This document shows, one piece after another, positions 1-64,000 of a stretch of 64,000 bases of DNA. This stretch comes from an uncultured Flavobacteriaceae bacterium (GTDB lineage: Bacteria; Bacteroidota; Bacteroidia; Flavobacteriales; Flavobacteriaceae), in the NCBI GenBank assembly GCA_964385175.1, contig CAYLNL010000001.1, positions 284,593-348,592 of the forward strand, in the 5' to 3' direction. How positions within the stretch are numbered: position 1 is the first letter of the stretch; each line of letters starts with the position of its first letter. The notes beneath the pieces are model-generated. The model did no database searches, was not told the origin of the DNA, and was given only the letters and a program-made list of their open reading frames with translations. Both the position numbers and the translations under genes were made by a program.

Positions 1-2
1 AA

Positions 3-515
3 ATAGGCTCTAACGAAAGTTCTATTTATCGCTATTTTGAAAACAAGCACAAATTGTTGTTATACCTTACTTCCTGGTATTGGGGTTGGCTGGAGTACAA
101 GTTGGTTTTCGCCACCAACAGCCTTACCGATGCCTGGGAAAAGGTATTGGTAGCGGTAGAAATTACAACGGCTACTACAGAAGACGATTTGAATTTTGAG
201 CATGTGGATGAGCGCATTTTAAGCCGAATTGTGATTTCTGAATTTTCAAAATCGTACCTAACCAAAGAAGTGGACAAGGAAAACAAAGAGGGGTACTATA
301 CCATTTACAAACGCATTGTTACCCGCATGAGCGAAATGTTTTTAGCGGTAAACCCGGATTACCAATATGCTAAAAGCCTTGCCTCAACCGTTTTAGAAGG
401 AGCGCTCCACCAGCACTACCTGCGGGAGCACTTTACCTCTATAACCAACTGTAACGAAACGATTACGCCCACGGCTTTCTTTAAAGACCTCGTAACTAAC
501 GCTCTAAAACCCTAA
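3..515 (+). CDS. TetR/AcrR-family transcriptional regulator (5' end lies outside the window)
   Basis: The frame is open from the window edge. The translation IGSNESSIYRYFENKHKLLLYL looks like the end of a TetR HTH followed by a helical ligand domain. It sits directly upstream of the efflux operon. Confidence 0.75.
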   Translation: MGSNESSIYRYFENKHKLLLYLTSWYWGWLEYKLVFATNSLTDAWEKVLVAVEITTATTEDDLNFEHVDERILSRIVISEFSKSYLTKEVDKENKEGYYTIYKRIVTRMSEMFLAVNPDYQYAKSLASTVLEGALHQHYLREHFTSITNCNETITPTAFFKDLVTNALKP

Positions 516-519
516 GCCC

Positions 520-2190
520 ATGACCCGGCCCATACTAACCGCCTGGCAACGATTGGTGAACTTACTGTCTTTAGACAAAAAAGACATTTTACAGGTAGGT
601 TATTACGCCATTTTTGCGGGTATCGTAAACTTATCGCTTCCGTTAGGCATACAGGCCATCATTAACCTTATCCAGGGCGCCCAGATAAGCACTTCCTGGG
701 TTGTATTGGTTATCCTGGTAACCCTTGGGGTAGCGTTTGCAGGGGCTTTACAGTTTATGCAGCTGCGCATTATAGAAAACCTGCAGCAAAAAATATTTAC
801 CCGCGCTTCCTTTGAGTTTGTCTATCGGTTCCCGAAAATAAAAATGAGCGAATTGCGCAATTACTACCCGCCCGAGCTTGCCAACCGCTTTTTCGATACG
901 CTTACCATCCAGAAAGGAGTCGCCAAGCTGCTGTTAGATTTCCCGGCAGCGCTCCTGCAAATTATTTTAGGCTTACTGCTGCTTTCCTTTTATCATTCTT
1001 TCTTTATCTTTTACGGCATTTTGCTCATAGCCCTCATTTACATCCTCTTTAAGTACACCGCCCCAAAAGGGTTACAAACCAGCCTGGCAGAGTCGAAAAG
1101 CAAATACAAAGTAGCCCATTGGATACAGGAAATAGCCCGCACCGTCATCAGCTTTAAAAGTTCCGGGAATACCTCGCACGCCCTCGATAAAAATGATGCA
1201 TTGGTATCAAACTATATAGACGCCCGGGAAAGTCACTTTAAAATCTTAGCCTTCCAGTTTTTGCAACTCATCGGGTTTAAGGTATTGGTTACCGCCGGCC
1301 TGTTGCTGATAGGAGGCGTATTGGTACTGGAACAAAAAATGAATATCGGGCAATTTGTAGCCGCAGAAATCATTATCCTGCTAATCATTAGCTCCGTTGA
1401 AAAACTAATCCTCAGCTTAGAAGCCTTTTACGACGTGCTTACGTCCTTAGAAAAATTAGGGCAGGTGGTAGATAAGGAATTGGAGTCTCAGCAGGGCGAA
1501 ATGCCTTTTTCTAAACACGGGGAGATAACGGTGGAATTGAAAGAAATAACCTATTCCATCCCGGAAACCTCCCGGAAAATTATCCACAACCTGTCTTTAA
1601 CCATTCCGCCCCACAGTCGTATTTTGCTGCAGGGCGAAAACGGGTCCGGCAAATCTACCCTGTTGCAACTCATAGCCGGCCTCATCGTCCCCCATTCAGG
1701 AAGCATCTACATCAACCATTCCAACCTCCTGGGCATTCCACTCAACCACTACCGGGCTCACATAGGGCAGGTGTTGTCCGAAGAATCTCCCTTTGAAGGA
1801 ACGCTTTTAGACAACCTCACCTTTGGAGACACTGCTATTTCTCCCGAAGAAATTCAATGGGCGCTCGAAAAAAGCGGGCTGCAAACCTTTGTAAAAGAAC
1901 AGCCCCTGGGGCTGCACACCATGCTGTATCCCGAAGGCAGGCAGCTACCTTACACCATCTCCAGGAAAATACTATTGGCGCGCAGCATCTTGCGAAAACC
2001 CAAACTCCTCCTCCTGAAAGAACCGCTTTACCAGTTTGAGGAAGCGGAGGCGGAGCGGATTATGGATTTCCTTGCCCATCCCTCCCAGCCCTGGTCGCTC
2101 GTTGTAGCCAGCCAGGATCCCCGCTGGGCTGCCCGGTGCCAAACCATCCTGCGTCTAAAAGACGGAGCTTTATTGTCCCCCGAAACCTAA
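520..2190 (+). CDS. ABC exporter half-transporter (6-TM domain plus NBD) with degenerate catalytic motifs
   Basis: N-terminal hydrophobic exporter domain. Walker A is GENGSGKST, but the signature, Walker B, Q-loop and H-loop positions are non-canonical (see finding). In an operon with HlyD-like and TolC-like genes. Confidence 0.85.
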   Translation: MTRPILTAWQRLVNLLSLDKKDILQVGYYAIFAGIVNLSLPLGIQAIINLIQGAQISTSWVVLVILVTLGVAFAGALQFMQLRIIENLQQKIFTRASFEFVYRFPKIKMSELRNYYPPELANRFFDTLTIQKGVAKLLLDFPAALLQIILGLLLLSFYHSFFIFYGILLIALIYILFKYTAPKGLQTSLAESKSKYKVAHWIQEIARTVISFKSSGNTSHALDKNDALVSNYIDARESHFKILAFQFLQLIGFKVLVTAGLLLIGGVLVLEQKMNIGQFVAAEIIILLIISSVEKLILSLEAFYDVLTSLEKLGQVVDKELESQQGEMPFSKHGEITVELKEITYSIPETSRKIIHNLSLTIPPHSRILLQGENGSGKSTLLQLIAGLIVPHSGSIYINHSNLLGIPLNHYRAHIGQVLSEESPFEGTLLDNLTFGDTAISPEEIQWALEKSGLQTFVKEQPLGLHTMLYPEGRQLPYTISRKILLARSILRKPKLLLLKEPLYQFEEAEAERIMDFLAHPSQPWSLVVASQDPRWAARCQTILRLKDGALLSPET

Positions 2191-2203
2191 ACGTTACAAA
2201 CCC

Positions 2204-3559
2204 ATGCTCAATATCACCAATTATAAACTCAACAAAGAAGTATCACTGGCCGGCTACCGCTCTATGCAGAAGGTGGCGCGCCGGGGGCACTACAAAAAGC
2301 TCAACCGGTTTTTGTGGGTATTCTTCTTCATAGGGATTTTAACGCTTTTTTTGCCCTGGACACAGACCATTTCGGGGCGGGGCTTTCTCACCACGCTCAA
2401 GCCCGACCAGCGACCGCAAACCATTCAATCTGCCATAGCCGGCAGGATAGAGCGGTGGTATGTGCGTGAGGGAGACTTTGTAAAAAAAGGAGATACTATT
2501 TTGCACATTTCCGAAATAAAAGCCGAGTATTTAGACCCCGATTTATTAGGCAGAACCCAACAGCAGGTAAAAGCCAAAGAACTTACCGTAACCGCTTATT
2601 CTGAAAAGGTAAAGGCGCTGGAAAATCAAATTGCGGCTTTGCAGAGCGAGCAGCGGTTAAAACTGCAACAGGCGCGCAACAAACTCATCCAGGCAAAGCT
2701 AAAGGCGCAGAGCGACAGTATTGATTTTGAAGCTGCCAAAACCAACCTTTCTATAGCCGAGCGCCAGTATGCGCGCACGCAGCAACTGCAGGCGGAGGGA
2801 TTAAAAGCGGTTACCGATGTGGAAGAGAAACGCCTGAAACTACAGGAAACCCAGGCTTCCATAATTGCCCGGGAAAACACACTCCTGGCAAGCAAAAACG
2901 AGATTTTGAATGCCCGCGTGGAAATTACCCGAACCCAGGCCGAGTATGCAGATAAGATAGCCAAAGCGCAGAGCGACCGGTACACGGCGCTGTCTGACCA
3001 ATATAACTCAGATGCCGCACTTACCAAACTACAAAATGAGTTTACCAATTACGAAATCCGCAACCAGCTCTATTATGTTACCGCTCCCCAGGATGGCTAC
3101 ATCAATAAAGCGCTCCAGTCTGGCATAGGCGAAACGTTCAAAGAAGGCATTCCTTTGGTGGGTATTATGCCTGCCAACTACGAGCCGGCGGTAGAGACTT
3201 TTGTGGCGCCCATAGACCTGCCGCTCATTCACGTGGGAGAAAGGGTGCGGGTACAGTTCGACGGCTGGCCTGCCATTGTCTTCAGCGGCTGGCCCAACGT
3301 ATCGTATGGCACCTACGGCGGCATTGTGGTAGCGGTGGAAACCTTTATCAGCGATAATGGAAAATTCCGTGTTCTCATAGCGCCCGACCCTAACGACCAT
3401 CCCTGGCCCAAAGCCATCCGCGTAGGCTCCGGGGCGTACACCATGGCGCTCTTAGACAATGTGCCGATATGGTTTGAACTGTGGCGGAGACTCAACGGGT
3501 TCCCGCCCAACTACTACCAATCTGCCCAGGCTGCAACCAACCATTCTGCTACCAAATGA
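2204..3559 (+). CDS. HlyD-family membrane fusion (periplasmic adaptor) protein
   Basis: N-terminal TM helix, a long coiled-coil region (QQVKAKEL...LQAEGLKAV) and a C-terminal beta-barrel-like region. Sits between the ABC and TolC-like genes. Confidence 0.85.
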   Translation: MLNITNYKLNKEVSLAGYRSMQKVARRGHYKKLNRFLWVFFFIGILTLFLPWTQTISGRGFLTTLKPDQRPQTIQSAIAGRIERWYVREGDFVKKGDTILHISEIKAEYLDPDLLGRTQQQVKAKELTVTAYSEKVKALENQIAALQSEQRLKLQQARNKLIQAKLKAQSDSIDFEAAKTNLSIAERQYARTQQLQAEGLKAVTDVEEKRLKLQETQASIIARENTLLASKNEILNARVEITRTQAEYADKIAKAQSDRYTALSDQYNSDAALTKLQNEFTNYEIRNQLYYVTAPQDGYINKALQSGIGETFKEGIPLVGIMPANYEPAVETFVAPIDLPLIHVGERVRVQFDGWPAIVFSGWPNVSYGTYGGIVVAVETFISDNGKFRVLIAPDPNDHPWPKAIRVGSGAYTMALLDNVPIWFELWRRLNGFPPNYYQSAQAATNHSATK

Positions 3560-4965
3560 AAAAACCGTGTATCTTTTTCCTCGTCTTTTTTTCAGCCGCT
3601 CTGCAGGCGCAGGATTCCACGGCGTTCGCTAACCGGGTTATGACGTTGAGCGAATACCTGGGCTTTGTGAAAAAACACCATCCCGTGGTAAAACAGGCTC
3701 ATTTAGAGGTGAGCAAGGCGCAGGCAGAGTTGATGAGCGCCCGCGGCGGGTTCGATCCCAATATAGAAATAGATTACGACCGGAAAAAATTCGCCGCGTC
3801 TGAATACTACGACCTGCTCAATGCCAACTTTACCATTCCTACATGGTTTGGCATAGAAGTAAAGGCGGGGTATGAACTGGCGGACGGCGCTTTCCTGAAT
3901 CCTCAAAATACCCTGCCGGAAAACGGGTTGTATAGCGCCGGTATTTCCCTGCCGCTGGGGCAGGGGCTTTTTATAAACCAGCGCATGGCTACTTTGCAGC
4001 AGGCGAAGGTATTTTTAGACCAATCCGAAGCCGAGCGCCAACTCCAGGTAAACCAAATTCTTTTTGAAGCTGCCATGGCGTACTTTCAGTGGTACCAAAC
4101 CTACCACCAGCAAAAACTCTACCGGCACTTTCTCCAAAACGCCCGCATTCGTTTCAATGGCATTCAACAGCAGGTGTTGCAGGGCGATAAAGCTGCCATA
4201 GACAGCGTGGAGGCGGGTATTATTGTAAACAGCCGGAAAGTAGGGTTGCAACAGGCCAACATAGACTATTTAAAAAAATCGCTGGAATTAGCCAATTTTT
4301 TGTGGATAGGTAACGGAATTCCGCTGGAGTTGCAACCTACGGTAACTCCCGATACGTTGCTGTTGGAACGCCTGGACGAAACGTTGCGGCTAAACCAGAT
4401 TGTGCCCTCTGATTTTTCAGTGGAAAACCATCCCAAAATCCGCTCTTTGCAATATAAAATAGACGCTTTAACCATAGAACGAAGGTTAAAAGCCGAGTTG
4501 TTGAAGCCCCGCTTAGACCTGCACTATAATTTTATTACCAGCGATGCCGAACAGCTAAACACTATTAATACGGGCGATTATAAATTGGGGGTTCGTTTTC
4601 GCTTCCCGCTGTTTTTAAGGAAAGAGCGTGGTAATTTGCTCCTGGCGCGCTATAAACTGCAAGATGCTGAATACCAGTTCCTCCTGGAAAAAGTAACGTT
4701 GCTGAACCGGGTAGAAGCCAACCGAAATGAAGTGGAGAATTACACCGGGCAACTCCGGCTCATAGAAAGCGTAGTGGAGAGCTACCAACAACTTCTCCAG
4801 GCCGAAGAGCGCAGGTTTTACTTAGGCGAAAGTTCCGTGTTTCTCATCAACTCCCGCGAGCAGGGTTATATAGACGCCCGCCTGAAGCAGATAGACCTCT
4901 ACACAAAATTCTTCGCCGCCCAGGCTCAGCTTTTCCGCACACTTGCTTTAGAATTAGAGGAGTAA
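3556..4965 (+). CDS. TolC-family outer membrane efflux protein
   Basis: The ATG at 3556 gives the signal peptide MKKPCIFFLVFFSAALQAQ and overlaps the HlyD stop (ATGA). The repeated helical halves are typical of the OEP family. The upstream extension to 3481 in the ORF track is not needed. Confidence 0.85.
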   Translation: MKKPCIFFLVFFSAALQAQDSTAFANRVMTLSEYLGFVKKHHPVVKQAHLEVSKAQAELMSARGGFDPNIEIDYDRKKFAASEYYDLLNANFTIPTWFGIEVKAGYELADGAFLNPQNTLPENGLYSAGISLPLGQGLFINQRMATLQQAKVFLDQSEAERQLQVNQILFEAAMAYFQWYQTYHQQKLYRHFLQNARIRFNGIQQQVLQGDKAAIDSVEAGIIVNSRKVGLQQANIDYLKKSLELANFLWIGNGIPLELQPTVTPDTLLLERLDETLRLNQIVPSDFSVENHPKIRSLQYKIDALTIERRLKAELLKPRLDLHYNFITSDAEQLNTINTGDYKLGVRFRFPLFLRKERGNLLLARYKLQDAEYQFLLEKVTLLNRVEANRNEVENYTGQLRLIESVVESYQQLLQAEERRFYLGESSVFLINSREQGYIDARLKQIDLYTKFFAAQAQLFRTLALELEE

Positions 4966-4980
4966 ACCGCCGCAGAATTT

Positions 4981-5135
4981 CCCCTGCTCCCGAAGTCTCC
5001 CGACTTCGGAACCCTCGTGTACCCGCTCCCGCGCAGGCGCGTGCCTGTATGTGCGCGGGTACGGGCACGAGCGTGACGCGTGCGCCGGTGAGAGTGAGGG
5101 AGTGGTACGAGCCAGAAGGCTCACACCGGCGAGAG
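4981..5135 (+). repeat. GC-rich mosaic hairpin repeat, copy A (modules M1-M2-M3-M5)
   Basis: M1 is CCGAAGTC-TCCC-GACTTCGG (4990-5009). M2 is CCCGCGCA..TGCGCGGG. M3 is CACGAGCGTGACGC. M5 is GTACGAGCC-AGAA-GGCTC. The same modules recur at eight or more other gaps. Confidence 0.9.
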
Positions 5136-5284
5136 GAATGTTTATTCCTGCTGTACCTTCGTGAAGCCGGACAAAATATTAGCGGCAAGCCACTGTCTGT
5201 GACAGCACTCACTTTTGGAATTTTAAGAAAAACACTTAAATTCATACATTTGCAACCTATAAGAATACACAACTATCAAGACAG

Positions 5285-6517
5285 ATGAGTAAAATAAAAA
5301 TAAAAAATTTTGGGCCGATTAAAGGCGGATTGGGTGATGATTGGATTGATATCAAGAAAGTGACTGTTTTAATAGGGAATCAAGGAAGCGGGAAAAGTAC
5401 TGTTGCAAAATTGATTTCAACTTTCTCTTGGATTGAAAAAGCTCTATACAAGCAAGGGATTAAGAAAGAAGATGTCAAAAGAAAATCTAAATTTGAAAAC
5501 TATTATTGTGAATACCAAAACTTAAAAAACTATTTTAAAAATGACAGTGAGATTGAATTTGAAGGAGATAGTTTTAAGTTCACTTATAAAAGGGGAAGAT
5601 TGTCAATAGACGAAACAAAGGGTGGGAAGTATTTAGTTCCCAAAATAATGTATGTACCAGCAGAAAGAAACTTTGTCAGTGCTGTTTCTCAACCAGAAAA
5701 ACTTAAATATTTACCCAAGACGTTATACACTTTCTTGGAAGAATACGAACGTTCTAAGGAGGAACTTTCTGATAATTTAGATATTCCAATCAATAATCTA
5801 AAATTTCAACACGATAATAGAAAAGGAGAGTCTAAGATAATAGGAGAAGATTATGATTTGCTTTTATACCAAGCTTCAAGTGGTTTACAATCTGCAATTC
5901 CTCTTTTTTTAGTATCTAAAAATCTGAGTGAAGGCATTGATAGAGCATCCGACAATTCTAAAAGCAAAATAAGTTTGGAAGAAATGCAAAAACTTAGAGA
6001 TAGAATTTTAATGATATTAAGAAATGAAAAGCTAACTGACGATTTGATGAGAAGTCAGGCTGTTGAATTGCTTTCTTCCATTACTAAAAATGATTGTTTT
6101 ATTAATATTGTTGAAGAGCCAGAGCAAAACTTGTTTCCTTTGTCGCAATGGGAAATGCTGAAAAAGCTTCTGGAGTTCAGTAATTTCAATCAGGGGAACA
6201 AATTAATAATGACTACCCATAGCCCCTATTTAATAAACTATATCAGTATTGCAATCCAAGCTGAATATTTGAAAAACAAGATTGAAGAAAATATCAATGC
6301 CACTGTTTTAATCAATAAAATCGAAAAAATCATCTCTCAAAAAGCGCTTGTTTCCGCTTCTGATGTTGTTGTTTATCAGCTTGACGAAACAAATGGAATA
6401 ATTAAAAAATTGCCAACAACAGAGGGGATACCTTCAGATAATAACTATTTAAATGAATCACTACGACATTGCAACGAAATGTTTGATAATCTTTTAGAGA
6501 TAGAACAGGAATTATGA
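5285..6517 (+). CDS. ABC/SMC-like AAA ATPase (AAA_15/AAA_21-type), defence-type
   Basis: Walker A GNQGSGKST, signature-like QASSGLQS, Walker B CFINIVEEPEQNLFP, H-loop MTTHSPY. AT-rich. Its stop overlaps the start of the next ORF (ATGA). Confidence 0.8.
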   Translation: MSKIKIKNFGPIKGGLGDDWIDIKKVTVLIGNQGSGKSTVAKLISTFSWIEKALYKQGIKKEDVKRKSKFENYYCEYQNLKNYFKNDSEIEFEGDSFKFTYKRGRLSIDETKGGKYLVPKIMYVPAERNFVSAVSQPEKLKYLPKTLYTFLEEYERSKEELSDNLDIPINNLKFQHDNRKGESKIIGEDYDLLLYQASSGLQSAIPLFLVSKNLSEGIDRASDNSKSKISLEEMQKLRDRILMILRNEKLTDDLMRSQAVELLSSITKNDCFINIVEEPEQNLFPLSQWEMLKKLLEFSNFNQGNKLIMTTHSPYLINYISIAIQAEYLKNKIEENINATVLINKIEKIISQKALVSASDVVVYQLDETNGIIKKLPTTEGIPSDNNYLNESLRHCNEMFDNLLEIEQEL

Positions 6518-7014
6518 GTTTGAATTTTTTCAAGGCCGATTGCCAGTATCAACCTATTACGTCAGCTATATTCGGCCTATGTGACAATCAAGATGATACA
6601 AAGGCCTTTCCTGATACAGATGTTGCAAATCAAGAATCACAATGGATAGCCATAGTTAAAAACGAGAAAAAATTTTCAGTGGTATTTACTGCTATTGACA
6701 AATGTGTTTTACAAAATAATGAGGAGGTGGGTAAAGGTAGGTGTGATGGAATGCTTACAACTTGTAATCACTTATATTTAGTTGAACTTAAGAATCAGAA
6801 GGAAGATTGGCAAACTGATGCAAAGAATCAGCTCCTTTCTACAATTGATTTACTAATAGCGAACCACGACATAACCCGGTACAAAAAGAAAAAAGCCTTT
6901 GCTTGTAACAAACGAAGAAAAAAGTTTGCTGAGATAGACAACGAGGAGAATTTAATATTGTATAGAAAGACGGGGTTTAGAATTGATATTCAAGCAGAAA
7001 TTGTGGTTATTTAA
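6514..7014 (+). CDS. Small PD-(D/E)xK-like predicted nuclease, partner of the ATPase
   Basis: Motif RCDGML-x-LYLVELKNQK (D-x12-ExK) after beta-strand-like segments. Translationally coupled to 5285..6517. Confidence 0.55.
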   Translation: MSLNFFKADCQYQPITSAIFGLCDNQDDTKAFPDTDVANQESQWIAIVKNEKKFSVVFTAIDKCVLQNNEEVGKGRCDGMLTTCNHLYLVELKNQKEDWQTDAKNQLLSTIDLLIANHDITRYKKKKAFACNKRRKKFAEIDNEENLILYRKTGFRIDIQAEIVVI

Positions 7015-7027
7015 TATTAGGGACATA

Positions 7028-7136
7028 TCTCCCTGCCCCGTTCCCCGAAGTCTCCCGGTTTCGTAACTAAAACAAAAACCTCCCGCGCAGGCGCGCCTAT
7101 ATACGCGCGGGCGCAGGTGCACGAGCGTGACGCTCA
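7028..7136 (+). repeat. GC-rich mosaic hairpin repeat, copy B1 (M1-M2-M3)
   Basis: CCCGAAGTCTCCCGGTTTCG, then AAAACAAAAACC, then CCCGCGCAGGCGCG..CGCGCGGG, then CACGAGCGTGACGC. Confidence 0.9.
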
Positions 7137-7143
7137 CAAATAC

Positions 7144-7276
7144 CATCCCGCTCCCCGAAGTCTCCCGACTTCGGAACCTCGCGTACCCGCCCTCACGCGC
7201 AGGCGCGCGCCTGTACACGCGCGGGCGCAGATGCACGGACAAATACTACCCGAAAGGGATTGTGGGGTAGCGGGGA
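7144..7276 (+). repeat. GC-rich mosaic hairpin repeat, copy B2 (M1-M2-M6), in tandem with B1
   Basis: CCGAAGTCTCCCGACTTCGG, then CACGCGCAGGCGCGCGCCTGTACACGCGCGGG, then TACCCGAAAGGGATTGTGGGGTAGCGGGG. Confidence 0.9.
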
Positions 7277-7278
7277 CA

Positions 7279-7629
7279 TTATTTTTCTTTGTCAATTATC
7301 CGGTCAATCTGGATTTTGTTCCCTGGTAAATAATTGGTAGCTACATCCCAAATTATCTCATAATCAACTCCAAAATATTCATGTGAAACCCTGTTTCTCA
7401 AGTAGTACATTTCTTTCCATGGAATATCAGGATACTTTTCTTTTATCCTTTCATCTAAGTTTTTAGAGGCCTCACCTATTATTTCAAAATTCCTGATAAC
7501 TGCGTCAACTGTTTTATAATCCCTTTTGAAATGCTCGAAATCATATCCTTTGATATATTCAGCAATCCGACTCATCGCTGTTTGGATGTCATCAAGGAAC
7601 ATTCTGTGACTACGTTCTTCTTTTCTCAC
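7279..7629 (-). CDS. hepT: HepT-type HEPN (DUF86) RNase toxin
   Basis: Rx4H motif in YLRNRVSHEYF and a typical DUF86 N-terminus (FLDDIQTAMSRIAEYI). Directly downstream of the MNT gene. A GTG start lies at 7629 and an alternative ATG at 7602. Confidence 0.85.
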   Translation of the reverse strand: MRKEERSHRMFLDDIQTAMSRIAEYIKGYDFEHFKRDYKTVDAVIRNFEIIGEASKNLDERIKEKYPDIPWKEMYYLRNRVSHEYFGVDYEIIWDVATNYLPGNKIQIDRIIDKEK

Positions 7630-7630
7630 A

Positions 7631-7921
7631 TTATACGTATTTTACCTGATTTAAAATCCTATCCTTTATTTGTTCCTTTAATGCGTTTTTGGTCACTAAA
7701 TCAATCTTTCGCCCAAAAATATTCTCAAGATAAATTTCTAAGGAAAAATATTTCCATCCGATAGGTTTTTCAAATTCAACAAGTAAATCAATATCACTAT
7801 CATCTGTATTTGAATCATCAGAAAATGAACCAAATAGCCCAATCTGCTTAACAGCGTATTCCCGGTATAAAACTGGCTTTAAATCGCTCAACGTATTCAA
7901 TATGTCATTCCTGGTAATCAT
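7631..7921 (-). CDS. mntA: MNT-type nucleotidyltransferase antitoxin
   Basis: GLFGSFS...DSDIDLLVEF (GS-x-DxD polymerase-beta-type NTase motif). I take the ATG at 7921; the ORF track extends to a TTG at 7945. Confidence 0.85.
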   Translation of the reverse strand: MITRNDILNTLSDLKPVLYREYAVKQIGLFGSFSDDSNTDDSDIDLLVEFEKPIGWKYFSLEIYLENIFGRKIDLVTKNALKEQIKDRILNQVKYV

Positions 7922-8026
7922 AATCCAAATATATAACTTTTTCAAGTTACATAGGAATCTGTCTTTCTAAGCATGCCCTACAACTTGTTGATATGGCAAC
8001 TATACCCAAAACCTTTTACTTAACAT

Positions 8027-8187
8027 TCCCCCACTCCGCAAAGGCTCCCGGTTTCGGAACGAAAACAAAAACCGCTCGCGCGCAGGGGCGCCTGCGCGCA
8101 TGGGTACGCGCACGAGTGTGGCGCGGGCGCTGGTGAGAAGGAAATAATATCTTGCAAAGCCGGGAGACGTTGCGGGGCGGAGGGAGC
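8027..8187 (+). repeat. GC-rich mosaic hairpin repeat, copy C (M1-M2-M3-M4)
   Basis: CCGCAAAGGCTCCCGGTTTCGG..AAAACAAAAACC..CGCGCAGGGGCGCC..CACGAGTGTGGCGC..GAGAAGGAAATAATATCTTGCAAAGCCGGGAGACGTTGCGGGGCGG. Confidence 0.9.
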
Positions 8188-8215
8188 AAGAAAAAATATT
8201 TAGTTTAATCTTACG

Positions 8216-9094
8216 TTAGCGGTTGTGCTTCTGTTCCATCTGTGCGAATAAGTCAATGGCCTGCTCCAGAATTGTATGGTGGTGTCCGTTGCCATTCGCT
8301 TTTTTCTGTTGAATGAAGTCAAGGCGGTATTCGTTTTTAATTTTTCCGTGGTTGTCAAACCTGTCAAGTATCATTTTATAATATTCGGGGTGAAGTTCGC
8401 AACTGATAAAGTTCCTCTTTAAACTTTTGCAAAGCACCAATTCACTGCCACTGCCGCCAAACAAAATAAAACAGTCGTCATTTTCCTGTGTGCAAGATTT
8501 AATCAGCATCTCAACAAGTGGCAAAGGAATTTGGCAGGCATGAAAAGTTTTATCCTTGCTCACATTTTTTACAAGGTCAAAATAAAACCAACTGTAAGGC
8601 ATCCTACCTAAGTGTCCGTTTGCAATTCTACTTTGTATGCGTTTGTCTGTGGGGTTTTGATAAGGAACGGCAACATTGTCTTTGTAAAAATTATTCTTCT
8701 TTGATTTTGTTGCATGAAGAATGGAACGGTGTCCGGTGGTAAATCGTCTTGGGCTGTGTCCAACATTAGTATTGTAAACCCATACATAGTCCTGAACATC
8801 ATAGGCCACTTCATCTAAATACTTAACTCGCAAATGAGCATTCTGCTTCGGATAATTCATCATAAATAAATTACCTGTCGGCTTCAAAACTCTCATGCAT
8901 TCTTTTGTGAGTTGAATATACCAATCAATATACTCGTTCCATTTTGTGGTGTAGTTTTTCCCTGCGTAGTTAATGCCCACATTGTAGTCAGGGTCACCAT
9001 AAACCATATCCAAGCTACCATCGGGCAGTTTAGATAAAACCTTTAAAACATCTTCGTTGAAGACCTTGTTGCGGAATTTATTTAGTGTCTCCAT
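8216..9094 (-). CDS. DNA methyltransferase (beta-class N6-adenine or N4-cytosine)
   Basis: Motif IV variant GDPDYNVG lies near the N-terminus and motif I FGGSGSE near the C-terminus, which is the beta-class order. Confidence 0.8.
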   Translation of the reverse strand: METLNKFRNKVFNEDVLKVLSKLPDGSLDMVYGDPDYNVGINYAGKNYTTKWNEYIDWYIQLTKECMRVLKPTGNLFMMNYPKQNAHLRVKYLDEVAYDVQDYVWVYNTNVGHSPRRFTTGHRSILHATKSKKNNFYKDNVAVPYQNPTDKRIQSRIANGHLGRMPYSWFYFDLVKNVSKDKTFHACQIPLPLVEMLIKSCTQENDDCFILFGGSGSELVLCKSLKRNFISCELHPEYYKMILDRFDNHGKIKNEYRLDFIQQKKANGNGHHHTILEQAIDLFAQMEQKHNR

Positions 9095-9788
9095 TTTGTA
9101 AATAAGGATTTAAGTATTTCTGAAGCTCCGTATGAGAGAGAATACAAATTCCTCTTGTCTTTGAAAATATTTGAATTGTCTGTGTAATTAATTTTACATC
9201 AATCACACTTTTGGTTTCCGTCTTGTAAATTATGTCCTGAATGAAACTGCTAATCAGAAGTGGAGCACTGATGACAGTTAAAATTGTATTTACTCTGCCG
9301 ACCTTTGCATTTCGTGTTTTGAAGTCAGGTTTATTATCTGTGATGTGATATTTTACATCTTCATTCCAGCTTAGCAAGCCAATGAAGTGAAGATATTCCA
9401 ACAAGCTGATTTCTTTATGGTCAATAAGAAAACAAATCCTATATAACAGCACCAAAACTTTTTTAAAAGTAAGTTGAATGATAATTGAAATTTTAATGAG
9501 GTATTCCCAAATTTTATCAAATGTCCAACTATCTGTTTCGCTTATGTTGTCTTTGCCAACATTGGGAAATATGTCGTGAATGTTTGGATTTACTCGTAGT
9601 GTTTCCTTCCATGGTTTGAAAAAGTATGCCTCTTTCTGATTGGGCAAAGTAGGAATCAAATGTTTATTCGGTTTTGCTATCGTCCCCCGAACAAATGCCA
9701 TTGCCTCTTCAATCCGCATCTCTCGCTGCTTAATAAATTCGCGTGTGCTTCTAAATATCCTGGTTGTTATTATTTCTTGTTGAACCAT
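9078..9788 (-). CDS. Hypothetical protein; candidate cognate type II restriction endonuclease by position only
   Basis: Its 3' end overlaps the methyltransferase start by 17 nt on the same strand. I recognise no motif. I take the ATG at 9788; a TTG at 9812 is also possible. Confidence 0.35.
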   Translation of the reverse strand: MVQQEIITTRIFRSTREFIKQREMRIEEAMAFVRGTIAKPNKHLIPTLPNQKEAYFFKPWKETLRVNPNIHDIFPNVGKDNISETDSWTFDKIWEYLIKISIIIQLTFKKVLVLLYRICFLIDHKEISLLEYLHFIGLLSWNEDVKYHITDNKPDFKTRNAKVGRVNTILTVISAPLLISSFIQDIIYKTETKSVIDVKLITQTIQIFSKTRGICILSHTELQKYLNPYLQNGDTK

Positions 9789-9885
9789 TATTAATTCAAA
9801 ATTATTCGTCAAACTTAGTCAAAAAAACGGTTGGATTTATGCACACACGTTCAAGTGAGCGAGCGAAGCAGGATTGCCGCTAACG

Positions 9886-10040
9886 ACCCCTGCTGCCCGA
9901 AGTCTCCCGGCTTCGGGGCTAAAACAAAACCCGTTCCTGTGCAGGCACGCGCCTATGCGCACGTGGGAATGGGTGTGACGCTCGCGCCGGTGAGAAGGAA
10001 ATAGTATCTCGCAAAGCCGGGAAACTTTGCGGAGTGGAAA
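9886..10040 (+). repeat. GC-rich mosaic hairpin repeat, copy D (M1-M2-M3-M4); a detached M6 lies at 10165-10193
   Basis: CCCGAAGTCTCCCGGCTTCGGG..AAAACAAAACC..GTGCAGGCACGCGCC..GTGTGACGC..GAGAAGGAAATAGTATCTCGCAAAGCCGGGAAACTTTGCGGAGTGG. Further on is TACCACCGGAAAGGATTCGGGCGGGAGC. Confidence 0.9.
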
Positions 10041-10230
10041 ATTCCCCGGCGTGCGCGAGTGCCCAACGCAACTCCCAGAAACAGCCGGTTTACCCTAAAT
10101 TAGTTTTTGGGACATTTGTTTCTGCTGCGTACTTTCGCAGAGTCGGATACGGAGAGTTATAACAATACCACCGGAAAGGATTCGGGCGGGAGCAGTGGCG
10201 GCGCTGATGAGAGTGGGGGAGTGGGCTTCG

Positions 10231-11232
10231 TTAATCTTCATCGTCCACAAGTCGCCAAAAGCGCTTTAACGGCAACTCGGCTTTAAACTCGTCACTAAAG
10301 TTGTCGTAGTGTTTGAATATATTTTCAAGAATGTCGTCCGCAGTCCACAAGCGAATAAAGAAGAACTCCTCTTTAGCTTCAGAAAGAACCTTGCTATTGA
10401 AACCGCTCCACGAAACAAGCAGTCCCAATTCTGCTTTTACTTTTCTCATTACACCTTGCAACTCACGGAGGATTTTTACATCAACTTGAGTTGTCGTAGA
10501 TTTTACTTGAACACAAATTCTCGGTTGCTCAAAACCTAAAGTCCCAGAAGCTGCAAGAATGTCAAGTCCACCGTCTGCACCAGGCGGTGAAAGTTGTGTC
10601 GTGTAACCTTGTGCTTTTAGAATTTGCTCTACAAGTTTTGCGAAGTCGTGTCCTTTGAACTTACGGTCAATTACTTTTATTATTTGGTCTTTGGCGAAAC
10701 GCTCAACATTAAAATCTTCTTCTGCTTCCAATGAAATAGTGTTGGTTTTTTGTGTCGGGATTGTTTTGCCCTCTATCAAAGCAAGAATTCTCTCTACTGC
10801 TTGCACTCTTGAAACTTGTGAAACTGTCAGTAAAGAGCCAAAGGAATACAAAATGTCTTGGTCAAATCTTACTCGGGGAATTGTCGCTAACCACTTAACA
10901 GGTCGCCAATGAATAACGTCCGCTTTCTTTTCGTATTTGTAGTCGCCAGTAACTTTGCCAATGTGAATTACAGGTTGAAACTTTGAAGGAAGTGCAACAA
11001 GGTCTCCGTTTGCGATTTCGTTTTTAAACCGCCAAATCTGTCCAACAGTAATACCAATTTTCACATTGCTTGTCTGCTCGTAGAGTTCTTGATACTTGTC
11101 AAAAAGGTCGTCCCTTGTTTTGAACTGTGTCAAGTCAGGCAGGTCGTCCCAACCGATTGTGATAAGTTTTTCGTCAAGGCAAGTTTGTTCTTGCTGTCCG
11201 TGCCGCCCTGCTCTAACTGTCCATAGTTTCAT
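10231..11232 (-). CDS. Mrr-cat family restriction endonuclease with an N-terminal putative reader domain (type IV-like)
   Basis: C-terminal GGLDILA...ICVQVKS (D..QxK Mrr catalytic core). The N-terminal ~150 aa (KLWTVRAGRHGQ..GDLVALP..IHIGKVTGDYKY..WRPVKW) resembles small beta-barrel reader domains. Confidence 0.7.
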   Translation of the reverse strand: MKLWTVRAGRHGQQEQTCLDEKLITIGWDDLPDLTQFKTRDDLFDKYQELYEQTSNVKIGITVGQIWRFKNEIANGDLVALPSKFQPVIHIGKVTGDYKYEKKADVIHWRPVKWLATIPRVRFDQDILYSFGSLLTVSQVSRVQAVERILALIEGKTIPTQKTNTISLEAEEDFNVERFAKDQIIKVIDRKFKGHDFAKLVEQILKAQGYTTQLSPPGADGGLDILAASGTLGFEQPRICVQVKSTTTQVDVKILRELQGVMRKVKAELGLLVSWSGFNSKVLSEAKEEFFFIRLWTADDILENIFKHYDNFSDEFKAELPLKRFWRLVDDED

Positions 11233-11438
11233 ATTTTGTCGTAAAAGTTTGAAGTTCGCACTGTTGCCAAATTATAGCCACTAACGGTTTCGGGCTTTGC
11301 GTTCGGGCGGGATTTCAGGGCAAAAAACTGTCAATCCAGCGCTAAGGTTAAATTGAAAAACTGCATTTGACTTTATCATCGTCACTCCGCATGACGCCAA
11401 ACGTGTGTTGGCGGTTCGTGCTTCTTTTCCTTCGTTGG

Positions 11439-11935
11439 TTAGGTCAAGGAACATTGGAATTTAATGTCTAACTCGTCAATAAATTGGAAGTCGTTTATCC
11501 ATCTAATTCCCATGTTGTCACAAACGTTGGGTATTTTTATTTTATTCGAGTTTAAAGCGGTTACTTTTTCTTCTTTGGTAACGATAATCGCATTTTCGTG
11601 TAAAGCATGAGCAATAACCCAAGGGTCAGCTAATGAACGAGTTTTGTATTATCGACTAACAGCGGATAATCTTGTAAAATTTTACGAATGTGTATTGTAA
11701 CGGATTCGCTAATTTTATTGATTGGGATTTTGCTCCCTTTCAACCATTTTGAGAGGTCGTCTTCTGTCCGAATGATTTCTTCGTAAACCAATTCAGGAAC
11801 AAAAATCTTTCCGTTTTTTCCGAGTTCGGTTAAGATTTTCCAATAATCAGGGCAAAATTTTGGGTTGTAGTATTTTTGCCATGCTTGGATTAACACATTG
11901 GCATCCAAACAATATTTGTTTGCCTTTGTGCTCAT
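11439..11935 (-). pseudogene. DUF4411-type PIN-like protein, split by a frameshift near 11630
   Basis: The 101-aa ORF (CLDANVLIQAWQKYY...) stops at TAG 11630-11632. The next frame (11439..11630) reads ADPWVIAHALHENAIIVTKEE..KIKIPNVCDNMGIRWINDFQF, the expected C-terminal half. Together they give ~164 aa. Confidence 0.7.
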
Positions 11936-13110
11936 CTAAATAATTGGGATTCGAGTTTTGGAAATTTATTTACTTGAACATTTAACAGATTACTGGCTAA
12001 TGTAGGCTCGATAAATCCACCACGAAATGCATCTAAAACAGTTTGAGTAAATAGTCTGCTATTTCTGTTTAGTTGTAACAAAAAGTAATTCGGTCCGCCT
12101 GATTTATCCTTTTCTTTTTGCTTGGCTTTATTTTCGGCTTCTCTTTTCGAATATTCGGCATAATCGATGTCAGCTTGTTTTTTTAACTTCTGATATGTTG
12201 GTGTCGGAATAATATTAAGATTCAATGCACGAACTAAGAGAGCAAATGAACTTACACCTAATTGCTTTGCAACCTTGAAAACATCTTTAGAGGTTTGAAA
12301 AGAAGTTGAATCAAAACTCAAAACAATTTCTTTTGGCATTAAAGCATTTGCCGCAACTTCATTGCAGAATAATTCTACTGGATGAAACTTGTCTTTGTGT
12401 TTTATGTCGGGCTCAACTTCATTTGAAATGCCTGTTTCAGCTATCCAAATGTGAGCTAACTCATGAACAAGTGTAAATAATTGTGGTGCATTCCAATCGT
12501 CCGAGTTTACAAAAACGAAAGGTGCGTATGGGTCAGCAATTGCAAAACCTTGCAACTCTTCCGAATCTAGTTTAAGACGGGAGTGAATAAAACTTGTTCT
12601 TGAAACAAAAATGCTATTCGTTTCTGCTGCATCAATCCATTCTTTAATTGGGTTGTCTGTCTTGTAGGATGCAGGATTTATTTTTAATGTATCAAGAATG
12701 TCTTTTGCTACAGTTTGAGGATTATCCTTTATTGAATAGCGACCTACAAAAGCTAATTTGTCTTCTTGATTTTCTGAATAAACATCGCTTATCCAAGCTT
12801 GCTTTTGTTGGATTTCTCTGATGATAAAAATTGAAGATGTTGTCAGATTTTTTGAGCCTGATTTTCTGAAGTCTTGAAGTGGCTGAAAGTCACGAGGAAC
12901 ATCTGGTAAAAAGAATAAAGCAAATGGTCTTTTATAAGCTTTAGCAAGCGTTTGTGCTTGTCTTATTGTCGGATGATTTGTCCCTGCTTCCCACTCTTTC
13001 AATTTGTCAACCGTTACGGAAACTTTGGCAGCAGCAGTTTCTTCGGTCATTCTTGCCGATTCTCTTGCCCATTTAAGAACATTTGGTGTTATGTATGCTT
13101 TGTCTGCCAT
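11932..13110 (-). CDS. XRE-HTH plus ImmA/IrrE (COG2856) zinc metallopeptidase fusion
   Basis: N-terminal HTH (LKWARESARMTEETAAAKVSV) and the HExxH motif LVHELAHIW. Its stop overlaps the start of the DUF4411 gene. Confidence 0.85.
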   Translation of the reverse strand: MADKAYITPNVLKWARESARMTEETAAAKVSVTVDKLKEWEAGTNHPTIRQAQTLAKAYKRPFALFFLPDVPRDFQPLQDFRKSGSKNLTTSSIFIIREIQQKQAWISDVYSENQEDKLAFVGRYSIKDNPQTVAKDILDTLKINPASYKTDNPIKEWIDAAETNSIFVSRTSFIHSRLKLDSEELQGFAIADPYAPFVFVNSDDWNAPQLFTLVHELAHIWIAETGISNEVEPDIKHKDKFHPVELFCNEVAANALMPKEIVLSFDSTSFQTSKDVFKVAKQLGVSSFALLVRALNLNIIPTPTYQKLKKQADIDYAEYSKREAENKAKQKEKDKSGGPNYFLLQLNRNSRLFTQTVLDAFRGGFIEPTLASNLLNVQVNKFPKLESQLFR

Positions 13111-13192
13111 TTAGGTCTCAAAAATACAAATTTTAAGGTCGGTTTTGCCAAAATACTAATGTTTTGTCGATAGCTGTCGGTTTTTAGCATGA

Positions 13193-13312
13193 CCGCCAAC
13201 GACGAGCGGCCTCACGCAGTTCGCCTGTGGCGAATTGTGTGAAACCGATGTTGTGAGAAGTCCCCAAGGGCTTCTCACGGCATCGCCGTGAAGCCGCTCG
13301 TCGTTGTGGCGG
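13193..13312. repeat. 120-bp imperfect palindrome (long bulged stem plus internal hairpins)
   Basis: The left arm CCGCCAACGACGAGCGGCCTCACG pairs with the right arm CGTGAAGCCGCTCGTCGTTGTGGCGG, leaving one bulge. Inner hairpins are TTCGCC/GGCGAA and GTGAGAAG/CTTCTCAC. A left-arm-only copy lies at 19501-19540. Confidence 0.85.
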
Positions 13313-13470
13313 AAGCCCGCAGGGATTTCGCCACAACGGTTTGCAGCTACCCGAAGGTGGCGATTTCGAAGCACTAAACTGTCAACCAAGCACAAACTTT
13401 GATAGAAGCACAAGGCTTGATTTAACCACTGAACCGCCACTTTTGGGTAGGTGCTGTTATGCCTTCGTGC

Positions 13471-14748
13471 TTATCTCAAAACTCTTATCGCCTTTACTGG
13501 CCAATTAGAAAATTCTGCATCTTCAATGTCATAAATTTCTATTTTCCCCTTGTCTTTAAGTACATTAACTTGAGCGTAAGTTGGTCCAAATGAATAACCC
13601 TTGCTCCCTAAAACGTTTGTCACAAAAGATTTAAGCCCAATAAATGTAAGTCCCTTTGACTTTAAAGTATCTTCTGCTCGGATTAATTCTCTTAGTAATT
13701 CATCTTCACTAATTATTTCAAAATTGTTGTCAAGCGTGGTTGGTAAATCAATTTTCCCTATTACTTTTAAGCCTATTCCTGAAATATTTGACTCTTTACT
13801 TTGTTCTGATTCAATTAATGCGTTCGAAGTCTTAATCATTGCTTCCTGCTCTTCAACAGAAAATCTGAAATCGTCTATCTTGTTCTCGGCTTTTATAACT
13901 ATATCTTTAATTTCGGTGTATAGTTCATTAGCAGAATCTAAATCTGGTTGGATAAATAAGTTGTTATGAGCTACTTTGTTCCTTAGTTGAAAAAGAAGCT
14001 TCCATTTTTTATCAAAATTAAAATCTTTGAAATGTTGCTTAAAAAATCGATTGTAATTACCATCTAAATCCTGTTTTAATTTTTGTAATTCATCTTCAGA
14101 ATTAATTGATAAAATTTTATCAACAAGATTTTCTGGTTTATTAAATCCTAATTTATGTTTATAGATTATTTCACCTAAATCATTAAAGTCAATTAAGGTC
14201 ATGTCTGTTTCAACTATTTTAGAAAATACCGTCTCATTGTCTTGTCTCAATTTAGTCTTTTCAATGACTTTATCTGGTACAGCTTGTTTCCACCAATCTA
14301 AACCCACTTTTTGAGTGAAAAATTTTGCAAGATACCTTCGTAAAATATTTTCAAGTTCATTTATCAATGGATAAATTTTGTTTGATATTTCTGTTGAAAC
14401 ATCGTCAGTTAATATCCTAATATGGTCAAATCGCAATCTACTTTTCAAGTGCAAAACAAGCGGGTAACGAAACTTCTCTAATTTATCGAAGTCATTGCAG
14501 GTTGTCTTAATAATGAATGCTGATTCATACAAGTTATAAAGAACAGAACTTGTGTCAACGGGCTTTATTCTAAGACTAAGGTTTTTGTCCTTTATGTATT
14601 TTTTACCTTTTTCATCAATTTCTTCTGGGTTTTCCCATAATTTTTCTGTAGATAAAAGTCCATACAACAAGCTTTTAGTAGATTGAATCTCGCTATTACC
14701 ATTTGGGTCTATAATTAGCAATTCAAAAGTGTAATCTCTTTTATTCAT
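13471..14748 (-). CDS. Swt1-like HEPN domain protein (predicted RNase) with unknown N- and C-terminal domains
   Basis: ELENILRRYL..VGLDWWKQAVP..LIDFNDLGEII..LFQLRNKVAHNNLF (Rx4H). Single-gene, AT-rich cassette. Confidence 0.7.
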   Translation of the reverse strand: MNKRDYTFELLIIDPNGNSEIQSTKSLLYGLLSTEKLWENPEEIDEKGKKYIKDKNLSLRIKPVDTSSVLYNLYESAFIIKTTCNDFDKLEKFRYPLVLHLKSRLRFDHIRILTDDVSTEISNKIYPLINELENILRRYLAKFFTQKVGLDWWKQAVPDKVIEKTKLRQDNETVFSKIVETDMTLIDFNDLGEIIYKHKLGFNKPENLVDKILSINSEDELQKLKQDLDGNYNRFFKQHFKDFNFDKKWKLLFQLRNKVAHNNLFIQPDLDSANELYTEIKDIVIKAENKIDDFRFSVEEQEAMIKTSNALIESEQSKESNISGIGLKVIGKIDLPTTLDNNFEIISEDELLRELIRAEDTLKSKGLTFIGLKSFVTNVLGSKGYSFGPTYAQVNVLKDKGKIEIYDIEDAEFSNWPVKAIRVLR

Positions 14749-14902
14749 ATCTTATTTTTATTTATGTGTCTTTAGCATGTGGCATAACGTTTAGATAAAC
14801 GCAAATATAGAAAAAACAGCATATAAAACCCTGCCGATTGCGTCTATCCAGCTAATTTTACAGGATAAAACGAAACGGGTTCCGGCGTTGCGTTTATCCA
14901 AA

Positions 14903-15062
14903 TCTCCCCGCTCCCCGAAGTTTCCCGATTTGGAAACGAAAACAAAAACCACTCCCGCGCAGGCACTCCTGTATGTGCGCGGGTGCGGGCGCACGAGCGT
15001 GACGCTGGCGCCGGTGAGAGTGAGGGGGTGGTACGAGCCATAAGGCTTGTACTGGCGGGAGG
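14903..15062 (+). repeat. GC-rich mosaic hairpin repeat, copy E (M1-M2-M3-M5)
   Basis: CCCGAAGTTTCCCGATTTGG..AAAACAAAAACC..CCCGCGCAGGCACTCCTGTATGTGCGCGGG..CACGAGCGTGACGC..GGTACGAGCCATAAGGCTTGTAC. Confidence 0.9.
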
Positions 15063-15146
15063 CTTATTTTTTTCAGCCTGTTTATGGACGCATTGTAATG
15101 GTTTCCAAAACCTGGATTACCGGGTTCCGGAAGACCGGTTATTTGT

Positions 15147-18100
15147 TTATGGGAGCGATTGTACCCAATGATTAAGCCGCGCGGGAACAACGGTAAATTT
15201 TATATTCCGCCCGGCGCCGCCTACGCTGGCTCTAATTATATTTTGTATTTCGGCAGGAACAGGAATAGGGGTAACGATGTGAAAATCTAGGTCCCATACT
15301 TGTTGCCAAACATCCATTCCCTGCCGCCCAACACGTTCGCTAAGGATGTTGTATTGTATTTGCCGTCCTTTTTCGATGGAATTTACTGCCTGCCGAACCC
15401 GGTGTGTAACTGTATCTACATCTTTTAATATATTTCCCAGTTTCCCGCCTTCCTGTGGCCAAAAAGTCCAGTACTTAGAATCGGCGCCTTTTAAATCACT
15501 CATACACAAATGGTCGGCTTCGGGGGCTACTGTTTTTTTCTCAGCCACTTTAAATTTGTCGCCCCAACGGGTCTGGCGGTAAGGGGTATGTATTTCCCGT
15601 TTGGTTACCCCTGCCCAGGCGCTATCCGTAGCTGCCAAATCGGCTTCTGCCTGTACCTGGTATAAGTCGGTTGACTTCCTGCCCCCGAACTTGTCGTTTT
15701 GGGCTGGGAGGATTCCTTCATCCATCATTTTACTCAATTGTTGCTTTTCTAAATTTCTGCCTATGTACAGTTCGTTCAGCCTGTCCACGTGCATGGCATG
15801 CCGGGTTCTTGCGCTTTGTAGTTCCTGTCTTCGCAAATCAAGGCTCTTTTCCTGTCGCACCATCCCGCGTTCCCATGATTGCATCTCCTGGGTAACGGCT
15901 TTTAAAGAAGGGTCATCTGCCCGGCGTTGTATTTCGGCTTTTAATTTCTCTTTAGTGGCTTTTATGTCGTCTTCGAGTTTTGTGATTCGTTGTTCAAGAG
16001 ATTCTATATCATCTAACGCTTTTTGCGCCTGGCTGAGGATTTTCTGTTCTGCCTTAACGCTTTTACTGAAGAGGCTGGCCATTTGGGAGCGCAGTTGCCG
16101 GCAGGTTGCTGCCTGTATTGAGAAAATATCTTCTAAGTAGGCTCTTTCCATGGTGGTTGCATACCAATCTAAATGGTTAATCGCCTGCCGTTCTAATGCT
16201 CTGGCGGCTTTGGCATATCTTCTAAAAGCAAGTCCAAGAGGCAATAGTGAGGCAACAACCACGGCGCCTCCTGCAAGCCGCTCCAGCATACTAACTTTCC
16301 TGCCCTCCAGGTCTCGTCCTGTGTAGGCTGTGTAAGCCCCGATATGGGGGGCGGCAATGATTTCTACCGCGGTAGAGAGCATAATCCAATAATTTCTGTC
16401 ATATCGTTCCCGCGCTGTAATGCTGATGACTGTATCAATTTCTTCGGCTTCTTTTTTACAGGTATACATTATCCTGGTGTTTTTGAGAGCATTCGGCATT
16501 TTGTGCACCGTAACGGGAATTTCTTCCATAGCGCCCAACTCTGCAACCGGGAGTTCTAAAAGTTCTAAGTATTTATGGGTAATGGCAATGGGTAGTTCAT
16601 ACACAGGGTGAGGTTCATCTAACCAGGCAATGGCATTGGCAATCATTCTTCCCTTCAGGTGCAATTCCCGTTGTTGTTCCTGGGAAAGCCCTTCTGCCTG
16701 CCGGGTTTTGAGGTTCACCTGGCGAAGCGTGTTTAGTAGAGGGTATAGTTGTGCGTTTTGTCCTCTCAAAGCATCTTTGTACACCGGAACTTCTACCTGG
16801 TGCTGCTGGAAGCGTAAGACCACCTTATCGCCATCTTCCCGATAAATTGCTTCCCAGGGTTCTTTACTTTCATAGGAACCTTTTTTGTATGTTTCGGGGA
16901 GTTCCCATTCATGGCTATCTTCCTTAGGGTCGATTACCGTTACAGGCACTTTTCCCGATATTCCCCTTCCGTCTGCTCTTCCCGGCGCTACCCTAAAGGT
17001 GGTATTCTCTCCTTCTACAAGATAAACGGCGGGTTTAAACTCATGATTCAGAATGCTGAGATAGGTTGGGGCCACGAGGTCAACAGTAAATTCAATGGCT
17101 TCGGAAGAAACCAGGGGGGCGAGCGTTGCATCTTCCACAACAGGGAAAAGTTTATATTGGGTGGCGTGCAGCTGATCTGATAAGGGGAGTCCATCTTCTA
17201 CGGGGATAAACCCGCCAAAAGATGCTTCAAGGAATTTCAACTCGGTTACACCTTCTGCATCGGTAACAGTACAGGGCATACTTCCTTCAAAGTTTTCAAT
17301 GTGCCATGCTATGCGACAATTGGGTATAGGGTCGTCAAATTCGTCAATAACCCGTACCGAGAGCGCTCCGTGGATGCCCGCCTGGGGATCAATCACTACC
17401 TCCTGGGGGCCATTTCTCGTAATGCGAATGCCGGGTAAATCGGGAATTTCCGGCAGCTCTGGCCAGGAAATCAGAAATGTCTCAATAGTTTCATTCCATT
17501 GAAGGGTCAAAATTCCTTCAGCAGGTACTTGCATGCTGAGAATTCCAAGTAATGAGGCATATTCGGGCAGGACCAAATCAATTGGTTCGGAAAGATACAC
17601 GGTATCTGAACGGTAGGGTTGCAGTTTGACACTGAGGGAGCTTCCCGCTGTACTGCTGAGCATGACGGACACTTCTTGCAGGGGAGGTTTTTTAAAAACG
17701 GCCTTGACGCGAAGGAGCTCGTGAGGATGCAACCGGGTTACTGCTACCGATGGGTCTAACCTGGTGATGGAAAGAACAACATCTTGCTCTTCCTCTCTTT
17801 CATTGTCTTTTCTCAACCGTCTTTGCCTTAAACGCATCATGCCGTATGCAACCGCTCCGATACCTCCTGCCAGGGCTGCTATTCCAATGATTTTAACCCA
17901 CTTTCGGGAGCCGCTCCATGGAGTTCCCAAATTTCCCCAAAAAAATACGCGGGTTACCGGCAGTTCATTTCCTTTCCACTTGATTTCTAAGGAGGTAATT
18001 TTTGTAGCTCCTTCCGGGATAAGCATATTTCCATTGTAATCTAAGGTTTCCCCGTTGTTGAAATGGAGTTTAATATAGGCAACACTTTGTTCGGGATAGT

Positions 18101-18479
18101 CTAAATGTTGGCGCGCCAGGCGATAGGTAAGCCAGAAACGGTTTCCCAGGGGTTTATCTTCTAACACGGTAGCTGTTACCTGGGGGCTAATGGAAAGTCG
18201 CCTTCCCTGCGGGCTGTCATATAAATAGATAATGGGTTGTATGTGAATTTCTCCGCTGAAGTAAATTTCTCCTCCGTATTTTACATAAAAGCTCTGTTTG
18301 CTCAATGTTAGTGTATCGCGATTGCATTTCCAGGGACCGCCGCTTCGCTCGTGCAATACGAGGGAATCTTGCACCGGTTGCCCCACGGTATTTTCTATTG
18401 CCAGGCACCCAAGAAACACACACCAGCTCCAGGCAACGAAGTGTTGAGATAGTATGGCTTTAACTCCAAATTGTTTCAT
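15147..18479 (-). CDS. Large (1110 aa) membrane-anchored protein of unknown function
   Basis: Signal-like N-terminus, a TM helix (IIGIAALAGGIGAVAYGMM), Ig-like beta-rich middle, a hydrophobic TG-containing segment (AYTAYTGRDLEGRKVSMLERLAGGAVVVASLLPLG), a long coiled coil and a ~250-aa C-terminal domain. Its base composition looks closer to the core genes than to the neighbouring cassettes. Confidence 0.8.
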   Translation of the reverse strand: MKQFGVKAILSQHFVAWSWCVFLGCLAIENTVGQPVQDSLVLHERSGGPWKCNRDTLTLSKQSFYVKYGGEIYFSGEIHIQPIIYLYDSPQGRRLSISPQVTATVLEDKPLGNRFWLTYRLARQHLDYPEQSVAYIKLHFNNGETLDYNGNMLIPEGATKITSLEIKWKGNELPVTRVFFWGNLGTPWSGSRKWVKIIGIAALAGGIGAVAYGMMRLRQRRLRKDNEREEEQDVVLSITRLDPSVAVTRLHPHELLRVKAVFKKPPLQEVSVMLSSTAGSSLSVKLQPYRSDTVYLSEPIDLVLPEYASLLGILSMQVPAEGILTLQWNETIETFLISWPELPEIPDLPGIRITRNGPQEVVIDPQAGIHGALSVRVIDEFDDPIPNCRIAWHIENFEGSMPCTVTDAEGVTELKFLEASFGGFIPVEDGLPLSDQLHATQYKLFPVVEDATLAPLVSSEAIEFTVDLVAPTYLSILNHEFKPAVYLVEGENTTFRVAPGRADGRGISGKVPVTVIDPKEDSHEWELPETYKKGSYESKEPWEAIYREDGDKVVLRFQQHQVEVPVYKDALRGQNAQLYPLLNTLRQVNLKTRQAEGLSQEQQRELHLKGRMIANAIAWLDEPHPVYELPIAITHKYLELLELPVAELGAMEEIPVTVHKMPNALKNTRIMYTCKKEAEEIDTVISITARERYDRNYWIMLSTAVEIIAAPHIGAYTAYTGRDLEGRKVSMLERLAGGAVVVASLLPLGLAFRRYAKAARALERQAINHLDWYATTMERAYLEDIFSIQAATCRQLRSQMASLFSKSVKAEQKILSQAQKALDDIESLEQRITKLEDDIKATKEKLKAEIQRRADDPSLKAVTQEMQSWERGMVRQEKSLDLRRQELQSARTRHAMHVDRLNELYIGRNLEKQQLSKMMDEGILPAQNDKFGGRKSTDLYQVQAEADLAATDSAWAGVTKREIHTPYRQTRWGDKFKVAEKKTVAPEADHLCMSDLKGADSKYWTFWPQEGGKLGNILKDVDTVTHRVRQAVNSIEKGRQIQYNILSERVGRQGMDVWQQVWDLDFHIVTPIPVPAEIQNIIRASVGGAGRNIKFTVVPARLNHWVQSLP

Positions 18480-18804
18480 ATCGGTTGTATTTTAGTTATT
18501 GGTTGTAAAAAAAACCTGAACAGGGTGTATTGGGTGGTTGCATTTTTTCGGTTTTTCAATTTTAACTGCTTCTACCCTTTTCTCTCTGCAAATCTCCTGG
18601 GAACCTGTTAGACAACTTATAGAAGCTTCTCAAAAATACTAAAAAAATTGATGTTCTCCTTTCATAAAGATTCCTGGCTATGCGCCATAGCTTGCTTGCT
18701 TTTCTCTTCAAAGAAAACAGGGGTTCCCCGGCGCACGGGGAGGAAAGCTATGTTAGTAACAGGTGGTAGTAGCCAGGGGGCTTGCAGCGGCGGGAGGCTC
18801 CTTT

Positions 18805-19434
18805 TCAGCGCTCTTTATGCAGCGTTCTAAGATAGAAAGAACATATCACTATCCAGGCAAGTATAGAGCCTTCAATAATCCGTTGATAGAGCCCGACAAC
18901 TTTTGAATGCATGTTAGATGATAAAATACTAACCAATAGAATAGCGGTCAATCCGCAAACAATGCCTGAGTATGATACATATTTTCCATTTGTCCATTTT
19001 CTGGCTACAATTCCAAGAACCAGTAAACAGATGGGAACTATCATGTATGTCAATAGCCCCATGAGGTTATGAATTAACTGCGAAAGGCTTGGGTGAACCA
19101 ATTCTTTGTTGCAACCTTTGTCGCATGGAAAAAAACTAACCATACTTGTTGTAACCCCGTAAAATACTCCAAGTCCTGCAAACCCTAATTTTGTAAGAGT
19201 AGATTTTGGTACTGCCCTTGCTGCATAAAATGCAAAGACGGCAATAAATATCCCGCCAGGCAAAAAGCCTAAATATCTAAGTTGAGGACCATAAGGTGTC
19301 CCAATAGCGTAGGATTCGCTAATGAGTTGAGAAATATGGCTATAATCTGAAAATTGTAGCCCACCCAGGATAGCTGCTGAAATAAAAAACAATACCCCCA
19401 TACATCCAAACCACGATGCTTTCATTCCGTTCAT
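18805..19434 (-). CDS. DUF998-like multi-pass membrane protein
   Basis: About six hydrophobic helices and the motif YSHISQLISES typical of DUF998. Confidence 0.6.
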   Translation of the reverse strand: MNGMKASWFGCMGVLFFISAAILGGLQFSDYSHISQLISESYAIGTPYGPQLRYLGFLPGGIFIAVFAFYAARAVPKSTLTKLGFAGLGVFYGVTTSMVSFFPCDKGCNKELVHPSLSQLIHNLMGLLTYMIVPICLLVLGIVARKWTNGKYVSYSGIVCGLTAILLVSILSSNMHSKVVGLYQRIIEGSILAWIVICSFYLRTLHKER

Positions 19435-19500
19435 ACTTTTTGTTAATTTTATTCCTGGAAAATATACTTGTTATTCGTTTGTCGAACCCTCGTTTAGAGT

Positions 19501-19540
19501 AGCAGCCAACAACGAGCGGCTTCCCGCAGTTCGTCTGCGA
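19501..19540. repeat. Partial (left-arm only) copy of the 13193-13312 palindrome
   Basis: GCAGCCAACAACGAGCGGCTTCCCGCAGTTCGTCTG versus GACCGCCAACGACGAGCGGCCTCACGCAGTTCGCCTG. Confidence 0.7.
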
Positions 19541-19567
19541 CAAATATAGAAAAAATGCTGTTGCTTT

Positions 19568-19762
19568 TCCCCACCCACCTCGCTCTCCTAAATCTCCCAA
19601 CTTCGGAACTAAACCAAAAACCGCTCTCACGTGCGGGAGCGCCTGTATGCGAGCAGGCACGCGCGCTCGCGACCGCGGGAGAAATAGTCTCATACAAAGC
19701 CAGGAGACTTTGCGGAGCGGGAGGGGGTAAATACCACACGAAAGGATTTGTGCGGTAACAGG
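19568..19762 (+). repeat. GC-rich mosaic hairpin repeat, copy F (M1-M2-M4-M6)
   Basis: CCTAAATCTCCCAACTTCGG..AAACCAAAAACC..GTGCGGGAGCGCCTGTATGCGAGCAGGCACGCGCGC..GAGAAATAGTCTCATACAAAGCCAGGAGACTTTGCGGAGCGG..TACCACACGAAAGGATTTGTGCGGTAAC. Confidence 0.9.
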
Positions 19763-19769
19763 GAATGTT

Positions 19770-20210
19770 TCATAACTGTATGCCCCATGTTTTAAACTCG
19801 TTTACTTTAACTAAAAACATCATGGTATTACTCCCTAAATCGCCGCCGTTAACGCCACTTCTCCAGTAATTTTTGTTTTCTAAAAGTTCTTTTTTCAGGC
19901 GATTTGTCTCGATCATGTAAAAAACACCTGCAAATTTATACACCCAATAATCTGCTTTGGTAACCGAAATGCCGGTTGCTTTTTTTCTCGATTCATACTC
20001 AACAGCCACATTCCCGGTTTTTTCGGCCATCAAATCGTTTTTTACTTCAAAAGTCAAATTCTTTGAAACAATTTTAATATCATAATCTTTGATGGCCGAT
20101 TTTTCAATGTCGGGTTCCTGAACATTAAAATGCTTCTTCAATAATTCTTTTACTTCATCTTCGGCTTTTAAACCATCTTCTAAATCTTTGTCAAAATTAT
20201 AGTGTGCCAT
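19770..20210 (-). CDS. Small PD-(D/E)xK-like predicted nuclease (146 aa)
   Basis: An acidic helix (EDGLKAEDEVKELL), then DYDIKIV and TFEVKND (D-x10-ExK). AT-rich. Preceded, in the sense direction, by the 6-unit tandem repeat. Confidence 0.6.
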   Translation of the reverse strand: MAHYNFDKDLEDGLKAEDEVKELLKKHFNVQEPDIEKSAIKDYDIKIVSKNLTFEVKNDLMAEKTGNVAVEYESRKKATGISVTKADYWVYKFAGVFYMIETNRLKKELLENKNYWRSGVNGGDLGSNTMMFLVKVNEFKTWGIQL

Positions 20211-20225
20211 TTTCTAAATTTTAGC

Positions 20226-20317
20226 TCACCCGCACAGGCGTTGCGCGTGCACGCGCGGGTACACGCACACGGGCAGGTAACGATACGGTACGAGCCCCGA
20301 AGGCTCGTGTCAGTGGG
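20226..20317 (+). repeat. GC-rich mosaic hairpin repeat, copy G (M2-M5)
   Basis: CCCGCACAGGCGTTGCGCGTGCACGCGCGGGTACACGCACACGGGCAGGTAACGATACGGTACGAGCCCCGAAGGCTCGTG. Confidence 0.9.
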
Positions 20318-20560
20318 GAGAATAGTATTGTGCAAAGCCAGGAGACTTTGCGAAGCGGTGAGAATAGTATCGTGCAAAGCCAGGAGACTTTGCGGAGCGG
20401 GAATAGTATTGTGCAAAGCCAGGAGACTTTGCGAAGCGGTGAAATAGTATCGTGCAAAGTCGGGAGACTTTGCGGAGCGGGAATAGTATTGTGCAAAGCC
20501 AGGAGACTTTGCGAAGCGGGGGGATAGTATCGTGCAAAGCCAGGAGACTTTGCGAAGCGG
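20318..20560. repeat. Tandem array of six ~40-42-bp units of module M4 (each holds the hairpin GCAAAG-CCAGGAGA-CTTTGC)
   Basis: Units start at 20318, 20360, 20401, 20441, 20481 and 20521. The TATTG..GCGAAGCGG and TATCG..GCGGAGCGG subtypes largely alternate. There are no unique spacers. Confidence 0.95.
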
Positions 20561-20568
20561 GGTGGGCA

Positions 20569-21387
20569 TTAGAATGTCTTATATTTTTTGGATTCCTCAA
20601 TTCCTTTTTTAATCTCCTCTTTTGTTCTGTAGTCACCAGGTATGTCTGGTAAATATGTCGGAAGTGTCGCAAATCTTTGGTAATGGTCAGTCCATTCATC
20701 ATACTTATAATCTGCAAAATGAGTTATCTCTGTCAGTCGTTTGTCTGGTGGTTTAGAATCAATTGTCAAAACGAAACCAAATGGTGGAAATGTAATCTCC
20801 GAAAGTTTGGATATGCTATTTATATCAATCTGCGCTAAAACACTGTATCCTATATATCTCTTATTACCCTGAATGTTGTAATAGCAAAAAAGTCTATATT
20901 TTTTTGAAAGAAATCTCGTTTCCTTGTTTTTTACAAACTTAACCAATTCGGGTTCAACCTCTCTGAAACTATCTGGATTAACAGAGAAAAACATAGTTAC
21001 AATTTGTTTGATTGTTCGCAACGGATAAAAAAAAGTTGGATAGTATAAACTTGGTTGTCCCTTAGTTTTCTGCAAAATACTCATTGCTTGCCATGCCCAA
21101 CTCACAAAAGCATGTCCATACCAACTCCCAGTTTCATTGTTACATCTTTCGCATAGACTGTAGAAACCAATCCCTCCTTGTTTCTTTTTTGAATATCCCT
21201 TCTCATAAATTTGGCTGATTGTTAAATCAAAAAAATTGTCTTCAAATTCAATTAACTTATCAAATTCCAGTTGGTAAAAATATCGTTGATTATTAAATGC
21301 TTTCTCAGGTGGAACATGTTCATAACTTAGTTGTCCATAGTATCCACATATTTTACATTTTCCGAACAGTTTTTTTCTCCGTCCCAT
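20569..21387 (-). CDS. HNH-family endonuclease-like protein with an uncharacterised C-terminal domain
   Basis: CKICGYYGQLSYEHVPPEKAFNN and LCERCNNETGSW (Cys pairs flanking an EH..N core). Single-gene, AT-rich cassette. Confidence 0.65.
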   Translation of the reverse strand: MGRRKKLFGKCKICGYYGQLSYEHVPPEKAFNNQRYFYQLEFDKLIEFEDNFFDLTISQIYEKGYSKKKQGGIGFYSLCERCNNETGSWYGHAFVSWAWQAMSILQKTKGQPSLYYPTFFYPLRTIKQIVTMFFSVNPDSFREVEPELVKFVKNKETRFLSKKYRLFCYYNIQGNKRYIGYSVLAQIDINSISKLSEITFPPFGFVLTIDSKPPDKRLTEITHFADYKYDEWTDHYQRFATLPTYLPDIPGDYRTKEEIKKGIEESKKYKTF

Positions 21388-21424
21388 TTATCGTTATTAT
21401 CCTGAAGAATTTTAGACAGTGTTA

Positions 21425-21506
21425 CCCCCGCGCAAGCCTGCGGGTACACGCACACAGGCAGGTAACGATACGGTACGAGCCAAAAGGCTCGCAACAGCGA
21501 GGGGGT
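21425..21506 (+). repeat. GC-rich mosaic hairpin repeat, copy H (M2-M5)
   Basis: CCCGCGCAAGCCTGCGGGTACACGCACACAGGCAGGTAACGATACGGTACGAGCCAAAAGGCTCGC, nearly identical to copy G. Confidence 0.9.
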
Positions 21507-21515
21507 AAACTATTT

Positions 21516-22214
21516 TTAAATATTTAGATCAGCCCTTATACTTGAATATTTGTTTATCCAATTTTCTATTGTGTTTACGCACGTAAAATAATTATTTGTA
21601 AATGTCTCAAAAGAGAGGTCTTCATGAGTTTTGTACCAGCCATCGAGGCTTGATATATTTCCAACATTTTTGTTGATACTTAATTTTATGTTTTCATTTT
21701 CATAGGTTTTATTACCAGTAACGCCTTCTAAATAAGTAATTGATATAAATTCAAGTCTTTTGGATATTTCTTTAGGCATATAGATATTTGAACACATTAA
21801 ATTCATTTCTTTAAAATATGTATTTAATTCCTCTATAGAAAAAACAACATAAGCCTTTGGATTCAAAGTTTCATTAAGGCGATTTACCTCTTCTTGGTTT
21901 ATCATAACGCTACATATTGACATCTTTCTTTCCTCTCTATTTTCATAGCTTACTATTATCTGTGTGGATTTAATTTTTTCCAATAATTTTAGCACTATGT
22001 CTAATTTTTTTTCGAAAATGATTTTTCTGTACCCAAATCTATCATAAATCAAAATAGCAATTATTAAGGTTATAAATGAGGTTGTAGTTAGAAAAATATC
22101 CTTTAGGATATTAGAGTTAAACGAATTATTTGAAATTAATAGGGTCATTATAACTCCGATATAAAAAAGAATTAGAATCGCTACTACAAGTGAATTTATC
22201 CTTTCAATTTTCAT
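21516..22214 (-). CDS. Hypothetical protein with two N-terminal TM helices and a soluble C-terminal domain
   Basis: Hydrophobic segments LVVAILILFYIGVIMTLLI and TTSFITLIIAILIY. Very AT-rich. I recognise no motif. Confidence 0.6.
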   Translation of the reverse strand: MKIERINSLVVAILILFYIGVIMTLLISNNSFNSNILKDIFLTTTSFITLIIAILIYDRFGYRKIIFEKKLDIVLKLLEKIKSTQIIVSYENREERKMSICSVMINQEEVNRLNETLNPKAYVVFSIEELNTYFKEMNLMCSNIYMPKEISKRLEFISITYLEGVTGNKTYENENIKLSINKNVGNISSLDGWYKTHEDLSFETFTNNYFTCVNTIENWINKYSSIRADLNI

Positions 22215-22246
22215 TTTTATGATTTTTTAAAATAGCTGTCTTCATA

Positions 22247-22397
22247 CCCCCCGCTACCGCCCGAATCCTTTCGGGTGGTAGTTACAATCCCCCCGCACGC
22301 GTGCCCGCTCTCCCGCGTGTGCACGCGCGGCTACACACCCGCGCAAGCGCCCACGCCCGTACCCCACGCTGGTGCGAACCTCCCGGCTCGTACCGCA
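22247..22397. repeat. GC-rich mosaic repeat, copy I (inverted M6, then M2-like and inverted M5-like)
   Basis: GCTACCGCCCGAATCCTTTCGGGTGGTA is the reverse complement of M6. GTGCACGCGCGGCTACACAC matches copy G. It ends with CCCGGCTCGTACCGC. Confidence 0.75.
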
Positions 22398-22456
22398 AAT
22401 CCATGTTATTCAACCCCTCAAAAATAGTAAAAACCGGCTTTTCCCCATCGCAACGG

Positions 22457-22588
22457 TCAATGACAGCCACAGTCTTTTTTTCCGCAGCCTTTGGCGGGTT
22501 TTTTCTTAGGCAACAGGAACTTTTTCACCAAAAATCCAATAGCAAGCAGCAGGGCGGTATAGGCGAGGAGCGGTTGCAGGTAGCTCAT
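22457..22588 (-). CDS. FeoB-associated Cys-rich small membrane protein (43 aa, absent from the ORF track)
   Basis: MSYLQPLLAYTALLLAIGFLVKKFLLPKKKPAKGCGKKDCGCH: one TM helix plus a Cys-rich tail. It starts 4 nt after the feoB stop. Confidence 0.7.
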   Translation of the reverse strand: MSYLQPLLAYTALLLAIGFLVKKFLLPKKKPAKGCGKKDCGCH

Positions 22589-22592
22589 ACAT

Positions 22593-24665
22593 TTATTTTA
22601 AAAGTTGATAGGCGAGCAGCGCCACCAGGTATGCAAAGGCCGTCATACACCCCAATTGCAGCAGCGGCCAGCGCCAGCTGTTGGTTTCCTGTTTCACGAT
22701 GGCAAGCGTGCTCATACACTGCATGGCAAAGGCGTAAAAGAGCATGAGCGAAATGCCGGAGGCGGGCGTAAACAGCTTTTCGCCGGTAACGGGATGCACC
22801 TCCGCCGCCATGCGCTGCTTCACGGTTTCTTCTCCCGTTTCGCCCACGCTGTAAATGGTGGCGAGCGTGCCCACAAACACCTCGCGGGCGGCGAAGGAGC
22901 TCAGGATGGCGATGCCGATTTTCCAGTCGTAGCCCAGGGGTTCAAGAACAGGCTCTATGGCCTGCCCCACGATGCCGATGTAGGAATTTTTGAGCTGGCG
23001 CGCACCTGCCTCCTGCGCCGGCGCACCCGTGAGGGAAGCCGTTTCAGTGCCGTCAACCCGTCCCGAAGGCCCGTTAGACGCCAAAAACCAGAGGATAACG
23101 GCAATCGCCATGATAATTTTCCCGGCGCCCCATACAAAGCCCTTCGTCTTTTCGACCACTGTGAGCGCCACGTTTTTCAGGGACGGCAGCTTGTAATTGG
23201 GCATTTCTACCACAAAAAATGAGTTGTTCCGCAGGCGGATGATTTTGTGGAGGAGGTATGCCGAAAAAATAGCCATGCCAAAGCCCAGCAGGTACAGCGC
23301 CATGAGGGTGATGCCCTGGAGATTCATCCCCAAAAAGCGCTCGTTGGGAATAACGAGGGCGATGAGGATGAGATATACCGGCAGGCGGGCGGAACAGGTG
23401 GTAAAAGGCGTTACCAGGATGGTGAGCAACCGCTCTTTCCAGCTTTCAATATTGCGGGTGGCCATAATGGCGGGGATGGCGCAGGCGGTGCCCGAAATAA
23501 GGGGGATAACGCTCTTGCCGCTGAGCCCGAAACGGCGCATGGTGCGGTCTGTTAAAAACACCACGCGGCTCATGTAGCCCGTTTCTTCCAGCACGGAAAT
23601 GAAGAGGAACAGGAAAACAATTTGGGGAATAAACATCACAATGCCGCCTAAGCCCGGCAAAATGCCTTCGGCGAGCAGGCTGGTAAACAGCCCATGCGGC
23701 AAGCCTGTCTTCACCGTTTCGCTCAGCGAGGCAAACAGCCCGTCTATATAATCCATCGGGTAGCTACTCCAGTCGTAAATAGCCTGGAAAATGGTGAGCA
23801 GCACCACGAAAAAAATAAAATACCCATACACCTTGTGCGTGAGAACCCTGTCTAAAACCGCCCGCAGGTCTTTGCCGCGGAGGCGGTTTACCTGGTATCC
23901 TTCCTTCAGCACATCGTTGATAAACTGGTAGCGCAAAATAGTCTCCTTTTGCTGCAAACGCTTCAGTTCTGCCCCCGATTTGGTAGAAAAAGCCGAGGCG
24001 TCTTTAACAGGATTCCGGCTTACCCGCGCAAAATTCACATCTTGCGTAATCACCAGCCAGAGCTTGTAGAGGTCCTGGTTGGGAAAAGCATTCCGCAAGC
24101 CGTCAAAATACGTTTTATCAATCACCGAAGCGTGTACACAAGGCTCGGTAGAAAGGTTTTTGTAGTCGAGCAGCCACTCCTTAATTTCCGCGATGCCCGC
24201 ACCCCTGCGCGCGCTCGTGAGCACAATCTTAGTTTTGAGGCGCTCTTCCAGCAGCGGAATATCTAAGGAAATGCCCTTGCGCCGCATCTGGTCGGCCATG
24301 TTAATAACTAATATGGTGGGAATTTTGAGGTCTTTTACCTGCGTAAAGAGCAAAAGATTTCGCTTCAGGTTTTCCACATCGGTAACCACCACCGCCACAT
24401 CGGGATAATCTTTGTCGTTTTTGTTGAGCAGCAACTCAATCACCATACTCTCGTCTATGGAGGTGGCGTTGAGGCTGTAGGTGCCCGGCAGGTCTAAGAT
24501 ATGGGCTTTTACACCCCGCGGCAGCCGGCACACCCCTTCTTTGCGCTCCACGGTAATGCCGGGGTAGTTGCCCACCTTTTGGTTGAGACCGGTGAGCTGG
24601 TTGAACACCGAGGTTTTGCCGGTATTGGGGTTCCCGATGAGCGCTACTTTTAGCTGCCTGCTCAT
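22593..24665 (-). CDS. feoB: Ferrous iron transporter FeoB
   Basis: N-terminal G domain GNPNTGKTS..DLPGTYSL followed by a polytopic membrane domain. Confidence 0.95.
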   Translation of the reverse strand: MSRQLKVALIGNPNTGKTSVFNQLTGLNQKVGNYPGITVERKEGVCRLPRGVKAHILDLPGTYSLNATSIDESMVIELLLNKNDKDYPDVAVVVTDVENLKRNLLLFTQVKDLKIPTILVINMADQMRRKGISLDIPLLEERLKTKIVLTSARRGAGIAEIKEWLLDYKNLSTEPCVHASVIDKTYFDGLRNAFPNQDLYKLWLVITQDVNFARVSRNPVKDASAFSTKSGAELKRLQQKETILRYQFINDVLKEGYQVNRLRGKDLRAVLDRVLTHKVYGYFIFFVVLLTIFQAIYDWSSYPMDYIDGLFASLSETVKTGLPHGLFTSLLAEGILPGLGGIVMFIPQIVFLFLFISVLEETGYMSRVVFLTDRTMRRFGLSGKSVIPLISGTACAIPAIMATRNIESWKERLLTILVTPFTTCSARLPVYLILIALVIPNERFLGMNLQGITLMALYLLGFGMAIFSAYLLHKIIRLRNNSFFVVEMPNYKLPSLKNVALTVVEKTKGFVWGAGKIIMAIAVILWFLASNGPSGRVDGTETASLTGAPAQEAGARQLKNSYIGIVGQAIEPVLEPLGYDWKIGIAILSSFAAREVFVGTLATIYSVGETGEETVKQRMAAEVHPVTGEKLFTPASGISLMLFYAFAMQCMSTLAIVKQETNSWRWPLLQLGCMTAFAYLVALLAYQLLK

Positions 24666-24907
24666 AGGGCGCTGGTATTATTTACCCGCTCTACCTCTAT
24701 TAACAGAGCGGTTTCTTTGCGGATGGCTAAGTAGGAGCCGTTTATGTTGAGGTAGAGCGGGTCGTGGAAGGGGGCGTACTGGATTACCTCTACTTCGTTG
24801 CCCGGCAAACAGCCCATCTCGAAGAGTTTTATGGGGATAACGTCCGGGGAAATGGCTTTGATGATTCCCTTTTCGCCTCGTTTTAAATCGGCTACCGTGA
24901 TTTTCAT
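24662..24907 (-). CDS. feoA: FeoA family protein
   Basis: 81-aa SH3-like FeoA sequence (LKRGEKGIIKAI..GCLPGNEVEV). Overlaps the feoB start. Confidence 0.9.
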   Translation of the reverse strand: MKITVADLKRGEKGIIKAISPDVIPIKLFEMGCLPGNEVEVIQYAPFHDPLYLNINGSYLAIRKETALLIEVERVNNTSAL

Positions 24908-24950
24908 CCTTATTTAGAATGATTTTAAGTAAGCAAAGATAGCACAAAAA

Positions 24951-25625
24951 TCAATGTTGGTAACCCGCCTGCAAAATTTTTACATCTGCCAGCAGCTTTT
25001 TCATCGCCTTTTCATCCGTACCATCGTAAAACCCGCGGATGCGGCGCTCTTTGTCCACCAGGATAAAATTTTCGGTGTGGATCATGTCGTATTCATCCCC
25101 ATTGCCATCGTCCTTAACCGCCAGGTACGATTTTCGCGCCAGTTCGTAAATCTGTTTTTTATCGCCGGTAACCAAATTCCACTTGCGGTCGTTCACCCCC
25201 TTCGCGCGCGCGTATTTTTTCAGTTGCGCCACGGAGTCTATCCGGGGCGTTACCGAGTGCGAGAGCAGCATGACCTCCTCATCGTGGAGAATGCGCTGCT
25301 GTATCTTCCGCATGTTGTCCGTCATAACCGGGCAAATGGAAGCGCAGGTGGTGAAGAAAAAATCGGCTATGTAAATTTTGCCCCGGTAATCTTCCTGCGT
25401 AATGGTGTCCCCGTTTTGGTTGAGGAGCGAAAAGTTGGCTATGGTGTGGTATTTCCGCACATACTGGACGGCGGTGTCCACCAATTCTGCATTTACCATG
25501 GCGGGTTGATAGACGGGGAGGGTGGGGGCTGGTTTCAGGGCGCGGTAAAAGAGAGAAATACTAATAATGGAAAGAAAACCAAGGGTTATGGCGAGGTATT
25601 TAAATTGTTTGAAAAAAAGCCACAT
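24951..25625 (-). CDS. SCO1/SenC family copper chaperone (thioredoxin fold)
   Basis: N-terminal TM helix, FFFTTCASICP (CxxxC) and a conserved His in MIHTENFILVD. Confidence 0.9.
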   Translation of the reverse strand: MWLFFKQFKYLAITLGFLSIISISLFYRALKPAPTLPVYQPAMVNAELVDTAVQYVRKYHTIANFSLLNQNGDTITQEDYRGKIYIADFFFTTCASICPVMTDNMRKIQQRILHDEEVMLLSHSVTPRIDSVAQLKKYARAKGVNDRKWNLVTGDKKQIYELARKSYLAVKDDGNGDEYDMIHTENFILVDKERRIRGFYDGTDEKAMKKLLADVKILQAGYQH

Positions 25626-25814
25626 GCTGCCGTTACATAACTATCGTTGCAAAGATAGGGATAAATTGAGGATGAATTTGGAATTATGAATTGATAATTC
25701 CCAGGGGTCTTTGCAGTTAGTAGAGAAAATAGAGAATAGAATAACGAAAAGGGGGTAGCCAAAAACTACAGCGGGTGCACAAAATAGCCGTTTTTTTAAC
25801 TCTTCTTAGGTAAA

Positions 25815-28650
25815 TTAATGGGCTTCCAGCCAGTTGTCGCCTGTATTTATATCTACTTCCAGGGGAACGGTGAGTGTATAGGCTTGTTCCATTTCGGTTT
25901 TTATGAGGGGTTTCACGCGTTCCAGTTCGGGTTTATAAACTTCAAATACCAGTTCGTCGTGCACTTGCAGGAGCATTTTGGTTTTAAAACGGGCTTCTTT
26001 TAGTTTTTGGTGAATGCGAATCATGGCTATTTTAATAATGTCTGCGGCGCTTCCCTGGATGGGGGCATTAACGGCGTTGCGCTCGGCAGCGCCGCGCACT
26101 ACCTGGTTGCGGGAGTGAATATCTGGCAGGTAGCGTCTTCTGCCTAAAATAGTTTCTACGTAGCCTTGCTGCTGGGCTAATTGAATTTGGCGGTTTATGT
26201 ATGCCCGTAGCTGGGGATAGGTAGCATAGTAGGCATCTATAAGCGCTTTGGCTTCGCTGCGGGAGAGGGTGGTTTGGTTGCTTAACCCAAATGCGGAAAC
26301 GCCGTAGATGATTCCAAAATTCACCGTTTTGGCATTGCTGCGCTGCTCGCGGGTTACCTCTTCAAGGGGCACATTAAATACCTTGGAGGCGGTGGAGACG
26401 TGAATGTCTTCTCCTTCGCGGAAAGCGCGTATCATGTTTTCTTCACCGCTAAGTGCGGCAATAATGCGGAGTTCTATCTGGGAATAATCGGCAGATAGCA
26501 ATACATACTCAGGGCTTGCGGCTACAAATGCTTTTCGCACTTCGCGCCCGCGTAGTGTGCGTATGGGGATGTTTTGCAAGTTGGGGTCGTTGCTGCTTAA
26601 ACGGCCGGTAGAAGCTACGGCCTGGCTATAAATGGTGTGTACCCGCCCGGTTCTGGGGTTTATTTCGGCGGGAAGGGCTTCTATATAGGTGCTTTGTAGT
26701 TTTTGCAACTGGCGCCATTCTAAAATATCGGCTATAATTTTGTGGTCTTTGGCAAGGGTAGCGAGCACGTCTTCTGAGGTGGCATATTGGCCTGTTTTTG
26801 TTTTTTTAGGCTGGCTAACCAGTTTCAATTTATTGAAAAGAATGGGTCCCAGCTGCTTGGGTGAAGCGAGGTTAAATTCTTCGCCTGCCTGTTCATAGAT
26901 TTGCTGTTCTAATTTTCGGCTATCTTTTGTTAGTTCTTTAGAGAGCGATTTCAGGAATGGTACATCTACTTTAATACCTGCAATTTCCATATCGGCTAAT
27001 ACCTGTAGCAACGGCATTTCTATCTCTTCAAAGAGTTTCCGGGCGTTGTATCGGGTTAGTTCGGGTTCAAAATGTTTTTTAAGCTGGAGTGTAATATCGG
27101 CATCTTCTACGGCGTATTCGGTTTGGAGAGCGGTGTCAACCTCGCGCATAGAGCGTTGGGTTTTGCCTTTCTTCCCGATAAGGGTTTCTATGGAAATAGG
27201 CTGGTAGTTGAGGTATGTTTCTGCTAATAAATCCATATTGTGGCGCATGTCTGCATGGAGAAGATAGTGGGCTATCATCGTATCAAAGAGAGGGCCTTTT
27301 ACCGGTATAGAATAGTTGGAAAGCACCTTGATGTCATATTTTAGATTATGACCTATCTTTTGGATGGATTCGGCTTCAAAAAAAGGACGGAATTCATCGA
27401 GAATTTGTTGGGTTTCGGGCTGGTCTTTAGGAAATACTACATAATACCCTTTGCCTACTTCCCAGGAAAAGGCAATACCCACCAGTTCTGCTTCGAGGCT
27501 TTTGATGCTGGTAGTTTCCGTATCAAAACACACGCTGGGCTGCTGTAGTAATTTTTGCAGGAGTAGTTTGCGGCTCAATGGGGTTTGTATGTATTGGTAT
27601 AAATGGGGAATGCTTTTACTGGTTTTGTGAGAGGTAGCGGGTTCCGGGGGAGGGGCATTTTCTACCACCTGGCTGAAAAGGGTGAACTGAACGGGTTGTT
27701 CCTGGCTGGTTGCAGGGGGTGTGGGTTGCACCGCCCCGGGAGAAGAGGGGGGGGGGTAAGGTTTGAAACTGGAAGGTTTTGAGAAAATTTTCTAAGAGTT
27801 GCCGGAATTCTAATTCGTGAAAAATTTCTTTTACTTTTTCTATGTCGGGAGAGTTCAATTCAAAATCTTCTTCGTGGAATTCCACGGGCACATCGAGCAT
27901 AATTTTTGCTAATTTCTTGGAAAGCTTTCCTTTTTCGGCATTGTTTTCAATATTTTCCCGTAGTTTACCAGCCAGCTTGTCGGTATTTGCCAGGAGGTTT
28001 TCCATACTGCCAAAATCTTGGATAAGTTTTTTTGCGGTTTTTTCGCCTACTCCCGGGAAGCCGGGAATGTTGTCAATAGCATCGCCCATCATTCCTAATA
28101 AATCTACCACCTGTTCGGGTTTTTCCACTTCAAATTTTTCCTGCACTTCTTTAACGCCCCATACTTCTACTCCATTGCCCATTTTAGAGGGGCGATACAT
28201 AAAAATTCGGTCAGATACTAACTGGGCAAAGTCTTTATCGGGCGTTACCATATAAGTGAGGTACCCTTGTTTTTCGGCTTGTTTTGCCAGTGTGCCAATA
28301 ATGTCGTCTGCCTCGTAGCCAGCTTTCTCCAGTACGGGGATGTGCATGGCCTGCAATATATTTTTAATGTAGGGAACGGCTATAGAAATGGCTTCGGGTG
28401 TTTCGTCCCGGTTGGCTTTGTAGTTGGGAAACAATGCCAGGCGCATTTCGCTGCCACCCCTATCAAAAGCCACCGCCAGGTGGTCTGGTTTTTCACTTTT
28501 TATTACGTCTAACAGGGAATTCATAAAACCCATAATAGCAGAAGTGTTTATTCCCTTGGAGTTGATGCGCGGGTTTTTGATGAAGGCATAATACCCCCTG
28601 AAAATGAGTGCATAGGCATCTAAGAGGAAAAGGCGTTTAGGGGTTGTCAT
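25815..28650 (-). pseudogene. polA: DNA polymerase I, reading frame broken at a C10 homopolymer (G10 on the + strand, 27747-27756)
   Basis: ORF 27616..28650 is the 5'-3' exonuclease domain and ORF 25815..27731 holds the 3'-5' exo-like and polymerase domains. Removing one C from the run joins ..FQTLPPP to SSPGAVQPTPPATSQEQ.. in frame. Confidence 0.9.
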
Positions 28651-28770
28651 AGTAGGTAGGTTTTAAGGGTGAAACATACGGCGTAGATGGCGGCATAAGA
28701 TAATTGGTAAAGTACGTGTTTTTTCCAGTATTTAATTTTTCTCATTATTTTTCAATCACCTCAGGAGATG

Positions 28771-29121
28771 TTAAAATTCGTTTTTTAGCATTTCCAAAAT
28801 TACCAATTTTAATCCCTGTAAATCGTTTTCTATGATTTTTTACACGGCGGTTGGCTGTATGTTAAAATACTCATGGGCAATAAGATTGAAAAAGGAACAG
28901 ACTTTATGCCACGGATATTCATAGTTAGACAAAATATTTCGTTCTACGTGATGCACCGCTTCGCTGATACTTGAAAATTGAAATAATACGGCATTATTCA
29001 ACATATCATTCTCACAAAATAGAGTAGCCGTTTGGAGGTAAACATACTCTTCAATATCACGAATAGCTTTCAGTATATGCTCCAGCCTGATTTTATTTTC
29101 CAGCAACTCATTTTTTTTCAT
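28771..29121 (-). pseudogene. Decayed HepT-like (DUF86) gene with an in-frame TAA at 28840-28842 and a lost Rx4H arginine
   Basis: ..FFNLIAHEYFNIQPTAV-stop-KIIENDLQGLKLVILEMLKNEF. The stop sits where the HepT at 7279 has its conserved Trp. The full ancestral frame is 116 codons, the same as that HepT. Confidence 0.7.
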
Positions 29122-29704
29122 ACACCAACTTCAAATCTGGTCTCATACTCTCTAATATATGAGGTTTAAAGGCATCTATAAAGCCTATATCTACTTTTCT
29201 TTTCAATACCTGTTCGGCTCTGTATTGAACCTCGGCGAGGTCAAAATAGCTAAACGTCTGGTCTGTTTTTAGAGCTACATCAATATCGCTTCTTGGGCCA
29301 TCGTCTTTACGGGCGAAAGAGCCATATATCCATGCCTTTTCAATGGCGGTGAAGGCGCTTAAAACTATTTTTAGCTTCCGAATCAACTCTTTTCTGTCTA
29401 TTTTCAAAGAAGACTGGTACATTACCTGTTCTTCGGCTACCTGTAGAGCTTTTAGCGCCAGTGCATCATCGCCTATTTCGTAAAGCACTTTATCGCTTAG
29501 GTATAGCACCAGCAGCTCCTCGGGGTTATATTCGTATAGGGTTGCCAGTTTTTTCACAATTTCCCGGTTCAATCGTCTTTCGCCCCGTTCCATTTTGCTC
29601 AAAACAGCCACATCTACTTCTATAACGGCGGCTACCTTGCGTAATGGCAGTTTCTTTTCTAATCTCAGTTTCCGGAGCTTTTCTCCAATAGATTGGGGTA
29701 GCAT
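29108..29704 (-). CDS. XRE-HTH fused to an MNT-type nucleotidyltransferase
   Basis: IGEKLRKLRLEKKLPLRKVAAVIEVDVAVLSKMERGER (HTH) and AWIYGSFARKDDGPRSDIDVAL (NTase). I take the ATG at 29704; a TTG at 29728 is also possible. Confidence 0.8.
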   Translation of the reverse strand: MLPQSIGEKLRKLRLEKKLPLRKVAAVIEVDVAVLSKMERGERRLNREIVKKLATLYEYNPEELLVLYLSDKVLYEIGDDALALKALQVAEEQVMYQSSLKIDRKELIRKLKIVLSAFTAIEKAWIYGSFARKDDGPRSDIDVALKTDQTFSYFDLAEVQYRAEQVLKRKVDIGFIDAFKPHILESMRPDLKLVYEKK

Positions 29705-29922
29705 TTTGCTGTTGACAATTTTTGTCAAAGGTACTATTTTGTATTTGATTTTTCATCTTTTTTCTATTTTTTGTTATGCTCGAGAGATAAAATGGAAAAT
29801 CGGTTACCGTTAAGGCTGGCGAAGGTATTTGGGTATGCCTAAAAAGAAAAGATGTTAATTTTTGTTTAAATAGCTAATAAACAGGCTGAAACGCTTATTT
29901 TTGCTGTTATAGAGATTCAAGG

Positions 29923-31152
29923 ATGCGCTGGCTTATTTTTTTACTTATTTATCTTGTTATTGATGGGTATGCTTTTCAGGCAGTGCGAACTCTTACCAAA
30001 AATCGTTGGCTACACTATGCCCACCTTGCCATTTCTGTTTTAGTAGTGGGGAATTTTATATATCAGTTTATGGCGCCGGGCGATGGAGGTAAAGTTCTAA
30101 ACCCTGCCAGAAGCTATGCTTTTGGATTTTTGCTCACTCTTTTGTCATTAAAACTGGCCGTTTTGCCATTCCTGTTCGGAGAAGACATCGTGCGCTTAGG
30201 CGCTGCTTTATACAACCGGTTGTTTGGTGCGCGGGAAGCCTTTCATTTGCCTTCTCGCCGAAAATTTATAAGCCAGGTGGCATTGGGTGTTGCTGCGCTT
30301 CCCTTCGCTTCGCTGCTGTATGGTATGTATAAGGGAAAGTATGATTTTAGGGTGCTGCGCTACACGCTGGAGTTTGAAGATTTGCCGGCTTCTTTTGATG
30401 GCTACCGCATTACGCAGGTATCAGATATTCATAGTGGTAGCTTTGACAATCGGGATAAAATTGAATATGCGGTAGATTTGATTAATGAACAAGGTAGTGA
30501 TGTTATTCTTTTTACAGGCGATATGATAAATAACCGGGCGGAAGAGATGATACCCTGGGTAGAAACATTCTCTCGCCTGAAAGCTAAAGACGGTAAATTT
30601 TCTGTGCTGGGAAATCACGATTATGGCGATTATGTGGATTGGGAAAACGAGGAGGCTAAAGCGGCTAATCTGGCACAATTAAAAGCCATTCAAAAACGAC
30701 TGGGATTTCATCTTTTGCTCAATGAAAGCCACTATCTTGAAAAAAATGGGGAGCGAATAGCTCTTGTTGGAGTAGAAAACTGGGGTGCTGGCAGGTTTAA
30801 AAAGGCGGGCGACCTTACAAAAGCTGCTTCCGGCATTCACAGCGCCGATTTTAAAATCCTGATGAGCCATGACCCTACTCACTGGGAACACAAAGTTATT
30901 CAAGCGCCGTATCATTATCACCTCACTCTCAGCGGGCATACGCACGGGATGCAATTTGGCATTGAAATTCCGGGCTGGGTAAAGTGGAGCCCCATAGAAT
31001 TTAAGTATAAATACTGGGCAGGGTTGTACCAGGAAGCAGGACGATATATAAATGTGAACAGAGGGTTTGGATTTTTAGCCTTCCCTGGCAGAGTAGGGAT
31101 TTGGCCCGAAATTACTGTTATTGAATTAAAAAAATCGGCAAAACTCGCCTAA
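29923..31152 (+). CDS. Membrane-anchored metallophosphoesterase
   Basis: N-terminal TM helices, then the motifs SDIHSG, GDMINN, GNHDY and GHTHG. Confidence 0.9.
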   Translation: MRWLIFLLIYLVIDGYAFQAVRTLTKNRWLHYAHLAISVLVVGNFIYQFMAPGDGGKVLNPARSYAFGFLLTLLSLKLAVLPFLFGEDIVRLGAALYNRLFGAREAFHLPSRRKFISQVALGVAALPFASLLYGMYKGKYDFRVLRYTLEFEDLPASFDGYRITQVSDIHSGSFDNRDKIEYAVDLINEQGSDVILFTGDMINNRAEEMIPWVETFSRLKAKDGKFSVLGNHDYGDYVDWENEEAKAANLAQLKAIQKRLGFHLLLNESHYLEKNGERIALVGVENWGAGRFKKAGDLTKAASGIHSADFKILMSHDPTHWEHKVIQAPYHYHLTLSGHTHGMQFGIEIPGWVKWSPIEFKYKYWAGLYQEAGRYINVNRGFGFLAFPGRVGIWPEITVIELKKSAKLA

Positions 31153-31203
31153 TTCATATAAAATACTACATTTGTACTACCAAGAGAGCCAAAATCTAAA
31201 AAA

Positions 31204-31503
31204 ATGTCAAAGTTTGGTGAATTAATTGACACCGGTGCCCCTGTTTTATTGTGCTTTTATGCCGACTGGAACGACCCTTCTGCCACCATGCACCCTATTT
31301 TGAGGGATGTGGCAGCCGCAATGGGCGATAGGGCTAAAGTGATTAAAATTGATGTGGAAAAAAATAAAGAACTGGCGGAAGCCCTGCGGATAAAAGGATT
31401 GCCAACGCTAACTATATATAAAGACGGTGAAATGGTGTGGCGGCAAAGCGGTGAGCAAGATGCTAATACCCTTATAGGGCTACTCAGGGAATATCTTCCA
31501 TAG
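31204..31503 (+). CDS. Thioredoxin-fold protein lacking the CxxC active site
   Basis: Thioredoxin-like length and layout (cis-Pro context GLPTLTIY), but the active-site position reads WNDPS instead of WCGPC. Confidence 0.75.
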   Translation: MSKFGELIDTGAPVLLCFYADWNDPSATMHPILRDVAAAMGDRAKVIKIDVEKNKELAEALRIKGLPTLTIYKDGEMVWRQSGEQDANTLIGLLREYLP

Positions 31504-31522
31504 CAGGCATCAATACCCCTCC

Positions 31523-32167
31523 ATGAAAAAGAGAATTTTTGTAACCGGCATATCAACCGGTGTAGGCAAAACCATAGCGGCTGCTATTCTTGCAGAAGCG
31601 CTCGAAGCCGATTACTGGAAGCCCATTCAGACAGGCGACTTGGAGCAATCAGATGCACACACCATACAGAAATTAATATCCAACTCTAAAACAATTATTC
31701 ACCCCAGCCAGTATATCTTGCGAACCCCTATGAGCCCCCATGCCGCCGCATATATAGAAGGGGTAACTATAAACCTGGAGAAAATAAAAGAGCCAGTTAC
31801 CAGCAATCACCTTATAATAGAAGGCGCCGGGGGTGTATTGGTTCCGTTAAATGATACCCATACCATAGCAAACCTCATACAACCCCACTACAAAGTAGTG
31901 GTAGTATCTCGTCATTATTTAGGCAGCATAAATCACACACTTCTCACGACCCAGTTTTTAAAAACCAGGGAATTAAATATAGCTCTTATCTTCAATGGCA
32001 GCGACCCTGCCAGTTATTCATCTCAAAGTACAGAAGATATCATTACCCATATCACAGGCATCTCTGTAATGGGGCGGGTAGAGAATGAGCCTTACTGGGA
32101 TAAAACTGTTGTAAGAGAATATGCCGCCCTGTTTAGAGAAGAGTTACTAAAGACCGAAACTATATAA
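31523..32167 (+). CDS. bioD: Dethiobiotin synthase
   Basis: FVTGISTGVGKT P-loop, EGAGG motif, and adjacency to bioA. Confidence 0.9.
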   Translation: MKKRIFVTGISTGVGKTIAAAILAEALEADYWKPIQTGDLEQSDAHTIQKLISNSKTIIHPSQYILRTPMSPHAAAYIEGVTINLEKIKEPVTSNHLIIEGAGGVLVPLNDTHTIANLIQPHYKVVVVSRHYLGSINHTLLTTQFLKTRELNIALIFNGSDPASYSSQSTEDIITHITGISVMGRVENEPYWDKTVVREYAALFREELLKTETI

Positions 32168-32204
32168 CTATGTTGAACTTGTTTGAGGCGCTGAATACTA
32201 TTCT

Positions 32205-33485
32205 ATGAAATTAACAGAAAGAGACCAAAAACACCTCTGGCACCCGCTTACCCACTATAACAACCATTCCAGCGCCCTGGGGATAGTGAGAGCAAAAGGG
32301 GTTTATTTATATGATGAGGATGGAAACCGGTATATAGATGCCATAGCCTCCTGGTACACTGCTATGTATGGGCATTGCCATTCTTATATTACTAAAAAGG
32401 TAGCGAGCCAAATGCGGGCGCTTGACCAGGTGGTATTTGCAGGATTTACCCATGAGCCCGCCATTCAACTGTCAGAAAACCTTATAAAAATACTACCCCC
32501 TAACCAGCAAAAACTATTTTTTTCTGATAATGGCTCCACAGCTGTAGAAGTAGCTCTTAAAATGGCGTTCCAATACCACCTCAACCGGGGCGAGAAACGC
32601 AATACCCTTATTGCTTTTGAAGAAGGATTTCACGGAGATACCTTTGGCGCCATGTCTGTTTCTGGGTTATCTGTTTATAACCATCCCTTTGAAGATTTTT
32701 TCCTGCACGTCATCCGCATACCCACCCCTAAAGGATATAATAACAGGGAGGTGTTAGCCAAATTATATCAAATTATTGATAAAAACCGGGTAGCCGCATT
32801 CATTTATGAACCATTGGTACAAGGCGCTGCCGGCATGAAAATGTATGATGCCCAGGGTTTACAGCAACTTCTGGTTGCCTGCCAGAAACAGGGCGTGCTA
32901 ACCATAGCAGATGAGGTGATGACAGGTTTTGGAAAAACCGGGCGCTATTTTGCATCTGATTACCTGGAGAGTAAACCCGACTTGATGTGCCTGAGCAAAG
33001 CTCTTACTGCCGGCTTGTTGCCAATGGCTATAACCAGTTGCACCCAGACGATTTTCGATGCGTTTTGCGATGAAGATGTTTCAAAAAGTTTCTTTCATGC
33101 CCACACCTACACTGCCAACCCGCTTGCATGTGCAGCCGCTCTTGCAGGAATAGAATTACTACAATCAAAAGCCATTAGCGAAAATCTAAAAAACATTATC
33201 CAACAACACCAGGCTTTTCAAGCCAGCATTCAAAAACACCCTGCTGTAACCAGCGTGCGCCAGTTAGGGGTTATTCTTGCTATAGACCTGCACATAGAAA
33301 CAGAACGTTACGGGAAATTTCGTAACCAACTATTTACATATTTTATGAGTAAGGGTATATTTTTACGCCCTTTAGGCAATACCCTCTATATAGTTCCTCC
33401 CTTTATAAGTTCCCGAAAACACCTTCAAAAAATTTATAATGCCATAGAAACCATATTAGAAAAAATATATAATTTCGAACCTTAA
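32205..33485 (+). CDS. bioA: Adenosylmethionine-8-amino-7-oxononanoate aminotransferase
   Basis: Class III aminotransferase features (HLWHP, FFSDNGSTAVE, DEVMTGFGKTG, CLSKALTAG). Confidence 0.9.
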   Translation: MKLTERDQKHLWHPLTHYNNHSSALGIVRAKGVYLYDEDGNRYIDAIASWYTAMYGHCHSYITKKVASQMRALDQVVFAGFTHEPAIQLSENLIKILPPNQQKLFFSDNGSTAVEVALKMAFQYHLNRGEKRNTLIAFEEGFHGDTFGAMSVSGLSVYNHPFEDFFLHVIRIPTPKGYNNREVLAKLYQIIDKNRVAAFIYEPLVQGAAGMKMYDAQGLQQLLVACQKQGVLTIADEVMTGFGKTGRYFASDYLESKPDLMCLSKALTAGLLPMAITSCTQTIFDAFCDEDVSKSFFHAHTYTANPLACAAALAGIELLQSKAISENLKNIIQQHQAFQASIQKHPAVTSVRQLGVILAIDLHIETERYGKFRNQLFTYFMSKGIFLRPLGNTLYIVPPFISSRKHLQKIYNAIETILEKIYNFEP

Positions 33486-33498
33486 TTTTATACATAAC

Positions 33499-34089
33499 AT
33501 GATTCACCCTCATACCAGGCTACAATTTATCTCCGATGAAATAGGTTACGGCGTTGTTGCCACTAAATTTATTCCCAAAGGCACTATTACGTGGGCACAA
33601 GATAGTTTTGATAAGATATTTACCGATGAAGAAGTAGCTGACATGGCGTCGGTTTATAAAAACATTATAGATGTGTATGCCTTTAAGAATAGTCGTGGCG
33701 AATATATATTGTGTTGGGACACAGCCAAATATGTAAACCATAGTTTTAAAAGTAATTGCCTTACTACTCCCTATGATTTTGAAATAGCTGTGAAGGATAT
33801 TTATCCCGGCGACCAGCTAACAGATGATTATGGCTATCTCAATATTTCTCACCCCTTTCGGGCTGCCGATGAAGGCACCAAACGCAAAACCGTTTATCCA
33901 GATGACCTCCTGAGATATCACCCTGTTTGGGATAAAGCTATTTCTAAAACCTTCCCGCTTATTTTAAAACTACATCAACCCCTGTTAGATGTATTGCCAC
34001 CCGCTACCCTTAAAAAAGTAACCAATATTATAGAGGGGAAAGAAACCTTAGATTCAATTCTTGCATGCTATTACCATCCCAATGAGTAA
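33499..34089 (+). CDS. SET domain protein
   Basis: GYGVVATKFIPKGT.., YVNHSFKSNC and DQLTDDYG are typical SET core motifs. Confidence 0.7.
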   Translation: MIHPHTRLQFISDEIGYGVVATKFIPKGTITWAQDSFDKIFTDEEVADMASVYKNIIDVYAFKNSRGEYILCWDTAKYVNHSFKSNCLTTPYDFEIAVKDIYPGDQLTDDYGYLNISHPFRAADEGTKRKTVYPDDLLRYHPVWDKAISKTFPLILKLHQPLLDVLPPATLKKVTNIIEGKETLDSILACYYHPNE

Positions 34090-34140
34090 CTTCCCGGGCG
34101 CTCTCTCCTTAAAAACACCTATTTTCGCCCTGCTGCAAGT

Positions 34141-35301
34141 ATGTTAACAATACCTATTTCCATAACCGCTCTAAGCTCCCTGTCTCCTTTAGGAGACCAC
34201 CCGCAGGAAGTGTGGAGCAACTATTGTAATAACCATCATTTTATTAAAGAAATACCCATTAAAAACCACCCTACTTTTGCAGCCACTCTTTCCCAAAACC
34301 AGCTACAGGCAATAGAAGCTATGAAATCTGCCCAGCCTAAATATAAACCCTTAGACCCATCGGTTCTCTATGCCCTGTATGTATCCCGAAAAGCTGTAAA
34401 GTTAGCAGGTTGGACAAAAAAAGACTCTTTTGGTATAAACATAGGCTCTTCGCGCGGAGCTACCACCCTTTTTGAAGCTCACCACGAAGCCTTTTTGAAA
34501 AACGGCAAAACAGAACCCTTAGCTTCTCCCACCACTACATTGGGCAATATCTCCAGTTGGGTAGCCCATGATTTGCAGCAAGAAGGGCCCGAAAGCTCCC
34601 ATTCTATTACCTGCACTACCTCCCTGCATGCCCTTCTCAATGGCGCTGCCTGGTTGCAAGCCGGCTGGGCAGATAAATTTTTAGTAGGCGGTAGCGAAGC
34701 ACCTCTTACACCTTTCACCATAGCCCAGATGCAGGCTTTAAAAATTTATGCAAAAACAAAAAACCACTACCCATGTCGGGCTCTCGACATAGAAAAGACA
34801 GCTAATACTATGGTATTGGGTGAGGGAGCGGCGGTAGCCTGTTTAGAAAAAGGACGTTCCCCGCACGCACTTGCAAAACTCGAAGGGGTAGGTTATGCTA
34901 CCGAAACGCTGCAACACAATGCCTCGCTTTCTGCCAATGGCGAATGCTTGCAAAAAGCCATGAGAATGGCCTTGCAACAAACCCCTTTGGCACAAGTAGA
35001 TGCGGTGGTGCTACACGCCCCCGGCACCCTCAAAGGCGATGCCGCCGAAGTAGATGCCATTCGGCAGGTATTTGGCGAACAGCTACCGGTGCTCACTACC
35101 AACAAATGGAAAATAGGGCATACCCTGGGGGCTTCAGGCTTGTTCAGCCTCGAATTGGCGGTTTTAATGCTCCAGCGCCAGCGATTTATCCCCGTTCCCT
35201 TTATTCCGATGCAGGTAGCTCCCGCGAAATTGAATACCATATTAGTAAACGCCGTAGGTTTTGGCGGCAATGCAGTAAGTGTGTTGCTTAGTAAACCTTA
35301 A
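34141..35301 (+). CDS. Beta-ketoacyl-ACP synthase (KAS I/II-like), embedded in the biotin cluster
   Basis: Cys-His-His triad contexts ITCTTSLHAL, VLHAPGTLKGD and KIGHTLGASG. Confidence 0.8.
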   Translation: MLTIPISITALSSLSPLGDHPQEVWSNYCNNHHFIKEIPIKNHPTFAATLSQNQLQAIEAMKSAQPKYKPLDPSVLYALYVSRKAVKLAGWTKKDSFGINIGSSRGATTLFEAHHEAFLKNGKTEPLASPTTTLGNISSWVAHDLQQEGPESSHSITCTTSLHALLNGAAWLQAGWADKFLVGGSEAPLTPFTIAQMQALKIYAKTKNHYPCRALDIEKTANTMVLGEGAAVACLEKGRSPHALAKLEGVGYATETLQHNASLSANGECLQKAMRMALQQTPLAQVDAVVLHAPGTLKGDAAEVDAIRQVFGEQLPVLTTNKWKIGHTLGASGLFSLELAVLMLQRQRFIPVPFIPMQVAPAKLNTILVNAVGFGGNAVSVLLSKP

Positions 35302-35412
35302 ATTTATATAATTACTTTATAAAGTATAAAAATGCTTTTAACCAATCAAAACAAAATACCCATCCTACAAATACATAAAATGCTGCGGGCATCTTTATCT
35401 CAATTAAAGTCC

Positions 35413-36528
35413 ATGAAAATTACACCTTTCCTCCTGGCTATTTTCCTGTTGAGTTGTAATCCCCGCAAAGACCCTCTCAGCAGAGCGCTGGCTTCTAAAA
35501 ACGAAAAAATAAAGAGGGTTATGAGTAACCTGGAACAGTATCGTCCCCAGATTTTATTTACCGAAATAAAACACACCTCGGCGGGGGTAACATTTACCGA
35601 CTATAGTTTTCAGGTGAGGGATAGTGCTTATTTTTATCCTGCCAGCACAGTAAAATTCCCCATCGCCCTGCTCGCCTTAGAAAAAATGAACGAGGAAAAA
35701 ACTTATACCCGCAACACTCGCTTTTATGTAGAAGGAGATACCCTTATTACCACTTTTGCACGGGAAATCGAAAAAATATTTGCTGTGAGCGATAATGATG
35801 CCTATAACCGGCTATTTGAGTACCTGGGGCAAGATGAGATTCTTAAACGACTTAACCAAAAAGGCTTGCAGGCGCGTATTTCGCATCGCCTTTCTGCGCC
35901 CGATGCAGACAATGTAACCACTAAGCCGCTTATCTTCTATCTTAATGATAGCACCACTACTCCTACCCAACCATATTCCAGTAGCCCTATAAAATCGCTT
36001 CAGTTAAAAAACATCCTTACCGGTAAGGGATATATAGACGAGGGTTTACGGGTTGAAAAACCTAAAGATTTCTCGAAAAAAAACTACCTCCCACTTTCCA
36101 CTCTCCATGATATATTGAAACGCCTCTTTTTTCCCGAAATCTTTTCAGAAAAAGAACAATTTCACCTTTCCAAAGACGATAGAGATTTTATCATTCAAGC
36201 TATGAAAACACTTCCCCGACAGGTGGGTTATAGTAGTGAGGAGTATTATGACAGTTATGTGAAATTTTTTATTTATGGCGATTCTAAAGACCCTATTGAT
36301 AGCCAGGTGGAACTATATAATAAAGCAGGAGAAGCATACGGCTACCTCACCGATTGCGCTTATATTGTGGACAGGAAACGGAAAAAAGAATACCTTCTCA
36401 CAGCTACTATCTATGTAAATAAGGACGGTATTTTTAATGATGATGTGTATGAATATGAAGAAATTGGCATACCATTCCTGGCAGAATTGGGGAGGCAGCT
36501 AACTACTGCTAAAAAAATACCACAATAG
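35413..36528 (+). CDS. Class A beta-lactamase-like serine hydrolase, lipoprotein
   Basis: Lipoprotein signal MKITPFLLAIFLLSC, with STVK (SxxK) and SDN motifs. The upstream ATG at 35332 seems unnecessary. Confidence 0.7.
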   Translation: MKITPFLLAIFLLSCNPRKDPLSRALASKNEKIKRVMSNLEQYRPQILFTEIKHTSAGVTFTDYSFQVRDSAYFYPASTVKFPIALLALEKMNEEKTYTRNTRFYVEGDTLITTFAREIEKIFAVSDNDAYNRLFEYLGQDEILKRLNQKGLQARISHRLSAPDADNVTTKPLIFYLNDSTTTPTQPYSSSPIKSLQLKNILTGKGYIDEGLRVEKPKDFSKKNYLPLSTLHDILKRLFFPEIFSEKEQFHLSKDDRDFIIQAMKTLPRQVGYSSEEYYDSYVKFFIYGDSKDPIDSQVELYNKAGEAYGYLTDCAYIVDRKRKKEYLLTATIYVNKDGIFNDDVYEYEEIGIPFLAELGRQLTTAKKIPQ

Positions 36529-36595
36529 CAGAAATCATATCCTTAAAATGCCAAAACAAGTATAGTTTTGAATAAGACAAACAATTTTTCTAAGT

Positions 36596-37177
36596 ATGGG
36601 ACATTATAATGAGGTTGTTTTCTCTGGCAGTGAATTAAGCGCAAAGGAAATCTGGCAAAAGGCTATGCCTGTTTTAGAGAAAAACGGGATTGTTTTTTCA
36701 CCCGATTCAAACAATCTTTATAAGGATATGCACCTCACCTGGTATTTTGAAAAAGATGAAAGCCAATCGCCATGGGGAGAACTCTATTGTAATATTCTGC
36801 CAATAGGCAAAAATTTCCACCTTGTTATTGCTGAAACAGATACTTTCAGGGTATTTTATTCAAAACGCACCTTAGAAAAATTCACACTCCTCTCAGTGGA
36901 GTTATGTACCGCCTGCGCTTTTAAATATGCTGTGTATTGGGAAGAAGCACTTACTAATAAAATAATCCCTTCCAATTTAAATCGCGCCAGCTATTTATTA
37001 CGCGAGAAGTATCATTCAGGACATACGCCCGGGTTAATAATTATAGCCGCCACGGAAATAGAGCTGGATAAAGCCAGGCTGTGGGCGCCAAAAAATAGTG
37101 AGTTTATAATTCCAGAACCAGGATATTATGTATATAAAATGTATGGTGCCTTAAAAATAAGAAATGTTACATACTAA
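36596..37177 (+). CDS. Hypothetical protein
   Basis: 193-aa ORF between biotin-cluster genes. I recognise no motif. Confidence 0.5.
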   Translation: MGHYNEVVFSGSELSAKEIWQKAMPVLEKNGIVFSPDSNNLYKDMHLTWYFEKDESQSPWGELYCNILPIGKNFHLVIAETDTFRVFYSKRTLEKFTLLSVELCTACAFKYAVYWEEALTNKIIPSNLNRASYLLREKYHSGHTPGLIIIAATEIELDKARLWAPKNSEFIIPEPGYYVYKMYGALKIRNVTY

Positions 37178-37337
37178 CATAATGCTCATTTATACTAATT
37201 AAATGGCGTGTATTTTTTAGTATTTTTGACGCCTTGTTAGCGTTGAAATACTATTTTTCTGAAACTCGTTGGCACGCTCGTTTAATTCTGTGAATGACAA
37301 CTAATAAAAACCAATACCTATTCTTAAACCTAAAAAC

Positions 37338-38450
37338 ATGAGTGAATTACGAAATAGTTGGACAAAAGAAGAAATTTTAGCCCTATACCACAAACCTCTC
37401 ATGGAGTTGTTATATGAGGCTGCCACAATACATCGCAAGTATCACGACCCAAATACCGTGCAGGTTTCTACTCTTATTTCTATAAAAACAGGCGGTTGCC
37501 CCGAAGATTGCGGGTATTGCCCTCAAGCGGCTCGTTACCACACGAATATAGAAGGAAACGATTTGATGAGCGTTCAGCAGGTGAAGGCTCAAGCCTTGCG
37601 CGCCAAAGCATCTGGTAGCAGCCGCGTGTGCATGGGCGCCGCCTGGCGCAATGTGAAAGACGGTCCAGAGTTTGATACCGTTCTGGAAATGGTGCGCACC
37701 CTCAACAAATTAGACATAGAAGTTTGCTGCACCCTTGGTATGCTCACCGAAAACCAGGCAAAACGCTTAGCCGAAGCAGGCTTGTATGCCTACAACCACA
37801 ATTTAGATACTTCTGAGGACTATTATAAAGAAATTATAGGTACGCGCAGCTATCAAGACCGGTTGCAAACCATTGAAAATGTGCGAAAAACCAATATCAC
37901 TGTATGTAGCGGGGGCATTATAGGTATGGGCGAAGAAACCGGAGACCGCGCCGGTATGCTGGTAGCGCTTGCCGCCTTGAACCCACACCCCGAATCGGTG
38001 CCCATAAATGCCTTAGTAGCGGTAGAGGGAACGCCTTTAGAAGACCAACAACCTGTTTCTATCTGGGAAATGATTCGTATGGTAGCTACTACCCGTATAG
38101 TATTACCTCAAACCCAGGTGCGCCTTTCTGCAGGGCGCACTGAAATGAGCAAAGAAGGGCAGGCGCTGTGTTTTTTTGCAGGCGCCAATTCTATTTTTGC
38201 AGGCGATAAATTGCTCACTACACCCAACCCGGATATAAATGAAGATAAAGAACTATTTAACCTGCTTGGTTTGAAACCGCAAAAAGCCTTTGCCAAGAAA
38301 GAACAGCCCCAAACGGTGGAAGCCCAAGCATCTCAATATCTCTCTATGGGAGAAAACCCCAGGTGGACTCGCCCTGAACATACTGTTGCACGTAATGAGG
38401 TGGCAAAAAAACGGGCGAAAATGCGAATTTCCTCTCAAAAGGATACATAA
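37338..38450 (+). CDS. bioB: Biotin synthase (radical SAM) with a basic C-terminal extension
   Basis: [10 protein letters not shown] radical-SAM cluster motif and YNHNLDTS. Confidence 0.95.
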
Positions 38451-38514
38451 TTGAGGTATGCTATATAAGTAAGCTTTTCTTAATTTTACAATTTCAACTA
38501 CAACTATATTGGGT

Positions 38515-39381
38515 ATGACGTTGCAAGAAATACCTCGTGTAGCCACTATAACAAAAGAAGATTTTGTGGCTCAGTACCTAAAACCTCAGAAGCCGGTGGT
38601 TATAGAGCGCCTTACCCATGGATGGGATGCCTACCAGAAATGGCATTTTGATTATATAAACCAATTGGCCGGTGATAAAATAGTTCCGTTATATGATGAC
38701 CGTCCGGTGGACTACCGCGATGGTTTCAACCAGCCGCATACCCGCATGAAAATGAGCGAGTACCTTTCACTCTTGCAGCAAGCGCCTACCAACTACCGTA
38801 TATTTTTATATAATTTGATGAAGGAAACGCCAACGCTTCAAAATGATTTCCATTGGCCCGATATAGGCTTGCGGTTGGTGAAGCAAATGCCTATGCTGTT
38901 TTTTGGAGGTGAAAACAGCCGTGTTTTTATGCACTTTGATATAGATTATGCAAATATTCTCCATGTTCATTTCCATGGTAAAAAGCAATGCGTTATTTTC
39001 CCTCCCGAACAAACCCCCTATCTGTATAAAGTTCCCCATGCGCTAATTTCGCATGAAGGGATTGATTTTGATAGGATAGATTATGGTAAGTGGCCTGCTC
39101 TTAAAGATGCCAGAGGATACATAGCAAACTTAACCCATGGTGAGGTATTGTATATGCCCGAAGGATACTGGCACTATATGAAGTATGTAACACCGGGTTT
39201 TTCTATGAGCCTGCGCGCATTACCCCGTAGCCCAAAAAATCTTGTAAAAGCCGCTTACAATGTGTTTGTTATGAGGCACTTTGACAATAGTATGCGAAAA
39301 TGGAAAGGAAAGTCTTGGATAGATTGGAAAAATGAGCAAGCTATTGTGCGAACGCATAAAAAATTAAATCTCACTCAATAA
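38515..39381 (+). CDS. JmjC/cupin-like domain protein
   Basis: Cupin_8-like features (MHFDID..HVHFHGKKQCVIFPP..GEVLYMPEGYWHY). ATG at 38515. Confidence 0.7.
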   Translation: MTLQEIPRVATITKEDFVAQYLKPQKPVVIERLTHGWDAYQKWHFDYINQLAGDKIVPLYDDRPVDYRDGFNQPHTRMKMSEYLSLLQQAPTNYRIFLYNLMKETPTLQNDFHWPDIGLRLVKQMPMLFFGGENSRVFMHFDIDYANILHVHFHGKKQCVIFPPEQTPYLYKVPHALISHEGIDFDRIDYGKWPALKDARGYIANLTHGEVLYMPEGYWHYMKYVTPGFSMSLRALPRSPKNLVKAAYNVFVMRHFDNSMRKWKGKSWIDWKNEQAIVRTHKKLNLTQ

Positions 39382-39829
39382 GTTCATTTACTTTTTCATA
39401 TACCCATTCAGGCTCCCAGCCCTTATATAAGAGATAATCTGCCAGTTTTTTCTTTTTTTTAAGCAGATGCGGTTCATTCAACTCTGAAAACCGTTTTTCA
39501 GCCAACGATTCAAAAATATGCCTGTAAACTACTGCATCAATTTCTGTTAAAGCTATTTTAATAAGCCGCTCAGGAATAGTATTTGCCTTCAACCCTTTCA
39601 CAATCCGTAGTCGCCCCCATTTTTTCATCGTAAATTTTCCCCTGGCAAACCCCCTGGCGTATCGTTCCTCGTTGAGGTAATCTTGCTGAATTAAGTATTT
39701 TATAATTTGCTGCGCCATAACCCCAGAAACCCCCAACAACCTAAGTTTCTCAAGCACTTCTTTAGAACAGCGCTCCTGGTAGCTGCAATACCGTTCTAAT
39801 TTTTTCCTTATTTCTTCTGGCTTATCCAC
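39371..39829 (-). CDS. recX: Regulatory protein RecX
   Basis: CSYQERCSKEVLEKL.. followed by three-helix repeats. GTG start. Confidence 0.8.
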   Translation of the reverse strand: MDKPEEIRKKLERYCSYQERCSKEVLEKLRLLGVSGVMAQQIIKYLIQQDYLNEERYARGFARGKFTMKKWGRLRIVKGLKANTIPERLIKIALTEIDAVVYRHIFESLAEKRFSELNEPHLLKKKKKLADYLLYKGWEPEWVYEKVNELIE

Positions 39830-39862
39830 AGTCTCATCTGCCCATTTTAGCCCAAAGCCATT

Positions 39863-41404
39863 CTACAATACCTCTCCATTTCTATCATTAAAACTATATT
39901 CCAGGTACTTATACGCATCTCTTGGCAGCACTCGTATCCATTTTTTATATTTTAAAAACCATTTAAACCGTATGGAGGGAATACCTTTTGTAAGATAAGC
40001 CGCTACAAACGGGTGGGCATTTAGAATAATACCATTTTTAAATGATGTATCTTGAATGAGATGCTCTAAAACAGCTGTTATCTTATCAATTAAAACAATA
40101 GGCGCTTCTACCTCACCGCTCACATTGGGGTTTTCTTCATAGGTATTAATATGAGTTTCAGGCCTCACCCGTTGGCGGGTAATTTGCACCAGCCCGAATT
40201 TACTGGGGGGTAAAATTTTATGCTTTGCCCGGTCTCCCTCCATTTCCTCTTTAAGACGCTGATAAAGTTTGCTACGATTTTCCGGAACGCCCATATCAAT
40301 AAAATCTACCACAATTATTCCGCCCATATCGCGCAAACGCAACTGTCTTGCAATTTCAGAAGCGGCAACCAGGTTTACCTCCAGTGCGTTTTCTTCCTGC
40401 GTTTTAGACCTGTTAGATTGGTTTCCGCTATTTACATCAATTACATGGAGCGCCTCCGTATGTTCTATAATCAAATAGGCACCCTTACTCATAGAAACGG
40501 TTTTGCCAAAAGAGGTTTTAATTTGGCGCTCAATACCAAACTTTTCAAAAATAGGTACCGGCGATTCATGCAATTTCAATAAAGACTCTTTTTGAGGCGC
40601 TATTTCATATAAATAATCTTTCATCTGGTAATATAACGATGCATCATTAACATAAATACCCGTAAAAGTATCATTAAAAATATCCCGTAACGTAGAAGAC
40701 ACCCGCCCCAGTTCGCTCAATACTTTTGAAGGATAGAGCCCCCGGTGAATTTTTTTACACAAAGAAACCCAACGCTCCAACGAATCCTGTAAATCCTTAT
40801 CTAACTCTGCGATTTTTTTGCCTTCTGCCACAGTGCGGACAATAACTCCGAAACCCCTGGGCCTAATACTTTCCACAAGCTTCTTTAAGCGGTCTTTTTC
40901 TTCCTTGCTTTCTATTTTCTGAGAAACAGAAACCCTGTCAGAAAAAGGAATAAGAACCAGGTATCGCCCGGCTATAGAAAGCTCAGAACTTATCCTGGGT
41001 CCTTTAGTAGAGATGGGCTCTTTAACAATTTGAACCAATATTGGCTGATTGGCTTTTAATACTTGTGTAATACTACCGTTTTTATCTATATCTCCTTCAA
41101 ACCTGAAATCTTTTAACAAGAAATCTTTTATTCTTCCGGCGGCTACAAGTTTTACAAATTTTAATAAAGAGGGCAGTTGAGGTCCTAAATCATGATAATG
41201 AAGAAAGGCATCTTTTTCATACCCTACATCAATAAATGCTGCATTAAGTCCCTGCACAGATTTTTTAACTTTGGCAAGCATAATATCGCCAACAGCAAAT
41301 CCGCTGGTGCTCTTCTCATTATGTAACTCTACAAGCTTTCCATCCTTTAATAAGGCAAAATCAATCTCAGAGGAACTAGATCTCACAATTAACTCTCTAT
41401 TCAC
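39863..41404 (-). CDS. rng: Ribonuclease G/E family (Rne/Rng)
   Basis: N-terminal S1 domain (GDIMLAKVKKSVQGLNAAFIDVG) and catalytic core (GIIVVDFIDM, ALHVIDVNSG). Confidence 0.9.
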   Translation of the reverse strand: MNRELIVRSSSSEIDFALLKDGKLVELHNEKSTSGFAVGDIMLAKVKKSVQGLNAAFIDVGYEKDAFLHYHDLGPQLPSLLKFVKLVAAGRIKDFLLKDFRFEGDIDKNGSITQVLKANQPILVQIVKEPISTKGPRISSELSIAGRYLVLIPFSDRVSVSQKIESKEEKDRLKKLVESIRPRGFGVIVRTVAEGKKIAELDKDLQDSLERWVSLCKKIHRGLYPSKVLSELGRVSSTLRDIFNDTFTGIYVNDASLYYQMKDYLYEIAPQKESLLKLHESPVPIFEKFGIERQIKTSFGKTVSMSKGAYLIIEHTEALHVIDVNSGNQSNRSKTQEENALEVNLVAASEIARQLRLRDMGGIIVVDFIDMGVPENRSKLYQRLKEEMEGDRAKHKILPPSKFGLVQITRQRVRPETHINTYEENPNVSGEVEAPIVLIDKITAVLEHLIQDTSFKNGIILNAHPFVAAYLTKGIPSIRFKWFLKYKKWIRVLPRDAYKYLEYSFNDRNGEVL

Positions 41405-41539
41405 TCTGACTAAGTTTTAACTATTTGCCGCAAGCAAATAGTAGGTTAAACAATATTTCAAGGGCTATATGCCCAACGTGGTGTGTGCTGATTGTACTAT
41501 TTTGTATTTTGGGAAGTTGTTTCTCCCTGGAAAATACAC

Positions 41540-41632
41540 TTATTTTTTCTTTTTATGCCGATTAGCTTTTCTTCTTTTTTTACGTTTATGAGTAGCTATT
41601 TTGTGTCTTTTTCTTTTTTTTCCGCTTGGCAT
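41540..41632 (-). CDS. Very small basic protein (30 aa), bS22/AURKAIP1-like (absent from the ORF track)
   Basis: MPSGKKRKRHKIATHKRKKRRKANRHKKKK. Lies between HU and rng on the same strand. Confidence 0.55.
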   Translation of the reverse strand: MPSGKKRKRHKIATHKRKKRRKANRHKKKK

Positions 41633-41666
41633 ATTGGTATAATTGGTTACTTTTTTTATACAGGTT

Positions 41667-41960
41667 CTATTTTTTAACTGCTACACTGGTCTTAACCAGT
41701 TCTACAAAAGACTTGGCAGGTTTAAATGCCGGGATATTGTGCGCCGGGATGGTAAGCGTAATATTTTTGGAGATATTTCTACCCGTTTTTTCGGCTCGGG
41801 TTTTAATGATAAAACTGCCAAAACCACGAAGGTAAACATTATCTCCATCTTCCAAAGAAGTTTTAATTTCTTCCATGAAAGACTCTATAATTTTTTGTAC
41901 CTCTCTTTTTTCTACCCCTAGTTTTTGTGAAACTGTAGTTACTATGTCTGCTTTTCTCAT
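41667..41960 (-). CDS. HU/IHF-family DNA-binding protein
   Basis: LRGFGSFIIKTRAEKTGRN..IPAHNIPAFKPAK, the typical HU arm. Confidence 0.9.
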   Translation of the reverse strand: MRKADIVTTVSQKLGVEKREVQKIIESFMEEIKTSLEDGDNVYLRGFGSFIIKTRAEKTGRNISKNITLTIPAHNIPAFKPAKSFVELVKTSVAVKK

Positions 41961-42094
41961 ATTTATTTCTCTGTCTTTAAATACAAGTTAGAGGGTGCAA
42001 ATATATAAATTAATTAGTCAAAAATAAACCGCCCCTATTTAAATTTTAATGACGAACCTCCTTATTTTTGACCAACTTTTGGTAAATAGACGGT

Positions 42095-43132
42095 ATGGGT
42101 TTTTCTGAATTAATTATGGGTTGGTACCAGGAGAATAAACGCCCATTGCCTTGGCGGGGAGTTGCAGACCCCTATAATATATGGTTGTCAGAAATTATTT
42201 TGCAGCAAACTCGTGTGGTACAGGGATTACCCTATTACCTGAGATTTATAGAAACCTACCCTACCGTTTCTCATTTGGCAAAAGCGCCCTTGCAAGAGGT
42301 TTTAAAACTTTGGCAGGGGCTGGGCTACTACAGCAGGGCGAGAAACCTCCACAACACCGCTATCTATATAACCAACGAGCTAAACGGTGTTTTTCCGCAA
42401 ACCTATAAAGGTTTGTTAACTCTCAAGGGAATAGGAGAATACACTGCAAGCGCCATCGCTTCTATATGTTTTAGCGAGCCTTGCGCCGTTATAGATGGCA
42501 ATGTGTATAGAGTATTGGCGCGGTATTTCGGAATAGAAATCCCCATCAACTCTGGCGAAGGAAAAAAATACTTTAAAGCCCTGGCACAACAACTCCTCTA
42601 CCAGCAAGAACCTGCCACCTATAACCAAGCCATTATGGAATTTGGAGCTGTGCAGTGCAAGCCCCAGTCTCCCCGTTGCAACGTATGCCCTCTTGAGCAA
42701 ACATGCCAGGCGTTACAATACAACAGGGTAGAGAGCCTCCCGGTGAAGCTGCGAAAAGGAGTCATAAAAAATCGTTTTTTCAATTACCTCGTAATTACTA
42801 ATGGACAACAGGTGCTTCTTACCCAGCGTACAGAAAGCGATATTTGGCAAAATTTATATGAATTTCCACTCATAGAAACCATGGGAAACATTTCGGCGAA
42901 AAAAGTAAAAACCCACTCACTTTTCACACAACTACTCCAAAAGAAACCTTTTAAAATGCACCTTTACAATAAAAAACCCATCATTCATAAACTATCTCAC
43001 CAGCATATACACGCCCGTTTTTGGCAAGTGTCTGTGCAAGATGCCTTAGAAAATGCTATTCCACTGGCCGAAATGAAAAAGTACCCTGTTTCCGTTTTAA
43101 TTGCTAATTTTGTCGCTCACTACTCTCTTTGA
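42095..43132 (+). CDS. mutY: A/G-specific adenine glycosylase MutY
   Basis: HhH-GPD (LKGIGEYTASAI), the 4Fe-4S loop CKPQSPRCNVCPLEQTC and a C-terminal NUDIX-like domain. Confidence 0.9.
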   Translation: MGFSELIMGWYQENKRPLPWRGVADPYNIWLSEIILQQTRVVQGLPYYLRFIETYPTVSHLAKAPLQEVLKLWQGLGYYSRARNLHNTAIYITNELNGVFPQTYKGLLTLKGIGEYTASAIASICFSEPCAVIDGNVYRVLARYFGIEIPINSGEGKKYFKALAQQLLYQQEPATYNQAIMEFGAVQCKPQSPRCNVCPLEQTCQALQYNRVESLPVKLRKGVIKNRFFNYLVITNGQQVLLTQRTESDIWQNLYEFPLIETMGNISAKKVKTHSLFTQLLQKKPFKMHLYNKKPIIHKLSHQHIHARFWQVSVQDALENAIPLAEMKKYPVSVLIANFVAHYSL

Positions 43133-43175
43133 GAATATAGTTTTTTAGTATATTTGGATTTATATTTTTAAAATT

Positions 43176-43616
43176 ATGAATGGTACACTTAATAAAGTAA
43201 TGCTCATAGGGCATTTGGGAGACGATGTAAAAATACATTATTTCGAGGGAGGTAATTGCATTGCCCGTTTCCCGCTCGCAACGCATGAGACCTACACAAA
43301 CAAACAAACAGGAGAAAAAACCACCAATACAGAATGGCATACGGTGGTAACCCGGAACAAAGCGGCAGAAATTTGCGAAAAATATCTCAGCAAAGGAGAT
43401 AAAATATATGTAGAAGGAAAATTAAAAACCCGCCAGTGGCAAAGCGAAGATGGTAATACCCGCTATGCCACCGAAGTTCATGTTACAGACTTTATATTTT
43501 TAAGCACCAAAAAAGGAAACGAAGGAGGCTCTTCAACCGCCCCCAAACAAAATATGGTTAAAGAAGAAAAAGAACGCTACGCAGCGGAACCAGAAGAAGA
43601 TGATTTACCCTTCTAA
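43176..43616 (+). CDS. ssb: Single-stranded DNA-binding protein
   Basis: An OB fold (LNKVMLIGHLGDD..TEWH) and the acidic tip EEDDLPF. Confidence 0.95.
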   Translation: MNGTLNKVMLIGHLGDDVKIHYFEGGNCIARFPLATHETYTNKQTGEKTTNTEWHTVVTRNKAAEICEKYLSKGDKIYVEGKLKTRQWQSEDGNTRYATEVHVTDFIFLSTKKGNEGGSSTAPKQNMVKEEKERYAAEPEEDDLPF

Positions 43617-43641
43617 ATGCGTTTAACTAAATTTTAAACAC

Positions 43642-44958
43642 TTGGAAACGGAACCCCCGGGTTTACTTATAATTGCTTTTACAGTTGCCGGCATATCGGT
43701 TATTAAACCCATCGCCCTTTTTTGCCTGCTTGCCTGCTCCGCCCTTATATCGGGAGCAGAGGTAGCTTTTTTTTCCCTTTCCTCTACGGATATAAATGAA
43801 GCCGAGGCGTCTAAAACCTCTTCTGGGAATATCCTCGTAAAATTGTTGAATAAACCTAAAAAGCTCCTCGCCACCATTTTAATAGCCAATAATTTTGTAA
43901 ACATAGCCGTTGTACTTATTTTCTCTTCTCTAAGCGATACCCTGTTTAGCGGCATCACTACTGTTTTATGGGGCGTGCTAAACCTGCGTTTTATGCTGGA
44001 AGTGGTAGTAGTTACCTTTATGATTCTGCTCCTCGGGGAAATTCTCCCTAAAATATATGCCCGTAGAAACCACAAAAAATTCGCCTATTTTATGGCGCAC
44101 CCCATCTATGTATTAGACCGCCTGCTTTCGCCCCTTAGCCTTCCTATGCGCTCTGCCACCCTATATCTCCAGGAAAAATTAGGCGCCAAAAAAACCAACC
44201 TGTCCGTTAATAAACTCTCCCAGGCCTTAGACCTTACATCGGAAACCGAAACTACCAAAGAAGAGCAAAAAATACTGCGGGGCATTGTGTCTTTCGGAAA
44301 TACCGATACCAAACAAGTTATGCGCCCCCGAATAGACATTTTCGCCGTGAATGAAGAAACCTCTTTTACTCGTTTACTCACGGAAATTATTAAAAATGGA
44401 TACTCCAGGATACCCGTTTACCGCGATAATTTAGACACCATTACCGGCGTGCTCTATGTAAAAGATTTGTTGCCCTACCTTAACCAACCCTCATTTAACT
44501 GGGTATCGTTGGTGCGCGACCCTTATTTTATTCCTCAAACCAAAAAATTAGACGATTTGCTCAGGGAATTCCAGGAAATGAAAAACCACCTCGCTATTGT
44601 GGTAGATGAATATGGAGGTACAGCGGGCTTAATAACGCTGGAAGATATTATAGAAGAAATTGTAGGCGATATAAGCGATGAATTTGACGATGAGGATATA
44701 GTATTTTCTAAATTAGACGATAACAGTTATATTTTTGATGGCAAAACCGCTTTGAAAGATTTTTACCGCATGGCGAAAATACAAGACGATGCTCTTTTTG
44801 AAACTCATAAAGGAGATGCGGAAACCCTTGCCGGCTTTGTACTCGAAATAGCGGGCAACTTCCCCCAAAAAGGTGAAAAAATAAACTTTCACACCTATAC
44901 ATTCACAATAGAAGCCATAGACAACAAACGAATTAAACAGCTTAAAGTAACCCTCTGA
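43642..44958 (+). CDS. gldE: Gliding motility-associated protein GldE (DUF21-CBS-CorC)
   Basis: DUF21 membrane domain, a CBS pair and a CorC/HlyC C-terminal domain. Sits between ssb and gldD, as I recall for gliding Bacteroidota. TTG start. Confidence 0.75.
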   Translation: METEPPGLLIIAFTVAGISVIKPIALFCLLACSALISGAEVAFFSLSSTDINEAEASKTSSGNILVKLLNKPKKLLATILIANNFVNIAVVLIFSSLSDTLFSGITTVLWGVLNLRFMLEVVVVTFMILLLGEILPKIYARRNHKKFAYFMAHPIYVLDRLLSPLSLPMRSATLYLQEKLGAKKTNLSVNKLSQALDLTSETETTKEEQKILRGIVSFGNTDTKQVMRPRIDIFAVNEETSFTRLLTEIIKNGYSRIPVYRDNLDTITGVLYVKDLLPYLNQPSFNWVSLVRDPYFIPQTKKLDDLLREFQEMKNHLAIVVDEYGGTAGLITLEDIIEEIVGDISDEFDDEDIVFSKLDDNSYIFDGKTALKDFYRMAKIQDDALFETHKGDAETLAGFVLEIAGNFPQKGEKINFHTYTFTIEAIDNKRIKQLKVTL

Positions 44959-44959
44959 T

Positions 44960-45520
44960 ATGCCCCAGTGTTTGTTTTTCCTTCTTCTCGCCGCTCTTTT
45001 TGCGGGCGCATGCCAGCGCGAGCCCCTGCCCAAGCCCGCCGGCATGTTGCGCTTAGAATATCCGCCAGCAGTTTACCAATATACAGAGAATAATGGTTGT
45101 TACGAGTTTCAACGAAACAACCTCGCCCTTCCCGTGAAAAAAAAAGCCGCCTCCATGGAACTGGTTTATCCCGCCATGAAAGCCACCCTTTATCTCACCT
45201 ATAAAAAAGTAGAAAGAAATATAGATAAACTCCTCGCAGATGCCCAAAAACGCACCTATCAGCATACTTTGAAAGCCGACGCTATAACCGAACAACCCTA
45301 TCTAAACCAAGAGCGCCGCGTATATGGCATGCTCTACCAGGTAGCCGGCAACGCCGCCTCTCATTACCAGTTTTATGTAACAGACAGCCTGGAACATTTT
45401 CTAACAGGCGCTTTATACTTTTACGCAAAACCTAACTACGACTCTGTGTACCCCGCAGCCCTCTACTTGGAAAAAGATATTCGGCGTATTATGGAAACCC
45501 TCCGGTGGAAATATCCCTGA
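44960..45520 (+). CDS. gldD: Gliding motility lipoprotein GldD
   Basis: Lipoprotein signal LLLAALFAGAC, then PKPAGMLRLEYP. Immediately follows gldE. Confidence 0.75.
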   Translation: MPQCLFFLLLAALFAGACQREPLPKPAGMLRLEYPPAVYQYTENNGCYEFQRNNLALPVKKKAASMELVYPAMKATLYLTYKKVERNIDKLLADAQKRTYQHTLKADAITEQPYLNQERRVYGMLYQVAGNAASHYQFYVTDSLEHFLTGALYFYAKPNYDSVYPAALYLEKDIRRIMETLRWKYP

Positions 45521-45862
45521 TTTTCATAAAACTTCCTGTAATACCCAGCGAGAAGATTTAAAAGTGCGATAGATTTTACCTACTCACCTGCTACCTCTTT
45601 CCGTTTCTATACCCTCGTTGGTGAGAACCTCCTGGTGTGTACTATTCCTAATATCCCACACCAGATTGGGCTGTTGTTTCACATAGAATACAAATCTGCC
45701 CTTATTTAAGGAAAAAGAACAGATCATAAAATACTCCGTTTGCTGCTTTTATTCTAACTTTGTATCTTTGCTATTACAGAATATTATATGTAATTGTTTA
45801 AAAAGTAAAGACTTAGAACGTCATTAAGAAATTATAATCTACTTTAGTAGTTTTGCATTCAA

Positions 45863-46525
45863 ATGAGAGTAACCGAGTTCAAAGACTATAAAAATACAGC
45901 AGTACCTCGTATAGGAGAAGGCATCTATTTAATTAGAGATGTCGCTGCTATACTTATGCTTCCGTATTCAAGAGTTAGACATTTAATGAAAGGCTTTTGG
46001 CATGGAAGTACATTTGGCGAGGAGAAAAATAGAGCTATAAATTTTTATGGATTAATTGAATTTTATACATTTTTTCAATTAAGAGAATTGGGTGTAACGG
46101 CTAATGAAATAAAAAAAGCCCATTCTATTTTAGCAAAAGATTTGAATGTAAAATATCCCTTCGCCCTGTCTGGAATAAAAACAGATGGAAAGAAAGTTTG
46201 GTATGAAACTCTTGAAAATCTTATCAAGGTTGATGGGAAAAAGCAATTTGCAATTAAAGAATTTATTGTCGAATTTCTTCATAAGATTGATTTTGGCGAG
46301 AATAAGGTAGCCATGAGATTTTATCCTTTAAATAATTCAAAGTTAGTGGTTGTAGATCCTAAACATCAATTTGGACAGCCTACAATAGCTGGTAGAAATA
46401 TAGCTGTTTCAATCATAAAAAAGCTATACGATGGCGGAGAATCTGTTAATGATATTAGTAAACTATATGAAATTAAAGACTCCCAGGTTTTTGATGCACT
46501 TAAATACTACAAACGAACTGCATAA
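45863..46525 (+). CDS. DUF433-containing putative antitoxin
   Basis: C-terminal DPKHQFGQPTIAGRNIAVSIIKKLYDGGESVNDISKLYEI matches the DUF433 pattern. Its stop overlaps the next start (TAATG). Confidence 0.65.
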   Translation: MRVTEFKDYKNTAVPRIGEGIYLIRDVAAILMLPYSRVRHLMKGFWHGSTFGEEKNRAINFYGLIEFYTFFQLRELGVTANEIKKAHSILAKDLNVKYPFALSGIKTDGKKVWYETLENLIKVDGKKQFAIKEFIVEFLHKIDFGENKVAMRFYPLNNSKLVVVDPKHQFGQPTIAGRNIAVSIIKKLYDGGESVNDISKLYEIKDSQVFDALKYYKRTA

Positions 46526-46932
46526 TGTTTTTTCTTTTTGATGAGAACGTGCCATTTAAATTTGTTAAAGGACTGGCACTTATTGAAGAAGCTAATCATA
46601 AAAGCAATTATCAGGCTAAGGTTGTGCACCCACGCGAAATTTCAAATGAAGGCGCTTCGGATGAAGAACAAATTAGATATGCAGGAGTACATGAAGGTGT
46701 TATTATTTCCTTCGATAAAGATTTTAAATATATGAAAAGCTATTACCCTCTCTACAGAGAATTTAATGTAGGCTCAGTAATCTTTAATCTATCCAAAAAA
46801 GATTATAATTACTGGGGGATAGTTAAAACGATTATTGTTAAATGGGAAGACTTGAAAATAAAAATTCAGGAAACAAAGCGCCCGTTCATATTTGAAATTA
46901 CCTCACGTGGAATTGAAAAACGAATGTTTTAG
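46525..46932 (+). CDS. DUF5615-like (PIN-like) putative toxin
   Basis: MFFLFDENVPFKFVKGL.. is an N-terminus typical of DUF5615. Paired with the DUF433 gene. AT-rich. Confidence 0.6.
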   Translation: MFFLFDENVPFKFVKGLALIEEANHKSNYQAKVVHPREISNEGASDEEQIRYAGVHEGVIISFDKDFKYMKSYYPLYREFNVGSVIFNLSKKDYNYWGIVKTIIVKWEDLKIKIQETKRPFIFEITSRGIEKRMF

Positions 46933-47190
46933 CTTATAAATTATATAAGATAACTACATACAACACCCTTTGTTAGCCTTAGCCTCTTAGTATGCCCTTA
47001 TTCTGTATTTCCATAGCTAACAGCAAACCATCAGCGTCCTTACGTTTCCATCATGTGCGCCTGCCCGAACCTGCGCGCCACAAACCCACACCAAAATTGG
47101 CAACCCGGGCTATAAAGGGTTTATTTTGCAACTCCCATTCCCGCTTCGTACCTTTACCAATTATTACTATTGCAAAAAAATAGAAACACT

Positions 47191-47541
47191 ATGAGCAATC
47201 CCATCCAGAATTACATCATCAGCACCCGTTCAAAACAATGGAAACCCTTACAAGAAGAAGGTGTGGACACAAAAGGAATTTTTATTATGCCTTTACGGTT
47301 TGAAAAAGACGGGCGACCTCCCAGTTTTCTCCTGAAATTTGAAGCGGGAGCCAGCTACCCATACCACAATCACCCGGCAGGCGAAGAACTTTTTGTTTTA
47401 GAAGGCAGTTGCAGTATTGAAGGCGCAACCCTATCTCAGGGCGATTATTTATATACTCCGCCCAACTTTAAACATGCTGTAAAATCGGAAACCGGCTGTG
47501 TAGTTCTTTTTATAGTTCCCCAGGAAGTTGAAATTTTGTAA
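47191..47541 (+). CDS. Cupin domain protein (ChrR-like cupin)
   Basis: YPYHNHPAGEELFVLEGS..YTPPNFKHAV. Confidence 0.75.
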   Translation: MSNPIQNYIISTRSKQWKPLQEEGVDTKGIFIMPLRFEKDGRPPSFLLKFEAGASYPYHNHPAGEELFVLEGSCSIEGATLSQGDYLYTPPNFKHAVKSETGCVVLFIVPQEVEIL

Positions 47542-47861
47542 AAACCAGCTACCAACCAACCCACAGAATTACCCCACGTTGTATAAAAATATATAGCCCG
47601 CTAAAACAACTCGGCATAGGAGAATTATACTACCTGTTTTACCTTTTGCCCGTAAGAGCTTCCCGGGTTGCCCGTACCCCCGGTGGATAAACTTTTTGCC
47701 CAAGAGTGTAGGCCTACCCTCCCGTGTACGCATACGCCTGCTTGCGCCGCATGCGTGGCAACTCCATGCCGGTTAGCAACCCGAATTATAGAGGCGTTGT
47801 TTAAAAACTTTTGTTTCCGTACCTTCGCCATACATATCAAAAACCATTTTAAAACAAAACC

Positions 47862-48317
47862 ATGAAGATTGAAGCTATTTCCCCGGAGCATTACATTCAG
47901 CAGGTTCCCGAAGACAGAAAACAGGCAATGACTCTATTGCGGCAAACCATTCTCGATAATTTACCGCAAGGCTTTGAAGAAACAATAAATTATGGAATGA
48001 TAGGCTATGTAGTGCCCAAATCTACCTACCCCCAAGGCTACCATTGCACCCCCGAACTTCCACTCCCCTTTATAAACATAGCCTCGCAAAAAAATTTCAT
48101 CGCCCTCTACCACATGGGCATCTATGCCGATAAAACCCTTTTAGAGTGGTTTAAAAAAGAATATCCTAAGCACAGCAAATTAAAATTAGACATGGGAAAA
48201 AGTTGCATCCGGTTTAAAAACCCAAATCAAATTCCATTAAACTTAATCGCCGAACTCGTACAAAAAATGACCCCGGGAAAATGGATTCAACTCTATGAAA
48301 CTTACTTAAAGCAATAG
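47862..48317 (+). CDS. DUF1801 (YdhG-like) domain protein
   Basis: The sequence pattern MIGYVVP..FIALYHMGIYAD is typical of DUF1801. Confidence 0.6.
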   Translation: MKIEAISPEHYIQQVPEDRKQAMTLLRQTILDNLPQGFEETINYGMIGYVVPKSTYPQGYHCTPELPLPFINIASQKNFIALYHMGIYADKTLLEWFKKEYPKHSKLKLDMGKSCIRFKNPNQIPLNLIAELVQKMTPGKWIQLYETYLKQ

Positions 48318-48444
48318 TGTACCATACAAAATAAGGCTGGAACCAAAAAAGCAAACCCTAACTTCCCGTCCCTTGCCTACACAAGCTACCTCATAAAAAC
48401 TCTATTTCACTCCTTTTCGTTAGCGCTTAGCCCCGTTGCATGCA

Positions 48445-49269
48445 TTAGCCCAATGCCACATCCAGCGTCATCATCACCAGGAACCCGCCTATGAAACCCA
48501 GTGTAGCCACATCTGTGTACTTATCTTGCTGCGTTTCAGGAATCACCTCCTCTACCACCACAAAAATCATAGCGCCGGCCGCAAATGCCAGCGCATACGG
48601 AAGAACCGGCGTAAAGAATGTTACCGCCAACGCCCCCACAACCCCGGCTATAGGCTCTACAAAAGCAGATAGTTGCCCATACCAGAAACTTTTTCGGCGG
48701 CTAACCCCCATCCTGCGCAACGGCATAGCTACGGCTATCCCTTCCGGGAAATTCTGGATACCAATGCCCAGCGCCAAAATAACGGCGCCCGCTATAGACG
48801 CCTCGGGAATACCTGCTGCTACCCCGCCAAACAAAACCCCCACCGCCAAACCTTCGGGAATGTTATGAAGCGTTATCGCTAATATCAACAAAGTTGTTCG
48901 CCTCCATTTAGTATCCACACCTTCTGTTTTAGCAGGGCTAAAGTTGAGGTGCAGGTGTGGCAAATACTTGTCTAACGCATACAAAAAAAGCGCCCCCAGT
49001 AAAAACCCCGTAGCAGAGGGAATTACCTTTATAAACCCATCGCCCTTGCTCATTTCAATAGCTGGCGATAATAAACTCCAGAAACTGGCAGCTACCATAA
49101 CCCCGCCTGTAAACCCCAGCATACCGTCTAAGACGCTGCGTTTCATAGTCTTAAAGAAAAAAACCAATGCGGCGCCTGCTGCGGTAACCATCCAGGTAAA
49201 CAAGGTTGCCAAAAAAGCCCCCAGTATAGGGTTTATAGATTCAAAAAAATTAGTAATCTCGCGAAACAT
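48445..49269 (-). CDS. ZIP family metal transporter
   Basis: Polytopic, with HNIPEGLAVG and QNFPEGIAVA motifs. Confidence 0.9.
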   Translation of the reverse strand: MFREITNFFESINPILGAFLATLFTWMVTAAGAALVFFFKTMKRSVLDGMLGFTGGVMVAASFWSLLSPAIEMSKGDGFIKVIPSATGFLLGALFLYALDKYLPHLHLNFSPAKTEGVDTKWRRTTLLILAITLHNIPEGLAVGVLFGGVAAGIPEASIAGAVILALGIGIQNFPEGIAVAMPLRRMGVSRRKSFWYGQLSAFVEPIAGVVGALAVTFFTPVLPYALAFAAGAMIFVVVEEVIPETQQDKYTDVATLGFIGGFLVMMTLDVALG

Positions 49270-49273
49270 AGCA

Positions 49274-49924
49274 TTATTTTTTAATATATATATGATGAGT
49301 AACCAATACAGATAGGTTTATTTCGGTATTTTTATGCAACACCCTCATAGAACCATCAAACGGCTCTTTTGCCAGTACCTCAAGCGCATCTCCCAACGCC
49401 ATATTCAACCGGTCTAAATATTTCAAAAAAGCAGATGACGAATCTTTTATCCCTGAAAAAACTACCCGCTCCCCCACATTGCAAGACGCCAGCGAGGTTT
49501 TTTGAAATGCTCGGAGACTCCCGTTCTCGTTTGGAATAGGGTCTCCGTGCGGGTCTGTTTCAGGAAAATTTAGAAAAGCATCTAATTGCGCCACTAATTT
49601 TTCCGATTGAATATGCTCTAACTGCTCTGCCACCTCGTGCACCTCATCCCATGAAAAATTCAGCTTCTCCGCTAAAAAAACTTCCCAGAGCCGATGCTTT
49701 CTCACAATTTTAGCAGCGCTCTTTTTCCCTTTTTGAGTAAGCGTTACGCCCTGGTATTTCTTATACCGAACTAGGTTTTTTTCTGCCAGTTTTTTAAGCA
49801 TATCTGTAACCGAAGAAGCGCGTGTTTTCGTTTGCATAGCAATAGCATTGGTAGTAATTTCCCTGCCCCTCTCCCCGGTGAGGTGATAGATAGATTTCAG
49901 GTAATCTTCTTCCGAAAGCGTCAT
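49274..49924 (-). CDS. DtxR/MntR-family metal-dependent transcriptional regulator
   Basis: SEEDYLKSIY.., wHTH, a metal-binding helical domain and a C-terminal FeoA-like domain. Upstream of the ZIP gene in the same operon. Confidence 0.9.
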   Translation of the reverse strand: MTLSEEDYLKSIYHLTGERGREITTNAIAMQTKTRASSVTDMLKKLAEKNLVRYKKYQGVTLTQKGKKSAAKIVRKHRLWEVFLAEKLNFSWDEVHEVAEQLEHIQSEKLVAQLDAFLNFPETDPHGDPIPNENGSLRAFQKTSLASCNVGERVVFSGIKDSSSAFLKYLDRLNMALGDALEVLAKEPFDGSMRVLHKNTEINLSVLVTHHIYIKK

Positions 49925-49953
49925 ACAAGGACAATTTTTGACAAAAATACATT

Positions 49954-49991
49954 TTTATTTATATAAATAAATTTTTAGACAAATCTAAAAA
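49954..49991. promoter_or_regulatory. Two AT-rich palindromes in the divergent mntR-like/crtY-like intergenic region (candidate operator)
   Basis: An 18-bp perfect palindrome TTTATTTATATAAATAAA (49954-49971) and the inverted repeat TTTTTAGA-CAAA-TCTAAAAA (49972-49991). Confidence 0.3.
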
Positions 49992-50095
49992 TAAGAGCAA
50001 CTAAAACACCACACACAATACTTCTCCAATAGAGTCAATACCCGAGCGCAATGGCAGGTTAATAGAGATTAATTACCTTTGATGTGGAACGGCGT

Positions 50096-51247
50096 ATGAA
50101 ACACTATCACTATATCCTTAGCGGAGGCGGAGCAGCTGGCTTGTTGCTGGCTTATCGGATGGCGATGGATGCTTTTTTTGATGATAAACGCATTCTTATC
50201 ATTGAGGAAAAGCCCAAAATAAAAAATGACCGCACATGGTGTTTTTGGGAAAAGCCTGGCGGAGAATTAGATGCGCTGCTTTTTAAAACATGGGAACAAG
50301 CTATCTTTAAAAGCCCAACGGTTTATCGCAGGTTTTCCATGCAGCCATATCGTTACAAAATGTTGCGGAGCGGCGACTTGTACCGGTTTATACAGGAAAA
50401 AATCGCTGCCACTCCTCATATAGAAATAGTATATGATAGAGTTAAGTCTATACATAACAGGGGAGAGGGAGTTGAGGTAGAAACTGAAACTACAGTTTTC
50501 ACTGCCAACAAAGTTTTCAACAGTATTTTAAACAACGCAGATTTATATAAACAAAAAAAATACCCAGTGTTGCAACAACACTTCAGGGGCTGGTTTATAC
50601 AAACCGAACAGGCTATTTTTGATGAGCAGGCGCTTACTTTTATGGATTTTACAGTGCCGCAGCAGGGAAATACGCGATTTATGTATGTATTGCCCTTTTC
50701 TCCTACGGAGGCGTTGGTAGAATATACCTTATTTTCTGAAACGTTGCTCCCGGAGAAAGACTATGAAGAGGCCTTGCAAGCATATATAAAAGAATTAGGA
50801 GTTGAGTCGTATAAAATTGTTGAAAAAGAAAAAGGCAGCATCCCCATGACGGGATATAATTTTGGGAAGCGCAATTCTGCCCATATTCATCATATAGGCA
50901 CGGCAGGCGGGTGGACGAAACCGAGTACAGGTTATACCTTTTTAAATATGGTACGGCAAACAAAAGAGTTGGTTACCCGGTTGAAACAAGAGCTTCCCTT
51001 GTCGGCACAGGCTCAGAAATGGCGTTTCCGTTGGTACGACCGCCTTTTTATAGATGTGCTGCATCGCCGTAATGAGTTGGGAGGCGCCCTGTTTTTGGCC
51101 TTGTTTAAAAAAAACCCACCCCGCCGGATTTTCAGATTTCTCGGTGAGCAGACCACCATAAAAGAAGAATGGAAGCTGCTTAGCTCTTTACCGGCAAGAC
51201 TTTTCATAAAAAGTCTTTTCAGGCGATGGATGAATAGATTTAAGTGA
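50096..51247 (+). CDS. Lycopene cyclase family protein (CrtY-type flavoprotein)
   Basis: N-terminal dinucleotide fold YHYILSGGGAAGL, with length and motifs typical of lycopene beta-cyclase. Confidence 0.75.
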   Translation: MKHYHYILSGGGAAGLLLAYRMAMDAFFDDKRILIIEEKPKIKNDRTWCFWEKPGGELDALLFKTWEQAIFKSPTVYRRFSMQPYRYKMLRSGDLYRFIQEKIAATPHIEIVYDRVKSIHNRGEGVEVETETTVFTANKVFNSILNNADLYKQKKYPVLQQHFRGWFIQTEQAIFDEQALTFMDFTVPQQGNTRFMYVLPFSPTEALVEYTLFSETLLPEKDYEEALQAYIKELGVESYKIVEKEKGSIPMTGYNFGKRNSAHIHHIGTAGGWTKPSTGYTFLNMVRQTKELVTRLKQELPLSAQAQKWRFRWYDRLFIDVLHRRNELGGALFLALFKKNPPRRIFRFLGEQTTIKEEWKLLSSLPARLFIKSLFRRWMNRFK

Positions 51248-51358
51248 GGCAAAATTCTCTTTTCGGGCAACTTTTTAAAGACAAATTAGTGTAAAAGTAC
51301 CTGGCAGGTCGCTTCAGTTCTCACCATTAAATTCGTTATTTTTGCCTAAAAATACGGC

Positions 51359-52237
51359 ATGCTTTCCATAGACCCTACCGCCATTGCTACCTCCAGGTTG
51401 CACAACTACCTGCTTCATGCCGTAGCGCCGCGACCTATTGCTTTTGCCAGTACGGTAGATGCCAAAGGCAATCCCAATCTTTCACCTTTCAGTTTTTTCA
51501 ATGTGTTTAGCGCCAATCCACCAGTTATGATTTTTTCCCCTTCCCGCAGAGTGCGAGATAATACTACCAAGCATACGCTGGAAAATGCACAGGAAACACG
51601 CGAGGTGGTTATAAATGTGGTGAACTATGAACTGGTGCAGCAAATGTCGCTCGCCAGCACAGAATACCCTAAGGGGGTTAATGAATTTATCAAATCGGGG
51701 TTAACCATGGTGCCCTCAGACCTTGTGAAACCCTACCGGGTGGCAGAATCTCCCGTTCAGTTTGAGTGCAGGGTGAATGATATAATAGCCTTGGGAACAG
51801 GAGGCGGAGCGGGAAACTTGATTATTTGCGAAGTGGTGCGATTTCATCTTTCGGAAGCTATTTTAGATGCGGATAAGAATATAGACCCGTATAAGATTGA
51901 CTTGGTGAGTCGTATGGGAGGCGATTGGTATTGTAGAAGCCGACTGGGTATGTTTGAAATGCCTAAACCAGTATCTAACCTGGGTATAGGGGTAGATGGG
52001 ATTCCTCGTGAAATTAGAGAGAGCGATATTTTAACCGGGAACGACCTGGGCAGGCTGGGGACTATAAACCTGCTTCCTTCTAAAGAAGAAGCGGCGGCTT
52101 TTATAGCGCAAACCCCACAGTTGCAAAACCTGCTGGATACCGCCGATATGCAAAAAATACACAAAAAAGCCCAGGAATATATAGAAAATAACGATATTGC
52201 AACCGCATGGAAGTTGCTTTTAGCAAGTATCTCATAA
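51359..52237 (+). CDS. Flavin reductase family protein with a C-terminal extension
   Basis: RPIAFASTVDAKGNPNLSPFSFFN is typical of the flavin reductase-like FMN-binding domain. Confidence 0.8.
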   Translation: MLSIDPTAIATSRLHNYLLHAVAPRPIAFASTVDAKGNPNLSPFSFFNVFSANPPVMIFSPSRRVRDNTTKHTLENAQETREVVINVVNYELVQQMSLASTEYPKGVNEFIKSGLTMVPSDLVKPYRVAESPVQFECRVNDIIALGTGGGAGNLIICEVVRFHLSEAILDADKNIDPYKIDLVSRMGGDWYCRSRLGMFEMPKPVSNLGIGVDGIPREIRESDILTGNDLGRLGTINLLPSKEEAAAFIAQTPQLQNLLDTADMQKIHKKAQEYIENNDIATAWKLLLASIS

Positions 52238-52264
52238 AATGTATATAGTTAAAAAAATAAAGAT

Positions 52265-52639
52265 ATGGAAATACAAGGAAAAATTAAATTTATTGACGGA
52301 ATTAAAACCTACGGAGCAAATGGTTTTAGAAAACGGGAAATAGTGCTTACTACGGAAGAGAATTACCCACAGCATATTCTCATAGAGTTTGTGCAGGATA
52401 AATGCGAGCTACTGAATGACTATAGAGTAGGGCAGATGGTAAAAATAAGCATTAACCTGAAAGGAAGAGAATGGGTGAATCCCCAGGGTGAAACGAAGTA
52501 TTTTAATTCTATCCAGGGCTGGCGAATTGAAAGTTTAACGGAGAACACTGCGCAAGAGGTTTCCCCGGAGCCACCAATGAATGCTTTTGAGCCGGCAAAC
52601 AAGGCTATGGAAGAAGAGTATGACGACCTTCCTTTTTAA
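52265..52639 (+). CDS. DUF3127 (OB-fold-like) protein ending in an SSB-type acidic tip
   Basis: MEIQGKIKFI..FRKREIVLTT..QHILIEFVQDK matches the DUF3127 pattern. The C-terminus EEEYDDLPF copies the tip of the ssb product in this window. Confidence 0.7.
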   Translation: MEIQGKIKFIDGIKTYGANGFRKREIVLTTEENYPQHILIEFVQDKCELLNDYRVGQMVKISINLKGREWVNPQGETKYFNSIQGWRIESLTENTAQEVSPEPPMNAFEPANKAMEEEYDDLPF

Positions 52640-52661
52640 TAAGTGGGCGCTATAAAGCATG

Positions 52662-52694
52662 AAAAAGAGGCTGTCTTTTTAGGCAGCCTCTTTT
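52662..52694. terminator. Bidirectional intrinsic terminator between the DUF3127 gene and groEL
   Basis: AAAAGAGGCTG-TCTTTTTAGG-CAGCCTCTTTT: a GC-containing stem flanked by an A-run and a T-run, between convergent genes. Confidence 0.7.
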
Positions 52695-52716
52695 ATTTAT
52701 AAAAAACCGGGTTTTT

Positions 52717-54369
<1,653 letters not shown>

Positions 54370-54396
54370 TTAAATGAATAGTTGGTAGATACTAAA

Positions 54397-54678
54397 TTAT
54401 ATGATAGCTAAAATATCGCTTTCGCGCATCATCAAATAGTCTTTCCCTTCAAGTTTAATCTCGGTACCAGAATATTTTCCGTATAATACCGTATCGCCTA
54501 CTTTTACGGTAACGGGGTCGTCTTTTTTGCCTGGGCCAACGGCAACTACCAATCCTTTTTGGGGTTTTTCTTTAGCCGTGTCGGGAATAATGATGCCGGA
54601 AGCGGTTTTGGTTTCTGCCTCAACAGGTTCTACCAGAACCCTGTCGGCAAGCGGTTTAATTTTTAATTTGTTAGCCAT
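54397..54678 (-). CDS. groS: Co-chaperonin GroES
   Basis: [23 protein letters not shown]. Confidence 0.98.
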
Positions 54679-54723
54679 ACTAATTTCTATTTTTTATATG
54701 TATTGGAGTTGGTTTCTGATTTG

Positions 54724-54738
54724 GCAGAAATTGTGCCA
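54724..54738 (-). promoter_or_regulatory. Candidate sigma-54 (-24/-12) promoter upstream of groES
   Basis: The minus strand reads TGGCACAATTTCTGC, with GG and GC at consensus spacing (TGGCAC-N5-TTGC). The GC is 45 nt from the groES ATG. The element is itself part of a TGGCA/TGCCA palindrome. Confidence 0.35.
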
Positions 54739-54814
54739 TGTGTATAAAAATGACATTTTAAAGAATAAAAATGCCAACTTGGCATAGCGATATGTCATTT
54801 TGGGATGGAGAGGC

Positions 54815-55165
54815 TTAGTTGTTGTTAGAAGGCTTAGGGGTAACAGGTTGTTTATTTTGCCCTGTATTATTTGGGGGAGTAGCTCTTTTTTCGGTAGCTT
54901 GTGCGGGCGCTTCGGGCTCAGATGAGGAGCGGTTAGTGAGGGCTATATTGGATAATAGAATGAGGATTGCCAGTATAGAGGCTAATACCCAGGTGCTTTT
55001 ATCTAAAAAATCGCCGGTTTTTTTAACGCCTCCCGCTACCTGAACGCCGCCTCCGCCAAATGAAGAAGATAACCCACCTCCCTTAGGGTTTTGTACCATA
55101 ATTACCAGTATTAATAGGAAGGCTACTACAATAATTAATACTAAGAAGATAGAAAACATGCTCAT
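54815..55165 (-). CDS. secG: Preprotein translocase subunit SecG with a long C-terminal tail
   Basis: Two TM helices, a GGG-rich loop (KGGGLSSSFGGGG) and a conserved position near groES. Confidence 0.8.
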   Translation of the reverse strand: MSMFSIFLVLIIVVAFLLILVIMVQNPKGGGLSSSFGGGGVQVAGGVKKTGDFLDKSTWVLASILAILILLSNIALTNRSSSEPEAPAQATEKRATPPNNTGQNKQPVTPKPSNNN

Positions 55166-55989
55166 GGAATATCGTTATTTTGCTGTAATTTTTTTATCGC
55201 TTTCATTTGGTCTGCAAAGAAACCACTTTTTTCTGGATATTTCAAACTTAAAATTTTATAGGCTTGTATGGCTTCTTTATATTTTCGTTGCTCTACATAC
55301 ACTTTGGCGAGGGTTTCTGTCATCAGCTCATTTTTTTCAAAAGGTAAGGGATTTTGGGGTAGGGATAAGGTTGTTTCTTCTTTCCTAGGTATAATTTTAG
55401 GGTTTTCGGCGATAAATTTGTCTATTCGCTCAAATTTTTCCTTTTTGAGGGTAGAAACAGAAACGGGCTCGGCAGGGCTTGTACTGTGTTGAACAGTTTG
55501 TGGCGAGGTGAGTTTAAGCCATTCGCTAAAAGAATGCCGTCCCCGGGTGGAAAATTCTACCGGCTTCTGCGGGGCTGCACTTTTTTCAGGGAGATTTTCT
55601 GCCTCTGTAGGAAAGGTATTTTTAGGGAGAAAGAGCTGGGGGTTTAAAACCGCTTCGGCTTCTTTTTCATTGGGCAGGAAAGAATTTTCCCTGAATATTT
55701 CTGTTACCGGGCGGAGTTTTTCAGGTTCTTGTTCCGAGGGGGGTATGGGTGGAATCTTTTCTGAGGCAATGTATTCAAATAAAACAGAACGGTCTGCGGT
55801 ATAGGCGGCGGTTTGGGCGAGCGCTGTTTGGTAAAGCGGGTCGGCGGTTTTAGAAAAGGTTTTTAGTAGCAATGCTCTTACACATTGTATATAGGGATAG
55901 TTTTTTAATAGGGTTTGGAGAGAAAGAATATCTTTTTCCGATAGATTTTCAGGATGTTGAAGGAGGTATGTAAAAGTGGTTTTGTCCAT
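55162..55989 (-). CDS. Hypothetical protein with a C-terminal TPR-like motif
   Basis: LAKVYVEQRKYKEAIQAYKILSLKYPEKS. Overlaps the secG start. Confidence 0.6.
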   Translation of the reverse strand: MDKTTFTYLLQHPENLSEKDILSLQTLLKNYPYIQCVRALLLKTFSKTADPLYQTALAQTAAYTADRSVLFEYIASEKIPPIPPSEQEPEKLRPVTEIFRENSFLPNEKEAEAVLNPQLFLPKNTFPTEAENLPEKSAAPQKPVEFSTRGRHSFSEWLKLTSPQTVQHSTSPAEPVSVSTLKKEKFERIDKFIAENPKIIPRKEETTLSLPQNPLPFEKNELMTETLAKVYVEQRKYKEAIQAYKILSLKYPEKSGFFADQMKAIKKLQQNNDIP

Positions 55990-55990
55990 T

Positions 55991-56494
55991 CTACCAGTTG
56001 GCTAAAGAGGCATTGAAAATGTCTTGCCCTATCCGCTCAAAGATTTGCTGGAAAGCGGTATTTTTCACTTGGTTTATCTGTTGGGCGGCAGGAAAATCAT
56101 AGAAAAACGAAAATCGTTTCTGGAAATCTTTTTCGGGGTTTTGCTTGTTTGAAAAGCGAACATTCACCCCAATGGTGAGGCGGTTTTGGGAGGCGGTTTG
56201 TTGCGCTGTGGCGCTCATGGGAGAGATGTAATATTCTACAATTTCACCTTCATATAACAGGTCTCCATTGGCATTTACAAGAGCAAGATTGGTTTGGTTC
56301 AGGATTAGGTCTTGCAAGAACAGGGTAAAATCCCTGTCTAACCCCGGTTCTACAATAGGGGCGTTGTTTTGAAAAAAGTTTACCTGGAAGGTTTTGGCAT
56401 TTCCCACATCGCCGCCTGTGAAATTATAGACGCCACAGGCACAAAACAGGGCTGCTATGCTGAAACCTATTATTATATAGATGCTACGTTTCAT
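55991..56494 (-). CDS. LptE-like lipoprotein
   Basis: Lipoprotein signal IAALFCAC. Size and neighbourhood (sigma-54 activator upstream, secG downstream) are as I recall for Bacteroidota LptE-family genes. Confidence 0.55.
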   Translation of the reverse strand: MKRSIYIIIGFSIAALFCACGVYNFTGGDVGNAKTFQVNFFQNNAPIVEPGLDRDFTLFLQDLILNQTNLALVNANGDLLYEGEIVEYYISPMSATAQQTASQNRLTIGVNVRFSNKQNPEKDFQKRFSFFYDFPAAQQINQVKNTAFQQIFERIGQDIFNASLANW

Positions 56495-56500
56495 AGGAGG

Positions 56501-57766
56501 CTACAGGTTGTATTGTTTTATTTTGCGATAGAGTGTTCTTTCAGATATTCCGAGCTCGGCGGCTGTTTTTTTGCGCTTTCCACGATTGCGGTCTAACGAT
56601 TTTTTTATGAGTTCCAGTTCTTTTTCCTGGAGGGAAAGGGTTTCTTCTTCTTCAATTTCTTCGGCGAAGTGGTATTTGTCTTCTATTAACCCTGGCGAAG
56701 TGTGGGGTTTTTTAGAAAGATGCATAATGTTTACAGGCTCATTAGAATCTTCCACATCTATCTCAATTTGCTCTTCATCGCCATATATTTTTTTTATGAG
56801 TGGTTGGTTTTCTTTTTGCACTTTTTCCATGTTTCCGCTTTGCATCAACTCAAGGGTCAGTTTCTTTAAATCATTCAGGTCGCTCTTCATATCAAACAGA
56901 ATCTTATACAAAATTTCACGTTCAGCCTTGAAATCCCCGTCAGGCTGAGCGGCGGGCTTCGCTAAAACGGGCAATAGATATTCTGTATCCGGGAGGTAGG
57001 CGCTAAGCACTTCGGGCGAAATGTCGCGTTGACGTTCTAATACAGAAATTTGCTCTACCACATTGCGTAACTGGCGAATGTTACCGCTCCAATGATAACG
57101 GGTAAGGGGTGGAATGGCATTATCTTGTAGCCGAATGGGGGGCATAGTGTATTTTTGGGCAAAATCGGCAGCGAATTTCCGAAAGAGTAAATAAATGTCT
57201 TCCTTTCGCTCGCGCAGGGGCGGGAGAGAAATTTCTATGGTACTGAGACGATAGTACAAATCGTCTCTGAAACGCCCTTTTTTAATGGCTTCAAACATGT
57301 TTAGGTTAGTGGCGGCTACAATGCGTACATTGGTTTTCTGCACTTTAGAGGAGCCTACTTTTATAAATTCCCCGTTTTCTAAAACCCTCAATAGTCGTAC
57401 CTGGGTGGTAATAGGCAATTCACCTACTTCGTCTAAGAAAATAGTGCCGCTGTCTGCCTCTTCAAAATAACCACTTCGGGTAGTTGTGGCGCCTGTGAAA
57501 GAGCCTTTTTCATGCCCAAAAAGTTCAGAATCTATGGTTCCCTCTGGTATTGCGCCGCAGTTTACCGCTATATACCTGCCGTGTTTTCGGTGCGAAAGGC
57601 TGTGAATAATTTTAGGAATTACTTCTTTTCCCACGCCACTCTCTCCTGTTACCAGTACTGAAATATCGGTAGGAGCTACCTGGATAGCTTTTTCTATAGC
57701 GCGGTTGAGTTGTATGTCGTTGCCAATAATTTCAAAACGTTGTTTTATAGTTTGAATGTTTTCCAT
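56501..57766 (-). CDS. Sigma-54-dependent transcriptional activator (AAA+ plus Fis HTH, no receiver or sensor domain)
   Basis: GESGVGKE, GAFTGA-like GSFTGA, an ESELFGHEKG-type motif and the C-terminal HTH AAELGISERTLYRKIK. The AAA+ domain begins within ~25 aa of the N-terminus. Confidence 0.9.
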   Translation of the reverse strand: MENIQTIKQRFEIIGNDIQLNRAIEKAIQVAPTDISVLVTGESGVGKEVIPKIIHSLSHRKHGRYIAVNCGAIPEGTIDSELFGHEKGSFTGATTTRSGYFEEADSGTIFLDEVGELPITTQVRLLRVLENGEFIKVGSSKVQKTNVRIVAATNLNMFEAIKKGRFRDDLYYRLSTIEISLPPLRERKEDIYLLFRKFAADFAQKYTMPPIRLQDNAIPPLTRYHWSGNIRQLRNVVEQISVLERQRDISPEVLSAYLPDTEYLLPVLAKPAAQPDGDFKAEREILYKILFDMKSDLNDLKKLTLELMQSGNMEKVQKENQPLIKKIYGDEEQIEIDVEDSNEPVNIMHLSKKPHTSPGLIEDKYHFAEEIEEEETLSLQEKELELIKKSLDRNRGKRKKTAAELGISERTLYRKIKQYNL

Positions 57767-57863
57767 GCTGCGTTGTTGGAGGTATTAGTATTGAATGGCG
57801 AGGTATTTTAAGGGTGATTTTAGATTTGTTTAGTTTCTATTTTCTTTGTTTGAGCTGCGTTGT

Positions 57864-59312
57864 TTAACTGGTTTTGTTAGCATATCCCCGGGCTTCGCCT
57901 ATGAGGGTGGCGCTGGTGCAATGGGTTATTTTTACAGTTACAAATTCTCCTGTTTGATAGGTTTCTTTTGGAAATACTACAACCGTGTTTTGGGTGTTTC
58001 TGCCCATCCAATGGTCTTGCGATTTTTTAGATACGCCTTCTATCAATACGGTTTCTGTATTCCCAATGTGTTCTTTGTTTCGGTATAGGCTGTGTTGTTG
58101 TTGCAGGTTTATAATTTCTGCGAGGCGTTGTTTTTTTAACTCGGCGGGAACATCGTCTTTCATTTTTCGGGCGGCGAGGGTGCCAGGCCTTTCGGAATAA
58201 GCGAACATGAAACCGAAATGGTATTTCACATACTCCATTAAGGAAAGGGTGTCTTTGTGGTCTGCGGCTGTTTCGGTAGGGAAACCGGTTATCATATCGT
58301 GTGAGATGGCGCAACCGGGGATATGAGTTCGGATGGTGTCTATTAGCGTTATATACTGTTCCCGGGTATGCTGGCGGTTCATGGCAGAAAGGATGCGGTT
58401 GCTGCCGCTTTGTACGGGAAGGTGAATATGTTTGCAGATATTAGGATAGGCAGCCATAGTTTCAATAACCTGGGGGCTAATATCCTGGGGATTAGAAGTG
58501 GAGAAGCGAATCCGCATGGATGGCTGAGACTGGGCTACAAGCGCCAGTAAATGGGCGAAGGTAACGGCAGAGGCTTGTTTAATGGCAGAAGCGCGCAGAA
58601 AGTCTTTTTTAAGCCCGCCGCCATACCACAAATAGCTATCTACATTTTGCCCAAGCAGGGTTATTTCTTTAAATCCTTTTTGGGAAAGGGTTTCTATTTC
58701 GTGGAGAATAGATTGCGGGTCGCGGCTGCGCTCGCGCCCACGCGTAAAGGGGACTACGCAAAAGGTGCACATATTGTCGCAGCCGCGGGTTATGGAAACA
58801 AAAGCAGAAACTCCGTTACTGTTGAGGCGCACGGGAGAAACATCGGCGTAGGTTTCGTCTTTAGAGAGGAGCACGTTCACGGCATAATCGCCTTCGGTTG
58901 CCTGGCGAACTAACTGGGGGAGGTCTTTATAGGCATCGGGGCCTACCACCATATCTACTATTTTTTCTTCTTCCAGGAATTTATCTTTAAGTCGTTCTGC
59001 CATACAACCCAACACGCCCACTTTCATGCTTGGGTTCAGGCGTTTCACGGCATTAAATTGTTCCAGCCGCTTACGCACGCTCTGCTCGGCTTTTTCTCTT
59101 ATAGAACAGGTGTTTAGCAGCGCCAGGTCGGCCTCTTCCGCTTGCTGGGTAATGGTAAATCCTTCCTTTGCCAGTATGGAAGCTACAATTTCACTGTCAG
59201 AAAAATTCATCTGGCAACCATAGCTTTCTATGTATAGTTTGCGGGTAGTTGCTGTTTTGGCTTCCGTGAAAATAGTTTTGGCTTGTTGCGGGTTGTCTGT
59301 AATCCTATCCAT
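57864..59312 (-). CDS. miaB: tRNA-i6A37 methylthiotransferase MiaB
   Basis: UPF0004 domain (YIESYGCQMN), radical SAM CDNMCTFC and a TRAM domain. I take the ATG at 59312. Confidence 0.9.
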   Translation of the reverse strand: MDRITDNPQQAKTIFTEAKTATTRKLYIESYGCQMNFSDSEIVASILAKEGFTITQQAEEADLALLNTCSIREKAEQSVRKRLEQFNAVKRLNPSMKVGVLGCMAERLKDKFLEEEKIVDMVVGPDAYKDLPQLVRQATEGDYAVNVLLSKDETYADVSPVRLNSNGVSAFVSITRGCDNMCTFCVVPFTRGRERSRDPQSILHEIETLSQKGFKEITLLGQNVDSYLWYGGGLKKDFLRASAIKQASAVTFAHLLALVAQSQPSMRIRFSTSNPQDISPQVIETMAAYPNICKHIHLPVQSGSNRILSAMNRQHTREQYITLIDTIRTHIPGCAISHDMITGFPTETAADHKDTLSLMEYVKYHFGFMFAYSERPGTLAARKMKDDVPAELKKQRLAEIINLQQQHSLYRNKEHIGNTETVLIEGVSKKSQDHWMGRNTQNTVVVFPKETYQTGEFVTVKITHCTSATLIGEARGYANKTS

Positions 59313-59448
59313 AGAGGTGGGCAGTGTGTTGAATATCGGTTGCAAAGATAGGAATTTCTTTAATAGGCGTGACAATTTGACAGGGGGATTTGTTCTCTGC
59401 ACAAAACAGCCTTAACCTGCCATAGGTTAGCGGTTTATTTGGCGCTTG

Positions 59449-61056
59449 TTAGTGTATGCTAAACTCTTGCTCTAATTCCCAGTTAGCTCTAACCTCTAAG
59501 ACAGAAGGGTAATAGAAAACCTCCTCGGGCTGTATTTTGTTGAGGTATTTCCCGGTATCCCATTTTTTATTATGGTTTCGGTCAAAAATCACCCGGATAT
59601 AATATTTCGCCGGCTCCAGGTTGCGGAAATCATATACCTCCCGGGCGGTTTCGGCGTAGTGTTCTGTTACTACCTCTCCTTTTTCAGTTACTAATTGCAG
59701 CAATATGGGGTAATTGGTTATATTTTTTGGCCGCACCCGTATATTGCCATAATCGGCTAAACTGCGGGTTTTCAATTCATATTGGAGCGTATCGTGGGTA
59801 TTTCCGAAAAAATCGTGCAAGGCTCCTGGCAACAGGGTTATTTTGTAGCGCTCATTGGGCTGTACGTCCCATAACAGGCGAAGTTGATTTTTAAACTCAT
59901 TCAATTCTGTTGTAAAAGCTACCTGCGCAGAGTCTTTGTTGTGGAGGCTTATTTTGTCCTTGTTTAAGGTAGTGAGGGGGGTGTTGGCGTTTATGGTAAA
60001 TAACTCGCCCAGTGGCAAAAATCCTTTTATGGGAGTGGTTAGTTGTAGCGAATCGGCCTTTAGCTCTTTCATGTTCACCGAAAAAGTATCGGACTGTTCC
60101 TGGTGAGATACCTTAAAAACAAGAGAATCGGCTTTTATAGGGGTAAACCAGTAATAGAGAGAGTCGCTGTTTTGAGATTGAACAATGCGATATTTAAAAT
60201 CTTCGGGCGTGGGCGTAAGGAGTTCTATCTGCATATCACCTGGTTCGCCCTGGTAGCCGAAGATAATTTTGTTTTTGGCAGCCAAAATAGGTTTTTCTGC
60301 TTTGTAACTGCTGGTTTCTTTGAATAATTTTAGTTGATAAGTAGAGTCGGAAGGTAGCTGGATGTATTCTTTCTGAAAAGCTATTTTGTCGGTTTTTGGA
60401 TTAAAGAGGTAATCATTATTGGCATCTTTTATAGCCAGCAGCAGGTATTTTCCGGGGCGTAGGTTGGTAAGCCGAAAAGCAGGCGTGCTGTCTAAAGTAT
60501 TGGTTAGGTAGGTGGGCGGTTTTTTATAGGGAACAGAATCGGTAAAAGACTCGTTTACCTCGTAGAGCATTACAGAGACAAAATTATCGGGTTTTTGGCG
60601 AAGCGCATCTTTTATAACGCCCGAAAGAGCCAGGGAGTCTATATGGCTGCCGGTAGAGAAAATGTAACTAAAGAAAGAATACGGGTTGTTTTCATTGTTG
60701 TCTGTAATGCTTTGCCCGAAATTGAAAACATAGGTGGTGTTGGGGGCTAAGGTGTCTCGTATTTTTATTTCTATGAATTTGCTCGCTGAGCCACGGGGGT
60801 ATATTTCGGGGGGGTATTGTAAAGGAGGCGAAACAATGAGTTGTTGTTGTATGTTTTTCAGGAGAACGTATTCATTAAAATATATCCGAAATTTTTTCTC
60901 TGCAAAATGTAGGCTATTATTGGGCGGTTCTGCCTTTACCACTGCAGGAGGGGTTATGTCTTTTTCGCCTCCGCTGGGCGACCCTCGTTTGGCGCACTGA
61001 GAGGCTACTAAAAGCACGGCGCCTAAAACAGGGTACAAAAAGGTTTGTTTTTTCAT
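59449..61056 (-). CDS. Ig-like domain-containing lipoprotein
   Basis: Lipoprotein signal LLVASQC and DITPPAVVKAEPPNNS, typical of SbsA-type Ig-like domains. ATG at 61056. Confidence 0.7.
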   Translation of the reverse strand: MKKQTFLYPVLGAVLLVASQCAKRGSPSGGEKDITPPAVVKAEPPNNSLHFAEKKFRIYFNEYVLLKNIQQQLIVSPPLQYPPEIYPRGSASKFIEIKIRDTLAPNTTYVFNFGQSITDNNENNPYSFFSYIFSTGSHIDSLALSGVIKDALRQKPDNFVSVMLYEVNESFTDSVPYKKPPTYLTNTLDSTPAFRLTNLRPGKYLLLAIKDANNDYLFNPKTDKIAFQKEYIQLPSDSTYQLKLFKETSSYKAEKPILAAKNKIIFGYQGEPGDMQIELLTPTPEDFKYRIVQSQNSDSLYYWFTPIKADSLVFKVSHQEQSDTFSVNMKELKADSLQLTTPIKGFLPLGELFTINANTPLTTLNKDKISLHNKDSAQVAFTTELNEFKNQLRLLWDVQPNERYKITLLPGALHDFFGNTHDTLQYELKTRSLADYGNIRVRPKNITNYPILLQLVTEKGEVVTEHYAETAREVYDFRNLEPAKYYIRVIFDRNHNKKWDTGKYLNKIQPEEVFYYPSVLEVRANWELEQEFSIH

Positions 61057-61132
61057 AGGCGGCTTGTTATTCTTGAAAGGGCAAAGTAACAATTATTTTT
61101 GGTATTGAGATATTAGATATGAGTAGTGAGAA

Positions 61133-61550
61133 TTTTGTGCCCTTTGTGGTAAAAAAATAGAACCAAGAGGCAAGAACCAAGAACCAAGACAATTTCTATT
61201 TTTTGAATAGCCGATGGTTTCAACCGTCGGCTTAATTTTAGTATTGAGTATTGAGATGTGAATATTGAGAACTTTGTGTTCTTTGTGAAAAACTTTGTGC
61301 TCTTTGCGGTAAAATATAAAACCAAGAGACAAGAACCAAGAATCAAGACAGGTTTTTGAATAGAGATGACGGTTTCAACCGTCGGCTTGGTTTTGTGTGC
61401 TTTGCGAAAAAAAGTTGTGCTCTTTGCGGTAAAAAATAGAACCAAGAGGCAAGAACCAAGAACCAAGACAATTTCTATTTTTTGAATAGCCGATGGTTTC
61501 AACCGTCGGCTTTTATTTTGTGCTCTTTGTGGTAAAAAATAGAACCAATC
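61133..61550. repeat. Three and a half tandem copies of a ~100-bp unit separated by short variable linkers
   Basis: The unit is GTGCTCTTTGCGGTAAAAAATAGAACCAAGAGGCAAGAACCAAGAACCAAGACAATTTCTATTTTTTGAATAGCCGATGGTTTCAACCGTCGGCTT. Units lie at 61133-61232, 61295-61389 and 61415-61512, with a partial one at 61517-61550. Each ends in the hairpin AGCCGAYGG-TTTCAA-CCGTCGGCT plus a T-rich tail. Confidence 0.9.
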
Positions 61551-61585
61551 TTTAATTAAAAAAGCGCAATAGAAATCGTTGCCAC

Positions 61586-61775
61586 ATTATTTTTTGTATA
61601 TATTTGCCGGGTATAAGAATTTTTGCGGGTATGGCTATAAAAACCCTTTTTCCTTGCAAAATATATATGTTTCACCAACAGAAACAACTGTATCTTTGGG
61701 CTATTAACCTAAAAATACACTACCATGAAAAAGTTACTGTTTGTTTTGTTATCTGCAACAACCATTGTTTCTTTT
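61586..61775 (+). repeat. Duplicated ~190-bp promoter/leader/signal-peptide segment, copy 1
   Basis: Near-identical to 62889-63078. Contains a TAnnTTTG box TATATTTG at 61599-61606, a ~115-nt leader and the start of an MKKLLFVLL ORF. Confidence 0.9.
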
Positions 61776-61793
61776 ACTAAAACTACTATGTAA
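61725..61793 (+). pseudogene. Truncated copy (22 codons) of the small lipoprotein ORF
   Basis: MKKLLFVLLSATTIVSFTKTTM-stop. The lipobox Cys of copy 2 is Phe here. Confidence 0.4.
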
Positions 61794-61971
61794 AAAAATG
61801 CCTATTACAACAAAGAGAAAATTCCAAATTCTGAAATATCTCTATTTTTTTACGGGAAAACCATACTTTTTAATAGGGAAAAAACTTGTTAGTTGGTATA
61901 TAGAGTGATTATTTTTGCAATAGTATATTTATAATAGTATATTATTGTGTAACTTTTTACTTTAAAATACC

Positions 61972-62457
61972 ATGAAAAAATTAGCAGTATTTTTTTTAGT
62001 TTTGATATCCTGTAACCAAGATAGCGAAAATGAAAAGTCTCCACTTTCTTCTGAAGCTATTATTTCCCCTTCAGGGATTGTTTTTGCCAAAAGCACATCA
62101 GATTTAACTAAGAAAGCTATAGCAGTTATTGGCAGAGATGATATTGTAATTAGCAATGTTCAATTCTTAGAGAGTAAAGTAGCTTCATCTGTTATTGTTT
62201 CTCTTGCCTCAAAAAGCGGGGAAGCACTTTCTAACTTTGCTATAGCAAGAGGTAAAATTTCGTATAATGCAAATAGTCTAAGTATTGGAGGAAATTACCC
62301 TGGCAGTGAAGATAGAAGCATTACGATAACATGTAAAAATTGTGCAAACTGTCGGGTTCAGGGTACTGTAGAGCCTGACGGAACGCATCATTTTCAATGT
62401 GAAAGTGCTTGCTGTTCAATGATAGTTACTATAGATGAGGATTATTCAGAAAATTAG
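61972..62457 (+). CDS. Lipoprotein with a Cys-rich C-terminal module
   Basis: Signal plus lipobox FLVLISC. The last 50 aa hold seven Cys (CKNCANCRVQGTVEPDGTHHFQCESACCS). Confidence 0.65.
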   Translation: MKKLAVFFLVLISCNQDSENEKSPLSSEAIISPSGIVFAKSTSDLTKKAIAVIGRDDIVISNVQFLESKVASSVIVSLASKSGEALSNFAIARGKISYNANSLSIGGNYPGSEDRSITITCKNCANCRVQGTVEPDGTHHFQCESACCSMIVTIDEDYSEN

Positions 62458-62568
62458 GGTTTCCTATTTTTCTCTAATTATTAGCTCAAATAAAAACAAA
62501 ACAATCTTTAATGTAATATTATTGCAGGTTTGTTTTTTATGTAAATACTATTTTTAAACAGAGTGTTT

Positions 62569-62781
62569 ATGAAACTAAAACAAAACTCATCTACAAATAA
62601 GATTACCAAACATTCATCAACATATAGAAAGAAAAAATTATCAATAGGGGTTAGTATCGCTAGTATTTTAATACTTTCCCCTTTTGCTTTTTATTTATAT
62701 AAATATGCCCCTGCCGATAGCAAAGAGTGGAAGGTTTTCTTCTTTACCATACACAGCGGGGGTTTTAACCATCAGCTTTAA
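62569..62781 (+). CDS. Short single-TM ORF, possibly a truncated paralogue of 63107..63529
   Basis: KKKLSIGVSIASILILSPFAFYLY resembles KQFSIGLLIVFSAVLPYLH in the downstream membrane protein. Confidence 0.35.
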   Translation: MKLKQNSSTNKITKHSSTYRKKKLSIGVSIASILILSPFAFYLYKYAPADSKEWKVFFFTIHSGGFNHQL

Positions 62782-62888
62782 TTAAAATTCCAAAATATAT
62801 AATATGCCTGTTTTTTTAGCAGAACACTATGCTTTTTCATAGAGAAACCAGTTGCTGCCTAAAAAAGAGCAAAAGAATTCGTAACAGA

Positions 62889-63078
62889 ATTATTTTTTGT
62901 ATATATTTGCCGAGTATAAGAATTTTTGCGGGTATGGCTATAAAAACCCTTTTTCCTTGCAAAACATATACGTTTCACCAACAGAAACAACTGTATCTTT
63001 GGGCTATTAACCTAAAAATACACTACCATGAAAAAGTTACTGTTTGTTTTGCTGGTTGCAACAACTCTTGTTTCTTGT
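62889..63078 (+). repeat. Duplicated ~190-bp promoter/leader/signal-peptide segment, copy 2
   Basis: Near-identical to 61586-61775. TATATTTG lies at 62902-62909. Confidence 0.9.
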
Positions 63079-63162
63079 ACTAAAACCAACGTGGAAGACG
63101 ATAAGTATGACACAAATATACAAACCATTGATAAAAAAGAAATCAAAGAGACAGATATTTAA
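63028..63162 (+). CDS. Small lipoprotein or secreted peptide precursor (44 aa, absent from the ORF track)
   Basis: MKKLLFVLLVATTLVSC-TKTNVEDDKYDTNIQTIDKKEIKETDI: signal peptide plus lipobox Cys17 and a charged 27-aa tail. Overlaps the next ORF by 56 nt in another frame. Confidence 0.45.
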   Translation: MKKLLFVLLVATTLVSCTKTNVEDDKYDTNIQTIDKKEIKETDI

Positions 63163-63529
63163 GCAATTTTCTATTGGATTATTGATTGTTTTTTCAGCAG
63201 TACTTCCCTATCTGCATGATTTACAATTTTTTGAAGAGAAGAAAGGCTTTAGCGGTTTTTCTTCTCTCCGTATAGGTATATGGGTTCTTTCTATTTACAT
63301 ATTTTCGCTCATACCGTGGATTTTATTTTTTATAGCTTCAAAAGGAAAAGCATATCGTTTCACCCTGCTTGTACCTATTTTCATGCTATTATATCAACTC
63401 ACGGTTTATATTCTCAATGAAAGAGAGAGTTATATCAATAAATTCGATATAAAATTTACAATTACTCTTGTAGTGGCTATCTTTATTACCGTTTTTTATT
63501 TTATAAAAAAAAATTCTCGCAGAAAATGA
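63107..63529 (+). CDS. Multi-pass membrane protein, unknown function
   Basis: Four hydrophobic helices. ATG at 63107. Confidence 0.55.
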   Translation: MTQIYKPLIKKKSKRQIFKQFSIGLLIVFSAVLPYLHDLQFFEEKKGFSGFSSLRIGIWVLSIYIFSLIPWILFFIASKGKAYRFTLLVPIFMLLYQLTVYILNERESYINKFDIKFTITLVVAIFITVFYFIKKNSRRK

Positions 63530-63696
63530 GTATAAAAGCTTTATCAGAGATTTTAATCTACAAAGAGATGAAAGAGCTTTATACAGAAGAAGAAAGAATA
63601 AAGCTCAAAAAAGAATTAAGACGAAATCTGCCAATTTCTATGAATAATATTTCTGAGGTCATTATAAAAATTATCGATAAAATAAATGAAAGTTAG
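63526..63696 (+). CDS. Small hypothetical ORF (56 aa), translationally coupled (ATGA) to the membrane protein
   Basis: MSIKALSEILIYKEMKELYTEEERIKLKKELRRNL... Absent from the ORF track. Confidence 0.35.
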   Translation: MSIKALSEILIYKEMKELYTEEERIKLKKELRRNLPISMNNISEVIIKIIDKINES

Positions 63697-63697
63697 T

Positions 63698-63985
63698 TTA
63701 CGCCTTTTTCTTTTTATTGAGAATGTCATCTATATCTAATACAATATTTCCGAGCGCACTGGCGAGCGTGTCCTGATTAAGAAGTATTTTCTGAAAAAGG
63801 GGTCGTAATGTTTCTATAATGGTTCCAGGTATATTATTTTTTTCCTCTAATATTTTAATATATTTCTCCTGTAACGCAATAATTTGATTTTTGGCATTCA
63901 ATAACTCATATACTATTTTTTCATCACCTGACGCACTTTCATTAACTTTTTCAACAGTCTTTTCACTATTTGCTGTTTCGCCCAA
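63698..63985 (-). CDS. Hypothetical coiled-coil protein
   Basis: 95-aa ORF near the window edge. I recognise no motif. Confidence 0.4.
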   Translation of the reverse strand: MGETANSEKTVEKVNESASGDEKIVYELLNAKNQIIALQEKYIKILEEKNNIPGTIIETLRPLFQKILLNQDTLASALGNIVLDIDDILNKKKKA

Positions 63986-64000
63986 TAAATCTGATAGTGA

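Follow-up and report, generated by a model that had tools for sequence, protein, structure and literature searches.

Hairpin mosaics of a probable Flavobacteriales REP/BIME-RAYT family, concentrated in a tolC-feoB defence hotspot

Organization of the tolC-feoB island

The window analysed here is a stretch of 64,000 nucleotides of DNA from an uncultured Flavobacteriaceae bacterium. Eleven units lie between the stop codon of a TolC-family protein (4965), whose nearest named homologue is from Robertkochia (58% identity), which puts the organism in Flavobacteriaceae, and a small FeoB-associated ORF (22460-22591). One unit (5285-7014) is on the plus strand, and the ten that follow (7279-22214) are all on the minus strand, as the original prediction had it. 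The AT-richness that it ascribed to the cargo is also borne out. The GC content is 37% in the cargo, 45% in the remaining genes of the window and 62% in the hairpin mosaics between the units. Individual cargo genes range from 26 to 41% GC, except for 15147-18479 with 47.6%. The features are listed in Table 1.

Table 1. Features of the island and its flanks, in window coordinates
Feature	Position	Strand	Remarks
TolC-family outer membrane protein	3556..4965	+	Pfam OEP; left core flank
Mosaic 1	4981..5140	+	REP type A, GC-rich centre (module B), inverted type C REP; covariance match 4979-5018, 28.8 bits
PDC-M29A (AAA_15 ATPase) + PDC-M29B (PD-(D/E)XK-like)	5285..7014	+	two-gene candidate defence system
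Mosaic 2	7036..7275	+	two tandem A-B units (7036-7134, 7146-7237), inverted type E REP (7241-7275); covariance matches 7034-7073, 7144-7183
HepT/MNT toxin-antitoxin pair	7279..7945	-	Pfam HepT-like and NTP_transf_2
Mosaic 3	8029..8185	+	REPIN-like: left tag-hairpin pairs with right inverted hairpin-tag around GC-rich centre; covariance match 8145-8184
N6/N4 (N6_N4) DNA methyltransferase + overlapping 244-aa protein of no recognised family	8216..9812	-
Mosaic 4	9888..10040	+	REPIN-like (A ... inverted D); covariance matches 9886-9925 (+), 10002-10041 (-)
Cassette-leader remnant	10046..10150	+	85% identical to what immediately precedes the PDC-M29 cassette in L157
Type E REP (TACCACCGGAAAGGATTCGGGCGG) + G-rich tail	10166..10225	+	5 nt from Mrr stop
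Mrr_cat nuclease	10231..11232	-	PADLOC candidate PDC-S02 (E 4e-130)
DUF4411 (PIN-like) + HTH-ImmA/IrrE (RmrA-like) pair	11630..13110	-
Structured GC-rich element, not REP type A	13180..13400	-	fold z -5.5; no Rfam match
425-aa HEPN(Swt1)-like protein	13471..14748	-	weak Pfam and PADLOC matches
Mosaic 5	14905..15063	+	A-B-inverted C; fold z -2.7; covariance match 14904-14942
1110-aa protein without family (15147-18479) + DUF998 membrane protein (18805-19434)	15147..19434	-
Single type C REP	18762-18802		separates the 1110-aa protein gene from the DUF998 gene
Mosaic 7	19578..19765	+	A-B-inverted D + type E REP; ends 4 nt from next stop codon; covariance match 19685-19724
146-aa protein	19770..20210	-	no family match
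Mosaic 8	20225..20565	+	B-like and C modules, then six tandem same-orientation REP copies; six covariance matches, 26.5-46.6 bits
272-aa protein	20569..21387	-	no family match
Mosaic 9	21425..21508	+	B-like plus C
232-aa protein, 26% GC	21516..22214	-	no family match
Mosaic 10	22248..22395	-	inverted relative to the other mosaics (E, B-like, C)
FeoB + 43-aa Cys-rich FeoB-associated membrane peptide	22460..24665	-	right core flank; peptide translated from alignment

The cargo had been described as almost entirely of defence or toxin type. This holds for PDC-M29A/B (E 2e-170 and 9e-69), HepT/MNT, PDC-S02/Mrr and others, but five proteins (15147-18479, the DUF998 protein 18805-19434, 19770-20210, 20569-21387 and 21516-22214) gave no informative match. 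The methyltransferase and the 244-aa protein that overlaps it (9078-9812; no Pfam, PADLOC or NCBIfam match) are probably a type II restriction-modification pair, in which the 244-aa protein would be the nuclease. The description of the units as promoter-poor is partly true, but at least five of the 11 have a promoter box of their own: exact Bacteroidota -7 boxes (TAnnTTTG) precede the units that start at 5285, 13110, 14748, 18479 and 19434. The PDC-M29 unit has its TACATTTG box at -40, the DUF4411/ImmA unit an TATTTTTG box at -16 and the HEPN-like unit an TATATTTG box at -61.

No tRNA was found in the window, and no recombinase among the window ORFs tested by Pfam or covered by the precomputed annotation of identical contigs, in agreement with the prediction that integrases and tRNAs are missing here. 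The island is best read as a variable defence/TA hotspot of the ordinary kind, composed of AT-rich genes that were acquired horizontally.

Structure of the mosaics

The modular GC-rich hairpin mosaics occupy 10 of the 12 island gaps, which confirms that the same modules recur in nearly every gap; 0-0.03 chance matches to the module patterns are expected. Exceptions are the gaps 11233-11629 and 13111-13470, which lack the modules and contain other GC-rich hairpins, and the gap 18480-18804, with one module only. Each REP has a tag, (CCC)CGCT, that is conserved and unpaired, and next to it a hairpin of about 10 bp with a TCCY loop; several hairpin types have one tag in common. In mosaic 1, the type A REP comprises the tag CCCCTGCT and the hairpin CCCGAAGTC-TCCC-GACTTCGG, and the inverted type C REP reads GGTACGAGCC-AGAA-GGCTC...GGCGAGAGG. 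Most mosaics carry a tag-hairpin at one end and an inverted hairpin-tag at the other, separated by a GC-rich centre that is specific to the lineage. The Flavobacterium/Weeksellaceae loci L009, L032, L076 and L107 conserve the type E hairpin and show a compensatory change in its stem. No Rfam family was found.

The mosaics differ in detail. Mosaic 2 is located between convergent genes and has a single-stranded fold z of -2.0. Single-stranded mosaic 3 forms one long hairpin (z -3.7), and none of 200 shuffles is equally stable. Mosaic 5 matches mosaic 1 with 76% identity along 129 nt, and mosaics 8 and 9 have a 42-nt stretch in common (98% identical). The tandem copies of mosaic 8 are about 40 bp long with a period of 39-41 (TRF score 365-433). 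Mosaic 10, inside which short-read contigs end, does have the reversed orientation that had been noted, for part of it, in the last copy. A half copy of the structured element at 13180-13400 is found at 19505-19533. REP ends lie 0-7 nt from the stop codons of six units, and the best reading of the repeats is that they are repetitive extragenic palindromes (REPs) in BIME/REPIN-like mosaics which occupy the space after genes, in many cases 0-7 nt beyond the stop codon.

Relatives of the repeats in other genomes

A scan of GTDB genomes with a 20-nt core pattern matched at least 118 stretches; the matches listed are nearly all from Flavobacteriales and have the consensus CCCGCTGCGCAAAGTCTCCYGACTTTGAGC. 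Among 140 foreign copies, 90.5% of the stem cells are paired and five of the ten stem pairs are changed on both sides (95 cells), a result matched by none of 500 shuffles. The GCT tag of these copies is conserved yet unpaired. The copies are extragenic (10 of 147 fall within predicted ORFs), at least one gene 3' end adjoins them in 92 of 98 cases, and inverted doublets of an CGCAAAGTC-type and an CCGAAGTC-type arm recur. Their neighbours include the core genes of Val/Leu-tRNA synthetases, citrate synthase and SAICAR synthetase, and few have defence-family matches. The original prediction had named equally frequent occurrence in core intergenic regions genome-wide as evidence against cassette capture, and these housekeeping neighbours represent such occurrence in kind.

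Hairpins of this kind are recognised, in single-stranded DNA, by RAYT (TnpA_REP), which is a Y1 HUH enzyme. Nine of 106 neighbours of the copies in other genomes are RAYTs, and in at least nine loci inverted copies bracket genes of Y1 transposases of about 190-200 aa. ORFs of 188-204 aa with NHIH and YIH[LM]NP motifs are bracketed in L017, L028, L035, L040, L044, L060, L072 and L120; two more are bracketed in L143 by copies whose hairpin is exactly the window variant CCCGAAGTCTCCCGACTTCGG. The bracketed ORFs exceed the Pfam Y1_Tnp cut-off, and the best PDB match of a bracketed ORF is E. coli TnpA_REP (4ER8). RAYT subclass 2.6, which is mostly from Bacteroidetes, is flanked by 'atypical secondary structures' that have copies elsewhere in the genome (PMC6006769). 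These findings make it probable that the repeats are a Flavobacteriales REP/BIME-RAYT family concentrated in the tolC-feoB defence hotspot and that the array, since its repeats are of REP/BIME type and tied to their own RAYT, is not an integron.

REP/BIME/REPIN sequences with a RAYT (TnpA_REP) are known from Enterobacteria and Pseudomonas, with subclass 2.6 / Bertels group 5 in Bacteroidetes (PMC6006769, PMC3333891, PMC3116915). Like them, the repeats described here are short, GC-rich palindromes outside genes, and the tag next to the stem is conserved and unpaired. Further common features are stem covariation, inverted pairs, mosaics of more than one REP type, siting at gene 3' ends and the bracketing of a Y1 HUH gene of about 190-200 aa by inverted copies. 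Unlike in classical REPs, the tag is CCCGCT and not GTAG or CGTC, neither of which is present in the repeats; the mosaics have long centres of 60-90 nt that are rich in GC and specific to the lineage, and the hairpin core is conserved across the whole order. As in IS200/IS605 elements and their non-autonomous derivatives, the PATEs, a Y1 HUH enzyme recognising subterminal hairpins is involved and the DDE-type terminal inverted-repeat/TSD signature is missing. However, TnpB is missing, the hairpins are scattered singly, in doublets and in arrays instead of forming element ends, and the bracketed gene fits a RAYT equivalog: with NCBIfam NF047646 'REP-associated tyrosine transposase' (cut-off 80) the L143 ORF reaches 87.6 bits, but with the IS200 model (cut-off 55) 24.6 bits.

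With lengths of 150-190 bp and terminal inverted repeats of about 25 nt, the mosaics could be taken for MITEs of a conventional (DDE) insertion sequence that repeatedly inserted into a permissive region. This is very improbable, as they have no target-site duplications, their ends are themselves hairpins with compensatory covariation, the sole gene repeatedly bracketed is the Y1 RAYT, and the window contains no DDE transposase.

Still less probable, to the point of being nearly negligible, is the sedentary integron or CALIN to which the array had been likened, in which promoterless cassettes ending in attC would have been captured by an IntI encoded elsewhere. The likeness lies in ten small units of the same orientation, a structured, imperfectly palindromic element after each of them, and embedded TA pairs. 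The attC resemblance fails in detail, since none of the ten mosaic gaps has an R''(RYYYAAC)/R'(GTTRRRY) core-site pair at attC spacing. Several units have their own -7 promoter boxes, and no IntI or other tyrosine recombinase was found in the 64 kb. Where an attC would be a single site, the mosaics contain several hairpins in tandem and inverted arrangement, and the repeats occur genome-wide in relatives, also singly beside core genes. Given their membership of a RAYT-flanking REP family, including the locus with the exact window variant, neither the integron nor a distinct recombinase-less capture system is supported.

Confinement to the island

A blastn-short search of the window with all mosaics gave no match outside 4966-22456 (best E 0.12). 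The covariance model R1, built solely from copies in other genomes, located 13 window copies (E<=0.013), every one of them within 4979-20564; its best match outside the island has 10.6 bits (E 0.29). At least 13 type A copies are present in the 17.5-kb island and none in the remaining 46.5 kb, which includes two core TA pairs at 28840-29704 and 45863-46932. Mosaics are found in none of the 17 other window gaps of at least 100 nt, against the 10 of 12 within the island (Fisher p=3e-6). Simple neutral accumulation is inadequate to account for so extreme a distribution of REPs within the window. The clustering counts against the REP/BIME reading, as do the missing GTAG/CGTC tag, the lack of an overall excess of terminator-like sites and the fact that no RAYT of this organism itself was seen.

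Strain comparisons and cassette exchange

A second strain (strain 2, L128/L129), whose TolC is 99% identical, is collinear with the window through mosaic 1 and loses all relation to it a few bases or less from the mosaic's outer tag, near 5135-5140. It keeps both boundary mosaics (1 and 10). The PDC-M29AB cassette occurs in two other contexts, L157 (96% nucleotide identity) and L156 (78%), in neither of which it is bordered by a type A REP. In L157 the stretch homologous to the window begins at 5142, at the edge where strain 2 diverges, and the upstream neighbour is different. Only the last 30 nt or so of the leader remnant recur in the window, at 5142-5172. Within the window's own strain, the unit order is identical in all contigs, which come from several samples.

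It is conceivable, though unlikely, that the REP mosaics are working recombination sites of a cassette-exchange platform, functionally resembling an integron or the minimal mobile elements of Neisseria, where units would be inserted, deleted or swapped at the outer REP tag. The route might be RAYT-type cleavage and joining of single-stranded DNA, a REP-targeting recombinase, or homologous or homology-facilitated recombination between resident and incoming mosaics. Such a platform would agree with the junctions of strain 2 and L157, with the survival of the leader fragment as an orphan beside another mosaic and of both boundary mosaics in strain 2, with the near-identical segments of adjacent mosaics, with the REP ends close to stop codons and with the strict confinement of the mosaics. 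However, a single junction position is seen from two sides, and sequences are expected to diverge where their shared part ends, whatever the mechanism. The REP-free borders of the cassette in L157 and L156, the constant unit order, the lack of target-site duplications or a conserved target motif flanking the mosaics and the presence of the same REPs beside housekeeping genes elsewhere also speak against exchange, and no RAYT is known to mobilise cargo genes.

The junction data fit recombination at the repeats and, equally well, a mosaic that is a mere part of the conserved flank. The idea of a variable hotspot is supported in part, by the confinement of the repeats, the divergence of strain 2 at the edge of mosaic 1 and the occurrence of the PDC-M29AB cassette in two other contexts; an active role of the mosaics in cassette turnover is unproven.

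The Neisserial intergenic mosaic elements (dRS3/RS arrays) and minimal mobile elements (PMC1797815) offer a comparison. There, too, variable loci are accompanied by mosaic arrays of noncoding repeats, and units of 1-3 genes, including restriction-modification, alternate between conserved flanks with no dedicated mobility gene. Natural transformation underlies the exchange in Neisseria. Unlike the Neisserial elements, the repeats of the island have a cognate HUH transposase family; the sequences are unrelated, and dRS3 (ATTCCC-N8-GGGAAT) was looked for and is absent.

Possible roles of the REP mosaics

By analogy with E. coli and Pseudomonas, the RAYT/TnpA_REP would maintain and spread the REP family. 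The mosaics may protect the 3' ends of mRNAs, and they could supply dispersed homology by which units would be gained, lost or swapped through homologous recombination. They might also provide hairpin-plus-T-tract termination or insulation on the coding strand. A scan for terminator-like sites gave no overall excess (17 sites vs 18 expected); in mosaics 2a, 3, 4, 5 and 7 the minus strand reads a GC hairpin followed by GGTTTTTGTTTT.

Organization of the island

The island is located between a TolC-family gene and feoB and is comprised of eleven one- or two-gene units, the first of which is on the plus strand and the other ten on the minus strand. The original prediction described an array of AT-rich defence and TA cargo separated by GC-rich repeats, and this description is accurate in the number of the units, their strands, the cargo and the presence of modular GC-rich repeats (mosaics 1 to 10) in 10 of the 12 island gaps. 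The other two gaps carry different hairpins. The first unit is a PADLOC candidate. The remaining defence and TA cargo includes HepT/MNT, an N6/N4 methyltransferase with a partner of no assigned family, an Mrr protein (PADLOC PDC-S02/Mrr, E 4e-130), DUF4411 with HTH-ImmA/IrrE and a HEPN-like protein; five island proteins have no informative family match. The mean GC content is 37% in the cargo genes, 62% in the repeats and 45% in the rest of the window. Individual cargo genes range from 26 to 41% GC, except the 1110-aa gene, which has 47.6%.

Features of the island and its surroundings
Feature	Position	Strand	Remark
TolC-family gene	3556-4965	+	left flank of island
PADLOC candidate PDC-M29A/B	5285-7014	+	first unit; E 2e-170 and 9e-69
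Gap with different hairpins	11233-11629		not a REP mosaic
Gap with different hairpins	13111-13470		not a REP mosaic
43-aa peptide	22460-22591	-	directly downstream of feoB
feoB	22593-24665	-	right flank of island
polA	25815-28650	-	overlapping ORFs 25815-27731 and 27616-28650, different frames

The absence of integrases, transposases and tRNAs from the window had also been predicted correctly: no recombinase domain was found among the ORFs across the 64 kb with Pfam, nor in the precomputed Pfam annotation of identical contigs, and the whole window contains no tRNA. A tRNA integration site was rejected for the latter reason. Known RNA families were likewise rejected, as Rfam gave nothing at its gathering score for the whole window and nothing even at E<=1 for the island.

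The closest named homologues of the flanking proteins are found in Robertkochia (58% identity for TolC, 74-76% for FeoB); the organism itself is an uncultured member of the Flavobacteriaceae. The 43-aa peptide next to feoB, MSYLQPLLAYTALLLAIGFLVKKFLLPKKKPAKGCGKKDCGCH, is a Cys-rich membrane peptide that is conserved in a second strain of the organism (strain 2). The polA gene is split in the window. An intact 944-aa PolA is encoded on two contigs with an identical or near-identical FeoB (L001 and L158), and the split has the appearance of a frameshift or of an indel error in the sequence of the window.

Structure of the repeats

The recurrent unit of the mosaics is a REP, consisting of a tag and a hairpin, and one tag is common to three hairpin types, A, C and E. 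The type A REP, read on the tag-bearing strand, is CCC(C)GCT-CCCGAAGTC-TCCC-GACTTCGG, with a stem of 10 bp and a loop of 4 nt. Type C is ...CGCTG-TTGCGAGCC-TTTT-GGCTCGTAC and type E is CCCCCGCT-ACCGCCCGAATCC-TTTC-GGGTGGT. Module "D" is the type A hairpin in reverse orientation. A typical mosaic has a tag-hairpin on the left, a GC-rich centre of 60-90 nt (module B) and an inverted hairpin-tag on the right. Mosaics 3, 4 and 7 are inverted doublets with a plus copy and a minus copy at opposite ends, and the stretch 8025-8190 folds as ssDNA into a single long hairpin closed by its own two ends (z -3.7). Mosaic 2 consists of two tandem A-B units, mosaic 8 of six tandem copies of one REP hairpin, and mosaic 10 is inverted relative to the other mosaics. 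All REP copies in the window are intergenic, and in six minus-strand units the stop codon is separated by 0-7 nt from a mosaic's right end.

The mosaics are restricted to the island. None of the 17 gaps of 100 nt or more elsewhere in the window contains one, as compared with 10/12 in the island (p=3e-6), and 46 kb of neighbouring window sequence, mostly housekeeping genes, is free of REPs. Within the window, this distribution inverts the "REP desert" rule of Pseudomonas. The packing of REPs into an AT-rich defence hotspot, with none in the neighbouring 46 kb, is the feature of the locus that retains interest. Two TA pairs are located among the core genes, at 28840-29704 and 45863-46932, with no adjoining REP mosaic; they are MNT-HTH/HepT and DUF433 with a DUF5615/PIN_10 protein.

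Short-read contigs of the window's own strain terminate within the mosaics, which suggests that more REP copies are present elsewhere in this genome and makes walking along the genome impossible. As mosaics break short-read assemblies at defence islands, metagenomic surveys of defence content are biased.

Conservation of the REP family in Flavobacteriales

When one genome per GTDB species was scanned for the 20-nt type A core, at least 118 stretches were found, and among the listed matches nearly all were from Flavobacteriales, including Chryseobacterium, Flavobacterium, Kaistella, Aquimarina, Maribacter, Polaribacter and other genera. The consensus of the core in other genomes is CCCGCTGCGCAAAGTCTCCYGACTTTGAGC. 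Type E is conserved in Flavobacteriales as well, with a compensatory change in the stem. In 140 foreign copies, i.e. type A copies from other genomes, the proposed stem is 90.5% paired and five of its ten pairs have changes on both sides. This degree of pairing and covariation was reached by none of 500 shuffles, and no slid register came close. The REP stem is under structural selection. The unpaired G-C-T of the tag is conserved at 85-87% in the foreign copies and is preceded by a run of C. With a covariance model built solely from the foreign copies (R1), the window has 13 hits at E<=0.013, every one within the island; window copies score 14-47 bits against the model.

The foreign copies are mostly extragenic, with 10 of 147 inside predicted ORFs. 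The 3' end of at least one gene adjoins 92 of 98. Their neighbours include genes for Val- and Leu-tRNA synthetases, citrate synthase, SAICAR synthetase, MeaB and endonuclease V, and a handful of the 106 neighbouring genes match PADLOC; a defence-specific neighbourhood of the REPs in other genomes was therefore rejected. Inverted doublets are also present in other genomes. Carriage of the REP by phages was rejected too, as two matches were found among 2.9 million viral contigs. A metagenome scan with the window-specific hairpin recovered other organisms only (GC 34-47%), the contig L143 among them, together with high-GC chance matches. A literature search found no paper containing the hairpin sequence, and no sequence-level description of this REP family of Flavobacteriales was found in the searchable literature.

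The associated transposase

Nine of the 106 REP-neighbouring genes in other genomes encode Y1 transposases. These proteins have 188-204 aa, carry the motifs NHIH and YIH[LM]NP, are 66-95% identical to each other, and pass the Pfam Y1_Tnp model. In eight GTDB loci and in the metagenome contig L143, each Y1 gene is bracketed by inverted hairpin copies with the tags outermost; such a gene with its bracketing inverted REPs is a REPtron. In L143 two Y1 genes are each bracketed by the exact variant of the window, CCCGAAGTCTCCCGACTTCGG, and the L143 protein scores 87.6 bits (cut-off 80) against the NCBIfam equivalog "REP-associated tyrosine transposase" (REP_Tyr_transpos), the RAYT. When compared to the PDB, the RAYT profile has E. 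coli TnpA_REP (4ER8) as its best solved structure, a weak match, and phmmer found no match. The L143 REPtrons lie in tandem at 7173-9528 with inverted REPs around each, and their 188-aa RAYT genes are 95% identical. The RAYT gene family is normally single-copy, and the L143 pair is unusual in that respect.

No RAYT is encoded in the 64-kb window; the cognate RAYT is known from other genomes. These findings have shown that the repeats of the window are structured REPs of a RAYT-associated family which extends across the order. Quentin et al. (PMC6006769) have described a mostly Bacteroidetes subclass of RAYTs that is flanked by "atypical secondary structures" with more copies in the genome.

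In several genomes of Flavobacteriales (L072, e.g. 3333-3475 and 3806-3860, L036, L044, L035, L028 and L014) amplification of the REP takes in the final ~35 nt of the RAYT gene, which encode ...NEFWKYSNYDE*; in these genomes the 3' end of the transposase gene is therefore part of what is copied. The recurrence of this end beside REPs in L072 and L036 had raised the candidate of immunity-type cassette arrays, which was rejected when RAYT alignment identified the ends as amplified RAYT 3' ends.

Comparison with known repeat systems

Four features of REP/BIME-RAYT systems are matched: the stem-loop palindrome, the extragenic position at gene 3' ends, the inverted doublets and, in other genomes, the RAYT bracketed by copies. 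The tag is different, being CCCGCT here and GTAG/CGTC in classical REPs.

The original prediction had likened the array to an integron or CALIN. Core-site pattern matching found no R''/R' pair (RYYYAAC ... GTTRRRY, 55-145 nt apart) in any of the 10 mosaic-bearing gaps; over all 12 gaps there are two attC-type pairs against 0.56 expected, both in one mosaic-free gap. There is no recombinase, and an IntI beside the array is an integron criterion, though CALIN does not require one. The ORFs had also been called promoter-poor, which does not hold for five units, where consensus matching predicts -7 boxes of the Bacteroidota type that fit TAnnTTTG exactly and lie between mosaic and start codon. A DDE-type MITE was considered because the mosaic ends are TIR-like, but there are no target-site duplications, the flanks of the mosaics sharing 2-4 nt chance direct matches only. 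The Neisseria NIME was rejected on the absence of its dRS3 repeat (ATTCCC-N8-GGGAAT), whose sole match in the window has one mismatch, lies inside polA and is consistent with chance. Membership in these three groups fails because the tested features are absent (attC pairs, target-site duplications, dRS3) or contrary (promoter boxes). A MITE of the P. gingivalis BrickBuilt type was considered in view of the ~40-bp tandem at 20320-20561 and rejected, as the unit of this tandem is the REP hairpin and the organism belongs to the Flavobacteriaceae.

The island array is probably a RAYT-associated REP/BIME array inside a defence hotspot and not a new capture system. What appeared to be an unknown capture system gives way to a named one, namely REPs of one family that have a RAYT of their own and are conserved throughout Flavobacteriales.

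Variation of the island and cassette junctions

In the window's own strain the order of the units is unchanged in contigs from several samples (SRR9176xxx/SRR9673xxx group), and exact-protein look-ups for other contexts of Mrr, the HEPN-like protein and the 1110-aa gene gave the same order only. Strain 2 (SRR30545106/7), with TolC 99% identical and FeoB near-identical, retains mosaics 1 and 10 and both flanks. On the tolC side its sequence becomes unrelated within a few bases of the outer tag of mosaic 1; its contigs from either side stop in the boundary mosaics, so that they cover the flanks and not the island interior. A relative with an 88%-identical TolC has no mosaic after tolC, and in a relative with a 62%-identical TolC the gene is followed by housekeeping genes.

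The PDC-M29AB cassette is found behind a HepT gene in L157, from another metagenome (96% nt identity), and behind sulfatase, GH141 and lipase genes in L156 (78%). The homology of L157 to the window starts from 5142, at the same edge of mosaic 1. The ~105-nt cassette leader of L157 (428-531) recurs as an orphan at 10046-10150 of the window, adjoining mosaic 4, and at 5142-5172 just its last ~30 nt are left. The orphan leader looks like the scar of an earlier unit at that position.

These comparisons show, on the basis of one junction position, that a unit is moved as one piece and that junctions fall on the edges of mosaics. The island has been shown to hold defence genes in variable composition, and five or more of its units have their own predicted promoter box. 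The only strain and cassette junctions recovered are at a mosaic edge. The mosaics might be junctions or homology anchors for the gain and loss of units. However, divergence where shared sequence ends is expected under any mechanism, and other copies of the PDC-M29AB cassette have no bordering type A REPs; a junction or anchor role is unlikely. Still more doubtful is a gene-cassette exchange platform, forming integron-like arrays without an integrase, in which the RAYT-associated REP mosaics of Flavobacteriaceae would be the junction elements rather than passive passengers, and defence and TA units would be joined or excised at the outer REP tag, either via HUH-type single-strand cleavage and ligation or via recombination anchored on the order-wide hairpins. 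If a junction or anchor role were true, it would help to explain the assembly of defence islands without mobility genes and would give RAYT/REP systems a role at the level of the host. Both the clustering of REPs in the island and the coincidence of junctions with mosaic edges are worth testing at the scale of whole genomes.

Possible maintenance and function of the mosaics

For a RAYT-associated REP array, analogy with the REP/RAYT systems of E. coli and Pseudomonas suggests that the REPs would be maintained by a RAYT from another part of the genome, acting on single-stranded hairpins. On the minus strand, which is the coding strand, five mosaics present a GC-rich hairpin followed by GGTTTTTGTTTT and, judged from this arrangement, could terminate transcription of the upstream unit or insulate it. 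A generic terminator scan flagged two of these five mosaics and gave no overall excess.

Other structured repeats

A GC-rich element unrelated to the type A REP is located at 13180-13400 on the minus strand. Its predicted RNA fold has -101 kcal/mol (z -5.5). Two of its segments, 13197-13216 and 13287-13306, form an inverted repeat of 20 nt that is 95% complementary, and the element has no match in Rfam. A half copy of the element is present at 19505-19533.

A second, AT-richer cluster of intergenic repeats at 61129-61573 is comprised of three hairpin copies, AGCCGATGGTTTCAACCGTCGGCT, with interleaved repeats of the GAACCAAGA type and a TTTGTGCTCTTTGCGGTAAAAAATAGAACC module. A direct repeat of 253 nt, 88% identical (61557-61809 and 62860-63112), spans the starts of small ORFs with signal peptides (MKKLLFVL...). 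The AT-richer cluster near 61129-63112 may be another REP-like family.

Follow-up and report, generated by a model that had tools for sequence, protein, structure and literature searches.

Bacterial immunity draws widely on pairs of an ABC-type ATPase and a nuclease, major examples being Septu, PARIS, Gabija, Lamassu and HEC-02. In PARIS, the ATPase AriA is a scaffold for a separate TOPRIM/DUF4435 nuclease, AriB, which is released upon sensing of a phage anti-restriction protein. PrrC unites an ABC-type NTPase and an anticodon-nuclease domain in a single polypeptide, and prrC sits between hsdS and hsdR in the EcoprrI locus. Septu and the type I-A retrons (Ec78/Eco7, Ec83) encode a two-gene module in which an oligomer of the ABC ATPase PtuA regulates the bound HNH nuclease PtuB; cleavage of tRNA-Tyr by PtuAB has been reported (PMC12673091, PMC13096335). 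HEC-02 consists of an ABC ATPase and a NERD nuclease, which are both needed for its defence against phages (Payne et al., bioRxiv 10.1101/2024.01.29.577857).

A further two-gene combination, PDC-M29, is listed in PADLOC-DB v2 as a multi-gene phage defence candidate (cassette CAS_00123, FAM_00005>>FAM_02872). It is one of 145 computer-predicted 'phage defence candidates', and was discovered through its embedding in type I restriction–modification (R-M) operons (Payne et al., bioRxiv 10.1101/2024.01.29.577857). The figure 110 given beside CAS_00123 is taken to be the count of its instances in RefSeq v209. A full-text literature search for PDC-M29 found no paper naming it and no experimental test, and a search for 'PDC-M' returned mostly unrelated uses of the term.

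Organization of the locus

The locus described here lies in a 64-kb window (the whole stretch of DNA analysed) of a Bacteroidota genome of only 2.5 Mb and consists of two genes, termed A and B (Table 1). As the initial annotation had stated, the stop codon of A overlaps the start codon of B, the shared sequence being ATGA. Its description of the pair as the sole plus-strand cassette of the island also agrees with the called ORFs, which from 7279 to 22214 are otherwise all on the minus strand. The GC content of the A and B module is 32.2%, compared with 43.1% for the genome, and only 0.9% of equally sized stretches of the genome have a GC content this low. Judging from this low GC content relative to the host and from the spread of the pair over six phyla (see below), the cassette is of foreign origin.

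The sequence TAnnTTTG is the -7 consensus of sigma-AB promoters in Bacteroidota. By reading of the sequence, TACATTTG, which ends 32 nt before the ATG of A, would be the promoter of this gene. A sigma-70 promoter scan, which was uninformative for this Bacteroidota sequence, gave nothing convincing. Hairpins of the downstream repeat may act as a terminator of the cassette; a simple intrinsic-terminator scan detected no T-tract terminator at this repeat.

Table 1. Positions of the genes, candidate signals and repeats in the window
Feature	Position	Strand	Description
Gene A	5285..6517	+	410 aa, ATG start; ABC-type ATPase (PtuA/SMC-head-like), PDC-M29A
Gene B	6514..7014	+	166 aa, ATG start; stand-alone PD-(D/E)xK-like protein, putative nuclease effector, PDC-M29B
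ATGA stop/start overlap, A to B	6514..6517	+	4 nt; translational coupling
TACATTTG, putative promoter of A	5245..5252	+	fits -7 element TAnnTTTG, by sequence reading
Upstream GC-rich hairpin repeat (copy A)	~4981..5151	+	repeat families D2-D5; core CCCGAAGTCTCCCGACTTCGGAAC at 4989-5012
Downstream GC-rich repeat (copy B)	7028..7237	+	two adjacent partial copies; cores at 7044-7067 and 7154-7177

Both of the repeat copies that had been described as flanking the pair are present, but they belong to a family dispersed over the genome and are not specific to the cassette. The 24-nt core CCCGAAGTCTCCCGACTTCGGAAC occurs six times in the window, always on the plus strand, versus 0 copies expected by chance, and related repeat copies are found on both strands of contigs C1, C2, C3, C4, C6 and C11. 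The flanking repeats are thus a dispersed REP/BIME-like element outside the system itself. From this distribution of the repeat, the reading of the repeat-flanked, AT-rich units as integron gene cassettes was rejected: attC sites would be confined to one co-oriented array beside an integrase, but the repeat lies on at least six contigs and on both strands.

The direct neighbours of the cassette are a TolC-like gene and HepT/MNT, and the wider neighbourhood in the window includes a methyltransferase, Mrr, IrrE with DUF4411, and HEPN. The cassette stands alone in a defence/toxin–antitoxin (TA) island of its host, outside any restriction operon; it is not placed between hsdS and hsdR, and the type I R-M genes of this genome are on contig C3.

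Relation to PDC-M29

Protein A matches the PADLOC profile PDC-M29A (PDLC04562) with an E-value of 2.2e-170 and 565 bits, its residues 1-409 aligning with profile positions 1-409 of 410. Protein B matches PDC-M29B (PDLC04564) with an E-value of 8.9e-69 (residues 3-166 on profile positions 1-161 of 162), and a second PDC-M29B profile (PDLC04563) over its full length (E 1.1e-58). The genes are adjacent, on the same strand and in the order A to B, as PDC-M29 requires, so that gene order, strand and size are identical to those of the candidate and both profile sets are matched from end to end. The present copy differs in its setting, a defence/TA island punctuated by repeats and not an R-M operon.

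Judged by these profiles, the pair represents a further instance of an already listed candidate and no new kind of system. The implied novelty of the small partner, which had not been recognized as a component of any named system, does not hold because PADLOC already lists the pair as PDC-M29; the pair maps essentially onto a named system, albeit a predicted candidate. Novelty is limited further by HEC-02, in which the combination of an ABC ATPase with a nuclease of the PD-(D/E)xK superfamily (NERD) has already been validated.

The ATPase

Every ABC-type motif quoted for A in the initial annotation is present: GNQGSGKST at residues 31-39, QASSGLQS at 196-203, IVEEPEQNLFP at 275-285 and TTHSPY at 310-315. 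A thus carries the conserved Walker A, Q-loop-region motif, ABC signature, Walker B with the catalytic Glu, and H-loop. An alignment of 75 family members shows complete or at least 90% conservation of GNQGSGKST (Walker A), MYVPAERNF, SSGxQS, NIVEEPEQNL and TTHSPY. The C-terminal segment of A, residues 364-407, is conserved too. The Pfam search of A found AAA_15 (E 7.5e-18; 65.7 bits against a cut-off of 32.1) and AAA_21 (E 2.6e-9) only, with no TOPRIM or nuclease domain, in line with the earlier statement that A has no such domain fused to it.

The AlphaFold model of A has a pLDDT of 86.6. In a Foldseek search of the PDB with this model, Septu PtuA (8EEA; E 2e-8) and retron PtuA rank at the top, ahead of SMC and Rad50 heads, and the Foldseek probability is 1.0 for PtuA, SMC and Rad50 heads. 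The model is without coiled-coil arms and has only a short helical insert at residues 231-267. A belongs to the ABC/SMC-type ATPases, within the AAA_15/AAA_21 group, and is a relative of PtuA and AriA.

The small partner

The D-x12-ExK motif claimed for the small ORF is present in B as D78-x12-E91-x-K93, which is formed by RCDGML (residues 76-81) and LVELK (89-93). An alignment of 110 family representatives, which are 27-56% identical to the window protein, shows E91, K93 and Q106 without exception, and conservation of D62, C77 and D78 reaches at least 90%. D62, D78, E91-x-K93 and Q106 make up a PD-(D/E)xK nuclease signature, and no other residues of B are strictly conserved. A divergent B found in a relative (G263) retains these signature residues, with a conservative change of D78 to E. 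In the predicted structure of B (pLDDT 90.8), the elements around the motif follow the order strand–strand–strand–helix–strand, which is the strand order of restriction endonucleases; D78 is located just before the strand of residues 79-82, and E91-L-K93 closes the strand of residues 86-93.

Profile and fold matches of B point to nucleases and are all sub-threshold. Pfam PDDEXK_9 scores 23.1 bits, under its cut-off of 25.5, and PADLOC Cas4_II gives 2e-5. Across the 110 family members, sub-threshold Pfam matches are to PDDEXK_9 in six, SduA_C in three, NERD in two and BsuBI_PstI_RE in one, and the recurrent ones are to PD-(D/E)xK families alone. The Foldseek search of the PDB with the B model returned weak matches to the nuclease domains of McrC, N.BspD6I and Card1/Cdn1, but the best E-value, 0.09 (TM ~0.3), is not significant. 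A Foldseek search against viral structures (BFVD) gave nothing significant (best E 0.04), and a sequence search of the PDB with the B profiles gave no meaningful match. Given the conserved signature residues and the modelled fold, B is most likely a PD-(D/E)xK-fold protein, as had been proposed.

B also contains five cysteines, C10, C23, C64, C77 and C131, which are conserved in its close subfamily and were considered as an Fe-S or Zn site. Only C77 among them is at least 90% conserved in the wider family.

Conservation of the pair and its genomic context

The B family comprises 753 clusters at 50% identity. Eighty B loci were compared, drawn from Bacteroidota, Pseudomonadota, Chlorobiota, Desulfobacterota, Spirochaetota and Ignavibacteriota; A is located directly upstream of B in all 75 loci with enough sequence, and the remaining five have a truncated A. 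The junction between the genes is the -4 nt (ATGA) overlap in 46 of the 74 complete pairs, and ranges from -1 to +4 nt in all but one of the others. Distance matrices of A and B are correlated (Mantel r 0.37), a value reached by none of 999 permutations. Because both proteins have hundreds of homologues and their pairing is conserved, the observation of A beside B goes beyond chance.

Of 401 Bacteroidota genomes, 18 contain A and 17 give a match to the B model, the two genes being neighbours in every case; the pair occurs in 11 of 180 genera and in ~4.5% of the sampled Bacteroidota. In the eighteenth genome, a divergent B adjoins A (hhalign probability 99.5%), so that all 18 A-bearing genomes have an adjacent B-like gene and the partner is conserved beside the ATPase. 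The pair was found in 1 of 72,556 plasmid records, and B was absent from 50,697 phage records. Microcystis phage Mic1 encodes Mic1_13, a homologue of A with 50% identity, without B.

PDC-M29 is patchily distributed, and often inside or beside type I R-M operons. In ~21 of the 80 loci, the gene downstream of B is HsdR-like and has the same orientation, often at a distance of 0-10 nt; HsdS is encoded upstream in 13, and the pair is located between hsdS and hsdR in at least 13. Adjacent type I genes are absent from ~59 of the 80 loci, and the immediate neighbours of related loci (n=137) include 12 HsdR and 8 HsdS. Since ordinary housekeeping genes make up the majority of neighbours in other genomes, it is chiefly the subset of loci with type I restriction genes that associates PDC-M29 with defence.

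Comparison with characterized systems

PtuA is the nearest fold of A, and its association with a nuclease in a two-gene module resembles the present pair. By analogy, regulation of a bound nuclease by an ATPase oligomer is likely to be a logic shared by Septu, the retrons and PDC-M29. In sequence, the similarity of A to PtuA is slight: the NCBIfam PtuA model scores 32.9 bits versus a cut-off of 500, and the PADLOC PtuA match is partial (8e-11). The TM-score of A against 8EEA is only 0.40-0.45 because the inserts differ. Unlike the HNH nuclease PtuB, B is PD-(D/E)xK-like; searches of Pfam, NCBIfam and PADLOC matched it to neither HNH nor PtuB at E≤1, and there is no retron at the present locus. 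The tRNA-Tyr cleavage by PtuAB cannot be assumed for PDC-M29.

Among validated systems, HEC-02 comes closest in architecture, as its ABC ATPase is accompanied by a separate nuclease of the PD-(D/E)xK superfamily, but PDC-M29 belongs to a different branch of both families. B is no NERD protein: it has no NERD match in Pfam at E≤1 and no HEC-02B match in PADLOC, and the NERD matches of the two family members mentioned above are weak (E 0.006). HEC-02A is not among the best 25 of the 52 PADLOC matches of A.

PARIS shares with the present pair the combination of an ATPase and a separate nuclease, and AriA is the second-best PADLOC match of A after PDC-M29A (E 1.2e-19). However, this match is limited to residues 248-317 of A, the C-terminal segment with Walker B and the H-loop, and B has no TOPRIM, DUF4435 or AriB match in Pfam or PADLOC. 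The EcoprrI locus resembles about one-quarter of PDC-M29 loci in its arrangement hsdS-[insert]-hsdR and in combining an ABC-type NTPase with a nuclease; it differs in that PrrC is one polypeptide, and in that the present copy is outside a restriction operon.

Septu, PARIS, Gabija, OLD, AbiL, Menshen, PD-T4-4, MADS and HEC-01 were all rejected as identities of the pair, since they gave partial matches to the ATPase domain alone, with no matching partner. For Menshen, the required NsnA and NsnC are absent.

Proposed function and alternative explanations

The A/B pair probably protects the bacterium from viruses. The locus is likely to be an intact PDC-M29 cassette gained by horizontal transfer, whose PtuA-like ATPase would, as an oligomer, detect infection and then license the nuclease B. 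In this scheme, which is inferred by analogy with Septu PtuAB, PARIS AriAB and HEC-02, A would form an ATP-dependent head-to-head oligomer serving as infection sensor and as a scaffold that keeps B inactive. A phage protein, foreign DNA or a drop in ATP would alter the ATPase state of A, and the altered A would license B to cut nucleic acid, with DNA as the most likely substrate and tRNA as a less likely one. As a result, phage replication would be blocked or the infected cell would abort.

A PrrC-like guarding of type I restriction is possible but unlikely. Here, the cassette would be a second line of defence that keeps watch over a type I R-M enzyme; a phage anti-restriction protein of the Ocr or Stp type would disable R-M, whereupon the nuclease would kill or arrest the cell. 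The loci with the pair between hsdS and hsdR, which is the position of prrC in EcoprrI, and those with an HsdR-like gene after B are consistent with this explanation, and the host genome does have type I R-M on another contig. Such a guard logic for embedded ABC ATPases has been discussed (Payne et al., bioRxiv 10.1101/2024.01.29.577857). However, type I genes adjoin the pair neither in the window nor in most of the 80 loci, in the G263 relative the pair stands alone among metabolic genes, and embedding in R-M operons could reflect a 'genomic sink' for defence genes.

A bolder extension, which is quite unlikely, regards PDC-M29 as a distinct immune system that combines an outlying miniature PD-(D/E)xK effector, a type I guard function and a phage countermeasure based on an orphan ATPase. 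The guard part of this proposal derives from the prrC-like position in about one-quarter of loci. If it is correct, the effector would be one without a significant neighbour in the PDB or BFVD, the trigger would be phage anti-restriction proteins, and the orphan A homologue of phage Mic1 could serve as a decoy, titrating the host complex or poisoning it.

That the pair is a selfish addiction module, with B as a toxic nuclease and A as an ATP-dependent antitoxin or regulator causing post-segregational killing and no phage defence, is very unlikely. The tight coupling with the putative regulator gene first, the mobile and patchy distribution with low GC content, the abundance of TA modules in the island (HepT/MNT, IrrE/DUF4411) and the Pfam description of AAA_21 as 'putative AbiEii toxin, type IV TA' would fit such a module. 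Against this, addiction modules are usually common on plasmids and phages, from which the present pair and B are almost or entirely missing in the records searched, and neither this gene order nor an ATPase of 410 aa is typical of antitoxins. A TA function would, moreover, not exclude one in abortive infection.

The effector activity might also reside elsewhere, for example in ATP depletion by A or in the recruitment of a host nuclease; B would then be a non-catalytic subunit with a degenerate restriction-endonuclease fold that binds DNA or acts as an adaptor. This would accord with the sub-threshold level of every fold and profile match, and with the first 50 residues of B and its conserved Cys, Trp and Asn positions, which are unexplained. 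It is nevertheless highly improbable: the residues invariant over 110 relatives are the metal-binding/catalytic positions of PD-(D/E)xK enzymes and are located in the right secondary-structure elements, and the G263 variant keeps this signature, which inactive derivatives usually lose.

A housekeeping role as a miniature Rad50/SbcC-type ATPase and nuclease for DNA repair or recombination is scarcely credible, as the match of A to SMC and Rad50 heads and the many housekeeping genes flanking the pair in other genomes are outweighed by its rarity among Bacteroidota (18 of 401 genomes, 11 of 180 genera), its transfer across phyla and foreign GC content, its frequent nesting in restriction operons, and the lack of coiled-coil arms in A, where only the helical insert is found.

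Implications

Within the ATPase–nuclease pairs, PDC-M29 forms a widespread branch, present in at least six phyla and still at the candidate stage. The locus described here adds an intact, compact and unembedded copy. It also adds quantitative support in the strict coupling of A and B, the catalytic signature that holds the sole invariant residues of B, PtuA as the nearest fold of A, and the prrC-like slot in many loci, and PDC-M29 is therefore a well-justified target for cloning and phage challenge. In addition, the presence of the ATPase alone in a cyanophage suggests a possible link to counter-defence.

Assignment of the Two-Gene Cassette

The cassette consists of a gene for a 410-aa ABC-type ATPase (A) and, sharing an ATGA overlap with its stop codon, a gene for a 166-aa PD-(D/E)xK-like protein (B). 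In a PADLOC-DB scan, A is matched over its full length by PDC-M29A (E 2.2e-170) and B by both PDC-M29B models (E 8.9e-69 and 1.1e-58), which are profile models of a predicted phage defence candidate. The next-best matches of A (AriA at 1e-19, PDC-M56A, NsnB, HEC-01A and PtuA) are all partial and fall in the ATPase domain, and the sole further match of B is Cas4_II (2e-5). The PDC systems are 145 'phage defence candidates' derived from genes found inside BREX, DISARM and type I R-M loci, and were entered in PADLOC explicitly as untested candidates; cassette CAS_00123 (FAM_00005>>FAM_02872) carries the remark 'Assign as candidate PDC-M29' in the supplementary table (Payne et al., bioRxiv 10.1101/2024.01.29.577857). 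The number 110 beside this entry is taken to be an instance count. A literature search found no paper naming PDC-M29. Thus, the pair, whose small partner the initial annotation had not recognised from any named system, maps cleanly onto a catalogued, experimentally uncharacterised candidate, of which it is a new, intact and unembedded copy.

The gene structure had been read correctly: ORF calls yield the two overlapping ORFs, and all the quoted motifs are found, namely GNQGSGKST, QASSGLQS, IVEEPEQNLFP and TTHSPY in A, and RCDGML and LVELK in B, which give D78-x12-E91-x-K93. The biochemical reading, an ABC ATPase with a PD-(D/E)xK-like partner, was also largely right.

Coordinates of the cassette, of its surroundings in the window and of related loci
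Feature	Location	Position	Strand	Remark
Gene A	window	5285-6517	+	ORF, 410 aa
Gene B	window	6514-7014	+	ORF, 166 aa
GC-rich multi-hairpin repeat copies	window	~4981-5151, 7028-7237, 8027-8189, 9886-10038, 14903-15077	+	separate AT-rich cassettes
N6/N4 DNA methyltransferase gene	window	8216-9094
ORF, 244 aa	window	9078-9812	-	overlaps start of methyltransferase gene
DUF4411 (PIN-like) ORF, 101 aa	window	11630-11935	-	profile positions 1-84 of 159
Type I R-M, HsdR- and HsdS-like matches	host contig C3	~16.6-21.8 kb
Divergent pair of genome G263	L081	1697-2311, 2302-3531	-, -
Remote pair of genome G087 (contig C207)	L082	2007-3290, 3244-3870	+, +
ORF of ~820-855 aa after pair	L011	6720-9179	as pair
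ORF of ~820-855 aa after pair	L072	6705-9164	as pair
ORF of ~820-855 aa after pair	L075	6650-9217	as pair
Mic1_13, solitary A homologue	MN013189.1	16586-17824		L083 3001-4239

Genomic Surroundings in the Host

The cassette is of foreign origin, its GC content being 32.2% against 43.1% for the genome (the lowest 0.9% of equal-sized windows). It comes first in an AT-rich island bounded by a TolC-like gene on one side and core genes on the other; all the remaining ORFs called, from 7279 to ~22214, lie on the minus strand. It has as neighbours HepT/MNT, an N6/N4 methyltransferase and its unannotated partner, a nuclease of the Mrr type, an IrrE/HTH protein accompanied by a short DUF4411 ORF, and a HEPN protein resembling Swt1. 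The 244-aa partner ORF has no Pfam match and probably encodes the type II restriction endonuclease cognate to the methyltransferase. The DUF4411 ORF, which lies downstream of the gene for the HTH-IrrE/M78 peptidase, looks truncated or frameshifted.

As described initially, the A-B cassette stands between two GC-rich repeat copies. Related copies occur in both orientations on at least six contigs of the host genome (C1, C2, C3, C4, C6 and C11), so that integron attC sites specific to the array are rejected; the repeat is a dispersed element, similar to REP/BIME, and is enriched in variable regions.

The ATPase A and the Nuclease-Like Protein B

The only Pfam domains in A are AAA_15 (7.5e-18) and AAA_21, in agreement with the earlier statement that a fused TOPRIM or nuclease domain is absent. 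Conservation is complete or at least 90% for the Walker A motif, the MYVPAERNF segment, the ABC signature SSGxQS, the Walker B motif NIVEEPEQNL and the H-loop TTHSPY. The best structural neighbours of the AlphaFold model (pLDDT 86.6) are Septu PtuA (8EEA, 8SUX and 8EE4) and the PtuA chains of retrons Ec78, Ec83 and Eco7 (E 2e-8 to 1e-6, probability 1.0), followed by SMC and Rad50 heads, with TM values of only 0.40-0.45 because the inserts differ. By sequence, matches to solved structures are marginal (best E 2e-5), and the score against the NCBIfam PtuA equivalog is far under the cut-off; A thus belongs with the PtuA-like ABC ATPases without being a PtuA orthologue. Its strongly conserved C-terminal segment (residues 364-407) may provide a partner or dimer interface.

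In the model of B, which is confident (pLDDT 90.8), D78 opens a strand (79-82), E91-x-K93 closes the next (86-93), and a helix bearing Q106 (100-117) and a further strand (125-132) follow, the predicted order of elements being the core order of restriction-endonuclease-like enzymes. Among 110 family representatives (27-56% identity to the window protein), only E91, K93 and Q106 are invariant, with D62, C77, D78, D24, N50 and N132 conserved at 90% or more. Independent matches are sub-threshold throughout, yet thematically consistent. B scores 23.1 bits against Pfam PDDEXK_9 (cut-off 25.5); across the 110 members, the only sub-threshold families matched more than once are PDDEXK_9 (6), SduA_C (3) and NERD (2), and BsuBI_PstI_RE, also PD-(D/E)xK, is matched once. 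The top Foldseek matches in the PDB are McrC, the N.BspD6I nickase and the nuclease domains of Card1/Cdn1 (E 0.09-0.5, TM ~0.3); searches of BFVD and, by sequence, of the PDB gave no significant match. B is probably a PD-(D/E)xK nuclease, though this falls short of proof, and is an outlier of the superfamily. Its N-terminal 50 residues are beta-rich.

Five cysteines of B (C10, C23, C64, C77 and C131) are at least 90% conserved in 75 close-subfamily sequences, and only C77 remains so across the 110 diverse representatives; one subclade possibly has a metal or Fe-S site.

Conservation of the A-B Pair

B has 465 homologous clusters at 90% identity, every one annotated 'hypothetical', and 753 at 50%, the 150 best of which hold short stand-alone proteins throughout (full-length members ~160-185 aa). 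A scan with the B alignment, using one genome per species, yielded 80 loci in Bacteroidota (~51), Pseudomonadota (16), Desulfobacterota (6), Chlorobiota (4), Spirochaetota (2) and Ignavibacteriota (1). An A homologue (39-72% identity) immediately precedes B, in the same orientation, in each of the 75 loci whose upstream sequence is long enough, and the five short loci retain its truncated 3' end. The 4-nt overlap of the window recurs in 46 of 74 complete pairs; in all but one of the others the junction is -1 to +4 nt. From the A side, PDC-M29A matches 18 of 401 Bacteroidota genomes, 17 of which have a PDC-M29B match, always adjoining A. In the eighteenth, G263 from the host's family, the ORF that overlaps A (204 aa) was identified by hhalign (probability 99.5%, E 8.5e-23) as a divergent B carrying insertions, in which D62, E91 and K93 are kept and D78 is replaced by Glu. 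Pairwise identities of A and B also correlate (Mantel r 0.37, reached by none of 999 permutations). The small ORF is therefore clearly conserved beside the ATPase. A neighbour survey of related loci found no conserved third gene.

The insertions in the G263 protein total ~40 aa, and the PDC-M29B HMM missed it at E<=1e-15. This pair stands alone between metabolic genes, flanked on one side by a Cys/Met-metabolism enzyme and an Rrf2-type regulator, and on the other by a TauE-like exporter and PAPS reductase. G087 has, besides a canonical PDC-M29, a remoter pair whose ATPase matches PDC-M29A at E 1e-64 and whose 208-aa partner carries a C-E-C...VEMK...Q motif (hhalign probability to B 88%); the B-like effector family therefore reaches beyond PDC-M29.

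Restriction-Modification Loci, Plasmids and Phages

The immediate neighbours of related loci are heterogeneous, with type I R-M genes the most conspicuous: 12 HsdR and 8 HsdS were identified by Pfam among 137 neighbours, and by tblastn ~21 of 80 loci have an HsdR-like gene that follows B in the same orientation, often after 0-10 nt, and 13 of 80 have HsdS upstream. In EcoprrI, prrC likewise lies between hsdS and hsdR. That the pair guards type I R-M in the manner of PrrC, which would be one form of the defence model, is a minority reading. The host has type I R-M genes of its own, on another contig and unlinked to the cassette. The long ORF after the pair in three Bacteroidota loci, two from Chitinophaga and one from Saprospiraceae, is not among the 12 Pfam-confirmed HsdR proteins.

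B was found in one of 72,556 plasmid records, and 50,697 phage records contain no match to it at E<=1e-5. A surprise is Mic1_13, a lone A homologue of Microcystis phage Mic1, which is 50% identical to A over 98% of the protein, with Walker A, signature and H-loop intact and a single Pro-to-Ile change in Walker B (NIVEEIEQNL). No B lies in the 7.2-kb stretch around it; next to it, in convergent orientation, lies a DNA adenine methylase gene. Mic1_13 could be a decoy or counter-defence protein, or a phage-borne exclusion factor.

Proposed Mechanism

Septu and retron PtuAB, PARIS and HEC-02 are analogues of the pair. The architecture of PDC-M29, an ABC ATPase with a probable PD-(D/E)xK-superfamily nuclease, has a validated analogue in HEC-02, in which the ATPase and the NERD nuclease are both needed for defence (Payne et al., bioRxiv 10.1101/2024.01.29.577857). 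By analogy, A would most probably assemble head to head into ATP-dependent oligomers, which would detect infection and either hold B or license it; B would then cut nucleic acid, most likely DNA. Alternatively, the target may be tRNA, as reported for PtuAB (PMC12673091; PMC13096335). Whereas the identity of the pair, its coupling, the conserved motifs, the fold class of A, the foreign origin and the association with R-M are observed, complex formation, trigger, substrate and defence phenotype are all predicted features of PDC-M29. Less probable than the PrrC-like guard is an addiction module, for which the tight coupling of the two genes speaks, and slightly less again a non-catalytic B, against which the invariance of E91 and K93 speaks; a repair function, for all the likeness of A to Rad50 heads, is very improbable. 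As a defence candidate, the system itself is already catalogued, and its interest lies in a family that is widespread yet untested.

Follow-up and report, generated by a model that had tools for sequence, protein, structure and literature searches.

The window analysed here is a stretch of 64,000 nt from an uncultured Flavobacteriaceae bacterium. From a TolC-like gene to feoB, it contains a series of AT-rich units of one or two genes, separated by copies of a GC-rich repeat, and the question is what these repeats are. The original prediction was made for the stretch at 7028-7276, which is a tandem doublet (copy B) of the repeat. It described elements with a BIME-like organization and at least six short modules, and proposed selection on a single folded strand. 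We conclude that the GC-rich repeats are probably non-coding hairpin mosaics of the REP/BIME type, comprising REPIN-like doublets and larger mosaics, which belong to the REP-associated tyrosine transposase (RAYT) systems of Bacteroidota and are orphaned in this genome. The BIME-like label is an apt one for hairpin mosaics with variable module combinations.

Hairpin composition of the GC-rich repeats

The repeats are indeed modular, but M1 and M4 are one hairpin and not two modules, and M3 is a variant of M5. The hairpin shared by M1 and M4 (H1, 20 nt, SCRAAGTC-TCCY-GRCTTYGS) occurs in opposite orientations, with M1 representing an "A" arm (CCGAAG..CTTCGG) and M4 a "B" arm (GCAAAG..CTTTGC) that is inverted. 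It follows that complete copies, C and D among them, have arms in inverted orientation, and they can be folded into one long branched hairpin. H1 has a 4-nt loop (TCCY) and a stem of 10 bp, not 8 bp, and in this genome the stem is always preceded by the 5' tag CCCGCTCY (core CCCGCT). M3 is itself a hairpin, GC[AG]CGAGC[GC]-loop-[GC]GCTCG[CT]GC, while M6 is a third one, preceded by CCCCCGC on the strand opposite to that on which it had originally been read, and M2 is an additional GC-rich hairpin. The conserved 5' motif is CCCGCT(C/Y) in H1 and CCCCCGC or CCCTCGCTG in M6 and M5. None of H1, M5 and M6 has the canonical tetranucleotide GT[AG]G (or CGTC) at its 5' foot. The repeat copies of the window, and the plain attC-like hairpins lying among them, are the following:

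4975-5150, + strand: copy A, M1-M2-M3-M5, immediately past the TolC-like gene at the left edge of the cassette region (module scan)
7036-7140, + strand: copy B1, tag and degenerate H1 A-arm (M1, 7043-7064, CCCCGAAGTCTCCCGGTTTCGT), linker AACTAAAACAAAAACC, M2 hairpin at about 7081-7115, M3 at 7119-7133 with a decayed 3' arm (sequence reading, module scan, repeat families D2, D8, D10 and D11)
7146-7276, + strand: copy B2, tag and perfect H1 A-arm (7153-7174), M2 at about 7192-7227, truncated M3 (GCACGGAC), degenerate M6 at about 7247-7272 (TACTACCCGAAAGGGATTGTGGGGTAGC) (sequence reading, repeat families, module scan, folds)
8025-8190, + strand: copy C, A-arm, M2, M3 and inverted B-arm (M4, 8154-8180) (module scan, fold)
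9885-10225, + strand: copy D, A-arm, M2, M3-like hairpin and inverted B-arm (10011-10037), then 120 nt that are not GC-rich, then a detached M6 (10167-10194)
11277-11415: plain attC-like hairpin without GC-rich modules
13193-13312: plain attC-like hairpin without GC-rich modules
13331-13463: plain attC-like hairpin without GC-rich modules
14900-15075, + strand: copy E, M1-M2-M3-M5, adjoining an attC-like hairpin at 14781-14899
18715-18805, + strand: copy X, solo degenerate M5 with a tail
19565-19770, + strand: copy F, degenerate A-arm, M2, inverted B-arm (19694-19720) and M6 (19733-19760)
20225-20570, + strand: copy G, M2 and M5, then six tandem inverted B-arms (M4 units with a period of 39-42 nt, 20324-20563)
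21420-21512, + strand: copy H, M2-like hairpin and M5
22245-22400, - strand (inverted with respect to A-H): copy I, M6 with its tag 5' on the + strand (GCTACCGCCCGAATCCTTTCGGGTGGTA, about 22253-22280), GC-rich hairpins and an M5-like hairpin

All these repeat copies are positioned between ORFs. Copies A-H have a common orientation, and the inverted copy I marks the right edge of the cassette region, ahead of the feoB-side genes. The units between them encode an AAA_15 ATPase with a PD-(D/E)xK protein, HepT/MntA, a methylase and its partner, Mrr, an IrrE-HTH protein, a Swt1-type HEPN protein and a PT-TG protein of 1110 aa. The order of the mosaics is A-arm(+), M2 and M3(-), followed by a B-arm, M5 or M6 (-), in combinations that vary among copies A-I. 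The module scan agreed with the combinations originally given for each copy and added the six tandem M4 units of copy G; the M5 loops AGAA, ATAA, CCGAA and AAAA had also been read correctly, while the change reported in both M1 arms of copy C can be upheld only by admitting a one-base bulge. In the fold, the entire unit of copy C forms one long branched, REPIN-like hairpin. The left end of copy D adjoins CCGCTAAC (9877-9884), and its 120-nt stretch occurs a second time on contig C11.

Covariation and strand preference of the hairpins

In an alignment of 145 distinct H1 arms from this and other genomes, the 10-bp stem was paired in 88.7% of the alignment cells. Double changes were observed in 168 cells, compared to 79 ± 13 in shuffled alignments, and none of 500 shuffles reached the observed value. 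The covariation score was 0.276 versus 0.151, with slid controls scoring at most 0.125 and pairing in at most 40% of the cells. Pair 8-29, whose 3' side had been left unconstrained by the pattern used to collect the arms, was found as U-A (58), C-G (51) and U·G (9). The H1 hairpin is real and its stem is kept by compensatory change, as the original prediction of pairing-preserving variation had anticipated.

The distribution of wobble pairs is different from the one first described, according to which G-C is replaced by G-T only on the + strand. In M4, M5 and M6, an A·C mismatch on the + strand corresponds to a G·T on the minus strand. The wobble of M4 (T·G, stem position 7) lies on the minus strand because this module is inverted. 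M6 shows a G·T at stem position 5 in 18 of 29 copies, seen only when the copies of the window are read on the minus strand, with totals of 26 G·T versus 7 A·C, and in copy B2 the minus strand is the sense strand of the degenerate M6, with the tag 5'. M5 has a G·T at position 3 in the tag-5' orientation and an A·C on the + strand. For H1, read in the sense orientation of the arm, 24 G·T versus 11 A·C were counted in this genome, partly in tandem copies, and 33 versus 24 externally, so that the asymmetry of this hairpin is statistically weak. A conserved G·T is found in the tag-5' orientation of M5, M6 and often H1, and the asymmetry of wobbles and mismatches tracks the tag-5' orientation of each module, which is + in M1 and minus in M4, M5 and M6.

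Strand-specific recognition of single-stranded REPs by RAYTs and the roles of the 5' motif and of stem irregularities are established (PMC8266576, PMC3333891, PMC3479197): TnpA-REP processes REP and not inverted REP, the 5' motif and the stem irregularities adding to the discrimination (PMC8266576). The strand specificity of each module observed here is what would be expected if a RAYT read each hairpin as ssDNA. With regard to the element as a whole, copy B folds with -53.4 kcal/mol on the + strand (z -2.25) and -61.3 kcal/mol on the minus strand (z -2.7), and the orientation of the arms relative to the flanking genes was without bias at 115 external loci (33 versus 30 for A arms, 33 versus 21 for B arms).

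Association of the hairpins with RAYT genes in other Bacteroidota

The 25-mer pattern of H1 was found in at least 115 stretches of other Bacteroidota, including Flavobacterium, Chryseobacterium, Aquimarina, Lutibacter, Chitinophagaceae and others, and in only 5 of 301 genomes sampled from the class. Outside this genome, the H1 element is an inverted arm pair with a variable AT-rich linker and a total length of 66-244 nt (about 155 nt here), the minimal units of 66-86 nt occurring in Chryseobacterium, whose genomes contain 4-51 H1 arms each and no match to the reversed pattern. The external arms are extragenic, with 6 of about 230 lying within called ORFs. M6 was recovered at 7 external loci, with a compensatory change from C-G to A-T. 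When the composite element C was used as DNA query against 40 relatives, no match was obtained; the composite is lineage-specific though its hairpins are not.

A search with the Pfam Y1_Tnp model in H1-positive genomes gave weak matches located between H1 arms. The proteins encoded at these places have 188-203 aa and the motifs NHLH, WQ and YIHLNP, and the three that were tested against NCBIfam NF047646 (REP-associated tyrosine transposase, cut-off 80 bits) scored 96.4, 90.8 and 77.5 bits, two of them above the cut-off. By tblastn, RAYT homologues were detected in 17 of the 115 external loci of 8 kb, which had been chosen for H1 alone. Among the 20 RAYT calls obtained by tblastn (19 distinct genes), 12 had H1 arms within 300 nt on both sides and 4 more had an arm on one side, some of them at the edge of the locus. 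The left arm was always '+' and the right one '-', irrespective of the strand of the gene, and this arrangement of inverted H1 arms round RAYT genes is the REPtron layout known from REP/BIME systems (PMC3333891, PMC6006769). At one locus (L136), a RAYT remnant of which the first 27 codons are left lies between H1 arms. Hence, looking for a RAYT, as originally advised, was the right test, with the same hairpins flanking RAYT genes in other Bacteroidota.

The other hairpins show similar associations. A second RAYT clade (MSRKYKF...; PSHIHL, YLHNNP/YIHQNP) is flanked by hairpins of the M3/M5 type, with the tag CCC(T)TCGCTG or CCCGCTAG, in one Chryseobacterium and in a genome of the same family as the window genome (G307). 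An M6-like hairpin lies upstream of one clade-1 RAYT, and for M2 no RAYT association was demonstrated.

Copies in the window genome and search for a cognate transposase

The genome (2.54 Mb, 43% GC, 99.6% complete, 21 contigs) contains about 54 repeat loci and about 42-45 H1 arms, while the H1 pattern read backwards, used as control, gave 0 matches in every genome searched; the repeat family is far beyond chance. The loci are strongly clustered: 45 of the 54 have a neighbour within 5 kb, compared to 10.3 expected, and 70% of them are found in five islands which make up 4.2% of the genome. These are accessory/defence islands in which the loci lie at cassette junctions and integron-like marks are also present. 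Hairpin mosaics occur at nearly every cassette junction of the accessory islands here, and the same was observed in G307, which carries a 330-nt nested inverted element amid small co-directional ORFs, and in a Chryseobacterium MAG, where five doublets lie within 4 kb. The identity of the copies to their best partner is mostly 68-79%, a few on contigs C11 and C2 reaching 91-94%, and there are a few local duplications and one six-fold tandem amplification among them. The two HepT/MntA cassettes of the genome have the repeat parts alone in common, and therefore cargo and repeat did not duplicate together; this comparison rules out that a cassette and its repeat were duplicated as a single unit.

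With both RAYT clades as tblastn queries, no match was obtained in the 21 contigs of this assembly (best E 0.67). A RAYT could be hidden in an assembly gap, as several H1 arms are situated at contig ends. Two other genes were considered as cognate and rejected. The Y1 transposase on C3, an ordinary member of subclass 1.2 (DHIH / WQ / YIRNQEEHH), is encoded within a type I R-M operon and has none of these hairpins at its sides, and Y1 genes of its size are as frequent in genomes that have H1 as in those that lack it. The RAYT-like gene on C16 reaches 55.9 bits, below the cut-off of 80, and is flanked by a REP of its own, GGGCGAATTGCATTCGCCC, which represents a different, tiny family. As no cognate RAYT was found in this genome, the link to RAYTs rests on other genomes, and since neither clade is present, the approximately 54 loci appear orphaned. 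The divergence of the H1, M5 and M6 copies is in keeping with this.

Comparison with known repeat systems

Like the REP/BIME elements and REPtrons of E. coli with TnpA-REP (PMC3333891, PMC3479197, PMC8266576), the hairpins described here are short GC-rich palindromes that lie outside genes and carry a conserved motif at their 5' foot, they form mosaics of several hairpin types in alternating orientation with linkers, and their stems have strand-specific conserved irregularities. As in REPtrons, a Y1/HUH transposase gene lies between inverted copies, here in other genomes, whereas the window genome is without cognate RAYT. They differ from the E. coli REPs in the tag, which is CCCGC(T) and not GTAG, in the H1 stems, which are perfect or have a single G·T instead of a two-base bulge, and in being mostly confined to a few accessory islands and not distributed chromosome-wide. 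They are also fewer than classical REPs, with tens of copies and not hundreds.

A closer parallel is RAYT subclass 2.6 (Bertels group 5), which is specific to Bacteroidetes and flanked by atypical secondary structures without GT[AG]G (PMC6006769). The phylum is the same, the proteins of 188-203 aa have the motifs NH[LIV]H, WQ and YIH-NP, and the gene lies between hairpins that have no GT[AG]G and recur at other places in the genome, H1 being likened to these structures by description only. The motifs of the clade-1 RAYTs and the missing GT[AG]G fit this subclass, the second clade (PSHIHL, YLHNNP/YIHQNP) fits its motifs less well, and the window genome holds the hairpins only. No relevant paper came up when the literature was searched for the literal sequences.

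REPINs, reportedly described in Pseudomonas fluorescens by Bertels and Rainey in 2011, also consist of two inverted REPs with a short spacer and can be folded as one long hairpin, as is the case for copy C and for the 66-86-nt units of Chryseobacterium. Unlike in REPINs, the two arms here are consistently of different subtypes (A and B), the interiors are filled with further hairpin types, and the copies are old (68-79% identity).

Integron attC sites, CALINs and rAID-1 arrays (10.1101/471110; 10.1101/2022.02.28.482270) have in common with the present repeats that they punctuate AT-rich accessory cassette arrays and act as folded-strand elements, and integron-type marks are found in the same array here. 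The GC-rich modules, however, are without R''/R' boxes, have no polarity with respect to the genes of other genomes, and are associated with a Y1 transposase and not with a tyrosine recombinase.

Alternative explanations

The position of the mosaics between cassettes of one or two genes and the common orientation of copies A-H would also be in line with attC-analogue sites of an integron-like system, in which a Xer/IntI-like tyrosine recombinase folds single strands and inserts or excises cassettes. Three cassettes lie between inverted 8-9-mers of their own (xxxxxAAC / GTTxxxxx), at least three such cases being obtained in only 4 of 2000 shuffles, the array also contains attC-like hairpins of 120-140 nt, and copies C and D have a GTT-type box 2-3 nt off the end of the element. 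Moreover, relatives of the same family encode, beside an array containing attC-like repeats, a recombinase that reaches about 200 bits with the integron-integrase model, and a precedent exists in the rAID-1 arrays of Bacteroidales (10.1101/471110). Nevertheless, the GTT/AAC boxes belong to the separate, plain attC-like sites, and R'' (RYYYAAC) and R' (GTTRRRY) boxes are absent from the ends of mosaics A, B, E, F, G and H. In this genome an integron integrase was not found, the best score with TIGR02249 being 76.9 bits versus a cut-off of 265, with two Xer-type recombinases only. In other genomes the hairpins flank RAYT genes and not integrases, a Xer-like gene being present in 0 of 115 external loci, the arms have no polarity relative to genes, and element C was not found in the 40 relatives, which include carriers of the recombinase. 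We therefore regard this explanation as very unlikely. The view that the + strand is a structured antisense or small RNA, or one folded strand, under selection and regulating the minus-strand cassette genes, as originally proposed, draws on the covariation of the stems, on the fold of copy B, which is better than shuffles on both strands, and on some M1 variants (B1 and E) and M5 in E, in which G·T occurs on the + strand only. Against it, the wobbles of M4, M5 and M6 lie on the minus strand and the asymmetry is set per module, the minus strand of copy B is the more stable one, no orientation bias relative to genes exists in other genomes, and the same hairpins flank a DNA transposase gene. The Rfam search that had been recommended (Rfam 15) gave 0 matches at the gathering score in the whole window and 0 at E<=1 in 4900-22500. 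A role as intrinsic terminators was discarded, with 19 terminator-like sites versus 18.6 expected. Because there is no Rfam match and no terminator enrichment, because module order and content differ from copy to copy, unlike in a functional RNA, and because strand preference is mixed, a structured RNA is highly improbable, and selection on one antisense + strand is not upheld.

In full copies, inverted arms of about 28-30 bp do enclose a variable interior, as they would in MITEs of a classical IS with a DDE transposase, moved as double-stranded DNA by means of terminal inverted repeats. The original prediction had named terminal inverted repeats together with target-site duplications as evidence for a MITE; the inverted arms exist, but direct repeats at the ends of the elements are no longer than at random positions, and with no target-site duplication above this control a DDE-type MITE is unlikely. 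In addition, each arm is itself a perfect hairpin with covariation, solo and tandem arms are common, and the sole gene found between arms is a Y1/HUH RAYT. We give this last explanation almost no credence.

Proposed origin and implications of the hairpin mosaics

According to the REP/RAYT interpretation, the elements are built from at least three kinds of hairpin (H1, the M3/M5 type and M6), each with a 5' tag of the CCCGC(T) type. By analogy with TnpA-REP of E. coli, a RAYT would read each hairpin as folded ssDNA, on the strand with the tag 5' of the stem, and would then cut and rejoin it. Reading of folded ssDNA would explain why the stems covary and why the G·T and mismatch positions are strand-specific per module and not per element. 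Copies would have accumulated at the junctions between accessory/defence cassettes in a few variable islands, and the approximately 54 loci would now be immobile relics, or may have come with imported DNA. Any present role, be it as recombination hot spot, insulator or transcript-end structure, would be secondary and hypothetical.

The extreme clustering at cassette junctions is atypical of REPs and is not explained by the REP/RAYT model. REPs may merely accumulate where insertions are tolerated, may home into attC-like hairpins, or may help to shuffle cassettes. Specific homing into attC-like single-strand hairpins is suggested by copies E and F, which adjoin truncated attC-like sites. Inverted REP doublets recur at every junction of co-directional arrays of unrelated accessory genes in this window, in G307 and in the Chryseobacterium MAG. 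More speculatively, these doublets might be the joints of a single-strand gene-capture platform driven by a Y1 transposase, integron-like with a different enzyme. We think this improbable; were it true, the copies here would be footprints of cassette capture.

With this assignment, a puzzling GC-rich repeat family is placed in a known mechanism, that of the single-strand hairpins of REP/RAYT systems, and one candidate for a "new structured RNA" drops out. The "atypical" REPs of Bacteroidota RAYTs, which had been described only loosely, also gain concrete sequences (H1 with its tag CCCGCT, the M3/M5 type and M6), and their non-GTAG tag should be useful for studying how RAYTs choose strand and cleavage site. 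The genome is a natural case of REPs persisting without their transposase, and the recurrent association of hairpins with cassette junctions in several Bacteroidota makes it testable whether such hairpins accumulate at these places or take part in the shuffling of cassettes.

Integron-type marks around the window cassettes

Each of three cassettes in the window is bounded by its own private pair of inverted 8-9-mers, and plain attC-like hairpins of 120-140 nt, with ..AAACCGTT.. boxes as their termini, are located between these cassettes:

Window 8215-8222 / 9877-9884: inverted 8-9-mers of cassette 1, GTTAGCGG/CCGCTAAC
Window 11407-11415 / 13192-13200: inverted 8-9-mers of cassette 2, GTTGGCGGT/ACCGCCAAC
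Window 13456-13463 / 14781-14788: inverted 8-9-mers of cassette 3, GTTATGCC/GGCATAAC
Window 11277-11415, 13193-13312 and 13331-13463: plain attC-like hairpins

At least three cassettes with their own inverted 8-9-mers were obtained in only 4 of 2000 shuffles. The inverted 8-9-mers and the attC-like hairpins are together an integron-type signature, CALIN-like, in a genome without an integron integrase.

A motif, CAAATATAGAAAAAA(C/T)(A/G)C, is common to two spacers (window 14800-14830 and 19541-19570), each of which lies between a mosaic of the GC-rich hairpin family (copy E and copy F, respectively) and an attC-like half-site. From their sequence context, these two mosaics look as if they had been inserted into, or substituted for part of, related attC-like sites.

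A Xer/IntI-like tyrosine recombinase of 394 aa is encoded in G006, a genome of the same family, at 9732-10916 of locus L138 (contig C1: 380001-400000). It has about 100 additional N-terminal residues and scores 199.5 bits with TIGR02249 and 213.9 bits with NF040815, both below the cut-off. The gene is followed by a 360-aa ORF and then, at 12100-19200, by an array of co-directional small ORFs with attC-like repeats (..AACAACGTATAACGC...GCGTTATACAAACTCGTTRYRC) in the gaps. Among 24 genomes belonging to this family, 15 encode a recombinase of this kind.

Further repeats and Y1/RAYT-like genes

A stretch of copy D that is not GC-rich (window 10040-10160; ..ACCCTAAATTAGTTTTTGGGACA..) recurs in inverted orientation on another contig of the genome (C11: 42640-42730). 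Because this repeat adjoins another mosaic, the GC-rich family has at least one further module, which is AT-rich. At the far end of the window (61129-61573 and 61557-63112) there are four copies of an AT-rich repeat of 63-91 nt, in which ..GAACCAAGAGGCAAGAACCAAGAACCAAGACA.. precedes the hairpin GCCGATGGTTTCAACCGTCGGC, along with a duplication of 253 nt at 88% identity; these are positioned upstream of small ORFs starting with MKKLLFVL.. and have no relation to the GC-rich family.

Outside the window, contig C16 of the same genome carries a weak RAYT-like gene (21064-21657; about 199 aa; motifs PDHFH, WQ and YIINNP). This gene has a hairpin of its own, GGGCGAATTGC(G)ATTCGCCC, present twice just after it (21660-21740). 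The hairpin also appears to have been inserted a third time, in frame, within the gene itself (..DKGESQLAPG..), as has been reported for RAYT subclass 2.4. On contig C3, also outside the window, a type I restriction-modification operon has a Y1 transposase-like gene of subclass 1.2 (22134-22478; DHIH / WQ / YIRNQEEHH) lodged between its hsdM-like and hsdS-like genes. The nested hairpins that come after this Y1 gene have no relation to the GC-rich family.

H1 elements in other genomes

In G307, also of the window's family, arrays of co-directional 120-250-aa ORFs (L157, contig C34: 2600-9700; also L158 and L159) contain in every gap a nested inverted element of about 330 nt and about 90% identity. 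This consists of the H1 hairpin in sense orientation, a TAAAAG..CTTTTC variant arm preceded by AAACGTTA, an AT-rich core, and both arms again inverted.

In Galbibacter mesophilus (L136: 4850-5071), a 222-nt element bounded by H1 arms still encodes RAYT residues 1-27 (MKEGYIIRDQEKAHF..). From this remnant, the element looks like a REPtron shrunk through internal deletion, a possible route from a REPtron to a REPIN-like doublet.
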